Assembly: GCA_965261255.1 (NCBI GenBank) | Contig: CBDHCQ010000004.1 | Location: 3,507,710-3,571,709 of the forward strand | DNA: 64,000 nt | Direction of reading: 5' to 3' | Source: Rhodothermales bacterium | Lineage (GTDB): Bacteria; Bacteroidota; Rhodothermia; Rhodothermales; Bin80 | Part shown: piece after piece, positions 1 to 64,000 of the stretch | How the letters are laid out: the number at the start of each line of letters is the position of its first letter | Numbering within the stretch: the stretch's first letter is position 1 | Notes under the pieces: generated by a model | Told to the model about the DNA's origin: nothing | What the model saw: the letters and a program-made list of their open reading frames with translations, nothing else | Database searches by the model: none | Program-made: the position numbers and the translations under genes

Positions 1-219
1 TCCTGTTGCAGGAGCAAAGAACAGCAAACCCCATGACAGGTGGGTCTGCCTGGCGAGCCCGACGGCGCAAGGGAGGAATTCTACCGGGAAATGACTTCGC
101 GACGGACCTATAAGCTCAGACAGCAGGGTCTTACAGTCTGACGGTCACGATTGACGTGTTTTTGTTCAACGACGACTATTTTGACGCTGGACAGCCTTGG
201 ACTCAACCCCGTCTACGGA

Positions 220-3200
220 TCAATTCGACTGCTTTTTCAAGCTGCGACTCTTCCACAGATAGTAAATAGCCGGAATAACGGCGAGCGTCAATACCGTGGA
301 AGAAATCATTCCTCCCACCATCGGGGTAACAATCGGTTTCATGACTTCTGATCCGGTACCATGGCTCCACAAGATCGGCAACAAACCAGCCACGATAGCC
401 AGCACCGTCATCATTTTCGGGCGCACACGATCAACAGCTCCCACAATGATTGCCTCGTAGAGGTCCCTGGGAGAGGTCATCCGCCCTTCCATAAGCCTTT
501 TGTTGTAGGCCTGATCGAGGTATAGCATCATGATGACTCCCGTTTCCGCAGCAACACCCGCAAGGGCAATAAAGCCGACACCGGCTGCAATGCTGAGGTT
601 GTAGCCAAACATGTACATCAGCCAAATTCCACCAACCAGCGAAAAGGGCAGTGATAACATCACGATCAAACTCTCTGTGACATTCTTAAAATTCAAATAC
701 AGCAGCAAGAAGATGATCAGAAGCGTCAGGGGCAACACAACCTGGAGGCGCCGTCGGGCGCGTTCCATGTACTCGTGTTGCCCACTCCAGATCATGCTGT
801 AACCCTCGGGAAAAGTGACCTGCTCATTCACCGATGCCCGGGCAGTCTCAACATAGGTGCCGATATCAACGTTCTGGAGGTCAATGTAAATCCAGGAGGT
901 CTTTCGAGCATTTTCGCTTTTGATGACCGTGGGACCCTTAACAATACTGAAATCAGCCACATAACTGAGCGGAATTTGAGTTCCTGTAGGGGTAGGGATG
1001 AGGACACGCTCAATTGCGGGCAGGTTGTCACGCAGTTCACGGCTATAGCGTACGTTGACGGGATAGCGCTCTAGGCCCTCAACAGTCTGCGTGACATTCA
1101 TCCCTCCGATGGCGGACATAATTACATCCTGTACATCACCGATGGTCAACCCATACCGGGCCGCCTCCCTACGGTCAATCTCGTAATCCAGAAAATTTCC
1201 CCCAACGGTTTTGTCGGACAATGCGCTCTGGGTGCCAGGTAGAAGCTGTAACACCGCAGCGATCTGTTCCCCCAGATCCGAAAGCACGGTTAAGTCCGGC
1301 CCCATCAGTTTAATGCCTAGTGGGGTTTTAATTCCAGTTGCCAGCATGTCAATCCGTGTCCTGATGGGCATAGTCCAGGCATTGGTTAGGCCGGGAAAGT
1401 TGATAGCACCGTCAAGTTCACTGATCAGTTTCTCCATGGTCATTCCATCGCGCCATTCTTCTTCCGGCTTGAGTGTGATGGTTGTCTCCAACATGGATAG
1501 CGGTGCCGGATCGGTCGCAGTGTCAGCGCGCCCAGCTTTGCCGAGAACATGCTCTACCTCGGGGAAACTCTTGATGATTTTGTCTGTCTGCTGCAAGAGC
1601 TCCTTCACTTTTGTGATACTTATTCCGGGATCTGTCGTGGGCATGTACAGCAAATCGCCTTCATTCAAGGGAGGCATATATTCAGTGCCAAGCTTCCCAA
1701 GAGGATAGATGGTTACAGCAAGGATTAGGAGAGAAGCAGTAATAGTGGCCCACCTGAATTGAAGGACGCGATGAATCACGGGCTGATAGCATCGGATGAG
1801 CAACCGATTTATGGGATTTTTCTTTTCTGGTAGAATTTTACCGCGGACTAGATATCCTATCAAGACAGGGACCGTAGTGATCGCCAAAAGCGCTGATGCG
1901 GCCATCGCATAGGTCTTTGTAAAAGCTAATGGCTTGAATAAGCGCCCCTCCTGCGCCTGCAGGGTGAAGATGGGTAGGAATGAAAGTGTAATGATCAGCA
2001 GCGAGTAGAAAAGAGCAGGCCCCACTTCCTTGCATGCATCAACGATGATTTGCCAGCGGTCTTTCTTCCCCGCATGACGCTCAAGGTGTTTGTGTGTGTT
2101 TTCAACCATTACGATGGCTGCGTCAACCATAGTCCCGATTGCGATAGCAATCCCGCTGAGTGACATGATATTGGCATTGAGGCCTTGTGCATTCATCACC
2201 CAAAACGCAATCAAAATCCCCAGTGGAATCGTGAAGATGGCGACCAGGGCACTACGGAAGTGTACCAGGAACAGGATCGTCACAAGTGCAACGATCAGGC
2301 TTTCCTCGAGAAGTTTGGTTCTCAGGTTGTTGATTGCCCGTTTGATCAGGCTACTACGGTCATAGGCAATTTTAATCTGTACACCTTCCGGCAGGCCTTT
2401 TTCCAATTCTGCCAGCTTTGTCCTTACAGCATCAATAGTCTTGAGTGCATTTTCACCGTAGCGCATGACCACAATACCGCCAACAACTTCTCCTTCGCCA
2501 TCCCAGTCAGTGAGTCCTCGTCGTAGTTCTGGCCCCAGATGTACGTTCGCAACGTTACGGATAAGGATCGGAGTTCCATTTTCATCCACACCAACCGGCG
2601 TGTTCTGAATGTCTGTAATCGATTGGATATACCCTAGGCCGCGAACCATGAATTCGGTCTCTCCCATTTCAATCAACTTCCCTCCCACATCGTTATTACT
2701 TCGCTGTAATGCGACACGTACACTTGATAGGGGCACATCATGGGCCAGGAGTTTATTTGGATCCACCTCGACCTGGTACTGCTTGACGTAGCCACCGATA
2801 GAAGCCACTTCTGCGACTCCCGGCACACTCATTAATTCGTAACGGAGAAACCAGTCTTGAATTGAGCGTAACTGGTGGAGATCGTAGCGATCACCTCCAT
2901 CAAGGACATATTCAAAAACCCATCCCACTCCCGTCGCATCGGGTCCCAGCGTGGGCGTCACGCTCTCGGGCAGGCGATCACCGACATAGTTGAGATATTC
3001 CAGCACACGGCTACGTGCCCAGTAGATATCTGTGCCATCCTCGAAAATGATATAGACAAAGGAGTGTCCAAACGATGAGTAACCACGTACAGCCTTGGCA
3101 AAGGGAACAGACATCATAGCCGTGGTTAAGGGATACGTCACCTGATCTTCTACGACCTGTGGGGCCTGTCCAGGGAACTCGGTGAATACAATGACCTGTA

Positions 3201-3333
3201 CATCACTTAAGTCAGGGATGGCATCCACTGGTGTGCGAAGCATTGCGTAGATCCCGGCGCCTGCAACTGCAAGCGTGAAGAGAATCACGAAAACCCGATT
3301 CTTGACAGAGCTCTCTATAATCTTCTCGAGCAT
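220..3333 (-). CDS. cusA: CusA/SilA-family heavy-metal RND efflux permease (Cu(I)/Ag(I) type)
   Basis: 1037 aa; starts with DAIPDLSDVQVI...GQAPQVVEDQVTYP; motifs LLYMP, PLSMLET and RIDMLATG carry the three Met residues typical of the CusA Cu(I) site; GAVDRVRPKMMT near the C-terminus. Confidence 0.95.
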   Translation of the reverse strand: MLEKIIESSVKNRVFVILFTLAVAGAGIYAMLRTPVDAIPDLSDVQVIVFTEFPGQAPQVVEDQVTYPLTTAMMSVPFAKAVRGYSSFGHSFVYIIFEDGTDIYWARSRVLEYLNYVGDRLPESVTPTLGPDATGVGWVFEYVLDGGDRYDLHQLRSIQDWFLRYELMSVPGVAEVASIGGYVKQYQVEVDPNKLLAHDVPLSSVRVALQRSNNDVGGKLIEMGETEFMVRGLGYIQSITDIQNTPVGVDENGTPILIRNVANVHLGPELRRGLTDWDGEGEVVGGIVVMRYGENALKTIDAVRTKLAELEKGLPEGVQIKIAYDRSSLIKRAINNLRTKLLEESLIVALVTILFLVHFRSALVAIFTIPLGILIAFWVMNAQGLNANIMSLSGIAIAIGTMVDAAIVMVENTHKHLERHAGKKDRWQIIVDACKEVGPALFYSLLIITLSFLPIFTLQAQEGRLFKPLAFTKTYAMAASALLAITTVPVLIGYLVRGKILPEKKNPINRLLIRCYQPVIHRVLQFRWATITASLLILAVTIYPLGKLGTEYMPPLNEGDLLYMPTTDPGISITKVKELLQQTDKIIKSFPEVEHVLGKAGRADTATDPAPLSMLETTITLKPEEEWRDGMTMEKLISELDGAINFPGLTNAWTMPIRTRIDMLATGIKTPLGIKLMGPDLTVLSDLGEQIAAVLQLLPGTQSALSDKTVGGNFLDYEIDRREAARYGLTIGDVQDVIMSAIGGMNVTQTVEGLERYPVNVRYSRELRDNLPAIERVLIPTPTGTQIPLSYVADFSIVKGPTVIKSENARKTSWIYIDLQNVDIGTYVETARASVNEQVTFPEGYSMIWSGQHEYMERARRRLQVVLPLTLLIIFLLLYLNFKNVTESLIVMLSLPFSLVGGIWLMYMFGYNLSIAAGVGFIALAGVAAETGVIMMLYLDQAYNKRLMEGRMTSPRDLYEAIIVGAVDRVRPKMMTVLAIVAGLLPILWSHGTGSEVMKPIVTPMVGGMISSTVLTLAVIPAIYYLWKSRSLKKQSN

Positions 3334-3374
3334 GGTTTCGGGGACAGTTTCTGGTTGAACAAAAGGCCTAAATT

Positions 3375-4766
3375 TTAATGATTGTGTTGGTGCTCCATCG
3401 GTATTGATTCATCGGTAGCAGAGCGGCTCATCAACGTATCCATATCCGTCATCTGGGTCTCCGAATCTGTTGGCGAAGAGAGCATTTTGCGAAGAGTTTC
3501 CTGGAGTTGACTCTCGCTGTCCAGCATAAACTGGGCGGAGGAGACAACCTGTTCATGTCCAGACAGGCCAGCGAGGATGCGGACATACTGGTTGTCTGGC
3601 CCGCCCTCTTCTCCAATCAAAACTTCACGAGGTTCAAATCGACCATTTCCATGTGCAATGAAAACGATGGTGCGTGTTCCAGAGCGCACGATTGATTCAG
3701 AATGAACGACCAGGGCATCGGGGATTATATGTCCCTGTAATTCCACATTGGCGTACATACCTGGCTTCAATTCCAGACCAGGGTTTAAGAAAATCAGGCG
3801 GACATGGACATCACGTGCTTTTTCTCGCAGGTAGGGATAGATGTAGGACACCCGGCCGGTATAGGTTTTGCCCGGTAAATATGACAGCTCCATTTTTACC
3901 GGCTGTCCATCGCTGATCCAGGGTACTTCATTGTCATAAAAACTGGCGTGTACCCACACCATACTCAGATCGGCGATCTCAAAAAGATCCTGGCCTGCCT
4001 CAATGTATGCCCCTTCAATTGCGTTTCTTTTGACGACAATACCCGTAGCGGGGGCGACCAGCAGGATGGTTTTCTGAATCTCACCGGACTGGGTCAACCG
4101 ATCAACTTCTGCTGAAGGAATATCCCAGTTCTCCAAACGATTCCGGGCGGAAACCAGAAGTCTTTCAGCGTCTTCCCGTATGGATGGAAGACTGCTTTTT
4201 GCAAGTTGCCGGTAGTTACTGAGGGCCAATAAATACTCCTGCTGTGTGGAAACCAATTCGGGAGAATAGATCTCCAGTAATGAATCCCCCTGCTGTACTT
4301 GGTCGCCAACAAAATGAACATGGAGATTCTGAATCCAGCCGGAAACTTTCGTATTCACCAGAAAAAGATTCTCTTCGTCGTACTGAACTTCACCGACCGT
4401 GTGAATCGTGCGGGAGAAATCCAGCCGCTGAACCGCTTCGGTTCGAACTCCCATATTCTGAACTGTGACAGGGTCAATCAACACCGCATTATCTGATTGC
4501 ATCTCGGCATCCTCCTCGTAGACAGGGATCAGATCCATGCCCATCTTTGATTTGCCAGGTTGGTCATAGATCTCTGTCGGATCCATTGGGGCGCGCCAGT
4601 AAAGGATGGTTTGCTCATCCGTCAAATCTGGCTCTTGAGATTGCATCCCTTCCGGTTCAATGGTCAAGCGTCCGAAAAAAAAGCTCGCAACCACGACAAT
4701 CATCAGGAGCAGAATCCCGCCCACTATTTTGAATTGTTTTTGTGTAGTCATCATGCTCTTGGTCAA
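3375..4766 (-). CDS. cusB: CusB-like RND periplasmic adaptor with Met-rich heavy-metal-binding domain
   Basis: N-terminal TM helix; YWRAPMDP...PGKSKMGMDL motif; YSPELVSTQQEYL; LKPGMY; SAQFMLDSES; His-rich tail MEHQHNH; sits between the TolC-family gene and cusA. Confidence 0.92.
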   Translation of the reverse strand: MTKSMMTTQKQFKIVGGILLLMIVVVASFFFGRLTIEPEGMQSQEPDLTDEQTILYWRAPMDPTEIYDQPGKSKMGMDLIPVYEEDAEMQSDNAVLIDPVTVQNMGVRTEAVQRLDFSRTIHTVGEVQYDEENLFLVNTKVSGWIQNLHVHFVGDQVQQGDSLLEIYSPELVSTQQEYLLALSNYRQLAKSSLPSIREDAERLLVSARNRLENWDIPSAEVDRLTQSGEIQKTILLVAPATGIVVKRNAIEGAYIEAGQDLFEIADLSMVWVHASFYDNEVPWISDGQPVKMELSYLPGKTYTGRVSYIYPYLREKARDVHVRLIFLNPGLELKPGMYANVELQGHIIPDALVVHSESIVRSGTRTIVFIAHGNGRFEPREVLIGEEGGPDNQYVRILAGLSGHEQVVSSAQFMLDSESQLQETLRKMLSSPTDSETQMTDMDTLMSRSATDESIPMEHQHNH

Positions 4767-6091
4767 CGAAGTGATGGAAATATGTCAAGATCGGCGAGGG
4801 AGTCGACGCCGAGTACCTGCTCTAGGAGGGCCGTAATCTGCAAGTAGCGGGAGAATGTGTCTTCATAGTCCGTGTTGAGTGTGAACAGCATCCGCTCTGC
4901 ATCCAACAGATCCAGGTAATCTGTATCTCCAGTGGTGTAGGAGTTGAGTGTGGCTTCGAGAACCGTTTCTGCCTGTGGAATAAGGCCCTCTCGAAATAAC
5001 AGGATCTGTTTGGTGACTTCCCCTAGTTGATGAACAAGGCCGGTGATCTCCGTCTTGAATGAAGTTTCAAGCGACTCTCGGTGCGCGTTAATTTCGCTGC
5101 GATATACACGGGCTTCCTCCAGCTGAGCTCGCAACCGAGTTCGTTGAAGCGGTACCTTCAAGAGTACTCCAATAGCCACGGCATCTCGACCCGAAGCGGT
5201 TGCTGGCACATCCGCACTACCAATATCAAAGTAGGTGATGTTCAGGCCGAAGTCTGGTTTGAATTGTTTTCTGGCCAGCAAAATTTCTGCATCTATGCGC
5301 CGCGCAGTTGCACGAAGGGCGTCAATTTCAGGACGTTCGCGTAGAGCGATATCGAGTAGCGCACCGGTATCAAACTCAATGAAGGGCAATGATTCCACCT
5401 GGATGGAGTCAAGGGATAAGTTTGTCGCGGATTGATTCACAAGGTATGCTAGCGTTTTGCCAGCGACGTGTCGCTGTTCCGCGAGCTTGAACTGCAGACG
5501 AGATAGAGCATTTCTCTCCAGTTGTGTTTTCGAGATCGCCTGTTGGACATCCAAGCCTACCTCATAGCGGGTTGCTGCAGTTTGTTCAAAGCTTTCCAGT
5601 CTATTTCGGAAAGCAGAAATATGTCGCTCCTGTTGTTGAATGCGATAGAGTTCGTAGTAGGCTTGCTTGGCTTCAAGGAAAAGGGTTTTTTCGAACGCTT
5701 GTGATTCAAAGTTCTCTGTTTTGGCATTCAGATTGGCGATGGTTCCCCGTAATTTTAGTTTCCCGGGGTAGGGAATGGTTTGTTCAATGCTCCACTGACT
5801 CCGCTGCGTGCCGAGCGCGGTAAGGAGTGAGTAGGGTTGGTAGGTGATTTTCACCGTTGGGTCTGGAAGTGCGGAGACCTGATCTCTTCTATAGGTCAAT
5901 GCTCTTGCCTTCAGACGAGATGCCAGCAGCGACGGGTTGTTGCTGCGGACTTCTTCAAGAAGATCATTGAGGTTCAATAAAGCATTTACGGTCGTATCCG
6001 GCTGATGCTGACCATCAGCAGCGGTCGGGCGCAGTAATAATGCTAGAAATACGACGGCGAAGGTCGCACCAACGAGAAAGCGTTGTTTCAT
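4763..6091 (-). CDS. TolC/CusC-family outer-membrane efflux protein
   Basis: Signal peptide; NNPSL, LPDP, QTIPYPGKL and YTTGDTDYLDLLDAER OEP-type motifs; 4-bp overlap with cusB. Confidence 0.9.
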   Translation of the reverse strand: MKQRFLVGATFAVVFLALLLRPTAADGQHQPDTTVNALLNLNDLLEEVRSNNPSLLASRLKARALTYRRDQVSALPDPTVKITYQPYSLLTALGTQRSQWSIEQTIPYPGKLKLRGTIANLNAKTENFESQAFEKTLFLEAKQAYYELYRIQQQERHISAFRNRLESFEQTAATRYEVGLDVQQAISKTQLERNALSRLQFKLAEQRHVAGKTLAYLVNQSATNLSLDSIQVESLPFIEFDTGALLDIALRERPEIDALRATARRIDAEILLARKQFKPDFGLNITYFDIGSADVPATASGRDAVAIGVLLKVPLQRTRLRAQLEEARVYRSEINAHRESLETSFKTEITGLVHQLGEVTKQILLFREGLIPQAETVLEATLNSYTTGDTDYLDLLDAERMLFTLNTDYEDTFSRYLQITALLEQVLGVDSLADLDIFPSLR

Positions 6092-6094
6092 CAG

Positions 6095-6185
6095 TTCTGA
6101 TCAAATAGAGTAATCCGTTGCAATACATCGAAGTACAGTAGGTCAGCACTTCGGTACTGGAATCACACTATTTCTCAGATCAGAA
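6095..6185 (-). promoter_or_regulatory. Long mRNA hairpin pairing the last codons of the leader ORF with the cusC translation-initiation region
   Basis: TTCTGATC-AAATAG (6095-6108) is complementary to CTATTT-[ctca]-GATCAGAA (6168-6185); inner helices 6110-6116/6159-6166, 6121-6126/6154-6159 and 6129-6136/6146-6153 each contain a G-U pair only on the minus (mRNA) strand. Confidence 0.7.
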
Positions 6186-6627
6186 AGATGAGCAGCAGGG
6201 CCTGCCTGTCTACGGCAGGAAGTGGAGGGATGGTTTTTTGGGAATGCCTTTGATTGAAGTCTCTGAGCACTTCCTTTTCGAAGGGTTTGTGCGTGGGGGA
6301 ATCAGAGAGCGGCTGCAAGTCATTCCGGCAATGGTTTAGAAACAGAGCCTCCTCAACTGCCGGTGTTGCTTCAAGTGTACAACATTGCAGGGTATCCGAA
6401 GAAGGGCAAGGCAGGTTTGTAGCATGCGTCATGCCCCCGTTTTCATGGATGCAGGGAGGAGTCTGATCGGAAGAATGGCTTGGTTCCGATGTAGAATGAT
6501 GGCTCACATGCTCGGCTATCTGACTCATTGCGCAGAGGGGTTGCAGGAGCGGTCCTGCTGCACTCAACAGTAGTCCCACGCAAAGCAGGAGAGGGAGAAG
6601 CGTATGTTTTCTTAGCGCAGAGAGCAT
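6175..6627 (-). CDS. Cys/His-rich exported leader-type protein ending PP...FLI, upstream of the cus operon
   Basis: 150 aa; hydrophobic N-terminus, His-rich linker, CC pair, C-terminus IPPLPAVDRQALLLIFLI; co-oriented 83 bp upstream of the TolC-family gene. Confidence 0.75.
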   Translation of the reverse strand: MLSALRKHTLLPLLLCVGLLLSAAGPLLQPLCAMSQIAEHVSHHSTSEPSHSSDQTPPCIHENGGMTHATNLPCPSSDTLQCCTLEATPAVEEALFLNHCRNDLQPLSDSPTHKPFEKEVLRDFNQRHSQKTIPPLPAVDRQALLLIFLI

Positions 6628-7196
6628 GAAAAGGAGCGTAATTCCTTAGGCCGCGGCGGATCCGAGACAATCCCGTATTAATACTACCGATGTCATTGGA
6701 CTAGGTTCGATTTAGCTGGAGTGCCGATAAAATTCGGTAAATGGTACGTAATAATCCTCTGTCACCGTCTTGAAACTCTGTTAATACACGATTCATGTCA
6801 GGAAATATAATAGACTCCCAAAGTCTTACGGTGGCAGCAAAATCTTCTACAGTGTGAGGAGGCACGATTGCTCAAATGACGTGAAATCAAGTGGACGCGA
6901 TCTTTCCGGGATACTCTTTTCCATCAACATCTTTTGAAATCGTCACAGATCGGTTTGTATGAGGGACCTATGTACAGGCAGACTGCCTGCGAGACTGCCT
7001 ATTGGGGAGGAGTTGTATAAACAGCTCTTGAACTAGCCCTGGTTCGTGTGTTTGGGCAAAAAACGCTAGGTTCTACCATCGCTCCAAGATGCCTTTGTTC
7101 ACTAACTACGTCCCTCCGTTCTCCCCGAAATGGGAACATACGGTTGACAACTGGCGAACCAGGGACGGATAAACTAAATGCTACCGCTCAGCAGTA

Positions 7197-10100
7197 ATGC
7201 CAAAGAAACTGGTTCCTGGCCTGTATGACAAGGTATTTACAGAAGGGAATCATCATGTCGTCGAAAAGGATCCATCGCTGCGCGCGCACACCGAGAAGCT
7301 GCAGAGTCACACAGGAGTCCGACTGCTGTCGCAGCATCTGAGCAAGCTTATTGAGCGTGCACTGAGGAAGTCCAACGACAATTGGGTTGAACTGGCCAAC
7401 GACCTGATTCGGGTCATCGAAAATAATACACAAGGGGGCGTAGTACAGCAATCAGATCTTGTTACAAATACCCGGTTGAAAGAGCTTGCACAAGGCGTTC
7501 AAGCTCAAATGGATACGCAAACCAGACGACCCGGGATACCGCTTTCGTATTCAGAGTTGCTAACGAATGCTTCAAACGATTACCGTATTGGACACGAACT
7601 GAAACGGGAAATTGAGTCCGCCGATCGGATTGATATTCTGATAGCATTTATCAAGTGGTCCGGGCTTCGTCTTGTACGCGAAGCATTGCAGGACTTTGTC
7701 GCAAGGGGAGGAAAGCTGCGGGTGATTACGACGACCTATATGAAGGCGACCGAGCGGCAGGCCATTGATGAACTGATCCAGGTAGGCGCCGAGATTAAGA
7801 TCTCGTATGACACTCGCCGCACACGACTCCACGCAAAAGCATGGTTGCTTCACCGAGAAACGGGTTTTTCAACCGCCTTCGTTGGTTCTTCAAACCTAAG
7901 CGCAGCGGCACAACTGGACGGACTCGAATGGAATGTCCGGCTGTCCAAAGTAGATGCCGGACGAATCATTGACAAAATTGAAGCTGCTTTCAGAAATTAT
8001 TGGGAGGACGTTGAGTTCGAAAGCTATGACGGCAGCCCGGAATGCCGAGAACGATTTGATACAGCTGTAAGGGAAGAGCCTTCGCCTGGACGCATTACGA
8101 GCCTGGAGGTCCATCCTTACCCGTTCCAGCAGGAAATCTTGGATAAGCTGGATGTGGAACGCACGGTCCATGGTCGAACGCGTAATCTTGTTGTTGCAGC
8201 TACCGGTACAGGTAAAACCGTCATGGCCGCATTGGATTATCGTCGACTGGCTCGCCACATAAGTCCTCTGCGCCTCCTGTTCGTTGCCCATAGAGCGGAA
8301 ATCCTGCAGCAGGCGCGTACGACTTTTAGAGATGTCTTGAAGCACAACACCTTTGGGGAAGACTATGTGGGCGGGTCACAGCCCCAGAAATGGGACCATG
8401 TATTTGCTTCCGTTCAGTCTCTTGCAAACTTTGATCTCGATAAGATCAACCCAAAGCATTTCGGGATGATCATTATCGATGAATTTCATCATGCTGCTGC
8501 AAAAACGTATCAGAGACTTCTTGAGCATTTTCATCCTCGCTATCTACTGGGGCTCACTGCGACCCCCGAACGTGCGGACGGAAAGGATATTCTTTCCTGG
8601 TTCGGAGGCCGCGTTGCCGCAGAGCTGAGAGTCTGGGATGCCATTGATCGTGGTCTACTGGTTCCGTTCCATTACTTCGGGCGGCATGACGGTGGAGATT
8701 TGTCTTCTGTGCGATGGGTTCGTGGTAAATATGATGACGCTGAATTGACTCGTCTCTTTACCGCTGATGATATTCGTGTACTGAAGATCCTGAAAGTGGT
8801 CCGAGAGCACATTGCCGATCCTCTGAAGATGCGTGCATTAGGGTTCTGCGTCAGTGTGTCTCATGCTGAATTCATGACGCGAAAATTCAATAGTGCGGGC
8901 ATTCCTGCCGCCTGCATTACGGGGAAGACTCCCAGAGAAGAACGAAAACGTGCACAAGACCGGCTGAGAGCGTGCAAGGTGAACATACTCTTCTCCGTGG
9001 ATGTGCTCGGAGAAGGGGTGGACATTCCTCCGGTGGATACCATCCTGATGCTGAGACCAACCAACAGTGCTACTGTGTTTATTCAGCAATTGGGGCGTGG
9101 ACTCCGTTTCGCTGGGGGCAAAACCTGTCTAACCGTCTTGGACTTCATCAGCAACAGTGCAAGAAAGTTTCGGTTCGACTATGCCCTTGGGGCCATGCTT
9201 GGGAGGGTTACACGCAAATCCGTTAAAGAGGCGGTTGAGAAGGATTTTCCTGCCCTGCCGTCAGGATGCTCTCTCCAGTTGGATCAGGAGAGTAAGGAAG
9301 TCGTTCTGAACAATCTAAAGGCGCAACTTCGTTATGGGTCGAGAGAACTGGTGCGCTTGCTTCGTCGCCTGGGAGACCGGACCACCTTGAAGACTTTCCT
9401 GGATGCAGCGGAGTTGTCAATTGAAGATTTCTATTCCAAAAGACCCAACAGTTTTACGTTATTGCGCCGGAGAGCTGGTTTCTCCGCGGCCAGTGAGGGG
9501 CCGGACGAGGCTAATATCGGAAGCAGATTAAAACTGTTGACTCATGCGGATGACGCTTCCCGGCTCGACTTCATACGCCAAGCCGCCCAGGGCAGTCTGA
9601 GCGTGAGCGAGTTGTCCGAACGGGATCGGCGCCGTCTCCTCATGTTGGTGTGCGTGCTGCTGGGTGGGAAGGCGGCAAACGATCTACGCGCAGGCTACAA
9701 CAAAATCCTTGCTCATCCTGCTATCTGCGAGGAACTCATTTCGCTGACAGGTTTATTGAAAGAAAACATCGCACATACGCCTTCCCAGTATGTAATCGCT
9801 CCCGAGGTTCCGCTGGAGTTACATACGAGATATTCAATGCGGGAAATAGTTTCTGCGTTCAATAGAGTAGGAAAGGGGGGATTGCATCCTATACGGGAGG
9901 GGATTCGTTTTGATAAAGCAACAAGCTGCAATATGATTTTCGTAACTATTCACAAAAATGAAAAGGACTATGCCAGCACTGCAATGTACCGGGACTATGC
10001 GATCAACGCCCATCGCTTTCATTGGCAATCCCAACACAACACTAGGTCAGGCAGCATGACGGGCCGTCGCCATACACACCATGAAACTCTTGGGATAACC

Positions 10101-10277
10101 CCTCTGCTCTTTGTGCGTACCGCCAAGAAGACCGATTATGGGCTTACAATGCCGTACCAGTTCTTGGGACCGGCATCATACCAGCGGCATGAAGGAGAAC
10201 AGCCGATGAGCATTATCTGGGAAATGAAGTACCCGATTCCAGCCGACATTGTCCGAAACATGCGTCTTGCTGCATAG
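7197..10277 (+). CDS. PLD(HKD) nuclease - SF2 helicase - DUF3427 fusion (SauUSI-like type IV restriction enzyme candidate)
   Basis: LHAK...VGSSNLS PLD motif; helicase motifs AATGTGKT, DEFHH, TATP and QQLGRGLR; C-terminal YRDYAIN..RFHWQSQ typical of DUF3427. Confidence 0.88.
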   Translation: MPKKLVPGLYDKVFTEGNHHVVEKDPSLRAHTEKLQSHTGVRLLSQHLSKLIERALRKSNDNWVELANDLIRVIENNTQGGVVQQSDLVTNTRLKELAQGVQAQMDTQTRRPGIPLSYSELLTNASNDYRIGHELKREIESADRIDILIAFIKWSGLRLVREALQDFVARGGKLRVITTTYMKATERQAIDELIQVGAEIKISYDTRRTRLHAKAWLLHRETGFSTAFVGSSNLSAAAQLDGLEWNVRLSKVDAGRIIDKIEAAFRNYWEDVEFESYDGSPECRERFDTAVREEPSPGRITSLEVHPYPFQQEILDKLDVERTVHGRTRNLVVAATGTGKTVMAALDYRRLARHISPLRLLFVAHRAEILQQARTTFRDVLKHNTFGEDYVGGSQPQKWDHVFASVQSLANFDLDKINPKHFGMIIIDEFHHAAAKTYQRLLEHFHPRYLLGLTATPERADGKDILSWFGGRVAAELRVWDAIDRGLLVPFHYFGRHDGGDLSSVRWVRGKYDDAELTRLFTADDIRVLKILKVVREHIADPLKMRALGFCVSVSHAEFMTRKFNSAGIPAACITGKTPREERKRAQDRLRACKVNILFSVDVLGEGVDIPPVDTILMLRPTNSATVFIQQLGRGLRFAGGKTCLTVLDFISNSARKFRFDYALGAMLGRVTRKSVKEAVEKDFPALPSGCSLQLDQESKEVVLNNLKAQLRYGSRELVRLLRRLGDRTTLKTFLDAAELSIEDFYSKRPNSFTLLRRRAGFSAASEGPDEANIGSRLKLLTHADDASRLDFIRQAAQGSLSVSELSERDRRRLLMLVCVLLGGKAANDLRAGYNKILAHPAICEELISLTGLLKENIAHTPSQYVIAPEVPLELHTRYSMREIVSAFNRVGKGGLHPIREGIRFDKATSCNMIFVTIHKNEKDYASTAMYRDYAINAHRFHWQSQHNTRSGSMTGRRHTHHETLGITPLLFVRTAKKTDYGLTMPYQFLGPASYQRHEGEQPMSIIWEMKYPIPADIVRNMRLAA

Positions 10278-10420
10278 CGATTGGACTACATTGCGTACTT
10301 GAATATCAGGTCAATCGAGGTCAGGAAATTTCGCAGGAACCAAGTAGTCCGCGGCGATCAAAATTATTGCATCACCAGATCGATCATGAGACCGGAGGAT
10401 CAGGATGCTCTGGACGACCT

Positions 10421-11380
10421 TCAGTAATAAGTACCACAGAGCGTAAGACCCCGTTGGGTCAGCCAGTGACTGACAGCCCGTACGGCCTCGCTGCTTCCAC
10501 GCGTTGCGAGTGGCTTTCCCAGATTCATGACGCTCAGTAACAAATCTGCCTGAGCTCGTCTTGCGGGGCGGAGTTGTATGAAAAGCTCCTGCTCCAGCTC
10601 TGGTTCGTGTGATCGCACTATAAACACTAGGCCCTCCTGACCAATCATGCGCATTACATCAAGCACAACGACGTGACCGTCCGCGAAATGGTGAACCACC
10701 TTGTCAAATTCTGTGACTGCCGGAATTGAACCGTTCAAGAGGGCGTGATGCATGTCGAGTTCTTTGCGAATTTTAGGTGGGATCGGCGAGGGATGTCCAG
10801 TGTGTTTTTGAGCGGACGCGTGATAAAAACTGCGTCCCGCTGCAGACCACTTGGTTGCATATTTTGTGTGAAGCGCAGCTGACGGGGGTGTGGTTTCAGT
10901 TACCCTGTAGTATCCAGAGTTGTGTGCCAAAGTTAGGGCTTGTCTAAAGTAAGGTTCACTGTCTGTAGTAAGGAGCAGTTTACCCCCGAGTTCAAGACGT
11001 GCGGAGAGTAATTCAAAAAATGAGGCCTGGAGTAACCGCCGTGATGCATGCCGTTTCTTGTACCAGGGATCCGGGAAATTCACGTAAACTCTTGAAAGAC
11101 TTCCGTCGCAAAACAGGTTCCTCAGTAGAAACAAGCCGCTGCCGTGGTAGAGACGAACATTGGATAATCCTGCACGGCGTACACGCTTGAATGCTCGGGC
11201 GGCCGATGCGTGGGCTACATCCGCTCCGATAAAATTCCATTCAGGATGTGCCTGGGCGACAGAGGTCAAGAATCCGCCGTCCCCGAACCCGACTTCCAAT
11301 ACCAGTGGTGCCTCTCGCTGAAAAACCGCTACGTTCGCCGCCGGGAAAGACAGGCTCTGCAGGTCAAGCAGTATTGGCAT
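10421..11380 (-). CDS. trmB: tRNA (guanine-N7)-methyltransferase with C-terminal extension
   Basis: LEVGFGDG SAM motif; NFPDPWYKKRH..RRL; TKY. Confidence 0.9.
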   Translation of the reverse strand: MPILLDLQSLSFPAANVAVFQREAPLVLEVGFGDGGFLTSVAQAHPEWNFIGADVAHASAARAFKRVRRAGLSNVRLYHGSGLFLLRNLFCDGSLSRVYVNFPDPWYKKRHASRRLLQASFFELLSARLELGGKLLLTTDSEPYFRQALTLAHNSGYYRVTETTPPSAALHTKYATKWSAAGRSFYHASAQKHTGHPSPIPPKIRKELDMHHALLNGSIPAVTEFDKVVHHFADGHVVVLDVMRMIGQEGLVFIVRSHEPELEQELFIQLRPARRAQADLLLSVMNLGKPLATRGSSEAVRAVSHWLTQRGLTLCGTYY

Positions 11381-11390
11381 ACAAAGAATA

Positions 11391-12428
11391 TCAGGCGTAC
11401 AGGTACGCCATGTCTATGTGTCTGGCCCCGTTTGCGTCTGCGACCGCCATTCGTCCTTTCCCTCGAATACGTGCTCCCGCCACTTCACCGGCTTTATTGA
11501 GCGCATAGAACGAAACATTGAAGGCGGGTTCGCCCGCTTCATTTTGCAGTCGGGCCAGGTGTGTGTGCTGTGCAATGCGCTCACATGCATACAGGCACGC
11601 TTGCTCGGGACTGTCTCCCATACGCATACGCTCTACAATCAGAAAGCTACAGCAGTTTTCCAGATTTGCCTCTCCCCGTCCGGTGGAACCAGCAGCCCCG
11701 ACTTCGTTATCGCAGTAAAGACCGGCGCCGATAATAGGAGAATCGCCTACACGCCCAGGGATTTTGAAAGCCAGTCCGCTTGTTGTAGTGACGCTGCTGA
11801 TATTGCCCTGCAGGTCGATCGCGGAGCAATGGATGGTTCCCCAGTGGTCATAGTTGCGTTGCATTGCTTCTCCCAGATCACGATCCTCCGGGCCGTGAGG
11901 CGGCAGGTAGTCATCCCGGTTGGAGAGATTTTCCCGCCAGCGGACCCAGATTTCACGGGCACGCTCAGTGAGCAGGTTTTCAATCGGAAACCCATGCATA
12001 CGCGCGAATTCCTGTGCCCCTTTGGCCACGAGCAGTACATGATCGGTACGTTGAAGAACTTGCTGTGCGACCTTGGACGGATATTTAATTCCCTGGATTG
12101 AGGCGACGGCTCCGGCACGACCAGTTGGGCCGTGCATGACGGCAGAGTCCAACTCAACGATTCCGTCTGCATTGGGGAGGCCACCGTAGCCCACAGAGGT
12201 GTCGTTTGGATCTTCCTCTACCAGGTTAACCCCCGCAATGATGGCGTCAAGGGCATCTGCTCCGGCGTTGATTTCCTCAACCGCACGTGCCACGGCCGCG
12301 AGACCATTACCGCTAGCAATTGCGACGGGGCCCGCGAAGGGGCGAATTTTTGGTCGGAGGACTGCTGCGGCGCTGGCTGCTGAACCGGTACGGATAAAAT
12401 CACGTCGGGTTATGGGGTTGTTTGTCAT
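11391..12428 (-). CDS. N(4)-(beta-N-acetylglucosaminyl)-L-asparaginase / Ntn-hydrolase, Tat signal
   Basis: TRRDFI twin-arginine signal; SVGYGGLPN; GTI autocleavage Thr; TTTSG; GRVGDSPIIGAG; TGRGE. Confidence 0.88.
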   Translation of the reverse strand: MTNNPITRRDFIRTGSAASAAAVLRPKIRPFAGPVAIASGNGLAAVARAVEEINAGADALDAIIAGVNLVEEDPNDTSVGYGGLPNADGIVELDSAVMHGPTGRAGAVASIQGIKYPSKVAQQVLQRTDHVLLVAKGAQEFARMHGFPIENLLTERAREIWVRWRENLSNRDDYLPPHGPEDRDLGEAMQRNYDHWGTIHCSAIDLQGNISSVTTTSGLAFKIPGRVGDSPIIGAGLYCDNEVGAAGSTGRGEANLENCCSFLIVERMRMGDSPEQACLYACERIAQHTHLARLQNEAGEPAFNVSFYALNKAGEVAGARIRGKGRMAVADANGARHIDMAYLYA

Positions 12429-12471
12429 GGGAGAAAAAGGTGAGTCTGACCGGTTAAGTTACTCAAAGTAG

Positions 12472-13053
12472 TTATTGACTTAGAGCAAGCTGAACAAAAT
12501 CTTCAGCTTTGTCGACTTCGGGGTGGGCGCGCATGACCCTGCGCAACAGTAGTTCGGCTTTGTGACGCGAAAGCCCTAGCGTCTCGAGAGCGGTGCACGC
12601 ATCTGCCCGGGCGGTTGCAACTCCGGCCGTATCTGTTCCTGCCAGATCCAGCTCGCTCATGCGATCAACCAGCTCAACCACGAGTCGTTCGGCAGTCTTG
12701 CGGCCGACGCCATTGATTCGCTGCAGCATAGGAGGCTCCCTCAAAGTAATATGTTGCACCAGTTCCGCTGGTGTCATAGTTGAAAGTGCCGCAATGGCAA
12801 TCCGTGGCCCCACTCCAGATACACTAATGAACAACCTGAAAATCGCCCGTTCTCCAGAAGAAAAGAAACCATATAATTGTTCAATGTCTTCCCGGACATG
12901 GTGATATGTGAGCAGTTGTACCTTATTGCCGGTATCAGGTAGTCGTTCAAAGGTGGACATGGGTATAAAAACCCGGTATCCTATCCCGTTTACATCAATG
13001 ATTGCATGGGTTGGTCCTTTGCGACTTAGTGTACCTTTAATGTATTCAATCAT
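12472..13053 (-). CDS. ruvA: Holliday junction branch migration protein RuvA
   Basis: MIEYIKG...VNGIGY; VRED...LYGF; VSGVGPRIA and GVGRKTAERLVVEL HhH motifs. Confidence 0.95.
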   Translation of the reverse strand: MIEYIKGTLSRKGPTHAIIDVNGIGYRVFIPMSTFERLPDTGNKVQLLTYHHVREDIEQLYGFFSSGERAIFRLFISVSGVGPRIAIAALSTMTPAELVQHITLREPPMLQRINGVGRKTAERLVVELVDRMSELDLAGTDTAGVATARADACTALETLGLSRHKAELLLRRVMRAHPEVDKAEDFVQLALSQ

Positions 13054-13106
13054 GATCCCCGAAGCATACGACCAAGATACGACAGCTTCCTTTACTCGAT
13101 TATATC

Positions 13107-14780
13107 ATGGATAATCTGGAGACGGATGCACGAAGCAATCGGGCGATCGTGGTTGCGCTGGGTATTATGGCAAGCCGGGTGTTGGGCCTGGTTCGATGGA
13201 GCCTTACCGCGCGTTATTTCGGCAGCGGGGCCCACGCAGATGTCCTGAGAGCGGCGTTTCAAGCACCGAACGCGCTGCAAAACCTGCTTGGTGAAGGCAC
13301 AATGTCGGCAGCGTTTATTCCGGTCTATAGCAAAATGCTCGAGGAGGGTAGACCGGAAGCAGCAGGTCGGTTCGCCGGCAGTATTCTGGGTTTATTGACC
13401 GCCGTGGTTTGTACAGGGGTGCTTCTCGGGATATGGTTAGCCCATCCGATCTGCTCTATACTTATGCCGGGTTATGTGGCGGACGCAGCCGAGATAGCGC
13501 AAGGGCGGCGGGAGGTGGATCGGTTGCTGTTGGCTGTGGATATGATTCGCCTGGCTTTTCCTATGGCGGGAATATTAGTGTTATCGTCATGGGCACTGGG
13601 TGTACTCAATAGCCATCGGCGGTTTTTTATGCCTTATTTCGCCCCGGTGCTGTGGAATGTGGCCATTATCGGGACTTTACTTGGTGTGGGTAGCCTGATC
13701 GGCCTGACTCCGGGGGATCTCGGCGGGGAAACAGAGACTTCCATCTTGCCGGAGGAACTCACGCGATTACTCACGGCGGTTTTTGTTGGCGGCTTGATTG
13801 GAGGACTGCTCCAGTTTCTTGTACAGATCCCATCCGTTGTTTTGGTGCTGAAGGGATTCCGCTTCAGTCTGTCCACGCGTGTAGACGGTGTTCGCCGGGC
13901 ACTGAACGCGGTAGTGCCCGCGCTGGCCGGTCGTGGAGTCGCGCAGATTTCAGCATATCTGGACATATTGCTAGCAACGTATCTGGTGGGGGGGGCCGTA
14001 GCGAGCATTGGTTACGCGCAGGTACTTTATATTCTGCCGATTTCCCTCTTCGGTCTCTCCGTTGCCGCTGCTGAGCTGCCCGAACTTTCCAGGATAGGGT
14101 CTAACAGCCTTCCGCGCACAGCGCAGCGCATTAATGCAGGGTTGCGCCAGGGTCTGTTCCTAGCGATACCTACGGCACTGGGGTATATAGCACTGGGGTA
14201 CGTAATTATCGGCGCTATCTATCGCGGGGGTTTGTTTGATGTGGACGACAACTGGCTTGCGTATGTCATTTTGGCCACCTACAGTTTGGGGCTCTTGGCA
14301 ACCATTAGCAGTCGGTTATTACAGAATGGTTTTTGGGCACTCGGCGACACACGCACGCCAGCCCGCATGGCCATGATCCGTGCAGCGATTGCGTTGACGG
14401 TTGCAATACCGGTAATGTTTGCACTTGATAGATTGTCGGTGTCACTCATTACGGGACCTGGGACGTCAGAGCTCTATTTCGGTGCAGTCGGGTTGGCCTT
14501 TGGCAGTGCGGTGGCTTCATGGATTGAGTGGTGGTTACTGGGACGTGTACTGAAGCGCCGTTTGGAAAATACGTTCACGCCTTGGCGGGCAGCGGGAACA
14601 ATGGCAACGTTCGTCTTAGCAGCGCTTGTTCCTTCTGGGATCTTGTGGTATTTCGCACAAAGTTGGCCGCCAGTCTGGCTTGGCATCATGGTTACTGCTG
14701 TTTTCGCTGCCACCTACCTGCTATTGGCCCGTCTGTATAGGCGCCCTGAGCTATCGGCTTGGATCGGGCGTCTCAGATAG
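13107..14780 (+). CDS. murJ: Lipid II flippase MurJ (MviN)
   Basis: SRVLGLVR; PNALQNLLGEG..SAAFIP; LPISLFG; FWALGDTRTP; multiple TM helices. Confidence 0.93.
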   Translation: MDNLETDARSNRAIVVALGIMASRVLGLVRWSLTARYFGSGAHADVLRAAFQAPNALQNLLGEGTMSAAFIPVYSKMLEEGRPEAAGRFAGSILGLLTAVVCTGVLLGIWLAHPICSILMPGYVADAAEIAQGRREVDRLLLAVDMIRLAFPMAGILVLSSWALGVLNSHRRFFMPYFAPVLWNVAIIGTLLGVGSLIGLTPGDLGGETETSILPEELTRLLTAVFVGGLIGGLLQFLVQIPSVVLVLKGFRFSLSTRVDGVRRALNAVVPALAGRGVAQISAYLDILLATYLVGGAVASIGYAQVLYILPISLFGLSVAAAELPELSRIGSNSLPRTAQRINAGLRQGLFLAIPTALGYIALGYVIIGAIYRGGLFDVDDNWLAYVILATYSLGLLATISSRLLQNGFWALGDTRTPARMAMIRAAIALTVAIPVMFALDRLSVSLITGPGTSELYFGAVGLAFGSAVASWIEWWLLGRVLKRRLENTFTPWRAAGTMATFVLAALVPSGILWYFAQSWPPVWLGIMVTAVFAATYLLLARLYRRPELSAWIGRLR

Positions 14781-14889
14781 ACGCTTGTATGTTCCGCTTC
14801 CAATTCCGCCAGAACGGTAATTATTCCTAGTTTGAGTTTCGGAGATTCGAGTATTTGATGCATACTTGCGGGCGACAAAAAACTTTTCA

Positions 14890-15095
14890 GGTTCTACCGG
14901 CACTTGTACGGAATGATGAATTTTCGATACAACTGAACGCAAGAACATTATGTGGAGAATGTTTTCGCCGAGGTAATGCGATACCGCCTAGGGTTAGGTG
15001 ACGAATTGGGGGTTGACAAGATGATGTTCAATGCGCAGAACCATCGAATTGACGTGTACGTTTCCCATTCGGGCCGTACGCTGGTTTAGTCTGTC
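14890..15095 (+). mobile_element. Probable ISL3-family remnant (left end plus truncated transposase N-terminus)
   Basis: Frame 14952-15089 reads VENVFAEVMRYRLGLGDELGVDKMMFNAQNHRIDVYVSHSGRTLV*, resembling the LGL..W.V..v.f......iDvyv.h....CP start of ISL3 transposases; GGTTCT at 14890 resembles ISL3 termini. Confidence 0.5.
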
Positions 15096-15128
15096 TAGTG
15101 ACAATTAAAATTTTCCTTGGGACAGATG

Positions 15129-15160
15129 GGATTGTTCATGCGTGTACGCATGAAAAATCC
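15129..15160. repeat. 32-bp near-perfect palindrome
   Basis: GGATTGTTCATGCGT-GT-ACGCATGAAAAATCC; 14 of 15 arm positions complementary. Confidence 0.85.
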
Positions 15161-15470
15161 TCCATAGTATCTCATAAATGATCAAAGATCTACAGGCGCA
15201 GCTTTTGTTCAGGGGGCGGGGTGCCATCCCTTACAGCCGCGGCCCGGAGGCGCCATCAGTGCTCAGGTAAGCTCAGCCAAAGCGTCCCGATGTCCCACTT
15301 CCATGCCCCCGGAGGCTTCGGCAAACATCTAGAAGCCTCTCAGAGGTGCAAATTGTTTCCTGGACGTGCAATGGTGCGATGATGGCTGTGTGGCCGGCAC
15401 TTGAAGAGGCTGGATCCGGACATAAATGCTTTAGGATATCCACGCAGAGCCTCGGTATAGACTTGGCTGG

Positions 15471-16367
15471 TCAAAAAGCACTGGGTGCCCACCCGAGTTT
15501 TTCCAATATAAAACGAACACGTTGGTAGGCATCTTGACGTGTGTGCTCGTATTGCTCGGTGCCCGGCTGTAAGTCGTCGTGAAACCTGGCAACGGCGGTC
15601 GGACCCTTGCCATCTGCTGCGGCAAAGGTCTGAGCGAGATGATCCAATGCTTCCTGGACCAGACCGTGATTCGCATGCTCAATCAGGGCATCGGCTAGTC
15701 CATTTAGGCCCGCAGGGTGATTCTTTAGCAGGAACCAGATGTCATAAGCGTCTTTGTTCTTGTCCCGGTTCTTGAGGGCATTGGCCTTCATGACTATGAA
15801 TGGGATCGGGCCGGCGACGCGGATTTGTGCATCGAATTCGGTGCCATTGGGAAGGTATCCAATAATCGGTACGCGTTCTACCAATTTCCGATTAAATACC
15901 AGATCGGCACCACGTGCTTTGTGAGCGCGGAAATCCTGTATCGGCTGCGACCTTCTATTTTTGCCAGCCAGGCCGTACTCTGCAGCAACGAAATCCACCT
16001 GTACAACCACAGGATCCGGAGTTCCTCCATCGTTCAGCTCCACATCTCGATGGAAGATAAAAGCTCGCTTGCTATCAGGGTAGTAGGCTGATTGTACAAG
16101 GAGCTTCCGGATCGGGCCAAAGGGCGCTCCCTGAATCGCTTTATGATCAATCGCCAGATCCACATCGATTGAGCCAATGTGCCTGGAGTGTGGCATGAGG
16201 AGGGGAGGCACCCAGCCCCCGACTATAGCGGTGTGTTCTTCGTACTGATCGAGCACCTGCGTGAGCTCGATGAGTACTCTATAGGCCGCTTTCACAGCGC
16301 GGCTTCCGTAGTCGTTAGCGGTGTATTGTTTCACGGAGTCTTTTCCCTGTTTAGAGCTGTCTCCCAT
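15471..16367 (-). CDS. AbiEii-like nucleotidyltransferase toxin (type IV TA)
   Basis: IVGGWVP, HIGSIDVDL (Pol-beta-like DxD) and MKANAL..RDKNKDAYDIW motifs; overlaps the upstream antitoxin gene. Confidence 0.8.
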   Translation of the reverse strand: MGDSSKQGKDSVKQYTANDYGSRAVKAAYRVLIELTQVLDQYEEHTAIVGGWVPPLLMPHSRHIGSIDVDLAIDHKAIQGAPFGPIRKLLVQSAYYPDSKRAFIFHRDVELNDGGTPDPVVVQVDFVAAEYGLAGKNRRSQPIQDFRAHKARGADLVFNRKLVERVPIIGYLPNGTEFDAQIRVAGPIPFIVMKANALKNRDKNKDAYDIWFLLKNHPAGLNGLADALIEHANHGLVQEALDHLAQTFAAADGKGPTAVARFHDDLQPGTEQYEHTRQDAYQRVRFILEKLGWAPSAF

Positions 16368-17452
16368 AGCGGCTTGATAACTTGGCTATGCAGGAATGCC
16401 GCGGATTCGTCCCCTCGCGCTCTCGTCTGCTTGAGATCGATGAAGAGCTGAAAGGGATGGGCTATCCACATTCCCCCGATCTTCTCCTTACCATGAAATA
16501 CGCCGTCGTCGTAAGCATCGAAGATCTGGACATTTGCGCCCCTGCTGACTTCCCGAAAGCCCGCTTGGCGAGCAACCCGTTTGATCTGTTTAGACTCCAC
16601 GTAAGCCGTCGCACGGTGATACGAAATATGCGGAGCAAAGCGTTCAGCACCAGAACACCCAGCCAGCGCATAGCGGGCGCCTAATGTCTCGGCTGCTTCA
16701 GCCAGACGGCGCTCTGTTTCTTGCCTATTTTCGAGGCTGTAGTAATTATGGATCTGGTTGCGCCTCCGCCTAAAAGTTGTTGCCCAACAGTCAAGAGCGT
16801 CATTGGGTTTTACCAATGCCAAGCCCCGTCCTGTTTTTTGAGCCCATTCTCTGTCCAGGAGGAGCGGTTTCGCCTTTGCTACAAGACCATAGCTGACATC
16901 TGCTTCCTTGGCTAGGGCGGTCATGCGCCACGGCTTATAAGGGTGCCTGAGGAGGACCCGGAGGACACGAGAAGCCTTGGGTGCGAACAGCGACCGAAGC
17001 TCAGAACGCTCCGAAAAGGGATTGGACTGGCCCGTCCTCTCTACATAAATACCCCTTACGGCGAGTTGCCCGTTACCCGCAAGGTCAAGATAGCCGTGGC
17101 CATGCTCTTGTAGTATAGCGGCGGATGTTTCGGATACATAGGGAGCAACAAAAATGCCGTGCGCCCGCGGGACCCCCCTGGCATGAGCCTGTTGGACGTA
17201 ACGGGTAAGCTGGACGGCGGCTATTCTTGCCCAACGAGGTTGTCCGTTCGCTTTCACCTCAAACAAGAGGGTGTAAGGGACAGTTCTGCTGCCTTTTGAC
17301 GGACCTTCAATTTCTACTTCGGCAAGAAAGTCTGGGCGTGCGTTGTCAATAGGTTTCTGATAGCTGATCCGCAGATCAGATACGGCAGGAATGGCCCGGA
17401 GCATTTGCTCTATGATAGGACCCGCATGAGTACGAATTTCTCTTTCTGTCAT
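16331..17452 (-). CDS. AbiEi-like antitoxin / transcriptional regulator (DUF2186/AbiEi_2 type)
   Basis: GYLDLAGN; SLFAPKASRVLRVLL followed by wHTH (LAKEADVSYGLV); C-terminal HPFQLFIDL....RGDESA; upstream of the NTase gene. Confidence 0.8.
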   Translation of the reverse strand: MTEREIRTHAGPIIEQMLRAIPAVSDLRISYQKPIDNARPDFLAEVEIEGPSKGSRTVPYTLLFEVKANGQPRWARIAAVQLTRYVQQAHARGVPRAHGIFVAPYVSETSAAILQEHGHGYLDLAGNGQLAVRGIYVERTGQSNPFSERSELRSLFAPKASRVLRVLLRHPYKPWRMTALAKEADVSYGLVAKAKPLLLDREWAQKTGRGLALVKPNDALDCWATTFRRRRNQIHNYYSLENRQETERRLAEAAETLGARYALAGCSGAERFAPHISYHRATAYVESKQIKRVARQAGFREVSRGANVQIFDAYDDGVFHGKEKIGGMWIAHPFQLFIDLKQTRARGDESAAFLHSQVIKPLWETALNREKTP

Positions 17453-17461
17453 TTAATTTGA

Positions 17462-17503
17462 TATTATTACCGTATGGTGATAATACCTTTTATAGTGATA
17501 ATA
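17462..17503 (-). promoter_or_regulatory. Inverted-repeat operator/promoter of the AbiE-like operon
   Basis: TATTATTACC-GTAT-GGTGATAATA (17462-17485) plus a third half-site AGTGATAATA (17494-17503), beginning 10 bp from the antitoxin ATG. Confidence 0.65.
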
Positions 17504-17651
17504 TGTTTCATAGCCGGGTGCAGTGGCTAGTGCAGAGCAACTCCGAAAGCTGCCGGGATACACCGCATCGTTTCTTTCCGGTTTCTGACCTTGTGCCAGG
17601 TTTACTGTCCAGTATCAGCGCAAAGGAGAGGCGGTTGCTACCATCATCGTG

Positions 17652-17723
17652 CGCGGTGACTCAGAGCCGGCTCAAGCTGCGGTTGTACTATGCGTTTTCG
17701 GGACGGCCGGTCTGAGTCACGCG
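17652..17723. repeat. Imperfect inverted repeat with two bulged G
   Basis: CGCG(G)TGACTCAGA(G)CCGGC ... GCCGGTCTGAGTCACGCG. Confidence 0.6.
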
Positions 17724-17734
17724 AATCGTCTCCG

Positions 17735-17902
17735 ATGGAAGCGTCGTTTGCCCAAGGTGCTCCACCGATCACTCTCATTGAGGGGGACAAGCTTGTCGAC
17801 CCGCTCATAGAGTACGGGATCGGCATCCGCAAGCGCGCAATAGAGATCCTTACTATTGATCTGGATGAGTTATCGCACGTAGAGAATACGGAAGACGAGT
17901 GA
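17735..17902 (+). pseudogene. C-terminal fragment of an Mrr-family restriction endonuclease
   Basis: EASFAQGAPPITLIEGDKLVDPLIEYGIGIRK matches the Mrr_cat tail pattern A....pI.LIdG..LvdLl.ey.iGv; catalytic part is absent. Confidence 0.7.
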
Positions 17903-18780
17903 GCGAACAAGAACGTCGCACTGCCACGATGGTAGTAGTGAACGCGCACTCGGCGGTCTGGTCGTGATGTCTACGACCGACCCAAGCTGCATTCTTTGAC
18001 CAGACACAGCTGGCAACCTTTCCGAATCCTAAATTCGACGGTACCTTAACGGAGAGGTGCCAGTAATCTCTTTTTGGAGGCCATTTCAGGGCAATATGCT
18101 AAAGTACTTCCGGCAGTCACGGTAGCAAAACAGCATTTCTTTATGCCTGCAACGGTTCACTTTCGCACTCCCGCAGCGTAGTTAGAACAGTTTGCCGTTT
18201 GGCCATTGCACCGCGTTGAACCACTTGCGGGCTGCTGTATCGCCCGGTATCTGTTCCGGCGGTGCACAAACCGTAATCCCCTTTCTGTGTGAACGCCTTG
18301 GTTTAGCCGTGCTTTTTTTGGTTATCCCGCATACAGGGCCAGATGTTAAAGATTTCAAGTACCCTATATAATCCCTTTTTAGGTTCCAGGCTCTTGCAAA
18401 TCTATCTGTATCCCCATAGTGCACATCCACTGGCGCTGTAATGTGGATCTGGACAAGCGGGAACAGCTGAGTTTCCTGTGCAACGAAACTCAAGGTGTAG
18501 ATGTAGTAGAACCAGAATGTTCACAGTAGAATCGGGGCATGATCGATGTGTGGGATGAACGAGTTTACTGGAAATGGGTGAAAGCTCTTGGCCATGACTG
18601 GCGTTGGAGTAAAAGGGCCACGGAGCCCTCATAAAATCAACGCACGGGGAGTGCGGAATGAAGTATGGGGTGTCACGGTAGGCTATTTCCGCATTTCAGC
18701 AGGATAAATGTTGTAACAATTATCTGGAATCCAGATCGTTGGGGCGAAGCTTTGAAGGCGCTTCTAGGGAATTCCAAAGC

Positions 18781-19344
18781 ATGACTACAAATAGTTTTTC
18801 TTCCATAGGACCTGGCGATTTACTGGTTGCACCACCGAACCAGATATCTCCACCATTTGATCGTACACTTGTTGTGATTTGTATGCACGATTCGGAGGGT
18901 AGCCTAGGCTTCGTGATAAATCGCAAACACCGCTTTGATTTGGGTAGCTTGATTGCGTGTGATTTTCCACATCAGGGGGTTTATTTTGGCGGTCCAGTTG
19001 AGGAAAATTCGTTGGCCTGTCTACATCAACATGGTTCCTCCGTGCAGGGGGCACTACCTTTCACGGATGAGCTGTCATTCAACTTGGATGTAGGGGCTGT
19101 ATTGGGGGCGCTTGGAGACGAGATTCTTCAGCCGTGGCAGGTTCGGTTTTTTGTGGGATACTCTGGCTGGGCACCTGGACAACTTGAAGCAGAGATCAAG
19201 GCAGGTGCGTGGTTCGTAACGCGCGGAAATGAAGAACTGGTACTCCACTCCAAACCCAACACATTATGGCGGACCGTTCTGCGAAAAATGGGTGGAGAGT
19301 ATGCTCTTGTAGCCAACTTTCCAGAGGATCCGATACTGAACTGA
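18781..19344 (+). CDS. YqgE/AlgH family protein
   Basis: GDLLVA..; FDRTLVVIC.H..EGSLGFVINR; YFGGPV; GYSGWAPGQLEAE; FPEDPILN; ATG 18781 preferred over TTG 18739. Confidence 0.9.
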   Translation: MTTNSFSSIGPGDLLVAPPNQISPPFDRTLVVICMHDSEGSLGFVINRKHRFDLGSLIACDFPHQGVYFGGPVEENSLACLHQHGSSVQGALPFTDELSFNLDVGAVLGALGDEILQPWQVRFFVGYSGWAPGQLEAEIKAGAWFVTRGNEELVLHSKPNTLWRTVLRKMGGEYALVANFPEDPILN

Positions 19345-19352
19345 TCCGGTAT

Positions 19353-19970
19353 CTACTCGCCCTTCACCAGCCGCATAAACTCTGCACGCGCTGTGCCCCG
19401 TTCCAGGAAGATGCCACTCATTGCGCTTGTGGCAGTAATCGCATTTTGTTTCTGTACCCCGCGCATGACCATGCAGAGGTGAGTGGCTTCAATTACGACA
19501 GCGGTTCCAATTGGATTAAGCACCTCATCAATGATGTCCCTGATCTGGACCGTCAGACGTTCCTGTACTTGTAGTCGCCGCGCAAAAGCATCAACGACCC
19601 GCGGGATCTTGCTTAGGCCGACAATGTGATTCTGAGCGATGTAGGCGATATGGGCTTTGCCAAAGAAAGGAAGCAAATGGTGCTCGCAAAGGCTGAATAC
19701 ATCTATGTCACGAACAAGGATCATCTCGTTGTATTCTTCCTCAAAGATTGCGGATTCCAGAATGGCTTTTGCATCAATGTTATATCCCTGTGTGAGGAAC
19801 GAGAGCGAACGTGCGACACGCTCAGGCGTCTTCAAGAGTCCCTCGCGCCCCGGATCTTCGCCAAGCAGGTGCAAAATTCCTGAGGCATGCCCGCTAAGGG
19901 CTTCAATCGGGGGTTCTGTTTCTGCAGATACTTCTGCAACGACGCGTTCAGGGAGGACTGCGCTATTCAT
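19353..19970 (-). CDS. folE: GTP cyclohydrolase I
   Basis: [11 protein letters not shown]; [10 protein letters not shown]; GLSKIPR; QVQERLT; HLCMVMRG; likely start ATG 19970 overlapping the queD stop. Confidence 0.95.
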
Positions 19971-20382
19971 CGGGGCCAAAGTATTCGGCGGAGTTTTTTG
20001 GAGTTTCATGGAGTCGGATACGATAAAGTCTTCCCGCGGGCAAAGCGTCTGCCAGTCGGTCCCAAATTGCAATGACAAGATTTTCGGTAGATGGCAGGAC
20101 CCCCTTCAGGAAGGGAACATCCAGGTTCAGGTTTTTGTGATCCAGATGACGAATGACGTGTTCATCTATAATGTGCTTCAGTTCTGCCAGATCAATCACG
20201 TAACCTGTATCCGGGTTTGGTTTACCAGCTACGGTAACGCTCAGTTCATAATTGTGTCCATGCCAGTTGGGATTGTTGCAGGGACCAAAGGTTGAACGAT
20301 TCCATTCGTCAGATTTCTGGGGATTATGCAACTGGTGCGCAGCGTTGAAGTGGGTCTTGCGGGTAACGTAAACCGTTGGCAT
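19963..20382 (-). CDS. queD: 6-carboxytetrahydropterin synthase / PTPS
   Basis: FNAAH; [11 protein letters not shown]; LDHKNLN; STENL; ETPKN. Confidence 0.9.
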
Positions 20383-20484
20383 TGCGGGATGCAGTAGTAG
20401 GGTGATTTAAGTGCTGCTGCACACGGTCGGCAAGGAACGAAGCGGACTAAGTATTGTTCAGCGAAGACAACTAGTTAAGGTCCT

Positions 20485-20817
20485 ATGCCAACGTTATTTG
20501 AGCGCATAATTTCCGGGGAGATCCCCGCGGATCGCGTGTATGAGGATGAAGTATGTGTTGCGTTTCGGGATATTGCGCCCCAGGCGCCGGTTCACGTCCT
20601 GGTGGTTCCACGTAAGCCGGTACCTGCCTTGAATGGGGGGCTTGATGCGGCACTTGCGGGACACCTTTTGACGGTAGCTAGCAAAGTAGCCCAACAGGAG
20701 GGGCTTATGGACGGCTATCGGGTAGTCATCAACTGCGGGCGTGATGGCGGGCAGACAGTTGATCATCTTCACATCCATGTCCTTGGCGGCCGTTCACTTA
20801 CGTGGCCGCCGGGCTAG
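20485..20817 (+). CDS. hinT: Histidine triad nucleotide-binding protein
   Basis: AFRDIAPQAPVH; GQTVDHLHIHVLGGR...WPPG. Confidence 0.92.
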   Translation: MPTLFERIISGEIPADRVYEDEVCVAFRDIAPQAPVHVLVVPRKPVPALNGGLDAALAGHLLTVASKVAQQEGLMDGYRVVINCGRDGGQTVDHLHIHVLGGRSLTWPPG

Positions 20818-20831
20818 CACGGTATGGACCA

Positions 20832-22826
20832 ATGCGGTGGGCCCGTTGTTGTCGATGGCTTGTGATCGTGTGGGCATTGGTATTGGCACTCTCAAGCGGC
20901 GACGCTGAGGCGCAGGTTTCGTTGCAGAAGACCACCGAATTTGCCAGAGAATTAAACCAATATCGCTGGAATTCAACAATAGCATGGACTGCAAAGGTCG
21001 CTCGCTGGCAGCTCGACTTGACCAATCGGTTTTTGTCGGATGCGTACATCCAATTCGACGACCGATTGCGTTTCCGGGACGAAAATCGAATGCAGTTCAG
21101 GGCTTTTCGTCCCTTGGGGAGCCGCTACGGTACCAGTATTCGTGGTGATCTGGATTGGTTTGGTTCTGGGCGCGCATCCTCTCAGGTCCTTTTGGGGGGA
21201 ATGCGGATAAAGCCTGTTCCGACATTGACGATCGAACCGGCGGTGGGTATGGCTTCAGATCGCCGGCCAGGAGTCATACAGGCAGAAGGTGTGGCACCCT
21301 TGCGGATTGATACGGGGCCAGCAGGTTCTATTGCCATTGACTTGGCCTCGCAAGAGCTTCAAGGCTATCGTATTTCGTTTAATTCTAGTGCTGCGTGGCA
21401 GCGCATTGCGCCGCGTCGCGCCGGGGATTTGACAGTAGCAGGCGATGCAGCGCGTTCTTTTGGGGCAGCCAGGTTGGAATCAAGCGCACGCTTTGTCAGT
21501 CGTCGACGGGACGCCTATCAGGCGGTATCATTTCTGAATCGGGGGCAGGCACGGGATCCAGAATCAATTGAATCAACGACCAGCGATACGCTTGACGCGA
21601 ACCTGTTGGTCTGGATTCCGATCGCGCGCGGCCTGCGGGTAATTGCACAAACGAACATCCGCTCGAATCAAAGACGTATTCGCACGCCAAGGTCTCCTGA
21701 AGAGTCGGTCACCTTCGAGACCAACTTTGCCCGTCAGGCATTCACGGGACAGGTTGGGTTTAATTATGAGCGGAACCGCATTGACGCCCAACTGCGCGCA
21801 GAGTATGGGGTGGTGAATGAACGCCGGGTGCTCAGCAACAGAGATGAACTGCCGGTTTCGGAAGCTGTCCAAAAGACAACGCTCTTGCATCAGGCAGATT
21901 ATGACGAAGGGGTATTATCCCTCAGCGGGAATGTTCGGGCCGATGTTCTATCAACGCTTTCAGTTCTATTTACGGGGAGTTCCCGTATTGTCCGGCATGA
22001 TACTCCAATCGTTAACCTTGATGACCGGGACGAAGTTTACCACACAAGCATGATTGGACTCAGATACCGCCGCAGCCGGTATTTGTCAACTGAGGTGAGA
22101 TTGTTTGCCTCTTACCATCACACCGTTTTCCTGAATGCTGAGCGCTCGGCGGAAAACAACATCCAGCGCACACTTCGATTGCGCCCAGCGATAAACTGGA
22201 CGCCCTCGCTGGGGACACGCATAAGGTTGGCAAGTGAGGTGCGAGCCACGTATACGACGGATGACTTTGTGCTGCCTGGCCGTAGATCTGCTGATCAGTC
22301 TGCACGGGAGATGCGGTTGGAGTCAGAGATAGAGAAAAACATCCTTGCTGATACGGATCTGATGTTGTCTGCCAGTTTCGCAGACTTACGTCTTGGGCGG
22401 CTGCAATGGGAAAACTTTGCTGAAGTACCATTTGATACGCTCAGAACTTACAGTGCATGGTTGCGCGTACAGACAGGACGCCGGCTTCGTGGTGAGGTTG
22501 GCTGGCGTGCATTCCTGCGGAGTGACTACGACAGAGCAATTTCCGTGCGATATCAGTTTTTCAATGAACAGGGCGGAACAGCTCACGGGAGTATCACCAG
22601 ACCAGGTAGACGATGGATAATACAAACCGGGCCGTCCAGTGCACTATACTGGACGCGCTCCCAAAGCACTTTGCGTCTGGAGGCCTGGGCCAACTGGCAG
22701 CAGTTGCGGTACTGGCTTTACGGTCAATTGCCGCCTGCAAATGAGGATATAATTCGACGAACGGCGCGCAGCGGGACACGAAGGCTGTTTCCATTGGTCT
22801 CCTTGAGTATGACGTGGCGGCTGTAG
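20832..22826 (+). CDS. Hypothetical exported protein, probably an outer-membrane beta-barrel
   Basis: Signal peptide ending AEA-Q; many amphipathic beta-strand-like segments; C-terminal VSLSMTWRL. Confidence 0.6.
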   Translation: MRWARCCRWLVIVWALVLALSSGDAEAQVSLQKTTEFARELNQYRWNSTIAWTAKVARWQLDLTNRFLSDAYIQFDDRLRFRDENRMQFRAFRPLGSRYGTSIRGDLDWFGSGRASSQVLLGGMRIKPVPTLTIEPAVGMASDRRPGVIQAEGVAPLRIDTGPAGSIAIDLASQELQGYRISFNSSAAWQRIAPRRAGDLTVAGDAARSFGAARLESSARFVSRRRDAYQAVSFLNRGQARDPESIESTTSDTLDANLLVWIPIARGLRVIAQTNIRSNQRRIRTPRSPEESVTFETNFARQAFTGQVGFNYERNRIDAQLRAEYGVVNERRVLSNRDELPVSEAVQKTTLLHQADYDEGVLSLSGNVRADVLSTLSVLFTGSSRIVRHDTPIVNLDDRDEVYHTSMIGLRYRRSRYLSTEVRLFASYHHTVFLNAERSAENNIQRTLRLRPAINWTPSLGTRIRLASEVRATYTTDDFVLPGRRSADQSAREMRLESEIEKNILADTDLMLSASFADLRLGRLQWENFAEVPFDTLRTYSAWLRVQTGRRLRGEVGWRAFLRSDYDRAISVRYQFFNEQGGTAHGSITRPGRRWIIQTGPSSALYWTRSQSTLRLEAWANWQQLRYWLYGQLPPANEDIIRRTARSGTRRLFPLVSLSMTWRL

Positions 22827-22829
22827 CAC

Positions 22830-23489
22830 ATGAATGTTGGAACTAGATCAATGAAAAGTACTCGGATTCTTGGCGTTACCGGCGGAATTGGATGCGGTAA
22901 ATCTGTCGTGTGTGCATATCTGGCGCAACTAGGGGCTGAAATATTCGACGCAGATTTGATTGCGCGGAGTCTAATGGAATCCGACGAGGAGGTACGCCAA
23001 GAAGTAAACCGGACATTTGGGAGAGAAAGTTACCTGGAGGATGGATCTTTAAACCGGAAATGGTTGGCGAGTCAAGTATTTGCTGACGATACCCGTCTGG
23101 CCGAACTGAATGGGATCGTACATCCGAGAGTAGCCCAGGCTTTCGGTACCCTCAAAAACCGCCTTCAGGGGGGGCTGCTGGTCCATGAGGCCGCACTCAC
23201 ATATGAAGCCGGGTCGGAAAACAGTCTAGATGCAATCTGTGTAGTAACCGCGCCGAAAGAAGTGAGGATTGCGCGTGTGATGGCCCGGGATCGTGTAAAC
23301 GCAGAGAAAGTGCTTGCGAGAATGCGTGGGCAACTGACTCAGGAAGAAAAAGCACGCCGCGCTGATGTTGTGCTTGTTAACGATAGTGACATGGCGGCAG
23401 CCCGCCGCAAATCCCGAAGATTGTATGAGCTGGCGATGAGTGGTGAGGGGCTCAGTTCCGAAAACTTCCGGTTCACTCGCCAGCTGTAG
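22830..23489 (+). CDS. coaE: Dephospho-CoA kinase
   Basis: GVTGGIGCGKS P-loop; DAD; LNGIVHP; RVMARD. Confidence 0.93.
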   Translation: MNVGTRSMKSTRILGVTGGIGCGKSVVCAYLAQLGAEIFDADLIARSLMESDEEVRQEVNRTFGRESYLEDGSLNRKWLASQVFADDTRLAELNGIVHPRVAQAFGTLKNRLQGGLLVHEAALTYEAGSENSLDAICVVTAPKEVRIARVMARDRVNAEKVLARMRGQLTQEEKARRADVVLVNDSDMAAARRKSRRLYELAMSGEGLSSENFRFTRQL

Positions 23490-24522
23490 GCAGTATGAAC
23501 CCAAAAGTGGACCCACTTCCGAGAAGGCTTTCAATCATGAGTTGGCTGTCGTGCGCTCCAAGAATATGCTTCACGATAGCCAGTCCCAGTCCAGTTCCGC
23601 CAAGTTTGGAGGAACGGCTAGGCTCTACCCGAAAAAAGCGTTCAGTGAGGCGTGCGATATGTTCAGGAGCAATTCCAATTCCATCATCAACGATTGATAT
23701 TTTTACCGATCCTTCAGGTAGCGTCCGTGCAATTATCTCAACCTGCCCGCCGTCTCTGCCATAATTAATACCGTTGTCAATCAAATTGCTGAGTACTTGA
23801 CTTATCCGACTTCGATCTGCTATGACCAGGGGTAAGCCAGACGGCACTGCAGACCGTATCGCGACATTTCTGTCTGCTGCCAGCGATTCAAGTGATTCAA
23901 TGACTTCTTCGATAAGTTCGTTCAGGTCGAATGGTTTCAGCACCATGGAGAGCTCTCCCATCTCTATTCGAGCAACTGAGGCGAGGTCTTCTGCTAGGTT
24001 ACCCAGGCGGGTTGCATTCCTGCGCACCTTTTTTACAAAAGCGCGCCGTACGCGCTCATCCTCCAATGCTCCGTCCAACAAAGTTTCTGCAAACCCTTGA
24101 ATCGCAAAGATCGGTGTTTTGAGTTCGTGCGATACGTTACCTAGGAATTCGCGTCTATAATGTTCGACACGTTCCCGTTCCTGTATTTGGTACAGGATGC
24201 GCTGATTTGCTTCAAGCGCAAGCTCGTTCAGTTTATCAAGCTCATCACGCAGTGGAGCAGGGGGATTGGTGAACGGCGTTGCATCGTCCTCACCGATTTT
24301 GGCGAGCGCTGTTTGTAATCGGGCGATACGCCGCGCTACAATCCAGCGTATAAACAGGAACGTGCCGACGCCCACGAGAATACTGATGCATAGCACCACC
24401 CACCAAGGTAGACGAAACCCGATCAGGGCGGTCAGGAACAAGGTTGTCAGAACAAGTAAGCTGACACGCCAGGAGAGTCGGAGGGCCAAATTTCCATGGT
24501 TGGAGCGGAGTACATGCCTCAT
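23473..24522 (-). CDS. Membrane sensor histidine kinase, PhoR-like
   Basis: Two TM helices; EFLGNVSHELKTP H-box; NLIDNGINY, DDGIGI, ERFFRV and GTGLGLAIVKH. Confidence 0.9.
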   Translation of the reverse strand: MRHVLRSNHGNLALRLSWRVSLLVLTTLFLTALIGFRLPWWVVLCISILVGVGTFLFIRWIVARRIARLQTALAKIGEDDATPFTNPPAPLRDELDKLNELALEANQRILYQIQERERVEHYRREFLGNVSHELKTPIFAIQGFAETLLDGALEDERVRRAFVKKVRRNATRLGNLAEDLASVARIEMGELSMVLKPFDLNELIEEVIESLESLAADRNVAIRSAVPSGLPLVIADRSRISQVLSNLIDNGINYGRDGGQVEIIARTLPEGSVKISIVDDGIGIAPEHIARLTERFFRVEPSRSSKLGGTGLGLAIVKHILGAHDSQLMIESLLGSGSTFGFILPTAGE

Positions 24523-24538
24523 ACGAGAAGATCCGGGT

Positions 24539-25276
24539 TCATTCTATTTCAAGAAAGCGGTAACCTACTCCCGAGACGGATACGATATAATCGTTGCCTT
24601 GGTACTTACCCAACTTTTTGTTGACCCTGCTCACATGCACGTCAACGGTACGCTTTCCGACTTTTGAATTCTTTCCCCAAATTTTTCGTATCAATGTTTT
24701 TCGTTTGAAAACACGTCCAGAAGTACTGGCAAGGAAGTACAGAAGTTTGAATTCTTTGCGAGCAAAACGAAGTTCGGCCCGTTCCTTTTGACCATTACGG
24801 AAGACGCGAAAGCGCTCGGGATCGATTACCAGGTCGAGTACGGTCACCGTTAAACCGTTGTCATGGATACGCTTTGTTCCGCGCAGGAGTGCTTTAATCT
24901 GAGAGACAATCACACCAATTCCAAAAGATTTGGGCAGATAGCTGTCGGCGCCGGCATCTAGGCCCCGGATGTGATCTTCTTCCTCAGAGCGTGCGGTAAG
25001 AAATAAAATGGGAATTGTTTTGAACTTCGAATTACTTCTAACACGGCGGCAAACTTCCATGCCGTCAATATTCGGCATCATAATATCAAGTACCACCAGA
25101 TCAATTGATTCAGCCTCAATGGCAGAGAGCGCTTCTGCTCCGTCTTTGGCCGCAATGACCCGCATTTCTTCCTTCTCAAGATTGTAACGCAAGAGATCAA
25201 GAATGTCGTCCTCGTCATCGACAATCAGGATCGTACACAAGTCTTGGGCGGTGGCGGTGGGAGAATTCATCGGCAT
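24539..25276 (-). CDS. OmpR/PhoB-family response regulator
   Basis: ILIVDDE; LDIMMP receiver Asp; LTAR; RTVDVHV and GVGYRF winged helix. Confidence 0.9.
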   Translation of the reverse strand: MPMNSPTATAQDLCTILIVDDEDDILDLLRYNLEKEEMRVIAAKDGAEALSAIEAESIDLVVLDIMMPNIDGMEVCRRVRSNSKFKTIPILFLTARSEEEDHIRGLDAGADSYLPKSFGIGVIVSQIKALLRGTKRIHDNGLTVTVLDLVIDPERFRVFRNGQKERAELRFARKEFKLLYFLASTSGRVFKRKTLIRKIWGKNSKVGKRTVDVHVSRVNKKLGKYQGNDYIVSVSGVGYRFLEIE

Positions 25277-25909
25277 AGTGAGTGCAAGGTTGCTAGGTGG
25301 AAAATCAGACAGTCAGGCAGGTGCTAAAAAAATTGCACGATCAGGCTTGTTTCAGTGAAAGTTTATAGAATGGCGCGTAGCCGGAGGGTGAAATTTCTTC
25401 CGGCAACTTGACACTCCCAAAGTTAAGCAGCGCTGCAATTCCGATGTTCAAAATCTGCCTCTCTTGTACCTAAGAGCGGCCATTATTCCCACAGTAGTCA
25501 AAGTATCGATATTCACGATATTGCCCATCCTCAGGATACCCAATTCTGGGTAGCGATGCAGGCAGCACAAGATGAAATTAGACATTCTTGAGTTGAGATG
25601 GGCGAAAAGAAACATTTGGAAATTATAGCCTAGTATTTGGTTGTGGCCTGAGCATTTTGTATAGGTAGAGAGTGACCTATCTGAACCACGGTCAAGCGGG
25701 ACTATACAGATAATTGCGTAAATTAGCGACGGGGCTCTAAACGTCGTTCTGCAAGCCAGATCCGGTATGTACATAACGGTAGGAGGCCTCATTCATCCAG
25801 AAGGGTCTTGTTCAATCTGGGCTGCATACTAAGCAGCAATCGTTCCTTATAGGGTCATTGTAGTGGCCAGTCACCGTAGAGGTTGGCTCGCTAATCTGAT
25901 CTCAGGTGG

Positions 25910-28132
25910 TTGATGACAGAACGTGGTTACGGGTTTGGCACGTTGCCTGTGTTTCTTGCGGGGATCAGCACGATCCTCGGTGCAATCATGTTTTTGCGGT
26001 TCGGCTATGCCGTAGCCCACACCGGCTTGTTGGGTATAGTCGGAATCATCCTCCTAGGTCACCTTGTAACCATTCCGACGGCTTTGGCCCTTGCAGAGAT
26101 TGCGACCAATCGCAAGGTGGAGGGAGGAGGAGAGTATTTCATTATCTCCCGATCGTTTGGGCCGGCAATCGGCGGGGTGATTGGGATATGCCTGTACTTA
26201 TCCCAGGCAATCTCCGTTGCTTTTTATATGATCGCCTTTGCCGAGGCATTCACCTGGTTGGAGCCAGTGCTGGCGGAACAGTTCGGCATCGTCTTTGATC
26301 CGCGTTTTATCTCAATTCCGGCCTTGATCATGCTCTTGGGTCTGGTGATACTGAGGGGAGCAGACCTCGGCGTCAAGGTATTGTACGTCGTTGCGGCGAC
26401 GCTCCTGGGATCACTTGTCATGTTCTTTTTGGGTTCACCTCTGGAGGGTTTTGATCCCGGTTCAATAAGTTTGACGGACAAGATTGAACGGCCGGATTCA
26501 TTTATTGTCGTTTTTGCAATTGTCTTTCCTGCGTTCACAGGCATGACAGCCGGCGTGGGATTGTCAGGAGATTTACGTAATCCACGTAAATCCTTGCCAC
26601 GAGGAACGCTGTGGGCGACGATTGCAGGGATGGTTGTCTATATGGCGATTGTCTACAAGCTTCACATCAGCGCTTCGCCTGAAGCCATGGCGGAGGATCA
26701 ATTGATCATGGCGCAGATAGCCGTGTGGGGTCCAGCAATCCTGATAGGGTTATGCTGTGCGACTCTGAGCAGCGCAATTGGATCGGTGCTAGTGGCTCCC
26801 AGAACGCTTCAGGCGCTGGGTGCAGACAATACTTTGCCAGGGAAGCGGGGTAATACATGGGTGTCGCACGGCGTTGGGGCTGCTAACGATCCTCGTCACG
26901 CAACAATAATCACAGGGATTCTGGCATTGATTATTGTGATCGTAGGCAATGTGAACCTTGTTGCAACGCTGATTTCGATGTTTTTCATGGTGACCTACGG
27001 GTCGCTTTGCGCGATCAGTTTTATGGAGCATTTTGCTGCACGTCCCAGTTATCGTCCCAGTTTTCGTTCGCGTTGGTACATCAGTTTACTGGGCGCAATC
27101 ATGTGCTTCCTGTTGATGTTCCAGATCAGCTTTGTGTTTGCAGTGCTTGCTGTTCTGGTGCTTGTCGCGTTGTATCAGGCATTACGAATAGCGAAGGGAG
27201 GAGAAGGAGATCTCGCCTCGCTCTTCCATAACGCGATTACCCAAGCAACGCGTTACATGCAGATTCGATTGCAGCAGCGCCGCGTAGATCAAACTCCCGA
27301 AGAATGGCGTCCCAGTGTGATCATGGTGAACGATCGCACGTTCGATCGGCGCAGCCCACTGACTATGCTGCGATGGCTTTGCCATCGATATGGTTTTGGC
27401 ACCTATGTGCATTTCATCAAGGGCAAGCTCACAGAGACCACCTTTTCTGAGAGCAATGCTGTGAGGTCTCGACTATTAGAACTAGCCAGGAGGCAGCACA
27501 GTACAGTATATATGGATACCGTCGTGAGCCCGTCAATTACATCAGCTTTGGCTCAGACGCTACAGGTTCCGGGCGTATCCGGGATGTCGAATAATTCTAT
27601 TCTGTTTGAATTCGCACAGCGAGACTCCCTGGACGTAGTTGAGAGTATTGTCGATCAATGTCAATTTGCAGCCGGCACAGATATGACATTAATGGTGCTT
27701 CGTCACTGTGAAACTCACTTTGGCGGCAAAGATTCCATCCATGTCTGGCTGACATGGAATGATAAAGCTAATGCGAACACCATGATTCTGCTCAGCTACA
27801 TTCTATTGGGGCATCCAGATTGGAAGCAGGCACAAGTGCAGGTTTTTGCTGCCCTGCCAGAGACGGAAGTAGAAGGTACCCGGCAGGAGTTTGCACAGTT
27901 GATCAAAGAGGAGAGGCTGCCGATTTCCGAGAAGAATATAAAGTATATCGCAACCGAAACTGCTGAGACATTTAGAAAACTGGTCATTGACAAGTCTTTT
28001 GATGCGAGCTTGACGGTTATTGGTTTTGATATGCATGGACTCAAAACACGCGGGGCGGAGGTGTTCACAAATCATGACCAACTTCATGATGTGTTGTTCG
28101 TGCGTGCTCCGAGGCAGATAAAAATTAATTGA
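25910..28132 (+). CDS. APC-superfamily permease, SLC12 cation-chloride-cotransporter-like, with cytoplasmic C-terminal domain
   Basis: ILGAIMFLR; IATN.KV.GGG.YFIISRSFGP.IGG; FPAFTGMTAG..SGDLRNP.KS.P.GT; YRPSF; WRP; roughly 270 aa soluble tail. Confidence 0.82.
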   Translation: MMTERGYGFGTLPVFLAGISTILGAIMFLRFGYAVAHTGLLGIVGIILLGHLVTIPTALALAEIATNRKVEGGGEYFIISRSFGPAIGGVIGICLYLSQAISVAFYMIAFAEAFTWLEPVLAEQFGIVFDPRFISIPALIMLLGLVILRGADLGVKVLYVVAATLLGSLVMFFLGSPLEGFDPGSISLTDKIERPDSFIVVFAIVFPAFTGMTAGVGLSGDLRNPRKSLPRGTLWATIAGMVVYMAIVYKLHISASPEAMAEDQLIMAQIAVWGPAILIGLCCATLSSAIGSVLVAPRTLQALGADNTLPGKRGNTWVSHGVGAANDPRHATIITGILALIIVIVGNVNLVATLISMFFMVTYGSLCAISFMEHFAARPSYRPSFRSRWYISLLGAIMCFLLMFQISFVFAVLAVLVLVALYQALRIAKGGEGDLASLFHNAITQATRYMQIRLQQRRVDQTPEEWRPSVIMVNDRTFDRRSPLTMLRWLCHRYGFGTYVHFIKGKLTETTFSESNAVRSRLLELARRQHSTVYMDTVVSPSITSALAQTLQVPGVSGMSNNSILFEFAQRDSLDVVESIVDQCQFAAGTDMTLMVLRHCETHFGGKDSIHVWLTWNDKANANTMILLSYILLGHPDWKQAQVQVFAALPETEVEGTRQEFAQLIKEERLPISEKNIKYIATETAETFRKLVIDKSFDASLTVIGFDMHGLKTRGAEVFTNHDQLHDVLFVRAPRQIKIN

Positions 28133-28141
28133 GGATACGGA

Positions 28142-29317
28142 GTGAAAATCACCATTTTGACTAATGAGTACCCGCCGAATATTTACGGCGGTGCAGGTGT
28201 CCATGTTAAGTATCTCGTCCGTGAACTGGCACGTTACAATCCGGTGCAGGTCTATGCATTTGGAGAACAGGAGCAGGTTACGGATTCCCTGAGGGTGCAG
28301 GGTGTGTCGGATGCCGGGGCGCCCGAGGGTACGGATCCTCGCTTTAACAAGTTTTTTGGTACGCTGCAGCGAAATCTGGCGATGGCTGCGGCAGCGGAAA
28401 CCACAGATATTGTTCACTGTCACACATGGTACACTCACTGGGCCGGCTGTCTGACCAAACAGCTCACGGGTGCCAAGCTATTGTTGACCACACACAGTCT
28501 GGAGCCGCACAGGCCTTGGAAGGTGGAGCAACTGGGGCGTGCATACCACGGAAGTTCTTGGATTGAAAAAACGGCTTATCAGGCTGCAGATGCTGTGATT
28601 GCAGTGTCTCCCCTGATGAAAGAGGATGTAGTCTCTCTTTATGGCATTAATCCAGATATAGTCCATGTGATTCCCAACGGAATTGACTTGGACGAGTACC
28701 AACCGACATTCGATGGTGCTGTGCTGCGCAGGTATGGCGTGGACCCCGACCGACCATTCGCCCTATTTGTTGGGAGAATTACCCGGCAAAAGGGAATAAT
28801 TCACCTGTTACATGCTATCGCCCACTTGTGCCCGGGCACGCAGGTGGTTCTGGCGGCCGGCGCGCCGGATACGCCGGAGATTGAAGCGGAAATGATCCAG
28901 AATGTCACTGAACTGAAGAACACAGGGCGCCACAGTGTGGTCTGGATCCGTGAAATGATGCCGCCTCCTGAGTTGGTAGTGTTGTATTCCCATGCCCAAG
29001 TGTTTGTATGTCCTTCGGTGTACGAGCCATTTGGGATCATCAATCTTGAAGCGATGGCTTGTGAGACAGCCGTTGTGGCTTCGGATGTGGGAGGTATTCC
29101 AATGGTGGTGATAGAAGGAGAGACTGGTCATTTGGTGGAGCTTGAGGGCGAAGGCTTTGCACGGAGGTTGGCGGCCAAAATTGATTTATTGATGCAGGAC
29201 GCTGACCAAAGTCGCATAATGGGACGTCGGGGGCGCGAACGTGTAGAGGCGAATTTCAGTTGGAGAGCTGTTGCAAAGCAAACGACAGCGCTCTACGAGT
29301 CACTCCAATCAACTTAG
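28142..29317 (+). CDS. glgA: GT4 glycogen synthase / maltose-1-phosphate synthase (actinobacterial GlgA/GlgM type)
   Basis: LTNEYPPNIYGGAGVHV; HCHTWY; HSLEPHRPWKVEQLG; GRITRQKG; YEPFGIINLEAMAC. Confidence 0.88.
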   Translation: MKITILTNEYPPNIYGGAGVHVKYLVRELARYNPVQVYAFGEQEQVTDSLRVQGVSDAGAPEGTDPRFNKFFGTLQRNLAMAAAAETTDIVHCHTWYTHWAGCLTKQLTGAKLLLTTHSLEPHRPWKVEQLGRAYHGSSWIEKTAYQAADAVIAVSPLMKEDVVSLYGINPDIVHVIPNGIDLDEYQPTFDGAVLRRYGVDPDRPFALFVGRITRQKGIIHLLHAIAHLCPGTQVVLAAGAPDTPEIEAEMIQNVTELKNTGRHSVVWIREMMPPPELVVLYSHAQVFVCPSVYEPFGIINLEAMACETAVVASDVGGIPMVVIEGETGHLVELEGEGFARRLAAKIDLLMQDADQSRIMGRRGRERVEANFSWRAVAKQTTALYESLQST

Positions 29318-29628
29318 ATCCTCAAGTGACTGCGAACCGTTACGCAGCCTACACTCTCCTTAAGTCTGGCCGCGGGATTATATGCGGCAGAAAATATTGA
29401 TCAATACCACGCAACGCCAAGGTGTTTTTACCGTTCCGCCATGATACATGTATAGCTGTTCGCAGCTGAAGAGGGCCTGCCCCGTTGATTTCCGTGAATT
29501 AAACGATAACGCCGGTTGCAGGGGGAAGAACGTTTAAATCTCTTTGGCGGCTAACCGGGCCCGGCGCCTGCGCTCCAACTGAAGGAAGATCATTCCGAGG
29601 CTTGTTGTTTCCATATCTGGAAAAGGGC

Positions 29629-29829
29629 ATGAACGATAAGCTCGGCGAGGTGCTCAAGGGAGTTCTCAGTCTGCAGAAGGAGTTGAAGGAAGAGCTTGAA
29701 AGATTCCGCGCTGAGGCGCGCAGAGGCTTTGACGGCGAGAGCGAGGGGTTTAAAACCACTGGTAGGATGAGTGACTCTCTTTCGGCCCGCTGGGAGAACA
29801 ATGAAGGCTTTCCTGCAGAGGAAAAATGA
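29629..29829 (+). CDS. Short coiled-coil hypothetical protein or gene remnant
   Basis: MNDKLGEVLKGVLSLQKELKEELERFRAE; AAGGG upstream; no recognisable family. Confidence 0.3.
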   Translation: MNDKLGEVLKGVLSLQKELKEELERFRAEARRGFDGESEGFKTTGRMSDSLSARWENNEGFPAEEK

Positions 29830-30066
29830 GGTACGCGTAATTAGAAACCCCTACGAAAACCTTCATTCCTTGACGGCATCTCTCAGCTCAATGATACAGG
29901 GGAAGGCGTTTGAACTTAATACGAGATACACCTGTACCATGCGGGATCATCCAGATTCATGTAATGAGCAAAATTTAGGTAAATCCGGAGTATTGCCAAT
30001 GGGAGCAATAGTTCTTTACTTTCTGGAACAGCTTTGTAATAGCCATCCTTAATTGCTTAGGGGGAA

Positions 30067-30606
30067 TTGAACATGTGCGAAATTGCGGAAACCACCAAAC
30101 GACCTGGAACTGCCTTGGTTCTTGCACTATGCGTCCTTATGATTGCCCAGGCCTGCAGCTCCGGCGCGCCCGACCAAGAAGAGCTCAAGTCCGATGTTAA
30201 CGTGTCCCTTGATGGCTTTGTGGCGGAATTGGTAGCGAGGCGACCGGCCGACCCAGACGCCTACGCGGAACGGTTGCAGGCTTATCTGGAAGCCCACCCC
30301 GCGTTCTACGGCAGCGCCGCCGCGTTGCTGGACGAGTCGGGCAACATTACCGCAGTCCCTTACGTTTGCCGCACTTCTGAAGGATATGATACCCGGGACC
30401 TTTCCTTGCCCCAGTACAACTACGACCTAGCGTCGCAAGAGTGGATTGCCCTGCCGCTGGCTGCCAATGCGAGCGTTTGGACATCCCCGTACTTTGACGC
30501 CGGCGGGGGAGAAATCTGGATGATTACGCGCTCGGTGCTGGCACGGGACGCTGACGGCATATTTGCTATTGTTACCACCGACCTGCCTGTGACCGCCCCG
30601 GAGTAG
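30067..30606 (+). CDS. Stand-alone Cache/PDC sensor-domain lipoprotein
   Basis: Lipobox-like IAQAC; EW...P......VWTSPYFDAGGGEIWMIT.S...IVTTD matches the dCache membrane-distal motif; no output domain. Confidence 0.7.
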   Translation: MNMCEIAETTKRPGTALVLALCVLMIAQACSSGAPDQEELKSDVNVSLDGFVAELVARRPADPDAYAERLQAYLEAHPAFYGSAAALLDESGNITAVPYVCRTSEGYDTRDLSLPQYNYDLASQEWIALPLAANASVWTSPYFDAGGGEIWMITRSVLARDADGIFAIVTTDLPVTAPE

Positions 30607-31221
30607 CGGTTCTTTTCTGTTCCGCTTCACTTGTTGAGAATATCGGCTTCCGCAAGAGTCTGAAGAGATTGCCAAGGAATAGGCGGAGAATCTTGGCTGG
30701 CACTGTAAGTTATTCCCTTACGAGCTATAATTTTTCATGAGGTCCCAGAAACATACCGATACCGGCTAGACTAGCCATGCCGCAGGACGCTAGCATTGCT
30801 GCGTTGACACGGCGGTGCTCGAGGCCGGTAATTATCTTTCGAATCTGTTGCTCCTCCTTGACTATTCCCGCAGGAGTTTTACTTCAAACACGCGATGTGC
30901 TTGTTTCTTAGCCAGTCGGTCGCGCTGTCCGGTCCACGCGTGAGCCAGTACGGCTAACTCGTTGTGTGCGGGTATGTCGTCTGAGTGGTAGTCTTATATA
31001 TGTGCCCAAGAACGGACAATAGCTCATCAAACCATTGTCGGCTTCATAATACCCATGCGGTCTGCTGAGCGAATGACTGCGTTTGACCCGTAGCACCAGA
31101 TAAGCTGGTTAGCCTTCGGTGTGATTGCCAAGCTTACATCGGTTCCGCATCTGGAACGATGCTCAATAGCATTTTCTTCTGAATCCGCCAGGCAAGTACC
31201 ACAGCATTCAAGCTACGCCGG

Positions 31222-32547
31222 TCATTCGTTGTCTTTGGATAGCGACAAAGCAGCCAAATTCGCAAAATTACGGGTCAGGTACATGGTCAAGGCCAGGAGT
31301 AAGAACAAGCCAATACTGCCCGCCAGGAGTGCATAATCCTGCAACTGGAGGAGCAGGAATATGAAGGTGTACAGGATCACAAGAATTCCAGCCGTAAGCA
31401 TGCCAATATTGCTCGAGCGGTAAATCGTTCCCGCATAAAGTGCAGCAAGTCCTATCGTAGCGACCCCAGATAGAATGTAAGCACTGTTGAAGGGCAGGTG
31501 TTCGCCGAGCGAGAGGAGCATCAGGAAGAACAGACAAAGATCAAGCCCCATCAAGATGTATTGGAACGGATGCGCACGCAGCCCCATTCGCAGTTCAATC
31601 AGAAAGAATGCCAGCAGGGTCAGCCCCACCAACAGGAATCCGTAACGAGTGGATCGTTGTGTCTTGCGGTATTGATCAACCGGGGGATACAGCGAGAGCC
31701 CGAAAGCCGAGTCTAACAAGTGCACTTCTTCGTCACGCCATGACTGCCCGAAGGGGCGGTTCAGATCCAAAACCTGCCAACTGGCGGAAAATCCATCGTC
31801 GGTAACTGTTCGTTCGTCCGGGAGGAAAGCACCGCTGAAGCTGGGAGCATCCCATGAAGAAGTAAGCTCAACCTGTGTTGTCTTTCCCACAGGGACAAAT
31901 AGAAGCTCATCATTGCCGTCAAGCCTAAGGTTAAAGCTGAACTCGCTTGGCGAATCTGCTGCAACTCGGGAGCTGATTCCGGCAGGTACGAGTCGACCTG
32001 CCTCCTGCATGCCGGAACTGAAGGCAATGGTGGTGTCGGACCAGTTCAGGAGGACTTCGTCCTTGATTCCCCGCATATCCGTGATGCCAAAAGCTATGAA
32101 GGCCTCCTGCCACCTAATAGCATCCTCTTCAACAGACCAAGTACTGAAATCAGCACCGGGAAAGGTCCCGCTGACAGTTAGATCTGCGGTGTACAGGATC
32201 GTTTGGTAGATGCCCCTGTAGCGGATTTCAGGTTCGATCGTCCCGGTTATGTTCAGCGTTTCGGGTAGGAAGAATGCGTGTCTCAGCATTGTAAGGCGCT
32301 CGGGGTTATCGCCACTCACATACTCGGAGCTCAAAAAGGGGACGACGACTACGGGCCCGAGGAGTGTTTGCTGTCCACTCCATTCATTTCCAATGTCGTG
32401 TATAGTATCGTCATGCCTGATGCTGCGGTCGTTGACCAGATCACTAACTATCGCGAGGGGGATCATAAGGACCAGTGTCAGCATGGCCATAGTGGCCAGC
32501 CGCAATCCTACAGATTGACCTAGGCGTTCAAGAAATTCGTTTGCCAT
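31222..32547 (-). CDS. creD: Inner-membrane protein CreD
   Basis: IPL..V..LV.DR; W.G.Q..LGP; RYRGIY; PSFSGAFLP; HPFQY.LMG; LLSLGEH; LQDYALLAGS; MYLTR. Confidence 0.9.
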   Translation of the reverse strand: MANEFLERLGQSVGLRLATMAMLTLVLMIPLAIVSDLVNDRSIRHDDTIHDIGNEWSGQQTLLGPVVVVPFLSSEYVSGDNPERLTMLRHAFFLPETLNITGTIEPEIRYRGIYQTILYTADLTVSGTFPGADFSTWSVEEDAIRWQEAFIAFGITDMRGIKDEVLLNWSDTTIAFSSGMQEAGRLVPAGISSRVAADSPSEFSFNLRLDGNDELLFVPVGKTTQVELTSSWDAPSFSGAFLPDERTVTDDGFSASWQVLDLNRPFGQSWRDEEVHLLDSAFGLSLYPPVDQYRKTQRSTRYGFLLVGLTLLAFFLIELRMGLRAHPFQYILMGLDLCLFFLMLLSLGEHLPFNSAYILSGVATIGLAALYAGTIYRSSNIGMLTAGILVILYTFIFLLLQLQDYALLAGSIGLFLLLALTMYLTRNFANLAALSLSKDNE

Positions 32548-32550
32548 GAG

Positions 32551-35400
32551 TTATGTCTGGTATTCTTCTAATGGGGGGCACGAGCAGACCAGGTTTCTAT
32601 CACCATAAGCTTCATCTATCCTGCGAACGGTGGGCCAAAACTTATGGTGGCGCGTCCAGGGTACAGGGAAAGCTGCCTGTGCTCTGGTGTAAGGAAGATC
32701 ATAGTTATCCGCGCAGACTAATGCCATGGTATGCGGAGCCTGTTTGAGAATGTTGCGTTTTTTGTCTTGTCGGCCTTCTTCAATTTCCTTAATCTCACCC
32801 CGAATTGCAATCATTGCTTCACAGAAGCGGTCAAGTTCAGCCTTGGATTCGCTTTCGGTAGGCTCAATCATCATAGTGCCGCTTACGGGCCATGACATGG
32901 TTGGTGCATGGTAGCCGTAATCCATAAGACGTTTGGCGATATCAACCGCTTCGATACCTGTTGTGCGCTTGAGTGGCCGTACATCCAGGATGAACTCGTG
33001 TGCGACATGGCCTTGTCTGCCGCGGAACAGGAGTTCATAGTATTCGGACAGGCGGTGAGCAAGGTAGTTGGCGTTAAGGATTGCAATTTCTGAGCAGCGC
33101 CTGAGTCCGTTAGGGCCGAGCAGTGCGATGTAAGCCCAACTGATGAGCAGGATACTTGCGCTACCATACGGTGCAGATGCAACCGGATCTATCGCCTGTG
33201 CTCCGCCTGTTTGGGCGAGTGGATGCCCGGGCAGGAAGGGGGCAAGGTGCTCTGCAACACAGATTGGTCCGACACCCGGGCCACCACCACCGTGTGGAAT
33301 CGCAAAGGTCTTGTGCAGGTTTAGGTGACACACGTCGGCACCAAAATGTCCAGGCTTACAAAGTCCCACCTGTGCATTCATATTAGCCCCGTCCAGATAC
33401 ACTTGGCCGCCGTGTTTGTGGACCAGATCACAAATGTCACGTATTTGCTCCTCAAACACCCCGTATGTGGTCGGGTATGTGATCATAAGCGCAGCCAGGT
33501 TATTGCTATTTCGTGCAGTTTTGCTTTCCAGGTCGTTAAGGTCAATATCTCCGTTGCCCAGGGTTTTGACGACCACCACTTTCATCCCAGCCATGACGGC
33601 GCTGGCAGGATTGGTGCCGTGTGCCGAATCAGGCACAAGGCACACGTTGCGGTGAGACTCTCCCTTGCTGGCGAGATAGGCTCGAATAACCAGCAGCCCG
33701 GCATATTCACCACTGGCCCCGGCATTGGGTTGCAGCGACACGGCAGAAAAACCTGTTAACTCGCCCAGCCATTTTTCAAGGTCACGGAAGATTTCGTGGT
33801 AACCGATTGCCTGATCAACGGGTGCAAACGGATGCAGCCCACTGTAATTGGCCCAACTCACCGGTGCCAATTGCACTGCCGCATTCAACTTCATAGTACA
33901 GGAGCCAAGTGGGATCATACTGGTTGTGAGCGATAGATCACGAGAGGCGAGGCGGTGCAAGTAGCGCATCAACTCTGTTTCAGAGCGATACTGGTTGAAT
34001 CTTGGATGTGTCAGATAAGGCGTATCCCGGTGCAGTATTCCGTCATAAGATGCGGGAATCTGTGCAACCAGTTCTGCTGCACTGGACGTATTTGCACCAA
34101 AGAGGTTGAGAAGGTCATCCACATCCTTGCCAGTTGTGGTTTCGTTTAGCGAGATGCAAACTGCTCCATCAGCCAGATATCGGAGATTGATTTCCCGCGA
34201 CTCTGCCCGCGTGCGGAGGTCGGCTGGTGGATTCTCTATGCAAATTGTGTCAAAATACTCCTGGTGCCGAACCTGGTAGTTGTCCTTAAGCAGTCCATTC
34301 GCTAATGCACGCGTCCACATATGGACGCACAAGGCGATGTTTCGAAGGCCATTGGGGCCATGAAAGACCGCATAGGCTCCGGCCATTACGGCGAGTAGAA
34401 CCTGCGCCGTGCATATGTTGCTGGTTGCACGTGCGCGCTTGATATGCTGTTCACGCATTTGCAAAGCCATGCGCAGTGCACGTTTCCCATCCATATCCAC
34501 GGTAACTCCAATCATTCGTCCCGGTACTTGGCGTCGAAAGGCGTTCCTGGTTGAAAAGAACGCTGCGTGCGGTCCCCCGTATCCAAGAGGAACCCCGAAC
34601 CGCTGGGAGTTACCGATCACTGCATCCGCGCCGAATTGTCCGGGTGCCCGAAGCAGCGCCAGGCTGAGCAGATCAGCAGCTACCGCTACATATGCGCCTG
34701 TCCCGTGCGCCTGATTGCAAAGTTCTTCATAGTCATGAATGACACCGTCAGAACCGGGGTATTGCACCAGTGCACCGAACACATCGGGAGTGAACTCAAA
34801 CGACTTATGATCACTAACGACCACCTTAATCCCCAATGGAGCTGCACGGCCCTGCACTACACTGATGGTTTGGGGATGACAGTCGGTGGACACCAAAAAC
34901 TTTTTGCGATTGCGTGCAAGACGGAAGAACATCATCATAGCCTCCGCCGCTGCGGTACCTTCGTCCAGGAGGGAAGCATTGGCAATCTTCATCCCGGTGA
35001 GGTCAATGATTGCAGTCTGGAAGTTCAGAAGCGCTTCCAGGCGACCCTGAGAAATTTCAGCCTGGTATGGCGTGTACTGTGTGTACCACGATGGATTTTC
35101 CAACACTGCTCGCAGGATTGCTCTTGGCGTGATTGTGTCGTGGTATCCCATGCCGATATACGACCGAAAAATTTTGTTGCGACGTCCAATGGTTCTGAGA
35201 TCGGAAAGGACTACATGCTCCGGGCGTGCCTCAGGTACATCAAGTGGACGGTCATCAAAGATTGATGCGGGTATGGTATTGCTGATCAATTCGTCAAGTG
35301 AATGTAGACCTAGCATCTCTACCATGTTCTGCACATCGTCCTTCGACGGACCTATGTGACGAGCAGCAAAGCGATCTGCGTGTGGTAGGTACGTGCTCAT
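32551..35400 (-). CDS. gcvP: Glycine dehydrogenase (decarboxylating), P protein
   Basis: F..RHIGP; YTPYQAEISQGRLE; MIPLGSCTMKLN; HLNLHKTF.IPHGGGGPG; GDRNLVCSCPP. Confidence 0.97.
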   Translation of the reverse strand: MSTYLPHADRFAARHIGPSKDDVQNMVEMLGLHSLDELISNTIPASIFDDRPLDVPEARPEHVVLSDLRTIGRRNKIFRSYIGMGYHDTITPRAILRAVLENPSWYTQYTPYQAEISQGRLEALLNFQTAIIDLTGMKIANASLLDEGTAAAEAMMMFFRLARNRKKFLVSTDCHPQTISVVQGRAAPLGIKVVVSDHKSFEFTPDVFGALVQYPGSDGVIHDYEELCNQAHGTGAYVAVAADLLSLALLRAPGQFGADAVIGNSQRFGVPLGYGGPHAAFFSTRNAFRRQVPGRMIGVTVDMDGKRALRMALQMREQHIKRARATSNICTAQVLLAVMAGAYAVFHGPNGLRNIALCVHMWTRALANGLLKDNYQVRHQEYFDTICIENPPADLRTRAESREINLRYLADGAVCISLNETTTGKDVDDLLNLFGANTSSAAELVAQIPASYDGILHRDTPYLTHPRFNQYRSETELMRYLHRLASRDLSLTTSMIPLGSCTMKLNAAVQLAPVSWANYSGLHPFAPVDQAIGYHEIFRDLEKWLGELTGFSAVSLQPNAGASGEYAGLLVIRAYLASKGESHRNVCLVPDSAHGTNPASAVMAGMKVVVVKTLGNGDIDLNDLESKTARNSNNLAALMITYPTTYGVFEEQIRDICDLVHKHGGQVYLDGANMNAQVGLCKPGHFGADVCHLNLHKTFAIPHGGGGPGVGPICVAEHLAPFLPGHPLAQTGGAQAIDPVASAPYGSASILLISWAYIALLGPNGLRRCSEIAILNANYLAHRLSEYYELLFRGRQGHVAHEFILDVRPLKRTTGIEAVDIAKRLMDYGYHAPTMSWPVSGTMMIEPTESESKAELDRFCEAMIAIRGEIKEIEEGRQDKKRNILKQAPHTMALVCADNYDLPYTRAQAAFPVPWTRHHKFWPTVRRIDEAYGDRNLVCSCPPLEEYQT

Positions 35401-35463
35401 GGTACAGTATTATGTGGTTTTGGGGCAAAAACCGGCGGGTCGCACTCAGGCTTCAATATTTCC

Positions 35464-36210
35464 TTAATTCCCACTAGAAAGGGATTGCAGCGCCTGATGG
35501 GCAGCGCCTTGTTCTGCGTTCTTTTTTGTCCTTGCCAGACCTCGTCCTTGGCGACGCCCTTTGACGTAAACATCAACGGTAAAGATACAATTGTTGGGAG
35601 GGCCATCCTTTCCTGCAACCACATAGACGGGCGGGTCCCATTTCTTGGCCTGGGCGAGTTCTTGGAGAAGGCTTTTATAGTTATCGTCTCTGTTTGCCAG
35701 TTTAGGCAGATCAATTCCGCCCAATACATGTGTATGAATGAATCTCCGCGAAGCGCTTATACCACTGTCCAAGTGGATAGCCCCAATTATAGATTCCAGG
35801 CAGTTAGCCAGAACAGAGTCAATTTTGCGATTATTTTGCAGGTCCAGGTGCGGACCAAATTCGAGGAAATCAATCAGCCGAAGTTTGCGGGCAATTTTTG
35901 TGCAGGTTTCACGACGTATTATTCTGGATCGCAGAGTGGTCAGAAACCCCTCCATCTGGTCCGGGAATTCTTCGTACAGATATTCGGTAACGACTGCACC
36001 CAGGATGGCGTCTCCCAGGAATTCAAGACGTTCATAGGAGCCCAGTAATCCAGCGGATTGCTCATTCTCGGCAGAGGGATGGCGCAAGGCTTTCTCAAAC
36101 AGTGTGAAGTTGTAAATGCGGACACCGAGAGTTGCTTCAAGTGCAATCCAGCGTGCGTTTCTCCGGCGATACAGCGTTCGGTGAAACGTTCGGGTCAGGT
36201 TCCTGATCAT
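35464..36210 (-). CDS. rnc: Ribonuclease III
   Basis: ERLEFLGDAILG signature; ESIIGAI; dsRBD NYKSLLQE...KKNAEQ.AA. Confidence 0.95.
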   Translation of the reverse strand: MIRNLTRTFHRTLYRRRNARWIALEATLGVRIYNFTLFEKALRHPSAENEQSAGLLGSYERLEFLGDAILGAVVTEYLYEEFPDQMEGFLTTLRSRIIRRETCTKIARKLRLIDFLEFGPHLDLQNNRKIDSVLANCLESIIGAIHLDSGISASRRFIHTHVLGGIDLPKLANRDDNYKSLLQELAQAKKWDPPVYVVAGKDGPPNNCIFTVDVYVKGRRQGRGLARTKKNAEQGAAHQALQSLSSGN

Positions 36211-36279
36211 GCAACCATATAATCTGAATTGAGTATCCTGATGGGGAGAAGTGCCTGATAAATTTTATTGGTTCGCATC

Positions 36280-36561
36280 ATGATCTGGGTGATAGTTCCT
36301 ATTGTTGCTATAGTAACGCCCTTCGCTTACAAGGCATTTTCCCAATGGGTAGAGCTTCAGAGGGAAAATTCTGAGTCCCCCCGTACAGAGGACCATATTG
36401 CGCGCCTGATTGAAGCAGAAGATGCGCTAGCGGCCGCGCAGCGGCGGATTGAGAATCTGGAAACGATCGTAGTCAATCGGCTATTGGAAGCCCCATCCTC
36501 AAAGGACGGCGTGGTGGAAGCGGATCCGTCTGAACTCATAGCACAAAGCACCTCAGATTAG
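36280..36561 (+). CDS. Small membrane-anchored coiled-coil protein (PspB-like)
   Basis: N-terminal TM helix; coiled coil ending RRIENLETIV. Confidence 0.6.
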   Translation: MIWVIVPIVAIVTPFAYKAFSQWVELQRENSESPRTEDHIARLIEAEDALAAAQRRIENLETIVVNRLLEAPSSKDGVVEADPSELIAQSTSD

Positions 36562-36566
36562 ATACA

Positions 36567-36836
36567 ATGGGGATTTCCTTTTTTGGCATTCTGGTCGTAT
36601 TTGCAATCGGTGGGATCCTTGTAGTGATTCTGTCGGTGAGGCTATGGACATTTCTGGGCCGCAAAAACAGTCGCAGCGATGTATCTGCGTTGCAGGAGTT
36701 TTATGCACGCCTTGAAGCGACAGAGTCGGAACAGGATGCCATCAAGCGCAGGGTCGAAAACCTTGAGGCCATTGCGACAACGAATGGTAGAAGTATTGGA
36801 CCTCGTTGGGGCAGGGAAGAATCGGTTCGCTCATAG
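36567..36836 (+). CDS. Small membrane-anchored coiled-coil protein (PspB-like paralogue)
   Basis: N-terminal TM helix; KRRVENLEAIA. Confidence 0.6.
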   Translation: MGISFFGILVVFAIGGILVVILSVRLWTFLGRKNSRSDVSALQEFYARLEATESEQDAIKRRVENLEAIATTNGRSIGPRWGREESVRS

Positions 36837-36875
36837 TCGGTTTGGGCTTCTTGATCTGGATTGACTGCGGTCATT

Positions 36876-37766
36876 TCAGGCTCCGCCGCGTAGAGCAGCA
36901 TGCACCGTACGTGTGATGGAGGCTCCCAGAGCAGCAGAGTCCTTCTCATCGTCCAACCCCTCAATCAAGATGATCAGTACATATGCATGGGTGTCGTGCG
37001 GGTATATGATTGCGGCATCGTGGTGAATCCGGGTGATTTGTCCGGTTTTGTGAGCAACGCGCGTGTCTTCTGACAGCCCGGCAGGGATCATTTCATTGAA
37101 CTCCTGCTCCAGGAGTATGTCAACCATGCTGCTATCCGCCGTCTCACTTACCGCTCGTCCCTGGCTGATGGCTTCCATGAGGGTTGCGAGGGCGCGGGCT
37201 GTGGTTGAATTGCTGAGACCCAGATCGAATGCTTTAAGGTCCTCGACGCCCCGAAGCACCCGCATACCGGGAGCATTGAGAGTGTCGACCGTTGCCTGAA
37301 TAGACTCAGCTCCCAGGAAGTCAATCAGGAGGTTAGTGGCTAGATTGGAGGACACGGTGATCATTTGATAGACCAGTTCCGATATCGTCATGTAATCCCC
37401 CAGCCGTTCGTAAATGGCATCGTCGGTATCCTCTTCAATACTGTAGTGGGATCCATCTACGATTGAGCGAAAGGAGTTTTGAATCTCGAGAGTTGAATCC
37501 AAGTCCAGGTGACCTGCCTCGAATCTTTTCCAGACCTCAATCATAACGGGCACCTTCATGGTGCTGGCAGCATGAAAGGCACGGTCGCTAAGGATATCCA
37601 GCATCGTCTGCGTGCTGGCGTCCCGAACAGCTACGGCAACGGTGGCATCGGGGTATTCGCGGATAATTGATTGCACCTCATCTTCGAAGGTGGTCGAGGG
37701 GTTGCATGCGATCGCAGACCCGCAGATCAGGGCCAGCACCATGAGTTTGGAGTGTGTTTGAGACAC
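36876..37766 (-). CDS. Class A beta-lactamase-related serine hydrolase, lipoprotein
   Basis: Lipobox AIAC; ASTMK (SxxK), SSN (SxN), HKTG. Confidence 0.85.
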   Translation of the reverse strand: MSQTHSKLMVLALICGSAIACNPSTTFEDEVQSIIREYPDATVAVAVRDASTQTMLDILSDRAFHAASTMKVPVMIEVWKRFEAGHLDLDSTLEIQNSFRSIVDGSHYSIEEDTDDAIYERLGDYMTISELVYQMITVSSNLATNLLIDFLGAESIQATVDTLNAPGMRVLRGVEDLKAFDLGLSNSTTARALATLMEAISQGRAVSETADSSMVDILLEQEFNEMIPAGLSEDTRVAHKTGQITRIHHDAAIIYPHDTHAYVLIILIEGLDDEKDSAALGASITRTVHAALRGGA

Positions 37767-37773
37767 GAGCTTG

Positions 37774-38622
37774 TCAAATTCTACAGGTTCGAATATCGGT
37801 AACTAGAATGCCTTTTGCACCCAGATCCTCGAGATCGTCCATAATCCGATTGGTGTCCTTACGGTGCGCCATTGCTTTGATTGCGACCCAGCCCGGTTTA
37901 CTTAGTGGAGCGATGGTCGGGGATTCAATACCGGGAGTCACTTCACAGGCCTTCTCAAGTGATGTGCGTGGACAGTCATACTCAATCATAACATAGGTTC
38001 TGGCGAGAAGTATCCCTTGGAGCCGTCTCACGAAAAGATTTGCAGCGGTCTCGGTTTCAATAATTCCAGCGCGTCCAACCAGAAGTGCTTCAGTTTCTAG
38101 GATTGGTTCGCCAATTACTGACAGTTGTGCTTCCTCCAGTGTGCGTCCTGTCTGAACAAGATCAGCGACGACATCTGCCACTCCCAGCTGAATCGATACT
38201 TCGACCGCTCCGTCAAGAGGTACGATTTCCGCTCGAACATTTTTCGCTGCCAGGTCAACTGAAACCAGATGCTTGAACGAAGTAGCTATGCGTAGCCCCT
38301 CGAAATCTTCGATGCTAAGGTTTTGATGGTGTGGGCCTGCATAGCACAGCCGTGCCGCTCCAAAACCCAGCGAAAGAATTTCTTCTAGATTGGCCTGCTG
38401 CTCAATCATAAAATCTCGACCCGTGATCCCTAAATCCAGGACACCGTTGCTAACGTAGGTTACAATGTCACGTGGTCGCAGGAAGTAGAACAGGGTTTCA
38501 TTTTCAGCATCCTTAACGCGCAATTCGCGCCCCGATCGTTTACATCGGTAGCCGGCGGTCTTAATGAGCTCTACGGAGTCCTTGGCGAGTGCGCCTTTAT
38601 TGGGCAGGGCAATTTGTAGCAT
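37774..38622 (-). CDS. hisG: ATP phosphoribosyltransferase (long form)
   Basis: ALPNKG; LRPRDI; GITGRD; GAVE..; DLVQTGRTL; C-terminal TPGIESPTI regulatory domain. Confidence 0.95.
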   Translation of the reverse strand: MLQIALPNKGALAKDSVELIKTAGYRCKRSGRELRVKDAENETLFYFLRPRDIVTYVSNGVLDLGITGRDFMIEQQANLEEILSLGFGAARLCYAGPHHQNLSIEDFEGLRIATSFKHLVSVDLAAKNVRAEIVPLDGAVEVSIQLGVADVVADLVQTGRTLEEAQLSVIGEPILETEALLVGRAGIIETETAANLFVRRLQGILLARTYVMIEYDCPRTSLEKACEVTPGIESPTIAPLSKPGWVAIKAMAHRKDTNRIMDDLEDLGAKGILVTDIRTCRI

Positions 38623-38639
38623 TGGGACAATGTTTGATC

Positions 38640-38903
38640 TTAAAGATGGCGATAAACATCCTCCAACGACAGATCGCAGGCAAGCATCATGACTTGAATG
38701 TGATACAGCAGTTGGGAGATTTCCTCAGCAGCGCGTTCACGAGATTCGTGGCTTGCTGCCATCCACACTTCGCCAGCTTCCTCCAGAATTTTTTTGCCAA
38801 TCTCATGCGTGCCTGAATTGACTGCCTGTACCGTACCGGACATCGGATCCTGTTGGTGTACCTTGTCCTCCAGTTCCTGGAAAAGATCTTCAAACCGCTT
38901 CAT
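38640..38903 (-). CDS. hisE: Phosphoribosyl-ATP diphosphatase
   Basis: [11 protein letters not shown]; EEISQLLYH; adjacent to hisG. Confidence 0.93.
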
Positions 38904-39390
38904 TTTAAAAATTATTGGACTGATTTACTATGCCTGGGGATCTAACTCGCGACTCTTGCAGAACTTATGAATTTGGGGTGGTATTTGGCCAATGGGAGCT
39001 TACGGGACCCTCTTATGGCTGATTCAACGCGACGTAGGAATAGGTAGAGGCCAAAACTCGATCGTGCTTCCCACGCATCTGTAAAATCTGGTTCTGCCGC
39101 AGACAGGAAAACGAATTGTAATCGGATTCAAATCGTGGATTGAGTAGTAAAGTTAGTGGCAGCCAGGGATTTTACCGACTACATCGGTTGGAGTTGAGGA
39201 TTTTGTATTTCCGCTTCGCAGAAATAGACTGGCCCCGGTATCCAAAGGCAAGCTGCGCTCGTAATCTGCTTAATCCATAAGTCGGTGCAAATGAAGAAGA
39301 TTATGGATGATAATATAGAAATGTAAATGGATAAGTTATTATATAGCAAGTCCAATACTATATTGATTATATAACCATTACCCCGCGGCC

Positions 39391-41460
39391 ATGAGAGTTT
39401 TCCTGATCCTGACACTGACCATAATGACCACATCAGCGGCCTTCGGGCAGTCGCTGCCGTTCTATGACGACTTCAACGACGGGGACTTTGACGGATGGGA
39501 AGTAATAGACGATGTGGAGCCCCAGTTTGGCCCCAGTGACTGGTCTGTTGAATTCGGAGAACTCGTCCAGAAATCAAACATTTGGTCCTATGGACCGGTC
39601 GAGCTTGAAACTAAATACCACCTCGGCACCCACGTGGCCACCGGAGATAAGAACTGGGCTGACTATTCGTTCAATGCAGTCGTCCGCAGCTCCGACAATG
39701 ATGGCGTCGGTCTTATCTTCCGCTACCAGGATGAGCGCAACTATTACCGTATCCTGCTGATGAACGACGCCGCATGGTCGGGCCGCGATTCATCGGGGGT
39801 GCCAGTCAACACGCCGCTGCAGCGCCTGCAGAAGTTCATTGATGGGGAACCGTTCATTCTGGCCGAGAATAAAGTCTCGCAAGCCTATCCGTCAGACTAT
39901 TTCGCGCTGACCGCGGATGTGCGTGGCGATACGCTGCGGGCCTATCTCAACGGTGACCTAATTCTTTCAGCCCTTGATGATACGTACGACTCCGGGCGGA
40001 TTGGGCTGCTGTCCTATGCCAATACCGGCGCCTATTACGATAGTGTCGCTGTAACTCAGACACCGTTAATCTATAGCGAACCCAAAGAACGACAATTCAT
40101 GTACAGAGTCCGTGAGTTCCGCGCCCCGTACATCCAGAACCCGACGCAGACCTCAGTGGAAGTTGCCTGGCGCACCGTGGACCCCTCTGTAGGCCGTGTG
40201 CGGTACGGCGTGGAGAAGGGCAATCTAGACTTTGAGGCCGTTGAATCTGAGCAGGTGCAAAAGCACCATGTCCGGCTGGATGGCCTTCAGGTGAGCACGC
40301 GATACTTTTACGAGGTATACAGCGGATCAGACCAGTCATCCGGTGAAGAGAACTTCAGAACGGCACCCCGGCACGATCAGAAGAAGTTTTCCTTTCTGGT
40401 CCTAGGAGACAGCGGTGTTGATACCCCCACACAGTGGCGTGTAGGCGAGCAGATGCGCGCGAGCATGAATGAACGCGAAGTGGACTTCGTGGTCCATGTG
40501 GGCGATGTCCATCAGGGCGCCGGTGACTATTACGATGATATCTACTTCAAACCCTATCGGGAAATCATCAAGAACATCAACATCTTCACATCACTGGGTA
40601 ATCACGATGTGATCACCGACAATGGAGGCGTGTATCTAGATGATTTCTACCTGCCGCACAACAACCCGGACAGTACCGAGCGCTACTACTCATTCCGATG
40701 GGCCAACGCATACTTCATTGCTCTTGACACGAACGGGGATTTCTCGCCGGGATCGGCTCAGCACGATTTCCTGCTTGAAGCTCTGACCGACAGCCTGCGC
40801 CGGTCCGCAACTTGGACTTTCGTCTATGCGCACCATCCGCCCTATACTGAATTCTGGACCAACTACTATGGCGACGAGCGAGTCCAGAACCACCTCGTTC
40901 CCATTTACGAAGAATATGATGTGGACATGGTAATGAATGGGCATACTCACAGTTACGAGCGGGGCGAAAAAGAACATGTCCACTATCTCGTGTCTGGAGG
41001 TGGAGGCGGCGGCCTGGACGATTTTTTCGTGGACTACGACCATATCACGTTCTCGGACGGGGTGCATCACTTTACGCGCATAGATGTGGATGACGATCAG
41101 CTCACGGTCACCGCCACCGATCAGTACGGCCAGCAGGTGGATCAGTTCGTCGTCAACAAGTACGCTTCACTGGATTCCGAAGATGGAGAGCTGCCGGACG
41201 GAATGGGACTGGATCAGAACTTTCCCAATCCTTTTGCGGACTCAACCACAATCCGCTACTCCGTCGCAGACCCGGAGAGAGTCATCCTGGAGGTGTACGA
41301 TACGCTGGGCAGAAGAGTAAGCACGCTTGTCAACCGGAACCATGCACCGGGCCGCTATGCTGTGACCTACAGTCCAATGCATCTGGCAAGCGGCCGATAC
41401 ACATTCAGGCTTACCGCCGGCTCGGCCATCCTCACGCGGCCATTTACCATAGTCCGATGA
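39391..41460 (+). CDS. Secreted metallophosphoesterase: ConA/lectin-like domain + FN3-like + calcineurin-like domain + T9SS type-A CTD
   Basis: Signal peptide; DNDGVGLIFRYQD..NYY and GRIGL beta-sandwich; GDSG, GDVHQ, GNHD, HHPPY and GHTHSYER motifs; tail QNFPNPF...VYDTLGRRV...LASGRY. Confidence 0.85.
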   Translation: MRVFLILTLTIMTTSAAFGQSLPFYDDFNDGDFDGWEVIDDVEPQFGPSDWSVEFGELVQKSNIWSYGPVELETKYHLGTHVATGDKNWADYSFNAVVRSSDNDGVGLIFRYQDERNYYRILLMNDAAWSGRDSSGVPVNTPLQRLQKFIDGEPFILAENKVSQAYPSDYFALTADVRGDTLRAYLNGDLILSALDDTYDSGRIGLLSYANTGAYYDSVAVTQTPLIYSEPKERQFMYRVREFRAPYIQNPTQTSVEVAWRTVDPSVGRVRYGVEKGNLDFEAVESEQVQKHHVRLDGLQVSTRYFYEVYSGSDQSSGEENFRTAPRHDQKKFSFLVLGDSGVDTPTQWRVGEQMRASMNEREVDFVVHVGDVHQGAGDYYDDIYFKPYREIIKNINIFTSLGNHDVITDNGGVYLDDFYLPHNNPDSTERYYSFRWANAYFIALDTNGDFSPGSAQHDFLLEALTDSLRRSATWTFVYAHHPPYTEFWTNYYGDERVQNHLVPIYEEYDVDMVMNGHTHSYERGEKEHVHYLVSGGGGGGLDDFFVDYDHITFSDGVHHFTRIDVDDDQLTVTATDQYGQQVDQFVVNKYASLDSEDGELPDGMGLDQNFPNPFADSTTIRYSVADPERVILEVYDTLGRRVSTLVNRNHAPGRYAVTYSPMHLASGRYTFRLTAGSAILTRPFTIVR

Positions 41461-41590
41461 GGGCGGATATTTACTGGGGGTGCTCGCCGGACGGTACCAA
41501 CTCCATGAGTGCTCAGTACACGCCTGCCAAGCGATCGCAGAATATGATCCGGACAGCCCTTCCCGGCATACTCAGAGTCCGCCGTGTCAC

Positions 41591-41653
41591 CTGCTTTTGC
41601 TATCTTTCGTTCTGTTGCACTTACTTGCGTTTTGCCTAAATTGTATTTAGATT
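41591..41653 (+). promoter_or_regulatory. Putative promoter with 10-bp-phased operator repeats upstream of the TonB receptor
   Basis: TTGCGT (41625-41630)-N17-TAGATT (41648-41653); pentamers CTTTT, CTTTC, GTTGC and CTTGC at 41594, 41604, 41614 and 41624. Confidence 0.55.
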
Positions 41654-41679
41654 TCACACCTTCTCAGTCCACATTGACT

Positions 41680-44658
41680 ATGTTGTCTTACGCGTCGTCA
41701 GGATTGTCGGCGGCCCTATTTGGGCGATCGCCTGGGGATTGTGTCGTGCGGTTTGTGTCCCGGTTGATCCAGACGGGTATGTGGGTAGGTCTATTGATAC
41801 TATTCGGGCAGGACGTTCATGCCCAGAGCACGGGCAAAATCTCCGGGGTTGTTCTGGAGGCTGCCACCGAACTCCCTCTTCCGGGAGCCAGCGTTTATCT
41901 GGAGGAGAACAAGAATCTGGGCGCGCTGACTACAACAGATGGCAGTTATGTGATTCTTGGGATCCCTCCCGGCACCTATACCGTGATGATGTCCTTCGTA
42001 GGCTTCGCTACGGTTCGCCACGAAGAAGTTCAGGTCTTTTCGGGACAAACAACATTTGTTGACGGATCCTTACCGGAGGAAGTGATTGAGGGGGAAGAGA
42101 TCATTGTAACTGCGGAACGCCCGATTGTAATCCGGGATCGGACCAGCACCGTTTCCTACGTAGATCAGGCAGTCATCGAACGTTTGCCTGTGCAGGAGCT
42201 GGGCGAGCTTGTGCAGTTTCAGCCGGGCGTAGTCACCAGTGCCAGCGGAGGACTCCATTTCCGGGGCGGACGCGAAAGGGAAACGGCCTACGTCATTGAT
42301 GGCATCCCGGTGCAAAATGTGTTCTCCCAGTCCGGAGGTAACTCGGTGGACGTGGAAGTTCAATCCGTTCAGGAACTGCAAGTGTTCACCGGTACATTTG
42401 ATGCGGAGTTCGGAGGAGCACAATCCGGAATTGTAAGCGTCACCACGCGGGACCCGGCCAGCAGTCTTGAGGGTCAGCTGCGCTTCCAGGCTGGAGATTT
42501 CTATGCGAATAACGATGAGATTTTTATTGGGGGAACGGGCTTTGATCCTTTGGCCACCAAGGGCGTGACCCTGACGCTGACCGGACCCATCACTGGTGAA
42601 AAGCTGGGGTTCTTTTTTTCCGGACGCTTCGAGGATAGAGCGGGGGCATTGCAGGGGGAGCGCCGATTCACGCCCGAGGATGGATTCATAATTGACACTT
42701 ATCGCCGGTGGTATCGTGATGTATACCAGCCGGACGACACACGTCTGATCACGCTGGACTCCGCGCGTACCCCCACGGGAGGTTCAATTCTGGGGGCGGA
42801 TGGCAACCCGCTGACCTTTTCATCCGGTGACGGAGAGATCGTTCGGATGCAGTGGCGCCAATCACTCACACTCAATCCGAAAATCGTTTTTCGACCTGCC
42901 TCACGCCTCCACATAACTTACAGCGCGTTGTACAACCGATGGCATGGACAGGGCTACAGCAATGGCCGCCGATATGCGCCGGACCATAGGAGCACGCAGT
43001 ATTTCAACTCCCTGACTCACATTTTGTCTGCCAAACAGACCTTCGGCAGCAACAAAGTGTTGGCGCTGAGGGGGTCGTACAAGACGTTTTCAAGCTCTTC
43101 CTATGCCTTTGAGTCAATCTCCGATCCAAGGATCCAGTACATCTCGGCCAGCGACGATGTGACCGGGTACAGCCTGGGGGCTACCGACAATGGAGAAGGG
43201 CGGAGTTCGGAACGCCAGATTATCGCCTCTGGAGACTTTACGTGGCAGATCAATCCCCGCAACGAGTTCAAGTCTGGGTTCCAATACCGGCAAAACGCCT
43301 ACACGATAGAGGACCTGGATCGGAGTTGGGTGCATCGCGACAACAAGGATTCCCTCTACCTAGCGGTCACCTATCCGCCGGCCTTGGACTATCCGAATTT
43401 CTCTGACTATGCGGAGGCAGTTCGCCAGCTGATGCCAGACTTGGTTCCGGAACTCGCCCGATTCGCCGTTGATGACCGGTTTGAGCAGGCCCCCATTGAG
43501 TTTGCGGCCTTTGCCCAGAACAAGCTTGAATTTGATCGGCGACTGGTTATTAAACTGGGGGTTCGATTTGAGTATTTTGATGTCCGGGAAAATCGTCTAA
43601 TTGACCCGCGTACCCCGACCGACCGTATCGGCCGGGCCGACAATTTTGAGCCCACCCCGTCTAAAATGTATCTCAGCCCGCGTGTAGGTATCTCCTATCC
43701 CTTCTCGGAGCGGGGGGCTTTCCGCGTGGCTTACGGTCACTTTATACAGATGCCCGCCTATCGGGAAATGTTCAAGAATCCCGTGTTTGCCACCATCAAT
43801 GTCGGCCGCCTGGAGGGCCGCTCGGTCGGCAACCCGGACTTGGAGCCCGAACGGACCATCAAGTACGAAATGGGTCTGCAACAGCAGTTGTCGTCGTCCA
43901 TCGGGCTGGACATAAACCTGTTCTATAAGAATATTCGCAACCTGTTGGGAACAGAAATTCTGGGCACGCTGGATAACATCCAGTACACGCGTACCGTGAA
44001 CAGAGACTACGGGCTGGTGCGAGGCGGCACGATTTCCCTGATCACCCGACCCGAAGGGATATTGCTGAGCGCCACTTTGGATCTGACATATTCCGATGCA
44101 CGTGGAAGCTCGTCCAGTGCGGGCGATGTGGCCAACATTGTCATCGCCGGCCGGTCCGGCGAAGTGGGTGACCTGTTTCTGGAGCGCCAAATCATCCCTC
44201 TCAACTGGGACCAGACGCTCACTCTTAACGCTACCGCCAATTTCGGGCGACCGGACAACTGGAGTGTCGGCTTCATTTCTCAACTTGCCACCGGACAGCC
44301 TTACACGCCGTCTTTCCTGGACCCAAATCTGGACTTCCCGGACAATGAATTCGACAACGCACTCAAAAAGCCAGTGCTGTTTACATTTGACCTTACGGCC
44401 GAAAAACGTATCTCACTAGGACGGTTTTCCTATGGTCTGCGAATTCAGGTGGAAAATGTATTTAATTACCTCAACGAATTGTTTGTGGACAGCGTATCCG
44501 GCCGCTCAGGTCAAATAATCCGGCTGCCGGAGGTGCAGGCGGATCGGGACATGGTCACCGAGTATGTAGGACTATTTACACGTCAGGAAGCCGACAATAT
44601 CCCAAACTGGTATTCCGCACCCAGAAAGATCCTGTTCAACGTAACCGTTAATTTTTGA
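41680..44658 (+). CDS. TonB-dependent receptor with N-terminal carboxypeptidase-regulatory-like domain
   Basis: AQSTGKISG...PLPGASV...PPGTY; plug GGLHFRGGR..ETAYVIDGIPV; GNPDLEPERT; terminal Phe (NVTVNF); ATG 41680 chosen because it follows the promoter. Confidence 0.88.
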   Translation: MLSYASSGLSAALFGRSPGDCVVRFVSRLIQTGMWVGLLILFGQDVHAQSTGKISGVVLEAATELPLPGASVYLEENKNLGALTTTDGSYVILGIPPGTYTVMMSFVGFATVRHEEVQVFSGQTTFVDGSLPEEVIEGEEIIVTAERPIVIRDRTSTVSYVDQAVIERLPVQELGELVQFQPGVVTSASGGLHFRGGRERETAYVIDGIPVQNVFSQSGGNSVDVEVQSVQELQVFTGTFDAEFGGAQSGIVSVTTRDPASSLEGQLRFQAGDFYANNDEIFIGGTGFDPLATKGVTLTLTGPITGEKLGFFFSGRFEDRAGALQGERRFTPEDGFIIDTYRRWYRDVYQPDDTRLITLDSARTPTGGSILGADGNPLTFSSGDGEIVRMQWRQSLTLNPKIVFRPASRLHITYSALYNRWHGQGYSNGRRYAPDHRSTQYFNSLTHILSAKQTFGSNKVLALRGSYKTFSSSSYAFESISDPRIQYISASDDVTGYSLGATDNGEGRSSERQIIASGDFTWQINPRNEFKSGFQYRQNAYTIEDLDRSWVHRDNKDSLYLAVTYPPALDYPNFSDYAEAVRQLMPDLVPELARFAVDDRFEQAPIEFAAFAQNKLEFDRRLVIKLGVRFEYFDVRENRLIDPRTPTDRIGRADNFEPTPSKMYLSPRVGISYPFSERGAFRVAYGHFIQMPAYREMFKNPVFATINVGRLEGRSVGNPDLEPERTIKYEMGLQQQLSSSIGLDINLFYKNIRNLLGTEILGTLDNIQYTRTVNRDYGLVRGGTISLITRPEGILLSATLDLTYSDARGSSSSAGDVANIVIAGRSGEVGDLFLERQIIPLNWDQTLTLNATANFGRPDNWSVGFISQLATGQPYTPSFLDPNLDFPDNEFDNALKKPVLFTFDLTAEKRISLGRFSYGLRIQVENVFNYLNELFVDSVSGRSGQIIRLPEVQADRDMVTEYVGLFTRQEADNIPNWYSAPRKILFNVTVNF

Positions 44659-44670
44659 TCTGCATTCGTT

Positions 44671-47600
44671 ATGGAACGTCCGCTACTGTCGGTTATGATT
44701 GTACTCTTGGTCACGCTCTTCGGAGCGAGGCCAGTGGTTGGTCAGTCAAAGCCGGAGTCAGCATCGGAAAGGGATGCACTCCGCCAGCAGCAGGCCGCCG
44801 ACCGGGCGATTGAAAGGTGGGCAGCCCAGAACAAGACCGGGGCCACAGGTCCGCTGTCATTCCGTAATTTCGTCCGCGGAGGTGTGGCATCCGGAAACCT
44901 GATTCAGGTTCCGTATGTGACGAATATCAACATTTCCGCCGGGTACTGGGGCAGCACGGTATCTCCTAGATTTATCACCTGGCCCAAAGGATCCGGCGTG
45001 GAGTACGGCCACACTATGAGCTTTATCGTGGCCGGTCAGGTCACCAATGATGCGGGTAGCGAACTCCAGATTCTCTCAGAAAGCTACAATCGCAGTGGGG
45101 GAGATACGCACCCCTCCGGCAGTCATAAGTTCTTTTTCAGTGCACTGCCCGGCTACTACAATATGCAGGGCAATTTGGGAACGCGCAATCGGCTCAATGA
45201 CAATCCTGACGATCGGCAACTGCTGGAGCAGGCCGGCTATTATTTTGTCGGAGGAATGGATGAGGACCGGAATGGAAACGGCCAGTTGGATGCGGGCGAG
45301 GACCTCAACAATAACGGGGAACTGGACTATAATCTAATCAACGATCTGGAGTACACCTCCCAGTCAAACGTCCTTCAGACTTGGCCGGCCTTCTGGCCTC
45401 CCAAGTCCTATGTTGGCGATCTGAGAAGCGACTGTCAGTTTGAACAAGGGACATCCTGCAGTCCCGAGCCCGGGGTGCGGGCCGGCAAATGGAATGGGGC
45501 GTACGGCGCGTTTGTGCGTGGCGATCAGGAATCGTATTACCTGGCTGATGATCGCGACAATGATGAATTCAATTATGCGCCGTTTCTGGACCCGGCCACC
45601 GGTGAGCCGGATCGGCGCTCCTGGGCAAACGGAGGGCGACGCGGACTTGGTATAGAGGTTGAGGTCCGGCAGTACCAGTGGGCCAGTGTGCTGGCGGAAG
45701 ACATCTTTATCGCTACTTTTGATGTGGAAAACATCAGCCGCAAAGAAATTCCCACGGCCATTATCGCGATGATAGTTGACTATGATATTGCCGGTTCAAC
45801 GGGAAGCAATCAGGCGTTATTCGATACCCAAGACGACATCACCTACCAGTGGCTGAAGCGGGACCTAGTCATCAATGGATTCAAGGTAGGCTACGCGGGC
45901 GTCGGCTTTCTGGAGAGCCCCGGAATCAGCGATGACGGTATAGACAATGATGCCGATGGCCTCGTGGACGAGAGCCGGGAAAACGGCATTGACGATGATG
46001 GAGACTGGCGTACTTGGCAGGATCCGAACGGCAACGGCGTGTTTGATAACGAAGATGCCAACCACAATTTTGTGCTTGATCCTGGCGAAGATCTTGACAA
46101 TGACGGACGCCTCACGATTGAGCCACTTAATGACGATACCGGCTCGGATGGCCTCGGCCCAGAGTTTGAAGGGTATACGGGGCCGGATCCGGATGGGACC
46201 GAAGCCAACGGTCGCCCTGATCCTGGTGAACCCAACTTTGAATTCACGGATAATGACGAAATCGACCAGATCGGACTGACCAATATGGTCATCCGTACGC
46301 CGGCGGATTTTGACCGGGACCTTGACGACGACCCGCTCTTCTGGACGGAATACATTCAGCCTGTACCCGAGTCCGAATTTATCGTCCCCACTGAGACGGC
46401 TGATGTGATCTACGTCTACAGCTCCGGTTATGCCCAAATCGAGCGCGGAAGCAAGCAGCGTTTCTCGCTGGCCTATTTCTGCGGCAATGACTTTCAGGAC
46501 ATGCTTCGCAATAAGCGAACCATGCAGAACATTTATGATGCCGATTACAGTTTCGCCAAACCTCCCCGGACACCCTTTGTGACGGCCGTACCTGGGGATG
46601 GAAGGGTGACCCTCGTTTGGGATCAGAGTGCGGAGTCTTCACGTGACCCGGTGTACGGCCTGGACTTTGAAATGTACAAGGTTTATCGTAGCACCGAACC
46701 CGAATTCAACGACATCAAGACGATCACTGACGCATTCGGCAATCCGCTCCTTTGGGAGCCGTTGCTCACGGAGGCAGGGGATAAGGTGCAGTTTGACATT
46801 GAGAACGGTCTCTATGGGGCGCATCCGGTCCCGATCAGCGGATTTGGAGTCAGCTACGACATGGGGACCGACAGTGGTCTGGAATACAGTGTGGTGGACT
46901 CCACCGTAGACAACGGACGAACTTACTATTATTGCGTAGTATCCGTGGACCATGGCTACCACAATTCGTTCTTTGGCGAAGGGATTTCAGTGTACGAAAA
47001 CCTGGCGGAAATTACCCCCACTGAGAGCTCCAAGATCATTGAAGTGGACGCGTTTGACCGCCCGGTAAATGTTGACCGTAATTGTGCGATCGTTGTACCC
47101 CAGAAACCGGCCCTCGGTTACCAGCCGCCGCAGCTGGTAAATGGCATTGAGCGGCAGTCAGGGGATGCGTCGGGGCGCTTGAGCGTTGAGTTCCTGATCC
47201 CGGACGAGGCCAACAGTCAGGGGTACGAATATGAATTTACCTTTACTGACGATAACTCGTTCGCCGAGGTGGACTCGGTGCTTCTCAAAAACGGACTGAC
47301 CACCGGCTTTACACTGCGCAATGTGACGACCAATCGGGTGATGGCAACCAGCGCTCCGGGCAGCCGCGGCGATGAGATATTCAGCGGCGAGGTTCTGCGG
47401 GCGAGAACGTACGACGGGATGAAGTTCACCATTACCAATCCGCTAGTTCCGGAGGTTTCAACAGCAGCCTGGCTGGACAATTCTTCTTCTGTGCGGGGGA
47501 CGCCCACGCCATCAACCGTGATTTCCGTCGGCGCTCCCGGAGACAACATTGCCGTTCCAGTTGACTACGAACTCCGTGTATCCACCCTAGGTGCCGACAC

Positions 47601-48552
47601 ATCAAACTCCTTGAGTCGCCGCAATCGGGTTGCGACCAACTATAGTATTTGGGACGTAACGAACCTCAACACTCCTGTCCGGGTACCATTCCAGCTTTCG
47701 GAATCGGCCACCCCTGTGATTCCCGGAGATTCCGTTCGGGGCGTGCTTTCGCCGGGGGATGTAATCAACATCAGGGTTGCGAGCGTTCCAGTGGGCAACT
47801 ACACCTATTTTACGCAGTCCGCCTGGCAGTTGGGGGTATCTCTATCGGCCAACGCGCAGACAGCATTGGATGAAGTGCAGTCCACCGCGAATGTGCTGTA
47901 CGACTCTCTGGCAGTACACAGCGTCCGCGGCCTCCAGCGGCGGCCGTACGGGACGGACTTGGAATCAGATGAGTTGATTGATTTCCTGAACGAAGTCAAC
48001 ACCTGGTACGAAGGAATCCTGGACTCCTTGCTGGGCGTGCCCGGACTGCAGTCCGTCATTCAGACGACACCTGCGCCGGGGACATCGCTTGCGACACTGG
48101 CTCGGATTCAGTCCAACGAAATCCCGACGGAGGGGGATATCTTTCTGCTCGAAACGAGCAAGCCGTTTGACCGGGATGATGTCATTCGATTCAAAGTGGA
48201 CGGGAACCGGTTGGAAGAGCCGGTCAGCGAGAGCATGCTGGACGATATCTTTGTAGTGCCGGACCCGTATGTTGCCGTAAACTCGCTTGAAGCACGCAGC
48301 GTCCTGCTTTCCGGACGCGGAGAGCGGCGAATTGACTTTAGGAATCTGCCAAAGGAATGCACGATAAGTATCTTTGCGGTCAGCGGGCGACGAATCAAGG
48401 TAATTGAGCATGTTGGTTCAAATGACCAGAGCATCGCCACCTGGAATCTTCAGTCCGACGACGGGCTGGATGTGTCCTACGGGGTCTACATTTACCATGT
48501 GGATGCGCCAGGTATCGGCGAGAAAATCGGCCGCTTTGCAATAATCAAGTAA
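44671..48552 (+). CDS. Large exported Asp-rich protein with FN3-like domain and atypical T9SS-like CTD
   Basis: Signal peptide; Ca-binding-like repeats DEDRNGNGQLDAGEDLNNNGELD and DGIDNDADGLVDE; TAVPGDGRVTLVWD...YKVYRS...NGRTYYY; tail VVPDPYV...IDFRNLP..CTISIF..SG...WNL.....VSYGVYIYHV...FAIIK. Confidence 0.75.
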   Translation: MERPLLSVMIVLLVTLFGARPVVGQSKPESASERDALRQQQAADRAIERWAAQNKTGATGPLSFRNFVRGGVASGNLIQVPYVTNINISAGYWGSTVSPRFITWPKGSGVEYGHTMSFIVAGQVTNDAGSELQILSESYNRSGGDTHPSGSHKFFFSALPGYYNMQGNLGTRNRLNDNPDDRQLLEQAGYYFVGGMDEDRNGNGQLDAGEDLNNNGELDYNLINDLEYTSQSNVLQTWPAFWPPKSYVGDLRSDCQFEQGTSCSPEPGVRAGKWNGAYGAFVRGDQESYYLADDRDNDEFNYAPFLDPATGEPDRRSWANGGRRGLGIEVEVRQYQWASVLAEDIFIATFDVENISRKEIPTAIIAMIVDYDIAGSTGSNQALFDTQDDITYQWLKRDLVINGFKVGYAGVGFLESPGISDDGIDNDADGLVDESRENGIDDDGDWRTWQDPNGNGVFDNEDANHNFVLDPGEDLDNDGRLTIEPLNDDTGSDGLGPEFEGYTGPDPDGTEANGRPDPGEPNFEFTDNDEIDQIGLTNMVIRTPADFDRDLDDDPLFWTEYIQPVPESEFIVPTETADVIYVYSSGYAQIERGSKQRFSLAYFCGNDFQDMLRNKRTMQNIYDADYSFAKPPRTPFVTAVPGDGRVTLVWDQSAESSRDPVYGLDFEMYKVYRSTEPEFNDIKTITDAFGNPLLWEPLLTEAGDKVQFDIENGLYGAHPVPISGFGVSYDMGTDSGLEYSVVDSTVDNGRTYYYCVVSVDHGYHNSFFGEGISVYENLAEITPTESSKIIEVDAFDRPVNVDRNCAIVVPQKPALGYQPPQLVNGIERQSGDASGRLSVEFLIPDEANSQGYEYEFTFTDDNSFAEVDSVLLKNGLTTGFTLRNVTTNRVMATSAPGSRGDEIFSGEVLRARTYDGMKFTITNPLVPEVSTAAWLDNSSSVRGTPTPSTVISVGAPGDNIAVPVDYELRVSTLGADTSNSLSRRNRVATNYSIWDVTNLNTPVRVPFQLSESATPVIPGDSVRGVLSPGDVINIRVASVPVGNYTYFTQSAWQLGVSLSANAQTALDEVQSTANVLYDSLAVHSVRGLQRRPYGTDLESDELIDFLNEVNTWYEGILDSLLGVPGLQSVIQTTPAPGTSLATLARIQSNEIPTEGDIFLLETSKPFDRDDVIRFKVDGNRLEEPVSESMLDDIFVVPDPYVAVNSLEARSVLLSGRGERRIDFRNLPKECTISIFAVSGRRIKVIEHVGSNDQSIATWNLQSDDGLDVSYGVYIYHVDAPGIGEKIGRFAIIK

Positions 48553-48554
48553 GT

Positions 48555-49646
48555 ATGAGGTACGCCAGTTTCCTTAGGGTAGTAATCTGCAAGTCTTCGC
48601 ATCTGTGCGGCGTGTGTCGCGCAGGTATGATGGTATTGTGGGTATTCCTGCTGGTGACTCAGACCGCATGGGCCCAGGAATTTGTTACCAATGTTTCCAA
48701 TAAAGGCACTGTAGCGGCTGCCTTCCTTGAAATCGGGGTCGGCGCACGCGCGGTGTCCATGGGGGGTACGTATGTGGCTGAGAGCGGCCGGATGGATATG
48801 ATTTACTGGAACCCGGCCGGACTTGCCCACCTGGAAGGACTGGGAGTTTCGTTTTCCCACACAGAGTGGCTCGCCGAAACCAATCATGAATTCTTCGCGC
48901 TGGCTAAAGAGTTGCCCTTCATTAGGAGTGTGGCCGCGGTCAGCATCGTTGCATTGTCTGTACCCGCGCAACCAATAAGGACCGTCTTGATGCCCGAGGG
49001 GACCGGTGAAACCTATGACGCGCAGGACTATGCGGTCAGTTTATCGGTGGCGACAAAACTGATTGACGAATTTTCCGTTGGCCTGACTACCAAATACATC
49101 AGTCAGCGCATCTGGACCGAGAGCGCGGGCCAGCTGGCTTTGGATGTGGGCGTCCATTACAAGACACCGCTGCCAGGCCTGTCACTCGGTGCCAGCATTT
49201 CCAATTTCGGGCCTGACATGCAGTTGTCTGGAAAAAACCTTACCAACATCGTTGATCCTGATGTTGTGAACCGCGGCATTGAGAATATTCCGGTCGAGTA
49301 CAAGACGGATGGATTTCCACTGCCTCAGATTTTCCGCTTTGGTACGTCGTACACCCGCCCGCTACCGGGTAGAGGCCAGGTGGTCGCAATGGCCAGCCTG
49401 ATGCACCCGACCGGGTCCACCGAAAGCATGAGCGTAGGACTGGAGTACGGGTTCAACAATCTGGTATTCTTCCGGGCCGGATATCAAAATCTTTTCGAAC
49501 GTGACGCCATTAGCAGTTTCACGCTGGGCGCCGGACTTCAGTATGTACTCCGCAGGAGGCATTCCTTCGCCTTTGACTACGCCTATGCTGACTGGACGAT
49601 TCTGCAGAAGGTACATCGACTTTCACTTTCCATGCAATTCAAGTAG
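48555..49646 (+). CDS. PorV/PorQ-family (UPF0164-like) outer-membrane beta-barrel
   Basis: GTVAAAFLEIGVGARAVSMG; IYWNPAGLA; GASISNFG; LPQIFRFG; FRAGY; DYAY...HRLSL. Confidence 0.85.
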   Translation: MRYASFLRVVICKSSHLCGVCRAGMMVLWVFLLVTQTAWAQEFVTNVSNKGTVAAAFLEIGVGARAVSMGGTYVAESGRMDMIYWNPAGLAHLEGLGVSFSHTEWLAETNHEFFALAKELPFIRSVAAVSIVALSVPAQPIRTVLMPEGTGETYDAQDYAVSLSVATKLIDEFSVGLTTKYISQRIWTESAGQLALDVGVHYKTPLPGLSLGASISNFGPDMQLSGKNLTNIVDPDVVNRGIENIPVEYKTDGFPLPQIFRFGTSYTRPLPGRGQVVAMASLMHPTGSTESMSVGLEYGFNNLVFFRAGYQNLFERDAISSFTLGAGLQYVLRRRHSFAFDYAYADWTILQKVHRLSLSMQFK

Positions 49647-49742
49647 CCTCGAGCCATGAGAGACATCTTTCGCGTGGCGGCAGGCCGCTGCATCTTTTGG
49701 GAGAATTCCCAATCATCTTCACACTAGTTAATTTCCGATACC

Positions 49743-52700
49743 ATGAAACACACAGCACTGTTTTCGATCTGCCTACTTGGCGCCTTACTGGCCCTGCAGC
49801 CCGCCGCGGCGCAGCAGGGGCCTGCCGGGAAACAGCAATCCCTGTACGCGCTTTACGGCCCCAATTATGAGGAAGTCATCGCCAAGTTTGCGGACGACCC
49901 GGTGCGCTTGCAGGAGATGGCGCGTCTGTACCAAGCCTCCCTTCAGGCCGAGCCGTTCTACTTCAAAGCCGCACAGGATGATGACTATATCGTGCGGCAG
50001 GAAATGGAGCCCAACGACTACTTCGATACCGCCGACAACATCAACGATGTATTGATGACCCCAGGCTGGCGTGGAGACGGAGAGTTTATGGGTGGACTGA
50101 TCGGTGCCTCGTTTACTGCGGGGGACTACGATGTCTTTACTTTCACCGTGGATACGACCAAGATGTACTATTTCGCGGGGACGCACTCATTCCCCGGGAC
50201 GGTCAACACCGATGACGACGAGCCCAAGGTCAGCATGCGCCTGTTTCATGAGTCGGACTTGGATACGACCTTCGTGACCGATTTCAATGGCCTTGATGGT
50301 AACGACCAGATTCGAGGAGATATCCTGGGAGAGAGGACGGACCACCGTGCCAATTCGGGAGACTTTCGGCTTACCGGCTGGGTGTCACCGATTGATCCGG
50401 CAACCAATGCGCAGCTGACCGGCGACTTCTATCTCTTCCTGTTCAACGGCGAGACCGGCGGGTCACCGGAACCAATTAATCCCGGTGACCAAACTGGAAC
50501 GTACCATTTTTCCGCCTATACCGTGGATATGGAGCCCTGGGTCAGCAAGTATGAACCGAACCAGACGTTCCAGGAAGCCCTCACGAATCCGATGTCCATG
50601 CTGCCAATAGATGCTGTTGTTCGCACATTCATGGGTTTCAATCCGGATACAGTGAAAATTGTCAAGCCCTCTGATTCCTACTCGGACATCATTCCGACGC
50701 AGGGTAACAGCGTGTATCCGCAGCTGTTGGCGCAGGGGGATGAGGATGTGGACCATTTCCAAATTAATGGACTGAAGGCCGGCCATACGCTAGTAGTGGA
50801 AACTCTTCCGTTCTTCGGGTACTACCGCGACACGGACGGGAGCATAGGGCCGGGCAATACACGCTGGACAGACACGCGATGCCGCCTGTACGACGCCGAC
50901 TACACTGCCATTCTCGAGGAAGATGATGATGCCGGTCGGGAAATCCAAACTACGTCCGGGCAACCCAACAATATCCACTGCCGGCTCACCTATGACATTC
51001 AGGAAGCTGACGAGGGGGCCCCTCTATGGCTGTGGGTCTCGGCCTGGGCTTCAGCCACGCGCAGCCCGACCCAGGGCGTGGATAACCGGGATCCGGGTCG
51101 GTTCATGTATGATATATATGTTCATCAATACCCGTCTGAACCCACTGAAGTTGAGCCGAACAACACGGTGGCCGAAGCGATGTCCGTCGGTACACGGGCT
51201 GACACCGTCCTGACGGGATCATTTAATTCGGCGTCGGACATGGACCATTACCGCGTGTTCCTGCATGCGCAGCGTATGTACACCATGTTCAGCACTAACT
51301 CCACGGTGTCCGCAGACATACAGGTGGAACTGTTCCGGGAGGATGAGTCCGACAACATGGGCGGCACGGAGGTCACTGCCAACCTACTCACCGATCCGGT
51401 GGCGGGGAACGCCGGCAACAACGACTTTCTCCTTGCGTCCTATGTGCCCCCGGTTTCAGGCGCCTACATCCTGAAGCTCAGTGCCGGATCGGCTGGCAGC
51501 TATCAGTTGGGACTGGTTGACAAAGGTCCCATCTTCCAGGGACTCGTCTCCAACGAACCGGATAACGAATTGGTGGAGGCGGTCGGAAGGGATGCCCTTG
51601 AAGTAGGGCCAGGCGCGGCCTCCCGCACAGCTATGATCTGGCCGGCCGGGGATGTGGACCTGCATCACTTTACCGTGGACTCTGGGTTTGATCTGAACCT
51701 GTCCATCAGCGGCAGCCAGAGTATCGTCAATGATTCGCCGTTCATCATGACGCTCCTCGGACCGAACGGGGATGTCCTCGGGATAAGCCTGGAAGGGATT
51801 GCTCTCACTGCGCCGCAGTCTGGTATGTATGTGCTTGGCGTAAACGGCGTCACAGATACCGATGTGGGGTTCTACACGCTGGCTGGCGGGGTTCCGTTTG
51901 AAGAGTCTGAGGACAACAACACATTTGAAACCGCCGACCTGATCGCAATCGGTAATCCCTATGAGGCCTCGCTCAGCAGCGGAGACGTAGACTTCTTCAA
52001 GGTCACGCTGGAGGCGGGCAAACTCTATTCGTTCCGTTCGACAGACAATGAAACGGGTGGCGCCTTAGGGGTCGGTTTTTTCGACGAAATTAACGGAGAC
52101 TCCCTCCTGGACGACTCGGGCTGGCCCACTAACTATAGCGGTGACAACTTCAAGATCGCCAATATCATCCCCCGTGAGACCAAGACGTACTACTTGAGTA
52201 TTTCCGGCAACCCGGGACCCTATAAACTGACTTCCAGGGTTAATCCGGACTACAACGCTCTCAGTCGCAAAGGGGAGCCGAACGACTCAAAGTCGGAGGC
52301 CGATGCCATGGGAAACTACCAGGCGTTCGGGGCCGATCAGATGTTCGTTTTGTCCAACGAGGCGCACCCCAGGTTCTTCGGAGACGAAGACTGGTTCCGG
52401 GTGGAGATGGCCGCCGGCCAGACGGTTACGGCTGAAACCAAGCCGGTCGGCGGAGACGATTGGAGCCGGGACACCGACACACGCCTGGTCATCCTGGATG
52501 CCAATGGCACCGATGAACTGGTTAATGATGATGATGGCGGCGCCGACTGGTATTCAAAGGCGAGCCATACGGCGACGGTGGATGGTCCGGTCTATGTGGT
52601 GGTCCGCACCAGCAGAACTCCTGCGAGTGCCGACGACCGTTCGTCCAACCGGGGCGACTACATCCTCAACATTGATGTATCGTCCACCGAAATCGAGCCG

Positions 52701-53846
52701 AACAATACGCCAGCCGAAGCGGCGGGGAATGTGCTGCCTGCCGGGTTCAAAGAGGCCGAATTCACAACGGATGATACCGTAGACATTTTCCGGCTCTCTC
52801 TGATGGCGGACCACATTTATCATGTCCGTACCATCAAGCCCGATGGCGGGTATGCCGGGGAATTCACCGCGGCTTTGTCCAGCGCGGCCAACCCTCTGGA
52901 AAACCTGCTCAGCGCATCCAATACCGGGTACAACACCCGTTATTCCGGCGGTAATGTGAAGCTGAACATCATTCCCGAAACGACCGGGGATTACTTCCTG
53001 GCGCTGGTGAGCGATGGCACGGCGGGAGCATACCGCTTGGGTCTGAAAGGGCGTGATATCAGCCAGCTAAAAGAAAAGGGCGAACCCAACAATTCCATTG
53101 CAGAAGCTGATGCCATGGGTGCGATGTCGTTCGACGAGCCCGGCCAGGTAAATACCTACATGCTCTACAACGCGGACTTTGCGTGGGACCCTTCAACGGA
53201 CCATCTTACCGCCCGCTGGGGACAGGACCTGGATTTCTACCGTTATGATCTTGTGGAGGGCGATACGCTGATTGCCGAGAGTTCACCGGTTGACGGACCG
53301 TTGTGGCCACGAGACTACGATGGCTTCATGGAGCTCTATGCAGCGGATGGGACGCAGATTGATGATAACGACGACGGCGGATTCGACTGGCATTCACGCA
53401 TAGAATTCATTGCCACCTCGGATACCACTGTCTATGTGATGCTTCGGTCCCAGGACCATAACGAAGGAGCCAATGGCGGCGGCACCGACCGTGATCCAGC
53501 ACGCGGTGAATACAACCTGACCGTGCTGAAGCAGGATGGTACGCCGATAGTCATCACGAATCTGGAATCCGCTGAGGTGCCGGACGGATTTGTGCTGGAG
53601 CCGAATTATCCGAATCCGTTCAACCCGACGACCACTATCAACTACGCCCTGCCCGAGACAGGCAACGTCACCGTGACGGTTCTTGACCTTCTGGGGCGTC
53701 GCGTGGCAGTACTAGTGGATGAGCAGCAGGCTAAAGGACGCTACTCCGTCAGGTTTGATGCATCGCATCTGGCTTCCGGAATCTACTTCTATCAGCTGAG
53801 AGCGGAGGGCTTCGTGCAGACCCGCAAAATGATGCTGATCAAGTAA
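49743..53846 (+). CDS. T9SS-secreted protein built of eight EPN[DN]/PPC-like repeat modules
   Basis: Signal peptide; module starts EPND, EPNQ, EPNN, EPDN, EDNN, EPND, EPNN and EPNN, each followed by D.D.[YF]; canonical CTD NYPNPFNPTT...DLLGRRV...LASGIYFY...TRKMMLIK. Confidence 0.85.
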   Translation: MKHTALFSICLLGALLALQPAAAQQGPAGKQQSLYALYGPNYEEVIAKFADDPVRLQEMARLYQASLQAEPFYFKAAQDDDYIVRQEMEPNDYFDTADNINDVLMTPGWRGDGEFMGGLIGASFTAGDYDVFTFTVDTTKMYYFAGTHSFPGTVNTDDDEPKVSMRLFHESDLDTTFVTDFNGLDGNDQIRGDILGERTDHRANSGDFRLTGWVSPIDPATNAQLTGDFYLFLFNGETGGSPEPINPGDQTGTYHFSAYTVDMEPWVSKYEPNQTFQEALTNPMSMLPIDAVVRTFMGFNPDTVKIVKPSDSYSDIIPTQGNSVYPQLLAQGDEDVDHFQINGLKAGHTLVVETLPFFGYYRDTDGSIGPGNTRWTDTRCRLYDADYTAILEEDDDAGREIQTTSGQPNNIHCRLTYDIQEADEGAPLWLWVSAWASATRSPTQGVDNRDPGRFMYDIYVHQYPSEPTEVEPNNTVAEAMSVGTRADTVLTGSFNSASDMDHYRVFLHAQRMYTMFSTNSTVSADIQVELFREDESDNMGGTEVTANLLTDPVAGNAGNNDFLLASYVPPVSGAYILKLSAGSAGSYQLGLVDKGPIFQGLVSNEPDNELVEAVGRDALEVGPGAASRTAMIWPAGDVDLHHFTVDSGFDLNLSISGSQSIVNDSPFIMTLLGPNGDVLGISLEGIALTAPQSGMYVLGVNGVTDTDVGFYTLAGGVPFEESEDNNTFETADLIAIGNPYEASLSSGDVDFFKVTLEAGKLYSFRSTDNETGGALGVGFFDEINGDSLLDDSGWPTNYSGDNFKIANIIPRETKTYYLSISGNPGPYKLTSRVNPDYNALSRKGEPNDSKSEADAMGNYQAFGADQMFVLSNEAHPRFFGDEDWFRVEMAAGQTVTAETKPVGGDDWSRDTDTRLVILDANGTDELVNDDDGGADWYSKASHTATVDGPVYVVVRTSRTPASADDRSSNRGDYILNIDVSSTEIEPNNTPAEAAGNVLPAGFKEAEFTTDDTVDIFRLSLMADHIYHVRTIKPDGGYAGEFTAALSSAANPLENLLSASNTGYNTRYSGGNVKLNIIPETTGDYFLALVSDGTAGAYRLGLKGRDISQLKEKGEPNNSIAEADAMGAMSFDEPGQVNTYMLYNADFAWDPSTDHLTARWGQDLDFYRYDLVEGDTLIAESSPVDGPLWPRDYDGFMELYAADGTQIDDNDDGGFDWHSRIEFIATSDTTVYVMLRSQDHNEGANGGGTDRDPARGEYNLTVLKQDGTPIVITNLESAEVPDGFVLEPNYPNPFNPTTTINYALPETGNVTVTVLDLLGRRVAVLVDEQQAKGRYSVRFDASHLASGIYFYQLRAEGFVQTRKMMLIK

Positions 53847-53875
53847 CCCTCGGTACATCTGATCTTGCAGGTCGT

Positions 53876-53913
53876 ACAAGGGGAGTCGGTCGCTCCGGCT
53901 CCCCTTGTCTTTT
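53876..53913 (+). terminator. Strong hairpin with short U tract (leaky terminator or mRNA stabiliser)
   Basis: ACAAGGGGAGTCGG-TCGCT-CCGGCTCCCCTTGT followed by CTTTT, 30 bp after the stop of the repeat protein. Confidence 0.7.
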
Positions 53914-53915
53914 CC

Positions 53916-55439
53916 ATGCGCAACCCCGCTGTCCTTCTTTTAGTACTGATCGCCGCGTGTTCGTCACTCCCGGAAACGGATGAAGCGGTGCTGGCCACGG
54001 TGAACGGCGAGGTCATCACAGCGCAAGAATTCCGACTCAATTATGAGTTTGGCCACGGCCATTTGCGTCAAGGGAATACCCCTCGGGAAGACTACTTGCG
54101 CTTTCTGATCCTTGAACAGGTGATGGCCTACGAGGCGCAGCAAATGCGGCTGGATACGTCGGCTGCGGTGATCCATGCCATGCACACGCTGCGCGAGGAG
54201 CTTCTCATTGAGCGGGTCTTTGAAGAGCATGTGCTCGCGGACATTGAGGTTACACAGGTGGAAATCGCTGCGGCAATCAACGAAAATGCCGTGCGCTTCC
54301 AGTTCCGATTTTTGCCCGCCCGCTCCCGCGCCGAGGCAATGCGGCTGCAGGGGCTGATCAAATCGCAAGGCTTTGAGGCTGCCCGGGATGCCCTTGAAGA
54401 GGAATTCAGCGACATGGACCTTGAGCTTGGCGAACTTGAATCACCGGCGCTGTCATCTGATGAAATTGAGCCCGAGGTTCTATCCGTACTGCGGGATCTG
54501 CCGTTGAATGCCGTATCAGATCCTGTAGAGTATCGTGGCGCGTGGTACCTCTTTCAAGTGACCAATATTCAGAGGGAGCTTCTCTCGCCGGATGACTATG
54601 CGATGCGGGCACCATCGTACCGTAAGGTCGTCTACAATCGCAAAGCCATGGAAAATGCGACCCTGTTCGTCCACAGTCTCATGGAGCCGATGAATGTGGT
54701 AACCCGGCGAGAAGGGTTCAGTCTGCTTAGTGACGCACTGTGGACTTGGTACGGCCAGGAAACTCCCGTACGCAACCTGTTGCATTACCTGGAATCACAG
54801 CAGGTGGACCCGATGATTGCCCGCAGACTTAAGGACGGATTCGCCGTTCCGCTGGTGGCGTTTGATGACCGGGAGTGGACCATTCGTACGTTTCTGGAGC
54901 ACTTCACGCCCGGACGCTATACGCTGCGCGCAAGAGACCGCGAGGAATTTGATCAGCGGCTGGCGAACATAGTTGCGCTGGTTGTACGCGACCATGTCCT
55001 GCTTTCGATGGCGAACAGAGAGCGACTGGATAGGAACGAGGCCTTCCAGCGGACATCCGCGCTCTGGAAGCACAAATGGCTGTTTCAGGAGCTACGTCGC
55101 ATGGTAGTGGATTCCGCCTCGGTGACCGATACGGAAACCGCGGCATATTATGCCCGGAAAAACACGGTCATGGGCGGACGATTGCGCCCCTTTGATTCGC
55201 TTGATTCCCTCGATCATGGTCGTATCCGCCTACAAATGATGCGGGAGAGGCTCTTGACGTTTGCAGACAGTCTAGCTGAATTGGCAAGCATCTCGATCAA
55301 CTATGCCATTCTGGATACGATTCGTTTCTCTCAATCGGCAGTTAATCCGACCATGACCGTACATCTGCTCAAGAGCAACTCTAACAAGATGCCGTTTCCA
55401 ATCGCAGATCCAAACTGGAGGATTCCGGCTAAACAATAA
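53916..55439 (+). CDS. SurA/PrsA-like foldase lipoprotein (degenerate parvulin fold)
   Basis: Lipobox IAAC; VLATVNGEVITAQEF; LPLNAVSDPVE...WYLF; two SurA-N-like helical units. Confidence 0.7.
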   Translation: MRNPAVLLLVLIAACSSLPETDEAVLATVNGEVITAQEFRLNYEFGHGHLRQGNTPREDYLRFLILEQVMAYEAQQMRLDTSAAVIHAMHTLREELLIERVFEEHVLADIEVTQVEIAAAINENAVRFQFRFLPARSRAEAMRLQGLIKSQGFEAARDALEEEFSDMDLELGELESPALSSDEIEPEVLSVLRDLPLNAVSDPVEYRGAWYLFQVTNIQRELLSPDDYAMRAPSYRKVVYNRKAMENATLFVHSLMEPMNVVTRREGFSLLSDALWTWYGQETPVRNLLHYLESQQVDPMIARRLKDGFAVPLVAFDDREWTIRTFLEHFTPGRYTLRARDREEFDQRLANIVALVVRDHVLLSMANRERLDRNEAFQRTSALWKHKWLFQELRRMVVDSASVTDTETAAYYARKNTVMGGRLRPFDSLDSLDHGRIRLQMMRERLLTFADSLAELASISINYAILDTIRFSQSAVNPTMTVHLLKSNSNKMPFPIADPNWRIPAKQ

Positions 55440-56199
55440 TAAACTGTAGTCCTATGTCCTCCAGAGCACTTTTTGTCTCACCGGGGACTCCTCCATCAGT
55501 GATGACTATGTCCACCTCCCGTACATCGCATACGCGGGTTAGTCCGCGCCGCCCGAATTTTGTCGAATCCATAACCACAACCTTAGTACGCGCCGACAGG
55601 ATCATTGCCTGGCTCAGATGGGCTTCAAGGACATTGGTGGTTGTAATTCCGTGCTCAATGTCAAAGCCATCCCCGGCTAGGAACAGGTAGTCGAAGGTGA
55701 GCTTCCTGAGCATATTCTCAGCCTCCGGCCCAACAGTGGCCCCCGTAGTGGAGTGCAGAATTCCGCCAAGGGCCAAGATCTCCACATCAAGATTGTTCAG
55801 CAGCTCCACGGCTACAAATAAGGCGTTGGTGGCAATGGTGAGATTTTTCCGGCCTCTCATATGGCGGGCCACTTGTACCGTTGTGCTACCTGCATTCATC
55901 ACCAGCGTTTGGCCGTCCTGTACCAACTCCGCCGCCTGTTGACCAATACGTCTTTTTTCCTCAACGCGCACACGAGATTTTTCGTCAAAGGGAAGGTCAT
56001 ACAGATAATGATCCATCAGCACGGCCCCGCCGTGCGTACGAACCAGCAGCTTCCGATCATCCAATACTTGGAGATCCTTGCGGATAGTGACCTCAGAAAC
56101 GTCCAGTTCGCTGCTGAGCTTGGACACAGTGGCGTGCCCGTGCACCTTCAGAACGTCAATAATGTGTTTCTGGCGCTGCGCCGCGCTAATTGTGGGCAT
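55429..56199 (-). CDS. DeoR/GlpR/AgaR-family transcriptional regulator
   Basis: RQKHI; VSEVTIRKDL..L; RTHGGA; EKRRIG..AA; NAGSTT; TN; DSTKFGR; ITD; likely start 56199. Confidence 0.93.
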   Translation of the reverse strand: MPTISAAQRQKHIIDVLKVHGHATVSKLSSELDVSEVTIRKDLQVLDDRKLLVRTHGGAVLMDHYLYDLPFDEKSRVRVEEKRRIGQQAAELVQDGQTLVMNAGSTTVQVARHMRGRKNLTIATNALFVAVELLNNLDVEILALGGILHSTTGATVGPEAENMLRKLTFDYLFLAGDGFDIEHGITTTNVLEAHLSQAMILSARTKVVVMDSTKFGRRGLTRVCDVREVDIVITDGGVPGETKSALEDIGLQFIIV

Positions 56200-56268
56200 A
56201 CGAACAGGATCATTAATTGTCGCAAAGTAATGCATTCCAGCCCAATTTGCACAAAAGTTACATATGGG

Positions 56269-56347
56269 ATTTCACATTGTTTCGAAACCTTGACCAATCG
56301 CAATGAAATGTGTATTATTGGAAAGACATTCCGCAAGCCAATGCAAT
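56269..56347 (+). promoter_or_regulatory. sigma70-type promoter of phnW with overlapping operator-like pentamers
   Basis: TTGACC (56290-56295)-N17-TATTAT (56313-56318) with extended TG; ATTTC/GTTTC at 56269/56279; inverted copies GAAAC 56284, GAAAG 56321, GCAAG/GCAAT 56333/56343. Confidence 0.7.
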
Positions 56348-56352
56348 CGTGA

Positions 56353-57486
56353 ATGAGAACTGCAACCGAGATCCCTAACAAGATTCTGTTTACACCAGGG
56401 CCCCTGTCCACGGCCATGTCCACCAAAAAGGCCATGCTCCGGGATTTGGGGTCACGCGATTCGGCTTTTCTTGATATAGTGCAACAGATTCGCACGAAGC
56501 TGCTGGACATTGCCGGCGTGTCGCAATCCGGTGGGTTTGAGGCGATCCTGATGCAGGGCAGCGGCACCTTTGGGGTCGAGAGTGTTATCTCATCTGCCAT
56601 GCCGCGGAATGGCCGGCTGCTAGTTGCCATTAACGGTGCTTACGGAAGACGCATAGCACACATCGCACGTGTTTTGGATATTTCCGTAGCAGAACTGCAG
56701 GTTGCCGAGAACAGACCGATCAATTCTGCAGATGTGGAAGCCGCGATCCAGAAGCACCCGGAGGTGGACTGTGTCGCCGTAGTGCACTGCGAGACTACTA
56801 CAGGTCTGGTGAATCCGGTAGCTGACATCGGAAAAGTTGTAGCTGAGACAGGGAAAATGTTTGTGGTGGATGCCATGAGCAGCTTCGGCGTGCTGCCGCT
56901 TGACCTGGAGGCCGCCGGGGTTGACTACCTGATCACTTCGGCTAACAAATGCTTTGAAGGCGTCCCCGGATTTGCCGTGATTATCGCCCGAACCACGGCC
57001 CTGCTGGAGGCCAAAGGCCGGGCGCGGAGCGTTTGCCTTGACATTTTTTCCCAGTGGGAGGGACTGGAATCCTCGGGCCAATTCCGCTTTACGCCTCCCA
57101 CACACGCTATATTGGCCTTTGAACATGCGCTTGAAGCCTTTGAGCAGGAGGGGGGCGTGCCCGGCCGGAGAGCCCGCTACGAAGCCAACCGGCGAAGGCT
57201 GATGCATGGCATGACGCGACTCGGCTTCCAGCCATATCTGGAACCGAGCCACCAGAGTTGCATCATTACGACATTCATGTACCCAAGCCACCCTCGGTTT
57301 TCCTTTGAATCGCTCTACAATCTGCTTAATGACAGAGGATTCGTGATATATCCGGGCAAGCTGACTCATTCGGACTGTTTCCGTATTGGCACTGTAGGTC
57401 AGGTATTCCCGCAGGATGTGGACAATCTGCTTGTAGCCATTGCAGAAACGCTGGAAGAGATGGGCGTGGACATGGGGGACTGCTGA
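56353..57486 (+). CDS. phnW: 2-aminoethylphosphonate--pyruvate transaminase
   Basis: LFTPGP; QGSGTF; NGAYG; HCETTTG; DAMSSFG; SANKCFEGVPG; RFTPPTH; IYPGK. Confidence 0.95.
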   Translation: MRTATEIPNKILFTPGPLSTAMSTKKAMLRDLGSRDSAFLDIVQQIRTKLLDIAGVSQSGGFEAILMQGSGTFGVESVISSAMPRNGRLLVAINGAYGRRIAHIARVLDISVAELQVAENRPINSADVEAAIQKHPEVDCVAVVHCETTTGLVNPVADIGKVVAETGKMFVVDAMSSFGVLPLDLEAAGVDYLITSANKCFEGVPGFAVIIARTTALLEAKGRARSVCLDIFSQWEGLESSGQFRFTPPTHAILAFEHALEAFEQEGGVPGRRARYEANRRRLMHGMTRLGFQPYLEPSHQSCIITTFMYPSHPRFSFESLYNLLNDRGFVIYPGKLTHSDCFRIGTVGQVFPQDVDNLLVAIAETLEEMGVDMGDC

Positions 57487-57620
57487 ATCCAAGCCTGCAT
57501 GCATCTGACCTTAAATCCCCTCACAGCCTATCTGCCTCCCGATGGCACTGTCCTGCGGATGTGGAACATCACAGACTTGAGGCCAACCCCCCAAGTCTGT
57601 TGGGCATCATACCAGGAAAC

Positions 57621-60077
57621 ATGAACCCTAAACTTTTCTGCCTTGTCTGTGCGCTCGCGTCTGTTGTAGCTGGCAGCACACATGCCCGTCAGCAAAGCGC
57701 TTTGCCGGCGATCCATATTGTTGTTGTGGGTGTTGATGGCCTCAGCCCGGACGGGGTACGCCAGGCGTCCACGCCCCATCTTGATGCTTTGATGGAGCAG
57801 GGGGCCTATAGCTTTAAGGCGCGCGCCGTTCTACCGACTTCCAGCAGCCCGAACTGGGCGTCTATGATTAATGGGGCCGGACCTGAGCAGCACGGGATAA
57901 TCTCCAACGCATGGCAGCCGGACGACTATAGCATTGAGCCGGTGGTCAGTGGGGTGGGGCCAGTGTTTATGAGCATTTTTGATCTGATCGCACTGGCGGA
58001 TCCTGACGCGGTCTCGGCATCAATCTATGATTGGGGCGGTTTTGGCCGCCTGTATAACCGCGACGCGGTAACTATTGACATTGATGCGGATGGACCGCAG
58101 GCTGCTGCCGACAGCGCTGTAGCAGTATTCCACGCTCGCAGACCAGTGTTCACGTTTGTACATCTTGACCATGTAGATGCAGCTGGCCACCGCGATGGCC
58201 ACGGGTCGCCAGGCTACTATGCGTCGGTTGAGGAAGCGGATCGTCTCATAGGTATCATCCTTGAAGGCCTCAATTCTGCTGAAATGCGGGAGTCAGCAAC
58301 GGTCATTATTTCTTCGGATCATGGCGGAGTCGGAACAAGACACGGTGGGGAGAGCATGGCGGAGGTGGAGATACCCTGGATTATCCAGGGCCCGCTCGTG
58401 CCGGCTGGCATCGGCATTGAGAGTCCGATTGACACTTACGATACCGCCGCAACCGTTGCGCATCTATTGGGACTCACGCAGCCCGACGGCTGGATTGGCC
58501 GCCCGGTCTATGAAGCCTTTGCGCTCGAGAGTCCCCCTTCGCCGCCTAGTCCCGCCGGAATTGAGCATGTCGTTGTTGTGGGTGTGGACGGCCTCAGTCC
58601 TGATGGCATTCAAAAGGCCCACACACCGGTTCTGAATGCGCTGATCCCCAACAGTGCGTACAGTTTCCACGCACGAGCGGTGCTGACCACCTCCAGCAGT
58701 CAAAACTGGTCTTCCATGATTATGGGTGCGGGCCCCGAACAACATGGTATTACTTCCAACGAGTGGGAGAGGGATAATTTTTCGATCACCCCTACGGTTG
58801 CGGGGCCTGAGGGTCTCTTTCCGTCCATATTCTCAGAGGTCCGTGCGGCAGAGCCTGAAGCCTACATTGCATCCATCTATGACTGGGGCGGTTTCGGGCG
58901 CCTTTTTCCGTCAAGCACGGTGGATGCCGATATTGATGGTGACGGGCCGCAAGACACCGTAGACAGGGTCTTGGCGCAATTCGTGGAGCACAAACCGCGC
59001 CTGACGTTTGTCCACCTTGATCACGTGGATCACGCGCTGCATTCCTATGGGCACGGGACGGACAGGTATTATGCATCTGTTACGGAAGCTGACAGGTTAA
59101 TCGGTGCAATCATGGAGGGACTGAAGGTTGCAGGTATGTTTGAGCGGACGCTGGTGCTGATATCGTCTGATCACGGCGGATTGGGAAAGGGTCACGGTGG
59201 ATCCTCAATGCAGGAGCTTGAGATCCCCTGGATTGCCCACGGTGTTGGCGTCGCGAAGGGCACAAGGCTGACCGTGCCCATCAACACTTTTGATACAGCT
59301 GCAACGGTACTGTATGCCTTAGGGATTGCGCCTCCGCTTGCCTGGATTGCGCGACCGGTTACGGACGCGTTTGGATCACCTGCAGCGGATGTGTATGTGC
59401 CGGCGCCACGCATCGCACCGGTTGCAAGCCGCAGCCTTCAGCCCGGTCCTATCACAATTTCTATGCAAGTTGATGATCCGCTTGCTGCCATCCACTACAC
59501 CCTGGATGGAAGCGAACCATCGGCGGCATCCCGATTGTACGAAGGGAGTTTTGAGCTAATGTCCAGTACGACTGTTCGCGCAACATCGATGCGGGAAGGT
59601 CACATGAGTATGCATTCGCAGTCTTCCTATCGCTTGTTGGAAGCGGGTGCCACCCGGAACGTGTTTTTTGCCTATTACGAAGGGGAGTGGGACGTACTGC
59701 CCGATTTTGACCAGCTGCAGCCCGTTCAGACCGGAACAGTTTATGAAATTGACCTTATTGGCGTAGATGACCGGCGGGAAGACTACTTCGCTATTCGATT
59801 CGAAAGTGCAATCCGTATTGACGAAGCAGGGCCCCACACCTTCTACTCCCGCTCAGACGATGGTACGAAGCTGTACATCAACGGCGAACTGGTGGTTGAC
59901 AACGATGGCAATCACGGCGCCATTGAGCGTAGCGGCGAGGTTGAGCTTGAGCCTGGTTTAGCTACGATTGTCGTGGAATACTTTGAATCCAGCGGCGGTG
60001 AGCACTTGGAGATATCCATGCAGCGCCCCGGTTCCGCGCGTGAGCACCTCACCGTTGAGCACTTCGTCAGCTACTAG
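57621..60077 (+). CDS. Exported enzyme with two tandem alkaline-phosphatase-superfamily (NPP-like) domains, an Fn3-associated/CHB_HEX_C domain and a PA14 domain
   Basis: Signal peptide from ATG 57621; two copies of VVVGVDGLSPDG / [PT]TSSS[PQ]NW / DHVD / SDHGG; IHYTLDGSEP; SDDGTKLYING.LVVDNDG.H...YFE..GGE. Confidence 0.85.
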   Translation: MNPKLFCLVCALASVVAGSTHARQQSALPAIHIVVVGVDGLSPDGVRQASTPHLDALMEQGAYSFKARAVLPTSSSPNWASMINGAGPEQHGIISNAWQPDDYSIEPVVSGVGPVFMSIFDLIALADPDAVSASIYDWGGFGRLYNRDAVTIDIDADGPQAAADSAVAVFHARRPVFTFVHLDHVDAAGHRDGHGSPGYYASVEEADRLIGIILEGLNSAEMRESATVIISSDHGGVGTRHGGESMAEVEIPWIIQGPLVPAGIGIESPIDTYDTAATVAHLLGLTQPDGWIGRPVYEAFALESPPSPPSPAGIEHVVVVGVDGLSPDGIQKAHTPVLNALIPNSAYSFHARAVLTTSSSQNWSSMIMGAGPEQHGITSNEWERDNFSITPTVAGPEGLFPSIFSEVRAAEPEAYIASIYDWGGFGRLFPSSTVDADIDGDGPQDTVDRVLAQFVEHKPRLTFVHLDHVDHALHSYGHGTDRYYASVTEADRLIGAIMEGLKVAGMFERTLVLISSDHGGLGKGHGGSSMQELEIPWIAHGVGVAKGTRLTVPINTFDTAATVLYALGIAPPLAWIARPVTDAFGSPAADVYVPAPRIAPVASRSLQPGPITISMQVDDPLAAIHYTLDGSEPSAASRLYEGSFELMSSTTVRATSMREGHMSMHSQSSYRLLEAGATRNVFFAYYEGEWDVLPDFDQLQPVQTGTVYEIDLIGVDDRREDYFAIRFESAIRIDEAGPHTFYSRSDDGTKLYINGELVVDNDGNHGAIERSGEVELEPGLATIVVEYFESSGGEHLEISMQRPGSAREHLTVEHFVSY

Positions 60078-60091
60078 CCTCAAATTTGGTA

Positions 60092-61474
60092 ATGGACCAC
60101 GCTATGGGTGCAAGGGCAGAGGTCTCTTCAGCGGATGGCATGCTGACAGAAGGAGACCTCAATGTGTCGAGGCGTAGATCCCGTTGGATGGCTGAGCACA
60201 TAGATGATTCGACGCGCGCGCTGATCGAACAGGATGCTCAGTTCTTTCTACACCAGTCTTTGTCAACACCCTGCCTCAATGTGCTGCGCGCCTGCGAGGG
60301 TGCCAGTATGGAGGACAGGGAGTGCCGGAGTATACTTGATTTTCACGGTAATGCTGTTCACCAGGTTGGTTATCGCCATCCCAGCGTGATCAAAGCCGTG
60401 ATCCGGCAGCTGGAAACGCTGCCGTTTTGTCCGCGCCGCTACACGAATGAGCCGGCTATAGCGCTGGCCGCCAAGTTGGCGGAATTGGCGCCGGGGACCT
60501 TGGGTAAAGTGCTGTTTGCCCCTGGTGGTGCGCTGGCCATGGGCATGGCAATGAAGCTCGCCCGTATGGCCACGGGACGCTTCAAGACCATTTCGATGTG
60601 GGATTCCTTTCATGGTGCCTCTCTAGACACTATTTCCATTGGTGGAGAGGCCTTGTTTCGGCAGGACATCGGACCGCTGCTGCCGGGTACCCATCATGTT
60701 CCTCCCCCCAATGCAGTTGGCTGCCCGTTTGATTGCGGAAATGCGTGCTCACTCAAGTGCGCGGATTATCTGGAGTATGTCCTGGCCAAAGAGGGCGACA
60801 TCGGTGCAGTAATTGCCGAAACCGTGCGCAGTACACCCTTCTTCCCACCCCGCGAATACTGGCAGAAAGTCCGGGCTGCTTGCGACCGACACGGTGCACT
60901 CCTGATCCTGGATGAAATACCCCATGCGTTGGGCCGAACCGGCAAATTCTTTACCTGCGAGCACTATGACATTGAGCCCGACATGATCGTAATCGGCAAA
61001 GGGTTGGGCGGGGGCATCTTTCCACTCGCTGCGCTGATTGCCCGTGAGCAGCTGGATATTGCCGGTGACCGTGCATTGGGTCACTATACACATGAAAAAA
61101 GCCCGGTTGGGTGCGCAGCCGCCTTGGCCACCATCAGCGTCATTGAGGAAGAGGGTCTGCTTGAACATGTCCGTGATCTGGGTACCTGGACACTCGAACA
61201 GCTGAGGGCAATGCAGGCACGACAGCCCGCTATCAGGCGGGTCGAAGGGATGGGGCTGATGATCGGTGTCACTGTTGGAGATGGTGCGGATTCCGTGGCG
61301 TTTGCAGAGGATGTCATGTATCGGGCCCTGGCCTTGGGACTGAATTTCAAACTGACCATGGGAAATACAATTCAGCTTATGCCCGCGCTCACAATCACGC
61401 AGGAGCAAATGCAGCAGGCCCTCAACATACTTGAAATGTCCATTGCGGCAGCTGCAAATCAGGTCATTGAATGA
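60092..61474 (+). CDS. pbfA: (R)-1-hydroxy-2-aminoethylphosphonate ammonia-lyase (class III PLP enzyme)
   Basis: EGDLN; FLHQSLSTPCL; DFHGN.VHQ.G; SFHGASL; DEIP; GKGLGGG; GHYTHEKSP; located in a phnW/phnA/phnY cluster. Confidence 0.85.
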   Translation: MDHAMGARAEVSSADGMLTEGDLNVSRRRSRWMAEHIDDSTRALIEQDAQFFLHQSLSTPCLNVLRACEGASMEDRECRSILDFHGNAVHQVGYRHPSVIKAVIRQLETLPFCPRRYTNEPAIALAAKLAELAPGTLGKVLFAPGGALAMGMAMKLARMATGRFKTISMWDSFHGASLDTISIGGEALFRQDIGPLLPGTHHVPPPNAVGCPFDCGNACSLKCADYLEYVLAKEGDIGAVIAETVRSTPFFPPREYWQKVRAACDRHGALLILDEIPHALGRTGKFFTCEHYDIEPDMIVIGKGLGGGIFPLAALIAREQLDIAGDRALGHYTHEKSPVGCAAALATISVIEEEGLLEHVRDLGTWTLEQLRAMQARQPAIRRVEGMGLMIGVTVGDGADSVAFAEDVMYRALALGLNFKLTMGNTIQLMPALTITQEQMQQALNILEMSIAAAANQVIE

Positions 61475-61609
61475 GGACTCAGCCACGATTTCGCCGCCCG
61501 TCGGGGAGCTCACCGATGCGAAGGCCTCGCTGCGCAATCCCAGACCGTTCTTCCATTCAGGCGGTTAAGGCGGGCCTCAAAAGATGTCCCGGAAAGACAC
61601 ATTTACCTC

Positions 61610-62881
61610 ATGCCGACCAAGCCTAGCACTGACCACATGATCAGCCGCAAGTCTTTCACGGCCAACGGCAAAACGTACAACCCACCCGGTTGTCGGGTGG
61701 CAGTGATCTGCCTGGACGGCTCTTCGGACGAGTACATCAATGCGGCCTTGGCGCACAAGCAGATGCCCAACCTGTCTGCAATGCTGGAGCAAGGGGGCTT
61801 TCGAGGTGTTGCTCGAGCAGCGCTGCCCAGCTTTACCAATGTGAATAATGCCTCAATTGTTACCGGGGTACCGCCAAGTGTCCACGGCATCAGCGGCAAC
61901 TTTTTTCTGGACCCGGATTCCGGCCAAGAAGTGATGATGAATTCCGGCTCCTTCCTGCGCGTGGAGACGATTCTTGCTGAAGCCGCAAGGGCAGGGCGGC
62001 GGGTGGGCGTTGTTACAGCAAAAGAAAAGCTAAGAGATATCCTGTCTCATGGGCTCGCCGGCATCGCATTCTCGGCTGAGAAGGCTGATGAAGCAAAGAA
62101 AATAACCCACGGTATTGATCATGTGGAGGACGTGGTCGGCGCACCCGCGCCTCCCATTTACAGCGCGGAAGCCAGCCTGTTTGTTCTTGCCGCAGGAGTT
62201 GCAATGATGCAACACGGTCTGGCTGATCTCGTGTATCTTTCGCTAACGGACTACATGCAGCACAAGCATGCCCCTGGCAGCGACCGGGCAATAGAATTCT
62301 ACAGCCAGATTGACATTGAAATCGGCCGATTGCTCGCCTGCCGTGCCCTCGTCGCCGCTACCGCCGATCACGGCATGAATGCTAAACAGCATATGGATCG
62401 CACGCCCAATGTGATATACCTGGAGACGCTGCTGACTGAGACCTTCGGAGACGGGTGTGATGTCATTCTGCCCATCACAGATCCCTATGTCGTACATCAC
62501 GGATCTCTGGGATCTTTCGCCGTTGTCCACCTAGCCGAACACATGAACGCAGAGGCGGTTGGGCAATGGATCCTGGGGCTGGATGGCATTACGGAGGTGT
62601 ACCATCGTCGGCAGGCGGCGGAGAAACTCGAACTTCCTGCCGACCGCATTGGCGATCTAGTCGTGCTCTCGGCCAGGGATGTGGTTATCGGGAGAACGCC
62701 TGACCAGCATGATCTGACCGCTGTGGCCAAAGGCCTGCGCTCACATGGAGGGCGGTACGAGGAAATGGTGCCCCTGCTGCTTTCGGAGCCGCTCAAGCCC
62801 CGATATGCTCAATACGCGGACACGGATCCGCGCAACTTTGACGTGTTTGACTTCGCACTCAACGGCACAACCAGAACCTGA
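61610..62881 (+). CDS. phnA: Phosphonoacetate hydrolase
   Basis: VICLDG; PSFTNVNN; GISGNFF; TAKEKL; TDYMQHK; ADHGM; PITDPYVVHH; LRSHGG. Confidence 0.93.
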   Translation: MPTKPSTDHMISRKSFTANGKTYNPPGCRVAVICLDGSSDEYINAALAHKQMPNLSAMLEQGGFRGVARAALPSFTNVNNASIVTGVPPSVHGISGNFFLDPDSGQEVMMNSGSFLRVETILAEAARAGRRVGVVTAKEKLRDILSHGLAGIAFSAEKADEAKKITHGIDHVEDVVGAPAPPIYSAEASLFVLAAGVAMMQHGLADLVYLSLTDYMQHKHAPGSDRAIEFYSQIDIEIGRLLACRALVAATADHGMNAKQHMDRTPNVIYLETLLTETFGDGCDVILPITDPYVVHHGSLGSFAVVHLAEHMNAEAVGQWILGLDGITEVYHRRQAAEKLELPADRIGDLVVLSARDVVIGRTPDQHDLTAVAKGLRSHGGRYEEMVPLLLSEPLKPRYAQYADTDPRNFDVFDFALNGTTRT

Positions 62882-62900
62882 AATTCACCAGTAATCTGCC

Positions 62901-64000
62901 ATGAATACCCAAATGTCAGGCCTTAGCACTCTAGACCTGTCCTGCTACATCGCCGGCCGCGCAGTCCAGACCGGCAACTGGTTGACGGTGGTCAATCCTT
63001 ACACGGGTGAGTCGGCGGGGCGCGTCGCCTGTGTGAAACAAAACCATGTGGAGCAGGCCATCGCGGCTGCGTTGCAGTCCGGCCCGACCCTGTCGCGCTA
63101 TGCGCGCTCTGAAATCCTCATGAAAGCCCGCACTCTTCTTGAGGAACGCGCCGATTCCTTTGCACAACTGATCACTTTGGAGTCGGGGCTGTGTATGAGA
63201 GAGTCCCGGTACGAAGTGGGACGGTCCAGTGATGTACTGCAATTCGCCGCCATGGAGGCGCTTAAGGATGATGGCCAGGTGTTTTCCTGTGACATCTCTC
63301 CCCAGGGAAAGGCTCGCAAAATCTTCACTCTCCGTGAGCCGCATCAACTGGTAGCGGCCATCACTCCCTTCAACCATCCCTTGAATCAGGTCATACATAA
63401 ACTCGCGCCAGCGATTGCCTGCGGTGCGCCTGCGATCCTCAAGCCTTCCGAAAAGACCCCAATGACGGCCATACGATGTGTGGAGCTGCTGTACGAGGCA
63501 GGTCTGCCGGGATGGATGTTAAGCGTGATTATGGGAGATGTGGAAGAAGTCGCAACCCCCCTCGTGGTTGACCCAAGGGTTGAGGTGCTTTGCTTTACTG
63601 GTAGTGTTGCCATTGGCAAGGAGATTGCCTCCCAGGCGGGATACAAGCGGCTCATTCTGGAGCTTGGAGGCAATTCGCCGCTGATTGTGATGGAGGATGC
63701 TAATCTGGATCTGGCTGTAAAACTCGCCACGGAAGGATGTTATCGTAATTCAGGACAGCGCTGCACCGCCGTAAAGCGGTTGCTGATCCATGAGCCTATC
63801 GTGAGCAGGTTTACCGAGCAGTTCGTGGAAGCGTCAAAGGCCTACGTCTGCGGCGACCCCACAGCGGATGAGACGCGGGTGGGAACCGTAATTGATGAGT
63901 CGGCGGCGATTCGCCTCGAAAATGTCGTCGCCCGGGCCACTAGGGACGGGGCAAGAATTCTGCTCGGAGGCCGGCGAAAGGGTGCTCTGTACGTGCCCAC
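62901..64000 (+). CDS. phnY: Phosphonoacetaldehyde dehydrogenase (partial; runs off window)
   Basis: My translation from ATG 62901: ...DDGQVFSCDISPQGKARKIFTLREP...ITPFNHPLNQ...KPSEKTP...FTGS...LELGGN...SGQRCTA; absent from the ORF track because there is no stop in the window. Confidence 0.9.
   Translation, partial: MNTQMSGLSTLDLSCYIAGRAVQTGNWLTVVNPYTGESAGRVACVKQNHVEQAIAAALQSGPTLSRYARSEILMKARTLLEERADSFAQLITLESGLCMRESRYEVGRSSDVLQFAAMEALKDDGQVFSCDISPQGKARKIFTLREPHQLVAAITPFNHPLNQVIHKLAPAIACGAPAILKPSEKTPMTAIRCVELLYEAGLPGWMLSVIMGDVEEVATPLVVDPRVEVLCFTGSVAIGKEIASQAGYKRLILELGGNSPLIVMEDANLDLAVKLATEGCYRNSGQRCTAVKRLLIHEPIVSRFTEQFVEASKAYVCGDPTADETRVGTVIDESAAIRLENVVARATRDGARILLGGRRKGALYVP

Follow-up and report, generated by a model that had tools for sequence, protein, structure and literature searches.

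The window, a stretch of 64,000 nt from a Rhodothermales genome, carries a four-gene unit coded on the minus strand. It is headed by a leader gene at 6175..6627, which has 150 codons with an ATG start and a TGA stop and belongs to a conserved family without a Pfam or NCBIfam model. After 83 nt follow the genes of a cusC-like outer-membrane efflux protein of 442 aa (4763..6091; Pfam OEP, 8.5e-28), a cusB-like periplasmic adaptor of 463 aa whose gene has a 4-nt overlap with the cusC stop (3375..4766; Pfam HlyD_D23, 3.3e-75), and a cusA-like RND pump of 1037 aa (220..3333; ACR_tran, 8.4e-244). A preliminary description of this DNA had placed a candidate switch at the head of a cus operon, with a left coordinate of 6095 that takes in the leader ORF plus the spacer before cusC. 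This position is borne out, and the homologues, which share the conserved C-terminus, always head metal-efflux or copper-oxidase genes. The cusB product matches the NCBIfam CusB model at 2e-54, under the curated cut-off, and the metal of the pump could be Cu/Ag or Zn/Co/Cd. A metal-responsive regulator was found neither within 8 kb past cusA nor as the upstream neighbour of the leader; a regulator of cusCBA may be encoded elsewhere in the genome.

The likely 5' end or promoter-proximal region of the leader-cusCBA transcript is at 6628..6692 on the minus strand, as weakly indicated by the ends of metatranscriptome contigs. These contigs, from a relative about 95% identical, extend from cusC across the leader as far as 6649 and 6692; they come from two runs of one study and, as contigs of a relative, prove no single transcript, level, or true 5' end. 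A scan upstream of the leader found no sigma-70-type promoter. In the upstream alignment of leader loci, only a short T-rich motif was recognized just 5' of the leader start, and no operator-like palindrome.

The leader protein starts with MLSALRKH and a hydrophobic stretch of 19 residues. Residues 1–35 (6523..6627, minus strand) represent an N-terminal signal or signal-anchor composed of basic residues and the hydrophobic run, with the invariant Cys32 at its end; R6, L15, L19, L20, L27, and C32 are the residues conserved here across the family alignment. Residues 32–100 (6328..6534, minus strand) form a Cys/His-rich putative metal-binding region, predicted to be disordered, with invariant and near-invariant columns; it includes C32, H44, P58-C59, P73-C74, and C82-C83. 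Cysteines occupy residues 16, 32, 59, 74, 82, 83, and 100, the invariant CC pair being 82-83 (6379-6384), and the protein also carries the His-rich HVSHHSTSEPSH. A linker from CC to the tail (residues 84–139; 6211..6378, minus strand) has kept its length with variable sequence and includes a PP at 134-135 (6223-6228), from which 12 residues lead to FLI-stop. The tail DRQALLLIFLI (residues 140–150; 6178..6210, minus strand) shows the strongest conservation of any block in the protein and is the candidate element for pausing. RAPP, CxxC, and CxxxC are absent from the inspected 150-aa sequence. All the features noted earlier, that is, a 150-aa ORF with a signal-like N-terminus, a His-rich part, CC, and PP-x12-FLI and with neither RAPP nor CxxC, are thus present as described. 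In the AF2 model, a transmembrane helix (residues 3–35; block pLDDT 68/90/83) is followed by a disordered middle (36–137) and a short C-terminal helix (138–149), with pTM of 0.28 and no globular domain predicted. The leader protein is apparently exported, judging from its N-terminus by eye and from the modelled helix 3–35.

The leader is a real, conserved gene. A scan with the single protein matched only two near-identical MAG loci (Rhodothermaceae/Rhodothermales). Leader matches were identified in 24 of 61 related genomes, and the leader profile gave 88 library matches at E<=1e-3. Length within the close family is about 137–155 aa, and differences at the three codon positions are 0.465/0.371/0.564. 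Forms of the wider superfamily were seen in 43 of the 301 genomes sampled from the phylum and also outside it, in further phyla. Leader, spacer, and hairpin are present together in all 21 Rhodothermales loci examined, with a spacer of 83–90 nt to the next gene in 19 and of 64 and 73 nt in the remaining two. An OEP gene lies immediately 3' of the leader in 20/20 fetched close loci, while the next gene in 25 wider loci is a CusA-like RND gene (13), an OEP gene (7), a multicopper oxidase gene (4), or a DUF3347 gene (1).

The end of the leader gene and the start of cusC are joined in a predicted RNA hairpin of about 104 nt (6088..6191, minus strand). Its 5' base arm at 6178-6191 covers codons L146-I150, and its 3' base arm at 6088-6102 covers the cusC ATG with the preceding 11 nt. 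Positions 6191-6187 pair with 6088-6092, which include the ATG at 6091-6089, and 6185-6178 (codons F148-L149-I150) pair with 6095-6102, from where the helix runs on to the apical loop. The minimum free energy of the 171-nt fold is -57.8 kcal/mol, compared with a mean of -37.1 for shuffled sequences (z = -5.41), and none of 200 shuffles was as stable. Ten or more pairs linking the end of the ORF to the following start region were predicted in 21/21 close loci and 14 of the 25 wider ones, and in 21/185 (about 11%) of crude same-strand ORF pairs with gaps of 60–140 nt taken as a control from the same genome, the window locus itself being one of these 21 positive pairs. The pairing of the leader end with the cusC start exceeds chance. 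In alignment A3, 86.0% of cells are paired versus 33–44% when the structure is slid, the covariation score is 0.251 versus a maximum of 0.093, and 12 pairs are changed on both sides in a compensatory manner; the structure was a consensus of the individual folds of the same sequences, which biases the count towards this structure. Individual folds were used because the interior of the hairpin is unalignable between clades; RNAalifold on a plain MAFFT alignment returned just 13 pairs with weak energy. The earlier claim that the last leader codons are base-paired to the cusC start is therefore upheld by the folds, by all 21 loci, and by the compensatory changes.

The helix is retained where the tail reads FLT-stop (locus L026) or LLN-stop (locus L027). 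A covariance model of the hairpin re-found its training loci and L010, with weak matches in L036, L038, and L039 and no match in L026 or L027; beyond the close clade, the hairpin RNA does not form a sequence family, and its conservation is one of architecture. It has no match in Rfam at E<=1. No U-tract lies 3' of it, so it is no intrinsic terminator; the terminator-like matches in the scan have stems of 5–7 bp and are of no weight. When a ribosome footprint was simulated on the stop codon, the fold lost about 20 kcal/mol and the main helix vanished. Since the leader end and stop are paired with the cusC start, efficient initiation at cusC would be expected only with the helix open. No enrichment of Shine-Dalgarno sequences was found in the genome, and an open start region should therefore matter more. 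The predicted, covarying stem-loop hiding the cusC initiation region corresponds to the RNA element of a CutF-type switch.

Conservation of the tail block is 0.75, the highest in the leader protein, and the lowest blocks (0.39–0.47) are in the linker. Codons for D, R, Q, A, and T of the tail vary synonymously, so selection acts here on the peptide; the near-invariant TTY CTG ATC TGA may come from RNA pairing alone. The distance from CC to the C-terminus has a median of 68 (IQR 67–70; 117/131 family members) and is 67 in the window protein, while median ungapped identity of the linker between CC and the tail is 0.13 (13%). Such near-constant spacing over an unconserved linker fits sensing during co-translational export. 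The proline pair, stressed in the preliminary description as an arrest feature, is not conserved: it lies within 20 residues of the C-terminus in 10 of the 21 close loci and is missing there in 11. A ribosome halted on the PP codons would leave a gap of about 19 nt to the helix, and because it cannot reach the hairpin from there, the pause would have to be at or beside the stop codon. The leader protein has no known arrest motif, and no precedent of a pause at FLI-stop was found in the literature.

No Pfam family matched the window protein at E<=1 or the 21 family members at E<=10. DUF2946 (PF11162, gathering score 23.7 bits) was found neither among the 21 members (E<=10) nor among 87 remote proteins (E<=0.1), and the only match elsewhere in a genome-wide search, of 17.8 bits, is in a frame with six stops. 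The hallmarks of DUF2946 are likewise not seen in the leader, which has no CxxC or CxxxC and no proline-rich arrest motif (RAPP, PPP). HYC_CC_PP (NF047658, cut-off 28 bits) had no match in the window protein, the 21 members (E<=10), or the genome itself, and CopL (NF033807, cut-off 40 bits) none in the window protein or the 21 members. The two HMM searches proposed earlier, for DUF2946 and HYC_CC_PP, thus leave the leader and its 20 close relatives unmatched. The suggestion of a fully separate family did not hold, as the remote profile relatives include HYC_CC_PP members and sub-threshold CopL matches. Remote relatives scoring as HYC_CC_PP are P0066 with 42.7 bits and L041, L049, L053, and L056 with 31–77 bits; the A4 profile that found four HYC_CC_PP members already contained one HYC_CC_PP protein, which makes the link partly circular. 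Eight of the 87 remote relatives have sub-threshold CopL_fam matches of 13–27.7 bits. Aligned in hhalign, the leader family (A2) and HYC_CC_PP (A5) are weakly similar, with a probability of 58% and at the N-terminus only. These profile links, together with a broadly shared motif order and an FL[I/N/T] ending, weakly suggest relatedness to HYC_CC_PP and CopL proteins, and the relatives of these types head RND pumps and multicopper oxidases. A search of PDB sequences gave no relative at E<=1 apart from one row at chance level, and the nearest clusters in the ESM Atlas are unnamed hypothetical proteins. The identity of the leader as the metallochaperone CusF (PF11604) was rejected, with no Pfam match and no globular AF2 domain, and leads to DUF6769 and DUF8199 clusters were unsupported by Pfam scans of 21, 87, and 27 proteins.

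Among the described systems, CutF of Rhodobacter capsulatus (cutFOG) is comparable in being a small exported Cys protein upstream of a copper-detoxification gene, with a stem-loop between both genes that hides the downstream start region. As described in PMC9973294 and bioRxiv 10.1101/2025.02.05.636593, CutF needs translation in cis, a Sec signal, the Cu motif, the C-terminal motif, and the stem-loop hiding the cutO start, and a motif spacing of 45 residues is discussed in these sources, which would put the Cu motif into the vestibule of SecY. A fixed distance between metal motif and C-terminus is thought important in both; it is 45 in CutF, and 51 (CC to PP) and 67 (CC to end) in the leader. 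PMC9973294 already reports that CutF-like leaders are common in Bacteroidota and that the gene most often found downstream of them is OEP/CusC. Measured against the CutF-like filters of that paper, the leader (150 aa, PP 16–17 residues from the end) misses two by 1–2 residues. CutF differs in having DUF2946, CxxxC, and PPP, where the leader has no DUF2946, CC with scattered Cys/His, and a PP dispensable in the clade. The leader helix, unlike that of CutF, begins only 14 nt before the stop, so that a pause would sit at FLI-stop, and what it covers is the AUG itself, in a genome that does not use SD sequences, whereas in CutF the SD is hidden. The controlled gene is a multicopper oxidase for CutF and would be an RND efflux operon for the leader. 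CutF itself is undetectable in cells or quickly degraded.

HYC_CC_PP proteins (NF047658, an uncharacterised family) resemble the leader in that their signal anchor ends in (H)xC, CC lies about 69 and PP 10–16 residues before the C-terminus, and the last residues are FLI. They head CusA-like RND or OEP genes and were found by the leader-family profile. Their CC-to-end distance is 69–71 in the four positive loci versus 67 in the window protein, and the His of HxC is missing in the window clade, which has P-L-C at residues 30–32. The reading of the family name as H-x-C, CC, and PP is taken from alignment A5; the literature search found no paper for this name. CopL of Xanthomonas, required in cis for copper-induced expression as cited in PMC9973294, is likewise a small Cys/His-rich protein upstream of copper-resistance genes, but a copper oxidase is downstream, in contrast to the efflux pump behind the leader. 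CruR (Bp2923; DUF2946) of Bordetella pertussis is also a Cys-containing upstream ORF heading a metal-related operon; its C-terminal residues are described as controlling downstream expression via ribosome occupancy (PMC9426467), and this CutF-like leader acts through Rho-dependent termination in the accounts of PMC9426467 and PMC9973294. CruR differs in its CXXC and RAPP (absent from the leader), a 162-nt spacer, repression by copper, and control of an importer. CzcI, SilD, and CusD of Cupriavidus metallidurans, placed among CutF-like proteins in PMC9973294, are comparable in position, as small ORFs heading czcCBA- or cusCBA-type operons; CzcI, upstream of czcCBA, shares with the leader the absence of a C-terminal proline motif and is discussed in the same source as a metal-sensing regulator without it.

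With moderate confidence, the leader can be regarded as acting in cis on cusCBA, as a metal sensor that is exported during its own translation and built like the CutF/CopL switch. It is probably a variant of the published CutF/CopL-type switch, pausing at the stop codon. Of the CutF/CruR-like system proposed in the preliminary description, the apparently exported Cys/His-rich leader, the conserved tail, and the hairpin architecture of CutF type (PMC9973294) stand, and the fully separate family and the emphasis on PP do not. Metal control and ribosome stalling are proposed by comparison with these systems. The hydrophobic N-terminus would direct the nascent leader chain to SecYEG. With the ribosome at the last codons, CC, about 67 residues back, would just reach the periplasmic side of the translocon, and at the same moment the tail [D/N]RQAxLxxFLI would sit in the exit tunnel. 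Cu(I)/Ag(I) on the Cys/His residues would change the pull on the chain and slow release at FLI-stop, and the parked ribosome would occupy the 5' arm of the hairpin, leaving the cusC start free for a second ribosome. With no metal, termination would be fast, the hairpin would re-form, and little pump would be produced.

A less probable explanation, though one to be taken seriously, is that the leader is a conventional accessory protein of the pump, anchored in the membrane or periplasmic, that binds metal (a sponge, chaperone, or CzcI-like trans factor), the hairpin serving constitutive coupling or mRNA stabilisation and metal control, if any, being transcriptional from elsewhere. The kept length of about 137–155 aa and the conserved Cys/His ligands agree with it, as a conserved length of 150 aa also suits a mature periplasmic protein, and coupling hairpins are not rare, with 21 positives among the 185 control ORF pairs. 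The absence of a known arrest motif and the unconserved PP point the same way, as does the precedent of CzcI, presented in PMC9973294 as metal-sensing without a proline motif. Against it, the model has no globular fold (pTM 0.28, residues 36–137 disordered), and there is no match to CusF or any other family of Pfam, NCBIfam, or PDB. Conservation of the leader peaks in the last 10 residues, and the stretch from CC to the tail has kept its length and not its sequence, as would be expected of a spacer but is odd for a folded domain. In addition, the helix always joins the very last codons to the next start.

The TnaC leader acts at the level of transcription. An action of the present leader on transcription, like that of CruR or TnaC, is improbable; here ribosome occupancy at the 3' end would set access of Rho or RNA processing in the 83-nt spacer, and the hairpin would serve RNA processing or stability. 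In favour of this, the hairpin is long and stable, and CruR is described as working via Rho-dependent termination (PMC9426467; PMC9973294); the RNA contigs span both genes, though this does not discriminate. The folded spacer, in turn, is almost wholly double-stranded and offers little free RNA for loading of Rho, the missing U-tract speaks against an intrinsic terminator, and the 3' arm lies consistently over the next start, something required of a translational gate but not of a terminator. Most improbable, and disfavoured, is that tail conservation and hairpin arose as side effects of a mobile cusCBA cassette that relatives share, and have no regulatory role. The upstream neighbours of leader-cusCBA do differ among genomes, and the four-gene unit behaves like a module. 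Identity nevertheless goes down to 21–35% while architecture, spacing, and compensated pairing persist, and the same design precedes different downstream genes in other clades.

Returning to the cis-acting leader, a bolder version of it is conceivable, although it is held only tentatively. The tail [D/N]RQAxLxxFLI-stop, or, in a wider form, PP-x10-16-[F/L]L[I/N/T]-stop throughout the HYC_CC_PP-like superfamily, may represent a new, proline-independent class of arrest peptides. These would pause at termination, be switched by metal on a CC about 68 residues away (a 'tunnel plus translocon' length), and be read out by a long-range helix hiding the start codon in an SD-free lineage. The outcome would be a transmembrane metal sensor of wide distribution that works without a transcription factor.

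Control of copper and silver efflux pumps is usually ascribed to two-component systems or MerR-type regulators. If the proposed mechanism is true, Rhodothermales, with related forms across the Bacteroidota-type phylum, would switch RND pumps and copper oxidases by a ribosome-attached peptide that senses periplasmic metal. The ending of this peptide would be unlike the studied proline motifs, and a helix hiding the start codon would suit bacteria without Shine-Dalgarno sequences. The leader family has no Pfam or NCBIfam model, and its genes are therefore currently unannotated. The spacer of about 68 residues and the covarying helix would be handles on the least understood step of the CutF model, in which a metal signal from outside reaches the ribosome.

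The leader ORF (6175..6627, minus strand; 150 codons from ATG to TGA) is followed, after a spacer of 83 nt, by genes on the same strand for a cusC-like outer-membrane efflux protein of 442 aa (4763..6091; Pfam OEP, 8.5e-28), a CusB-like adaptor of 463 aa (3375..4766; HlyD_D23, 3.3e-75) and a cusA-like RND pump of 1037 aa (220..3333; ACR_tran, 8.4e-244). The NCBIfam CusB model matched the adaptor at 2e-54, under its curated cut-off. The make-up of the leader agrees with the preliminary description when read from the sequence: a basic N-terminus and a hydrophobic run of 19 residues precede a His-rich stretch, there are seven Cys residues including the CC pair at 82-83, PP at 134-135 is separated by 12 residues from FLI-stop, and RAPP and CxxC are both absent. 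One copy is present in the genome. No metal-responsive regulator was found among the neighbour genes on either side of this leader-cusCBA copy. Genes for a biotin carboxylase, a DnaJ-like protein, a metallo-beta-lactamase-fold protein and a ferritin lie beyond cusA. Upstream of the leader, a divergent gene (7197-10277, plus strand) encodes a 1026-aa protein that has DUF3427 at its C-terminus in addition to a PLD-like nuclease domain and a ResIII/DEAD helicase core; it resembles nuclease-helicases of the defence or restriction type. Immediately 5' of the leader start (6628-6645 in the window and the equivalent place in relatives) is a short T-rich motif, TTTT and often TTTTGG. It is the sole upstream element common to the 21 close loci compared and might belong to a promoter of the Bacteroidota type or to a very short 5' leader.

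The leader family is conserved and without annotation. No Pfam or NCBIfam model matched the leader at E<=1, nor, at E<=10, any of 21 members of the family submitted one by one, so the search that had been proposed against DUF2946 and HYC_CC_PP (NF047658) gave neither. A word-indexed search returned three relatives. The close relatives named in a scan of public collections are metagenome-assembled Rhodothermaceae/Rhodothermales genomes. By six-frame search, a match is present in 24 of 61 related genomes, a count that includes the source genome of the window and covers 17 of the 23 others in its genus. Twenty of the matching loci were fetched, giving 21 close loci with the window. All 20 carry an ORF of 137-155 codons laid out in the same way, and all 20 have OEP as the next gene, which bears out the expectation that homologues sit upstream of metal-transport genes. 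The spacer measures 83-90 nt in 19 of these 21; the two remotest loci have 64 and 73 nt. Genes 5' of the leader vary from genome to genome. Positions L20, C32, H44, P73, C82, C83 and L149 are invariant, and R6, P58-C59, C74, R141, Q142, F148 and I150 nearly so. Differences per first, second and third codon position are 0.465, 0.371 and 0.564, the pattern expected of coding sequence.

The pairing claimed between the last codons of the leader and the cusC start region is borne out in the predicted fold. On the minus strand, 6191-6187 (L146/I147) pair with 6088-6092, where the ATG occupies 6091-6089, and 6185-6178 (F148-L149-I150) pair with 6095-6102; the leader stop codon is bulged, and the helix extends up to the apical loop. 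The minimum free energy of the 171-nt stretch is -57.8 kcal/mol versus -37.1 ± 3.8 for shuffles (z = -5.41), and none of 200 shuffles was as stable. The architecture recurs in the 21 loci, each folded singly, and in 21/21 the end of the ORF forms at least 10 pairs with the start region of the following gene. Of 185 crude same-strand ORF pairs with gaps of 60-140 nt, taken as a control from the genome of the window, 21 attain this count, one of them being the leader-cusC locus itself. In an 18-sequence alignment, scored on a consensus of individual folds and thus on a structure derived from the same sequences, 86.0% of cells are paired, and shifting the partner by 1-3 columns lowers this to 33-44%. 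The covariation score reaches 0.251 versus at most 0.093, and 12 of 37 hairpin pairs have two-sided changes. RNAalifold on the unrefined alignment recovered just 13 pairs. The most telling cases for kept pairing are two close loci, L026 with the tail FLT-stop and L027 with LLN-stop, in each of which the opposing arm is altered to match. The ORF and the predicted hairpin as first observed are confirmed by sequence, folds and the 21 loci.

No Rfam family matched the hairpin, and no U-tract is present 3' of it in the window sequence. An extra 6-bp hairpin (CCUGCC...GGCAGG) is located in the leader coding region of the window clade only (6201-6219, minus strand; codons 137-142). Shine-Dalgarno enrichment is absent in the window's own genome (contig C4): SD-like 4-mers at -20..-4 occur in 11.5% of 1784 long ATG-started ORFs with crude start calls, and their positional distribution is flat. 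The helix would therefore hide the start codon region itself. Mild A-richness at -17..-13 is seen upstream of the same ORFs (n=1784, crude starts).

The last ten residues are the best-conserved block of the leader (0.75 versus 0.39-0.47 in the preceding 50). Synonymous codons for D, R, Q, A and T interchange freely there, so selection in the tail acts on the peptide; TTY CTG ATC TGA at the end is almost invariant, as expected if the peptide and the pairing both constrain it. The PP element stressed in the preliminary description fared less well, as just 10 of 21 close loci have it in their last 20 residues. Among 131 pooled family sequences, which are non-independent and include some duplicates, the C-terminal triplets are FLI (63), FLN (13), LLI (13), FLT (10), LLN (7) and others (25). 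A CC motif is present in 117 of the 131, at a median of 68 residues from the C-terminus (interquartile range 67-70); six outliers (14, 14, 86, 86, 91 and 101) all occur where another CC exists. In the 111 sequences with CC 55-80 residues from the end, this distance has a spread of 2.5 residues versus 9.8 for that from the first Cys to CC. Median ungapped identity of the linker between CC and tail is 0.13, so its length is kept and its sequence is not.

In the principal rival reading, which is rather unlikely, the leader is a common metal-binding accessory protein and its coupling to the pump is constitutive. AlphaFold2 (88-row alignment) predicted helices at 3-35 and, shorter, at 138-149, and left 36-137 unstructured (mean pLDDT 63.9, pTM 0.28). 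Nothing in the model suggests a folded periplasmic domain, though it could have missed a fold that depends on metal. The PP codons (6223-6228) are 45 nt 5' of the stop and the RNA helix begins at 6191. With generally known ribosome footprint sizes, the edge of a ribosome held at PP would lie roughly 19 nt short of the predicted helix, which by this geometry can be opened only by a ribosome that has reached the final codons or the stop codon. When nucleotides covered by a ribosome with the stop codon in the A site were held unpaired, the main helix was gone and about 20 kcal/mol was lost. The tail, the spacing, the model without a fold and this geometry point to action while the peptide is still ribosome-bound. 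With a probability slightly better than even, the leader is a putative cis-acting metal sensor, which would be exported co-translationally and whose ribosome, pausing at the FLI-stop end, would open the cusC start.

Metatranscriptome contigs of a relative about 95% identical (two runs of one study) extend from cusC across the spacer and the whole leader. Their ends fall at 6649 and 6692, 22 and 65 nt upstream of the leader ATG. They are compatible with one transcript beginning just 5' of the leader; being contigs, they prove neither a single transcript nor its real 5' terminus, and carried-over DNA may contribute.

When 1.84 billion representatives were searched exhaustively with the family profile, 88 proteins scored E<=1e-3, 20 of them E<=1e-10. 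The 88 share the N-terminus M..LRTYR + hydrophobic + (H)xCAM and the CC motif, with a common ending such as GPP-x8-12-LHLLHAxFL[N/I/T]. None of the 87 new proteins has DUF2946; one (P0066) passes HYC_CC_PP with 42.7 bits (cut-off 28), and eight match CopL_fam (NF033807) below threshold, the best with 27.7 bits (cut-off 40). In one library protein of 267 aa (P0030), a full family leader continues, in a single called frame, from the C-terminal ~60 residues of a CusA-like RND pump; either the leader directly follows another pump gene in some genomes, or the gene call missed a stop. Among 301 genomes sampled across the phylum, 43 have matches to a profile that included P0066, and 4 of 27 proteins from those loci pass HYC_CC_PP, a link that is partly circular because of P0066. 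In profile-profile comparison, the close family and five HYC_CC_PP members matched with 58% probability at the N-terminus only. Five genomes of the phylum sample (G039, G137, G214, G250 and G329) have two leader-family copies each, at different loci.

The next gene in 25 wider loci encodes a CusA-like RND pump (13), OEP (7), multicopper oxidase (4) or DUF3347 (1). At least 10 pairs join the leader end and the next start in 14 of the 25, and in 11 of 17 with a spacer of 60-140 nt. In one clade (L046, L050, L052, L055), the gene after the leader, whose end reads ...YSPPLLFLANESLLI-stop, encodes a multicopper oxidase and not a pump, an arrangement like CutF-CutO; L046 has an in-frame TGA just 5' of the likely start. 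Leaders of the sister clade (L036, L038, L039) end in RPPPDN[W/R]QALLC[I/T]FRN-stop, where PPP runs straight into a DxQALL tail resembling DRQALL of the window leader, and in L038 a DUF3347 protein follows. The window's RNA model weakly matches the leader ends of these three loci (E 7e-5 to 0.03).

CutF is a Sec-exported DUF2946 protein working in cis only, in which Cu on CxxxC prolongs stalling at a C-terminal PPP and stalling melts a stem-loop masking the cutO ribosome-binding site (PMC9973294; bioRxiv 10.1101/2025.02.05.636593), and CruR has CXXC and RAPP motifs and Rho-dependent termination (PMC9426467). The distance of 45 residues in CutF is argued there to put the Cu motif in the SecY periplasmic vestibule, about 30 residues occupying the tunnel and about 17 crossing the membrane (PMC9973294). 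By analogy, the 67 residues from CC to the end of the window leader would suit this reasoning if the ribosome is at the stop codon. The same survey reports 5,334 CutF-like proteins, many from Bacteroidota and including CopL, SilD, CusD and CzcI, with OEP as the commonest downstream neighbour and spacers mostly <100 nt; the general idea of a leader gating a cus-type pump in Bacteroidota is therefore already published as bioinformatics (PMC9973294). Two of the filters used in that survey are narrowly missed by the window leader, with exactly 150 aa and PP 16-17 residues from the end. Literature search found in print neither the FL[I/N/T]-stop ending, PP loss in such leaders, a stop-to-start closing helix in an SD-less lineage nor the 68-residue CC spacing, and no paper under the name HYC_CC_PP. 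The suggestion of a separate family stands in so far as the leader falls outside DUF2946 and is not scored by HYC_CC_PP or CopL models; it does not stand as full separateness. The leader is most likely a remote relative of HYC_CC_PP/CopL and CutF-like in its working, by a putative mechanism.

Follow-up and report, generated by a model that had tools for sequence, protein, structure and literature searches.

A conserved hairpin between a small leader gene and cusC in Rhodothermales is predicted to hide the cusC start

The window analysed here is the whole stretch of 64,000 nucleotides taken from a Rhodothermales bacterium (GenBank assembly GCA_965261255.1, contig CBDHCQ010000004.1). Its minus strand carries a cusCBA-type operon headed by a small leader ORF, and the end of the leader faces the start region of cusC in a predicted mRNA hairpin. 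The features are as follows:

220..3333, minus strand: CusA/CzcA-family RND permease (TIGR00914, 1253.6 bits, over cut-off)
3375..4766, minus strand: cusB-like periplasmic adaptor, overlapping the cusC stop codon (HlyD_D23; weak heavy-metal-binding domain)
4763..6091, minus strand: cusC-like outer-membrane efflux protein of 442 aa (PF02321), the putatively gated gene
6088..6102, minus strand: 3' arm of the hairpin, GAUCAGAA (6102-6095; -11 to -4 of cusC) plus GAUGA including the AUG; predicted occluded initiation region, without AGGA/GGAG
6103..6173, minus strand: inner intergenic stem-loop, AAAUAG/CUAUUU, GUGAUUC/GGAUUAC, CAGUAC/GUAUUG and CGAAGUGC/GUACUUCG (fold, clade alignments)
6145-6137, minus strand: 9-nt loop of the inner stem-loop
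6174..6177, minus strand: UGAG bulge with the leader stop codon (fold; partly or fully paired in many relatives)
6178..6185, minus strand: conserved anti-initiation 5' arm UUCUGAUC within the F-L-I codons, with GAUCAGAA as partner (fold, covariation)
6187..6191, minus strand: 5' arm of the outermost helix, UCAUC, pairing with GAUGA over the cusC AUG (fold; present in the own clade)
6175..6627, minus strand: leader ORF, 150 aa, UGA stop (ORF, conservation, dN/dS)

Among solved structures, E. coli CusA is closest to the permease (1256 bits, against 572 for ZneA). The two align through the LLYMP, METT and RIDML stretches, which we take to carry the Cu(I)/Ag(I) methionines, and the pump is of the CusA type (copper/silver). 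In this genome, which is 97% complete, models of the CsoR, CueR and CusR type gave no match over cut-off; MerR and response-regulator genes that score below it occur elsewhere. Divergent from the leader, on the plus strand (7197-10277), lies a gene for a 1026-aa protein with PLD-like nuclease, ResIII helicase and DUF3427 parts, which is probably a restriction or defence enzyme. Two further clusters were noted in passing. At L001 (6467-9949, minus strand; contig C4, about 3580500-3584000), two small Cys-rich ORFs with signal peptides (104 and 95 aa) head a cluster that also encodes two exported proteins of about 340-390 aa and a thioredoxin-like CPYC protein; presumably it resembles a secreted disulphide-peptide cluster. 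At L160, 3' of cusA (8778-11625, plus strand), lie what we take from motif labels to be an NYN-like protein and a KAP-like P-loop NTPase, and a ferritin-like gene follows this pair (12031-12555).

The leader protein is composed of a hydrophobic N-terminus, Cys32, a His-rich stretch, Cys74, Cys82-Cys83 and a PP pair at 134-135, and ends in DRQALLLIFLI, followed by UGA. Its basic N-terminus and hydrophobic helix (residues 10-24) are conserved, and the N-terminus is likely a Sec signal. Searches of the 150 aa against Pfam and NCBIfam gave no match, and the named relatives come from Rhodothermales/Rhodothermaceae genomes. By profile search the leader is single-copy in this genome; a second copy suggested by a weak tblastn match (E 0.64) was rejected, as neither the profile search nor the ORFs at that site support it. 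The dN/dS values of the ORF (0.25-0.47 in seven pairs) show a protein under purifying selection; for the last 15 codons they range from 0 to 0.26 in six pairs and reach 0.87 in one. The AlphaFold model (pLDDT 64.6) has helices at 10-24, 26-39 and 138-149, with no fold between them. Across 91 leader sequences, C32, C82 and C83 are at least 90% conserved and L149 is invariant. The central region holds 5.3 His on average, and the Cys/His motif has the make-up of a putative metal-binding site. The distance from the CC motif to the stop codon is 60-70 residues in 98 of the 102 leaders with a CC in range (about 67 in the window leader); its interquartile range is 67-69 in the 65 of 116 database representatives that have both anchors, compared with 72-83 for the N-terminal half. 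Leaders are otherwise indel-rich and unstructured, yet this spacing is fixed.

A sequence-only reading of this DNA had proposed a 91-nt mRNA hairpin at 6095..6185 that bulges out the leader stop codon and ends 3 nt before the cusC AUG. Positions 6080-6200 of the minus strand indeed fold into one long hairpin of -40.8 kcal/mol, with identical MFE and centroid structures, which none of 200 shuffled sequences matched (z -6.81). The 91 nt alone reach -34.1 kcal/mol (z -6.17), and the plus strand of 6080-6200 reaches -31.9 (z -2.77). The UGAG bulge (6177-6174) and the stem end 3 nt before the AUG (6091) are both found in the fold. Every proposed helix also recurs, with the correction that GUGAUUCC shares one C with CAGUAC, so that the fold has GUGAUUC/GGAUUAC. 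A fifth helix extends the stem, in which UCAUC (6191-6187) pairs with GAUGA (6092-6088) and covers the AUG itself. Instead of the three G-U wobbles counted before, the fold has four among 40 pairs. That wobbles pair only on the coding strand had been read as a sign of selection on RNA. This asymmetry holds at the present locus and in 25 of 30 close loci when judged by z-score. Judged by raw energy, it favours the coding strand in only 53 of 99 loci, and the argument is therefore weak on its own. Covariance models of Rfam gave no match at E ≤ 1 in 5800-7300, and a promoter scan gave no sigma-70 site on the minus strand. In contigs of a relative of about 95% identity, only two positions within 6080-6200 differ (6141 and 6145), both in the loop. 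Two metatranscriptome runs from a single study contain contigs of this relative that span the leader-cusC junction and end at 6649 and 6692; these are contigs, one with a loose end, from runs without a silent control, and no conclusion is drawn from them.

To place the hairpin among relatives, the analysis took the 30 best-matching cusC loci and added 100 upstream regions from another search, of which about 150 matches were listed. The leader lies upstream of cusC in 30/30 and 86/100 of these, i.e. 116 of the 130 homologues fetched. The 14 leaderless loci (L048, L049, L051-L054, L056, L058, L076, L085, L089, L094, L096 and L114), which form a natural contrast group, were dropped, and the 116 remaining loci gave 109 distinct arm/start pairs. 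Pairing was counted between the last four leader codons plus stop and positions -20..+2 of cusC, with cusC starts picked by script or by eye, some of which may be wrong. At least six expected base pairs were found in 88/109 loci and in 84 of the 98 with spacers of 60-160 nt; of 127 same-strand gene pairs from this genome that served as controls, with crudely called starts, 5 reached this number. Fewer than six pairs were predicted in 21/109 loci, where some starts may be mis-chosen. A leader subfamily with Trp in its tail (WTATF..; L095, L098, L110, L111, L118 and L121), often with UAG or UAA stops, pairs weakly with the chosen cusC start (0-5.9 bp); either their geometry differs or the starts were wrongly picked.

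Pairing peaks at -8..+2 around the leader stop codon and at -15..-4 of cusC. Spacers range from 50 to 328 nt as the inner part varies in length, and three close relatives keep the same outer helix with spacers of 152-323 nt instead of about 90. This distribution bears on a mode of control like that of CruR, in which the position of the ribosome would decide on Rho termination or on RNase III-type cleavage of the stem, with start occlusion secondary. CruR acts through Rho (accessible text of PMC9426467), the cutF stem-loop also affects mRNA stability (accessible text of PMC9973294), and the stem is long here (40 bp with bulges). The part that is conserved and co-varies throughout the order is nevertheless the helix between leader end and start (-15 to -4 of cusC), and the stretch 3' of the stem lacks the U-tract of an intrinsic terminator. 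We consider control of this kind very unlikely. The stem was also rejected as an intrinsic terminator as such: it is absent from the list of the terminator scan and, with the cusC start directly 3' of it, no U-tract follows.

Covariation was assessed at several levels. The last leader residue varies (I, T, L, V, R, N, S or C) and changes in its partner compensate, with codon/partner combinations ATC/GAT, GTC/GAC, AAT/ATT, CGT/ACG, TGC/GCA and CTC/GAG. On a plain MAFFT alignment of 25 loci, RNAalifold recovered only six invariant outer pairs, without double changes. Because the inner region misaligns, clade alignments and an alignment-free swap test were used instead. For the inner helices of an 11-sequence clade, 96.6% of cells are paired and four pairs changed on both sides, against 1.1 in shuffled alignments, a count biased towards the structure, which came from this very alignment. 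In the own clade (five sequences) 1 of 43 pairs changed on both sides, which is too little variation to count. In the swap test, cognate duplexes of leader arm and start region averaged -12.7 kcal/mol and non-cognate ones -9.0, with none of 10,000 permutations coming near. The signal vanishes when the arm is shifted by at least 9 nt or the start region by 20 nt. Since related loci are not independent, the test was repeated on 32 disjoint pairs from a FastTree tree built with the paired codons left out, the arms of each pair differing at two or more nucleotides. Cognate pairing was better in 27 of these 32 independent pairs and worse in five (sign test p 1e-4), against 20 to 12 for a control arm. 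Covariation is stronger evidence for an RNA structure than strand asymmetry. We are nearly certain that the hairpin exists as an RNA element under selection and that it conceals the start of cusC.

The same codons also carry the end of a conserved peptide. Leu at position -2 is kept in 105/109 leaders, with CTG as codon in 85 of these 105 against 220 of 867 Leu codons elsewhere in the leaders, and synonymous recoding of the leader end weakens the pairing in 104/109 loci; both argue for a constraint on RNA. Leu is nonetheless the residue at 20 of the 24 penultimate codons other than CTG, and L/F, L/A, H/Q and R/L persist at positions -6 to -10 with mixed codons. Residues -2, -3 and -6 to -10 of the tail are conserved with varied codons, which argues for a constraint on the peptide. 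The suggestion that the terminal FLI is kept partly for RNA pairing is supported and falls into two parts: the last residue co-varies with its partner, whereas at -2 the amino acid Leu itself is retained, with a strongly biased codon. The leader end is under RNA and peptide constraint alike, with its last residue free. The stop codon is UGA in 102/109 leaders against 597 of 1563 long ORFs of this genome, a contrast that is inflated by genome G+C and kinship.

Occlusion of the start does not appear to depend on a Shine-Dalgarno (SD) sequence. Among 1384 crudely called starts of this genome, AGGA occurs at -16..-4 in 5.1%, against 3.5% upstream, and the 16S 3' end reads CACCUCAU. This end lies outside the window, near position 3476383 (plus strand) of contig C4 (GGAUCACCUCAUAAA), and carries a variant anti-SD with CCUCAU replacing CCUCCU. 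AGGA and GGAG are absent before the present cusC, and UCAGGAA is found in many relatives. The label ‘SD sequestration’ was rejected for this locus on these grounds: no AGGA/GGAG, SD words barely enriched and a variant 16S end. Rhodothermus and Salinibacter show no SD logo, and weak structure strongly inhibits initiation in Prevotella, according to the accessible part of PMC3155529. Because SD words are scarce in the genome, the 16S end is a variant and this cusC lacks AGGA, the stem likely blocks initiation by structure rather than by hiding an SD.

The effect of a translating ribosome was modelled with a footprint mask of assumed size (-18 to +12 from the P site), moved codon by codon along the leader. 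Without a ribosome, opening cusC -18..+12 costs 18.3 kcal/mol, whereas the median for 120 other genes is 9.8 and two of them reach 18.3; the initiation region is thus predicted to be sequestered, as had been claimed. A ribosome with its P site anywhere from codon -10 to -20 makes no difference (17.6-19.4); the cost falls to about 15 at codons -5 to -8, and is 6.6 at the last codon, with the stop codon in the A site. In 32 loci (every third eligible locus) the mean cost drops from 14.7 to 8.2, declining from codon -6. That a ribosome at the leader end would melt the stem therefore holds in this model, and with good confidence we regard the hairpin as likely opened by the leader's own ribosome.

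Where along the leader such a ribosome would pause is a separate matter. A CutF-type, EF-P-dependent stall at PP 134-135 might regulate and act on the hairpin indirectly, through queueing, arrival timing at the stop codon or refolding. From -13 to -18, Pro is more frequent than any other residue, PP occurs in the last 30 residues of 78/109 leaders, and the distance from CC to PP (about 50 residues) is near the motif-to-arrest spacing of 41-45 of CutF and CruR. A P site at codons -12 to -20, however, leaves the opening cost unchanged (17.9-19.4 vs 18.3), and the 31/109 leaders without PP in the last 30 residues, including most of the own genus, keep the hairpin. Because the cost drops only at the very end, a dwell there would free cusC and a stall at PP 134-135 would not; regulation by the prolines is, if anything, less probable still than control of the CruR kind. 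None of the 109 leaders has PP in its last six residues, and neither RAPP, PPP nor any other known arrest motif is found at the end.

The lack of a known arrest motif suits a simpler account, plain translational coupling, in which each terminating ribosome briefly opens the stem and cusC output tracks leader translation. The leader would then be a small periplasmic metal buffer or chaperone, and any metal control would lie elsewhere. Every ribosome on the leader has to pass through the codons that hold the 5' arm, and all covariation results fit this account equally well. It leaves unexplained why the CC-to-stop spacing is fixed in an indel-rich, unstructured protein and why tail residues -2, -3 and -6 to -10 are conserved with varied codons, and a dedicated copper regulator over cut-off was not found in this genome. 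We judge plain coupling unlikely.

The reading that we prefer, and consider reasonably probable, is that translation of cusCBA awaits a ribosome dwelling at the leader stop or no more than about six codons away from it, and that this dwell is probably lengthened by copper or silver binding to the exported His/Cys region. The leader end pairs with the cusC start region, as hairpin, position and covariation show by sequence and folding, and in the model only a ribosome in the last six or so codons would free that region. The leader would be exported co-translationally, with Cys-Cys reaching the periplasm as the ribosome nears the end. Given the lengths of the ribosomal tunnel and the translocon, a spacing of about 67 residues would put CC just into the periplasm at termination. 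Metal binding would then delay the last elongation steps or release at UGA, while the H/Q-x-L-x-x-x-x-F-L tail would sit in the exit tunnel; both steps are modelled on CutF. The overlap of the two genes suggests that cusB is translationally coupled to cusC, and cusA would follow in the same operon. A regulated dwell with metal as its trigger is what we infer from this analogy.

The closest known parallel is CutF of Rhodobacter capsulatus, which binds Cu and stalls at a terminal PPP, thereby melting a stem-loop over the cutO SD, a mode of action shown by experiment (accessible text of PMC9973294 and bioRxiv 10.1101/2025.02.05.636593). In the list of CutF-like genes, which is rich in Bacteroidota, OEP (CusC-type) genes rank with the most frequent neighbours (accessible text of PMC9973294); the accessible supplement text, its protein list File S1 aside, names no Rhodothermales genera. 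Both systems have a small, Cys-bearing cis leader, of the Sec type in CutF and likely so here, and a stem-loop that hides the start of a copper-detoxification gene (PMC9973294 and, in its accessible part, PMC8456105), and opening needs a ribosome near the leader end, as modelled here. They differ in that CutF ends in PPPRL with CxxxC about 45 residues upstream, whereas the window leader ends in F-L-I-UGA with CC 67 residues upstream. The CutF stem-loop is described, in the accessible text, as intergenic with an anti-SD; here the last codons and the stop form the 5' arm, in a genome nearly without SD enrichment. Compared with the CutF-like rule set of PMC9973294, the spacer of 83 nt is within the rule and the leader length of 150 aa exactly at the limit. 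PP at 134-135 of 150 falls just outside the position rule, within which 34/109 relatives fall. As in the CutF mechanism, the initiation region of a metal-handling gene that comes next is concealed in a stem-loop, by prediction and covariation.

CruR of Bordetella pertussis (DUF2946; accessible text of PMC9426467) likewise keeps a constant spacing between its metal motif and its C-terminal motif and exerts post-transcriptional control over metal-handling genes. It shuts off an importer through Rho, independently of the signal peptide, whereas in the present case an exporter is targeted and translation initiation is what the conserved element occludes. The Pfam DUF2946 (CruR) profile matched none of 21 aligned leaders. 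In place of its CXXC and C-terminal RAPP signature, the window leader has C-x7-CC and ends in IFLI, and CxxC is present in 15/109 leaders. The leader resembles CutF in layout, yet it lacks the DUF2946 match, the CXXC/RAPP signature and the terminal PP.

The HYC_CC_PP proteins of Bacteroidota (NF047658) share a signal-like N-terminus, PP about 12 residues from the end and an F/Y-L/R-I ending. At the curated cut-off, the window leader and 20 relatives gave no match, and this genome and seven other genomes of the order that were searched held none. The leader lacks the HYC motif, and at least six end-to-start pairs occur in only 10/27 HYC_CC_PP loci. The leader profile reaches one member, P0129 (E 8.9e-4; hhalign 89.8% over the N-terminal 48 columns). 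In 26/28 loci the CC motif lies 68-78 residues before the stop codon. HYC_CC_PP genes precede CusA, TonB-dependent receptor, CopZ/MerP-like and MbnP-like genes, and the ten downstream genes scanned are mostly metal-handling, by matches below cut-off. Each of two near-identical HYC_CC_PP-like copies (L158 and L159, genome G357) lies at a contig end, and a frame change directly behind PP deprives L159 of the conserved tail.

CopL of Xanthomonas/Stenotrophomonas (NF033807) and CzcI of Cupriavidus are also cis-acting small genes before copper or RND efflux genes. Weak CopL matches, all below cut-off, were found in 1/21 and 4/40 leader family members scanned, and CzcI has no C-terminal proline motif according to the accessible text of PMC9973294. 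A literature search, which covered largely papers outside subscription, gave no stop-codon mechanism for CopL or CzcI and nothing on the leader family, on HYC_CC_PP function or on stop-proximal metal-sensing arrest. In TnaC, a ribosome held at the leader stop codon controls the downstream genes; its ligand, however, is cytoplasmic and sensed within the tunnel, and the outcome is that Rho is blocked. Arrest peptides of this kind, which act at the stage of termination, are mentioned in the accessible text of PMC9973294.

We tentatively propose, as a possibility rather than an expectation, that a putative class of metal-sensing leaders in Rhodothermales, probably together with the HYC_CC_PP proteins, arrests the ribosome at termination and not at prolines: a hydrophobic F-L-x-UGA tail would hold the ribosome when the periplasmic Cys-Cys, at a fixed distance of about 67-72 residues upstream, binds metal. 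In this equally tentative reading, the terminal codons would double as an anti-initiation arm in a lineage that hardly uses SD sequences. The general principle is already published, and the leader would be a CutF variant without a terminal proline run. The predicted RNA geometry differs from that of CutF and CruR, with the regulatory ribosome in the last six or so codons or at the stop, without terminal prolines. CutF-type metal sensing would be extended to a lineage that makes little use of SD sequences and whose representative here has no copper regulator recognisable over cut-off, and an unannotated, order-wide leader gene gains a testable function. If true, termination arrest would be controlled across the membrane by an extracytoplasmic ligand, and the tail would be a new type of arrest peptide that suggests a function for the HYC_CC_PP family.

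Follow-up and report, generated by a model that had tools for sequence, protein, structure and literature searches.

The locus lies in a window of 64,000 nucleotides (contig CBDHCQ010000004.1 of assembly GCA_965261255.1, positions 3,507,710 to 3,571,709) from a marine Rhodothermales bacterium, in which twelve genes, here numbered g1 to g12, join a putative outer-membrane capture system to enzymes of aminophosphonate breakdown. The left edge of the block is at 39008, followed by an AT-rich region upstream of g1 (39008–39390). The first gene, g1 (39391–41460, plus strand), encodes a predicted T9SS-secreted phosphoesterase with a signal peptide, an Fn3-like PAP_N domain, a calcineurin-like metallophosphoesterase domain and a type A C-terminal domain (CTD; TIGR04183 26.1 against a cut-off of 23). 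Its nearest solved structures are plant purple acid phosphatases (E 2e-12), and the motifs GDSG, GNHD, VYAH and GHTH are present, although GDxxY reads GDVHQ. The N-terminal domain is only weakly lectin-like, as it matches the CBM66 of levanase at E 0.002. Downstream, g2 (41584–44658, plus strand) is a TonB-dependent receptor (TBDR) with an N-terminal CarboxypepD_reg domain, a plug and a barrel, whose real start is probably downstream of the GTG at 41584. This receptor is not SusC-class, since the SusC/RagA model TIGR04056 scores 46.3 against a cut-off of 368.25.

The next two genes are proposed to act as a pair. g3 (44671–48552, plus strand) encodes an exported protein of 1293 residues of an uncharacterised family, with no Pfam, NCBIfam or PDB sequence hit and only unnamed clusters as Atlas neighbours. 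It holds Asp-rich DxDxDG runs, a string of beta-sandwich domains, a helical bundle and a divergent T9SS-CTD-like C-terminal domain, and is the proposed surface partner of the TBDR. The model of its C-terminal half has a pLDDT of 82.2 and a pTM of 0.72, with a local fold match to PorZ (5m11; probability 1.00, 130 columns, 24% identity). g4 (48555–49646, plus strand) is an outer-membrane barrel of the PorV/PorQ family (NF033709 185.8 against 90) that falls below the equivalog cut-offs of both PorV (74.3 against 250) and PorQ (67.1 against 220), and is the proposed anchor or shuttle for the CTD of g3. The model of the g3–g4 complex scores 0.88, with the best of three controls at 0.37, a mark reached by 58 of 80 solved complexes and 2 of 110 mismatched pairs, although these counts hold only roughly because our own alignments were used. 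The runs agree in at least 82% of contacts, and the partner pLDDT is at least 71. However, T9SS PorV–cargo complexes have been solved, and the pass may therefore reflect likeness rather than binding.

The capture half is completed by g5 (49743–53846, plus strand), a T9SS cargo of 1367 residues made of about seven repeats that each begin with EPN, plus a type A CTD (TIGR04183 47.9 against 23; PF18962 45.1 against 27), which is its only family hit. The EPN triplets are invariant in four orthologues, and the protein is a candidate surface binding protein. g6 (53865–55439, plus strand) is a SurA-like PPIase, with Rotamase_2 and SurA_N hits just below their cut-offs, and is probably a lipoprotein that starts at M18 (about 53916; LIAAC lipobox). 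A strong hairpin of 14 pairs, 9 of them G–C, followed by a T-run, lies between g5 and this likely true start (53876–53908, plus strand). Signal peptides are visible on g1, g3, g4, g5 and g9.

On the opposite strand, g7 (55429–56235, minus strand) encodes a DeoR-family regulator (HTH_DeoR plus a DeoRC sensor), which converges on g6 and diverges from phnW, whereas in four loci of other genomes (L023, L024, L026 and L038) its orthologues lie divergent from the TBDR gene instead. The intergenic region between g7 and phnW (56236–56352) holds the palindrome TGTTTCGAAAC (56278–56289) and a sigma-70-like TTGACC-17-TATTAT (56290–56318), identified by reading the sequence, by conservation across six colinear loci and by a promoter scan.

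The catabolic half begins with g8 (56353–57486, plus strand), which is PhnW, the 2-aminoethylphosphonate (AEP):pyruvate transaminase (TIGR02326 462.6 against 400.8; NF010006 486 against 296). It is followed by g9 (57561–60077, plus strand), an exported tandem NPP-type phosphodiesterase with CHB_HEX_C and PA14 domains, which is the proposed phosphonate-ester hydrolase. Its likely start is M21 (57621), followed by a Sec signal peptide, and PF01663 scores 198.8 with three stretches. Both catalytic domains carry complete NPP motifs. Its nearest solved structures are ENPP3, ENPP1 and Xanthomonas NPP, and in the ENPP3 alignment PTSSSPN lies over PTKTFPN, DAAGH over DSAGH, and SDHG over ADHG. PbfA is encoded by g10 (60086–61474, plus strand; NF049939 658.8 against 525), and the phosphonoacetate hydrolase PhnA by g11 (61610–62881, plus strand; TIGR02335 489.8 against 407.55). 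Finally, g12 (62901–64000, plus strand) is the phosphonoacetaldehyde dehydrogenase PhnY, which is cut by the window end and runs on to window-equivalent 64343; the full-length protein passes its cut-off (TIGR03250 637.3 against 635.65). Two more genes follow outside the window, a PbfD-family FAD oxidase at 64363–65490 and an OPA-family MFS transporter at 65533–66870; in the searches of this extended region TIGR03364 scored 376.9 against 285.1, and the MFS is GlpT/PgtP-like. The gene positions and families given in an earlier note on this sequence are thus confirmed, and its observation is real, with the lectin part of g1 only weakly supported.

Linkage between the capture module and the phn genes

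The whole block, from 39008 to about 67329, is a single 28.3-kb indel against a congener that lacks exactly g1 to the MFS gene. This island-less genome (G019) aligns to window positions 38289–39007 (91.8% over 719 nt) and resumes at window-equivalent 67330 (83.7% over 680 nt). The earlier note had suspected an island boundary near 39.3 kb, and an exact edge does lie at 39008, with GC rising from about 0.50 to 0.55–0.57 after about 40 kb. An inner-membrane transporter, which the note had proposed to look for beyond 64000, is also present.

Among 41 relatives, full-length g3 orthologues occur in 6 genomes, PhnW in 5, PbfA in 5 and the PbfD family in 4. The union of the latter three is the same 6 genomes, and none of the other 35 has any of them, although the relatives are not independent and this pattern rests on about four lineages. 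The core formed by the TBDR, the 1293-residue protein, the PorV-like barrel, the PPC-repeat protein and the PPIase sits beside phn genes or exported phosphoesterases in 26 of 31 loci from other genomes of Rhodothermales and Balneolales, indicating that the clustering is not chance. Of these 31 loci, 13 have phn genes within 10 kb, 13 show only g1-like or g9-like esterases or the MFS, and 5 have neither, 4 of which are cut by contig ends. The genes are colinear with DeoR, colinear without it, or divergent. Longer views add pbfA, a PhnX-like HAD and a g9-like gene in Balneola (G043), HLUCCA01 (G042) and Roseithermus (G037). Of ten module-bearing genomes without phn genes in view, eight have PhnW, PbfA or PbfD above cut-off elsewhere in the genome. 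The earlier note would have been contradicted if homologues of the TBDR module were not linked to phn genes elsewhere, and this check went in its favour.

Similar arrangements are found in other classes of Bacteroidota. One genome (G423) carries PAP, TBDR (36% identity), g3-like (41%), PorV-like (41%), PPIase, PAP-like, a CTD protein, PhnW, a HAD, a PhoA-like protein, a GDPD-like protein, PbfA and g9-like, all on one strand. Another (G330) carries SusC, SusD, an NPP-like protein, PhnA, PhnY, PhnW, an FAD oxidase and DUF5690 on one strand, so that a SusCD pair takes the position of the module.

These data bear on the possibility that the two halves are unrelated modules that merely travel together in one island. 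In support of it, the capture genes and the phn genes are separate transcription units in this genome, with the DeoR gene on the opposite strand between them, and no shared operator was found. The palindrome beside phnW has no second exact copy in the window; with up to two mismatches the window has 10 matches against 16.6 expected, none of them near g1 or g2, and no TTTCG or TTTCA half-site lies within 300 nt upstream of g1 or g2. However, the adjacency survives rearrangement and recurs across two orders and in the 36–41% identical version in another class, which, together with the SusCD pair of G330 and the co-occurrence in 6 of 6 against 0 of 35 genomes, makes this reading very unlikely.

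Proposed acquisition of esterified aminophosphonates

The best reading, held with moderate confidence, is that the block is one accessory island that encodes a PUL-like acquisition system for aminophosphonates that arrive as esters, either head groups of phosphonolipids, fragments of phosphonoglycans, or both, which suggests how bacteria may harvest phosphonates bound up in lipids and glycans. The gene families and their linkage are demonstrated by the analysis, whereas the localisations, the enzyme activities, the substrates, the order of the steps and any co-induction of the two halves are inferred. In this view, three T9SS cargoes (the PAP-like phosphoesterase g1, the beta-sandwich protein g3 and the EPN-repeat protein g5) would be displayed at the cell surface, with g3 held by the dedicated PorV-family barrel g4 and the lipoprotein PPIase g6 helping to fold them. 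These proteins would bind and trim the substrate, and the receptor g2 would import the fragment. In the periplasm, g9 would cut the P–O ester, which for a phosphonate ester releases free AEP, 1-hydroxy-AEP or N-methyl-AEP, and the GlpT-like (AepP-like) MFS transporter would carry the monomer into the cell. PhnW, PbfA and the PbfD-family oxidase would all converge on phosphonoacetaldehyde, which PhnY would oxidise to phosphonoacetate, from which PhnA would release acetate and phosphate. The DeoR-family regulator is proposed to control at least the phn operon, and its sensor domain suggests induction by a phosphorylated or phosphonylated small molecule rather than by phosphate starvation. No PEP mutase was found in the 97%-complete genome, so the phosphonate would be exogenous.

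Several neighbours hint at glycan or lipid substrates. The PA14 and CHB_HEX_C pair of g9 is also fused to a PAP-type enzyme next to a PbfD-like gene in Balneola, a GH123 gene lies between g6 and g9 in another module-bearing genome (G038), and a PI-PLC gene follows g1 in Balneola. The interpretation offered in the earlier note, of a system that binds, imports and de-esterifies phosphonoglycans or phosphonolipids, is therefore partly supported: the linkage holds, but neither the nature of the substrate, nor the cleavage of phosphonate esters by the two phosphoesterases, nor the co-induction of both halves has been shown, and no RNA run was listed among the sequencing runs searched.

An alternative is a general organophosphate scavenging system, functionally like PusCD, in which the module and esterases would take up ordinary phosphodiesters such as phospholipid head groups, inositol phosphates, nucleic acids or teichoic acids, and the phn genes would be only one of several downstream branches that happen to be attached in Rhodothermales. 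NPP and PAP enzymes are generalists, a g1-like PAP is the most constant neighbour of the module, and 13 of the 31 loci show only esterases or the MFS within 10 kb. Some loci carry inositol-type genes instead (PI-PLC, Gfo/Idh-type dehydrogenases and an inositol-monophosphatase-family protein), which fits a broader organophosphate role, and PusCD precedents for phosphatidylinositol exist (bioRxiv 10.64898/2026.09.03.749221). Moreover, eight module-bearing genomes lack PhnW; in one of the module-bearing genomes (G041) neither PhnW nor PbfA was found, and in another (G049) none of PhnW, PbfD, PhnX or PhnA. On the other hand, the module occurs among the 41 relatives only in genomes with PhnW, PbfA or PbfD, eight of the ten genomes without phn genes in view have one of these elsewhere, the longer views in Balneola and HLUCCA01 uncovered pbfA, a HAD and a g9-like gene next to the module, and g9 sits inside the phn operon, between phnW and pbfA. 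This alternative remains possible but is considered unlikely.

It is more doubtful still that the module is a high-affinity uptake system for free aminophosphonates, in which the TBDR would import monomeric AEP or hydroxy-AEP at low concentration and the exported esterases would be unrelated phosphate scavengers. TBDRs for small scarce nutrients exist, and the module and phn genes are linked. However, this reading does not explain why exported NPP-like or PAP-like esterases accompany phn genes in every inspected locus on a long contig (the window, G037, G038, G042, G043, G423, G438 and G330) and on the short G099 contig. Neither does it explain the lectin-like, PA14 and CHB_HEX_C domains, the GH123, PI-PLC or GDPD-like genes, or the need for three large surface proteins for a 125-Da ligand.

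Comparison with described systems

The earlier note knew of no described system with this composition, which is overstated, as the concept is not wholly new. Phosphate utilisation systems (PUS) of Flavobacterium, with their PusCD TBDT–lipoprotein complexes (PMC8115612; bioRxiv 10.64898/2026.09.03.749221), are also PUL-like loci for organic phosphorus, and PusCD loci were reported beside phosphonate-degrading enzymes (PMC8115612). The present system, from Rhodothermales and Balneolales, differs in that no SusD-like lipoprotein is present and the TBDR is not SusC-class, the proposed surface partners are T9SS cargoes with a dedicated PorV-family barrel and a PPIase, the regulator is DeoR-type and not shown to be Pho-controlled, and the catabolic set is the full PhnW/PbfA/PbfD/PhnY/PhnA route.

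The cytoplasmic enzymes are the same as those of the hydrolytic AEP clusters phnWAY/phnWX, which are described with the ancillary enzymes PbfA and PbfB/C/D and the transporters AepXVW, AepP and AepSTU (PMC8154272, PMC10590968, PMC12366243, PMC8316502), and they pass equivalog cut-offs. A GlpT-like MFS lies beside phnWAY, as reported for AepP. However, the described clusters take up the free monomer, while here an exported NPP-type diesterase lies inside the operon and a TBDR/T9SS module is attached. In addition, the pbfA-phnY-phnA combination has been stated to be found only in Proteobacteria (PMC12366243), but here it occurs in Rhodothermales.

The predicted g3–g4 pair resembles the T9SS attachment pairs PorV–PorU and PorQ–PorZ, where a PorV/PorQ-family barrel is paired with a large surface protein through a CTD-like beta-sandwich. 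Nevertheless, g4 lies below the PorV and PorQ equivalog cut-offs and is encoded five times in this genome, each time beside a TBDR and a g3 paralogue, and is therefore a cassette part rather than core secretion machinery. The outer-membrane core is thus one of five paralogous T9SS-linked TBDR cassettes, each proposed to be specialised by its cargo enzymes. The T9SS cargoes of the cassettes include an alpha-amylase, an amidase and LamG-domain proteins; the other four cassettes carry an amylase or an amidase, and PPIase genes flank three of them.

Similarly, g9 shares the NPP fold and the metal/nucleophile motifs with the eukaryotic enzymes ENPP6 and ENPP7 (5tcd, E 1.5e-6 for ENPP7), PLC-type lysophospholipid and sphingomyelin phosphodiesterases; cleavage on the lipid side of the phosphorus would release AEP from a phosphonolipid. 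The similarity is only at family level, since g9 has Ser where the ENPP3 nucleophile Thr aligns, two tandem catalytic domains, and PA14 and CHB_HEX_C domains, and its activity is inferred from sequence alone.

Regarding habitat, DNA at least 85% alike covers all 30 bins of window positions 44001–64000 in one "marine", one "coral" and two "sponge" metagenome runs from four studies.

Gene content and boundaries of the island

The window lies at positions 3507710-3571709 of contig C4 of the source genome (G000), and twelve ORFs fill 39391-64000 in the arrangement listed in the earlier note, whose observation is confirmed. Pfam and NCBIfam searches of the six upstream proteins identify g1 as a PAP_N and Metallophos protein with a T9SS CTD, g2 as a TonB-dependent receptor (TBDR) with CarboxypepD_reg, plug and barrel domains, g4 as a member of the PorV/PorQ family, g5 as a protein of 1367 residues with a CTD only, and g6 as a SurA-like PPIase, while g3, with 1293 residues, matches no family. 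Of the downstream genes, g7 encodes a DeoR-family protein, g8 PhnW, g9 a protein with two NPP-type domains followed by CHB_HEX_C and PA14 domains, g10 PbfA, g11 PhnA and g12 PhnY.

The three enzymes of the PhnW-PhnY-PhnA hydrolytic AEP pathway score above their NCBIfam equivalog cut-offs, with 462.6 against 400.8 for PhnW, 489.8 against 407.55 for PhnA and, by a narrow margin, 637.3 against 635.65 for the full-length PhnY, which is completed by the sequence beyond the window. PbfA, the (R)-1-hydroxy-AEP ammonia-lyase, scores 658.8 against 525 with the equivalog_domain model NF049939. Directly after phnY lies an FAD oxidase of family TIGR03364 (376.9 against 285.1), the family of PbfD1, which oxidises N-methyl-AEP, AEP and dimethyl-AEP to phosphonoacetaldehyde (PMC10590968), so that its assignment holds at the level of the family rather than of substrate preference. 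It is followed by a GlpT/PgtP-like MFS transporter, after which unrelated genes follow on the other strand. A GlpT-like MFS beside phnWAY is what was described as AepP, the OPA-family 2-AEP permease (PMC8316502), although the resemblance of this protein to AepP rests only on the family level, where it falls below all cut-offs, and on its co-localisation with phnWAY.

Both halves of the block are gained or lost as one piece. G019, a congener whose flanks are 92% and 84% identical, aligns to window 38289-39007 and then directly to window-equivalent 67330-68005, and the 28.3 kb in between hold exactly g1 to the MFS gene. Across the left edge, the GC content rises from about 0.50 to 0.55-0.57. Just to the right of the island, a gene for a 383-residue beta-propeller (DUF5128-like; window-equivalent 68312-69463, L001:5422-6573) is also missing in G019, which represents a separate small indel.

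Linkage of the module to phn genes in other genomes

The earlier note had named the absence of linkage between TBDR-module homologues and phn genes in other genomes as a ground for rejecting its reading, and the comparison speaks in favor of linkage. Although g3 belongs to a large paralogous family, full-length orthologues (at least 67% identity) occur in only 6 of 41 related genomes (G000, G010, G016, G037, G038, and G040). PbfA is found in 5 of the 41, PhnW in 5, and the PbfD family in 4. The union of these three is the same six genomes, and none of the other 35 has any of them, although the six represent about four lineages, so this is not a statistical proof.

A search with an alignment of g5 orthologues returned 33 loci, of which 31 carry the g2-g6 core. 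They come from Rhodothermales, Roseithermus sacchariphilus, Balneolaceae/Balneola, and "Bacteroidetes bacterium HLUCCA01". Within flanks of 10 kb, 13 of the 31 show phn genes, 13 show only g1-like or g9-like esterases or the MFS, and 5 show none of these, 4 of which are cut by contig ends. The gene orders differ, being colinear as in the window in 5 loci and colinear without DeoR in 4, whereas phnW is divergent upstream in 3 and DeoR is divergent from the TBDR gene in 4. Ten module-bearing genomes had no phn gene in view; eight of them have PhnW, PbfA or PbfD above cut-off elsewhere, while in the other two, G041 and G049, none was found among the families searched. PhnX (TIGR01422) scored above its cut-off in 0 of 5 genomes. 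A search for PhnA in five genomes without PhnW gave no hits, but the control search also found nothing anywhere, so the absence of PhnA is not shown by it.

Longer views changed the cases in which only esterases had been visible. In Balneola (G043), g1 is followed by a PI-PLC and an unknown protein, and on the other strand lie a g9-like gene, DUF5690, PbfA (61%) and a PhnX-like HAD. In HLUCCA01 (G042), PhnW, a PbfD-like gene, a HAD, PbfA (55%) and a g9-like gene lie next to the module. In R. sacchariphilus MEBiC09517 (G037), where the locus lies at about 677.9-716 kb of CP030158, the TBDR module is followed by DeoR, HAD, PhnW, PAP-like, PbfA and MFS genes. An apparent PhnX-PhnW fusion in the latter genome, read from a stop-to-stop frame, is ruled out by a separate 237-residue HAD gene that ends just before phnW. 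The HAD proteins match the PhnX-like model TIGR03351 below its cut-off. In this same cultured carrier, PbfA (L015:9805-11174) reads as two overlapping ORFs of 290 and 296 residues and the family match covers only positions 181-441, which is either a frameshift or an assembly error. Balneola also holds a second cluster (L056:7-4389, on contig C3 of G043), where a PAP_N-Metallophos-CHB_HEX_C-PA14 esterase is followed by a class-III aminotransferase (33% to PbfA) and a PbfD-family oxidase; this esterase has the same accessory domains as g9 on a different catalytic fold.

Beyond the class, PhnW is rare in the phylum, with 7 of 401 genomes scoring above the cut-off. Of these seven contexts, four carry the module (G000, G037, G438, and G423). 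In G423, which belongs to a different class, a 36-41% identical PAP-TBDR-g3-PorV-PPIase array runs straight into PhnW, a HAD, a PhoA-like protein, a GDPD-like protein, PbfA and a g9-like gene on one strand. In G330, also from another class of Bacteroidota, a canonical SusC/SusD pair is followed on the same strand by an NPP-like protein, PhnA, PhnY, PhnW, an FAD oxidase and DUF5690 (L079:578-6892 and L078:13209-19941), forming a SusCD-type phosphonate locus. The remaining two, G099 and G244, sit on short contigs, although G099 still shows g9-like and PAP-LamG genes around phnW and pbfA. In this phylum, then, aminophosphonate genes usually sit beside an outer-membrane importer and exported phosphoesterases. 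The DUF5690 protein (550 bits in Pfam, without an NCBIfam name) sits directly beside PhnW or PbfA in four genomes that lack the AepP-like MFS at that spot (L055:9309-10637 in G043, L076:18609-19919 in G244, L078:13209-14495 in G330, and L081:12720-14126 in G423), and it is a candidate for a new inner-membrane aminophosphonate transporter family.

The outer-membrane cassette, the esterases and the regulator

The TBDR encoded by g2 is not SusC-class, since it scores 46.3 against a cut-off of 368.25 with TIGR04056 and only its N-terminal 165 residues match, and no SusD-family hit is found on any of the six upstream proteins. By contrast, SusD-like proteins were detected by Pfam in another of the genomes inspected (G046) and by BLAST in G330. 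The GTG start of the TBDR gene (window 41584-41780) gives about 85 residues before the first domain with no clear signal peptide at the N-terminus, and an internal Met at about residue 66 looks more plausible, which would widen the g1-g2 spacer to about 320 nt. The protein g4 meets only the broad family NF033709 (185.8 against 90), and remains below the cut-offs for PorV (74.3 against 250), PorQ (67.1 against 220) and PorV2 (75.8 against 325). Both g1 and g5 carry the C-terminal sorting domain of type A T9SS cargo, with 26.1 and 47.9, respectively, against a cut-off of 23 for TIGR04183. Right after g5, a 14-pair hairpin with a T-run (window 53876-53908) lies inside the mechanically called start of g6, which more likely starts at M18 (about 53916), with a lipobox.

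For g3, searches of Pfam, NCBIfam and PDB sequences gave no hit, including no sorting-domain HMM, and its Atlas neighbors are unnamed clusters. It has a signal peptide, Asp-rich DxDxDG runs and a C-terminus that reads like a divergent CTD. The model of its N-terminal half (pLDDT 58.9) is too poor to search with, whereas that of the C-terminal half (pLDDT 82.2) is a chain of beta-sandwiches, a helical bundle and a terminal sandwich that matches PorZ locally. The global fold matches of this half (S-layer, complement, fibronectin, GH2) have a TM of about 0.1 and show only a string of beta-sandwich domains, so that only the local PorZ match is used. A complex model of the terminal domain with g4 scored 0.88, with the best of three controls at 0.37. 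The mark that this model passed was reached by 58 of 80 solved complexes and 2 of 110 mismatched pairs, although these counts hold only roughly for the alignments built here. The runs agree in at least 82% of contacts, and the partner pLDDT is at least 71. However, PorV-cargo complexes have been solved, and the result shows likeness to that interaction, not that these two proteins bind.

Five TBDR/g3-like/PorV-like cassettes are present in G000. The four others (L085-L088) lie on contig C4 at 838770-854353, 1078748-1095484, 1192817-1203803, and 1249085-1260108, each with T9SS cargoes, and three of them have a PPIase beside them. Their cargoes include an alpha-amylase-CTD protein, an Amidase_2-CTD protein, and LTD/LamG and FG-GAP proteins. 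The cassette is therefore generic and specialised by its cargo, which is the logic of a PUL, and it looks like a SusD-less PUL architecture of Rhodothermia.

Regarding the esterases, g9 matches PF01663 with a score of 198.8 against 23 in three stretches. An alignment with ENPP3 covers the nucleophile and the DxxGH and DHG motifs in the first catalytic domain, with a Ser where ENPP3 has the nucleophile Thr, and the second domain repeats the same motifs by eye. The protein probably starts at M21 with a Sec signal and has no CTD or lipobox, from which a periplasmic location is inferred. Cutting the P-O bond of an AEP ester releases free AEP, which is the chemistry of a phosphodiesterase or phosphonate monoester hydrolase, an activity that for g9 is predicted from sequence alone. 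Of the five metal-ligand motifs of purple acid phosphatases (DxG, GDxxY, GNH(D/E), VxxH, and GHxH), g1 has four, but GDxxY reads GDVHQ and lacks the chromophoric Tyr, so g1 is PAP-like and not a bona fide purple enzyme. Several features point to substrates borne on glycans or lipids, namely the PA14 and CHB_HEX_C domains of g9, the same pair on the PAP-type enzyme next to the PbfD-like gene in Balneola, the weakly CBM66-like N-domain of g1, a GH123 between g6 and g9 in G038, and the PI-PLC and GDPD-like genes in other versions of the locus.

The capture genes end convergent with the DeoR gene, which is divergent from phnW. The DeoR-phnW spacer of 117 nt holds a conserved TGTTTCGAAAC palindrome next to a promoter-like site, TTGACC-17-TATTAT. 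TTTCG repeats also fill the DeoR-TBDR spacers of three loci in other genomes (L024, L026, and L038), which fits one regulon in those genomes. In this genome, however, no TTTCG or TTTCA half-site occurs within 300 nt upstream of g1 or g2, and a search of the window for the palindrome with up to 2 mismatches gives 10 matches against 16.6 expected, none of them near g1 or g2. As no RNA data set was listed for window 52000-61500 either, co-induction of both halves remains only a possibility on present evidence.

Proposed role and relation to described systems

The interpretation of the earlier note, which saw a PUL-like system that binds, imports and de-esterifies phosphonoglycans or phosphonolipids, is partly supported. 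The gene content has been confirmed and the linkage of both halves is well supported by the comparisons, whereas the substrate and the mechanism are reasoned from sequence, models and gene neighborhood alone. No PEP mutase was found in the 97%-complete genome, so the phosphonate would come from outside. Contigs at least 85% alike cover all 30 bins of window 44001-64000 in one "marine", one "coral" and two "sponge" metagenome runs from four studies, and cnidarian lipids rich in ceramide-AEP are reported (PMC3587569 and PMC6488065).

Most biogenic AEP is esterified in lipids and glycans, yet characterised catabolic clusters start from the free monomer, and a 2023 review searched for the release step (PMC10574752) names no enzyme or outer-membrane route for it. 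This locus offers candidates for this step in the exported NPP-type diesterase encoded inside the phn operon, the secreted PAP-like esterase, and a dedicated TBDR with surface proteins. A cultured carrier, R. sacchariphilus, is available. It also exposes a T9SS-linked TBDR cassette that seems to be the Rhodothermia counterpart of SusCD loci, specialised in the same genome by an amylase, an amidase or phosphoesterase cargo. A further reading, which is tentative, regards the TBDR/g3/PorV-like triad as a previously undescribed class of TonB-dependent transporter complex, where the surface substrate-binding partner is a T9SS-secreted protein tethered by its own PorV-family barrel instead of a SusD lipoprotein, and which Rhodothermia would use as their general PUL architecture. 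In this view, the present copy would import phosphonate esters, and g9, with the PAP-like g1, would be the missing natural phosphonate-monoester hydrolase that frees AEP, hydroxy-AEP and N-methyl-AEP from phosphonolipids and phosphonoglycans of marine invertebrates and protists.

The nearest described concept is the phosphate utilisation system of Flavobacterium, where PusCD has been shown in a preprint to be needed for growth on phosphatidylinositol. The idea of a PUL-like phosphorus locus is therefore known. What differs here is the SusD-less, T9SS/PorV-linked cassette, the full PhnW/PbfA/PbfD/PhnY/PhnA set with an exported NPP diesterase inside the operon, the taxon, and the strength of the comparative signal. 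Literature searches for a TBDR/T9SS/phn system or for phnW with SusC/SusD found no paper describing this composition, although subscription journals and supplementary files, such as the gene-neighborhood tables of PMC8316502, PMC10590968 and PMC8115612, lay beyond their reach and may hold related maps. A 2025 paper (PMC12366243) states that the combination pbfA-phnY-phnA is found only in Proteobacteria. The three genes occur together here (window 60086-64000) and in at least 8 further Rhodothermales loci (L021, L028, L030, L037, L039, L043, L047, and L048), which extends the combination beyond Proteobacteria.
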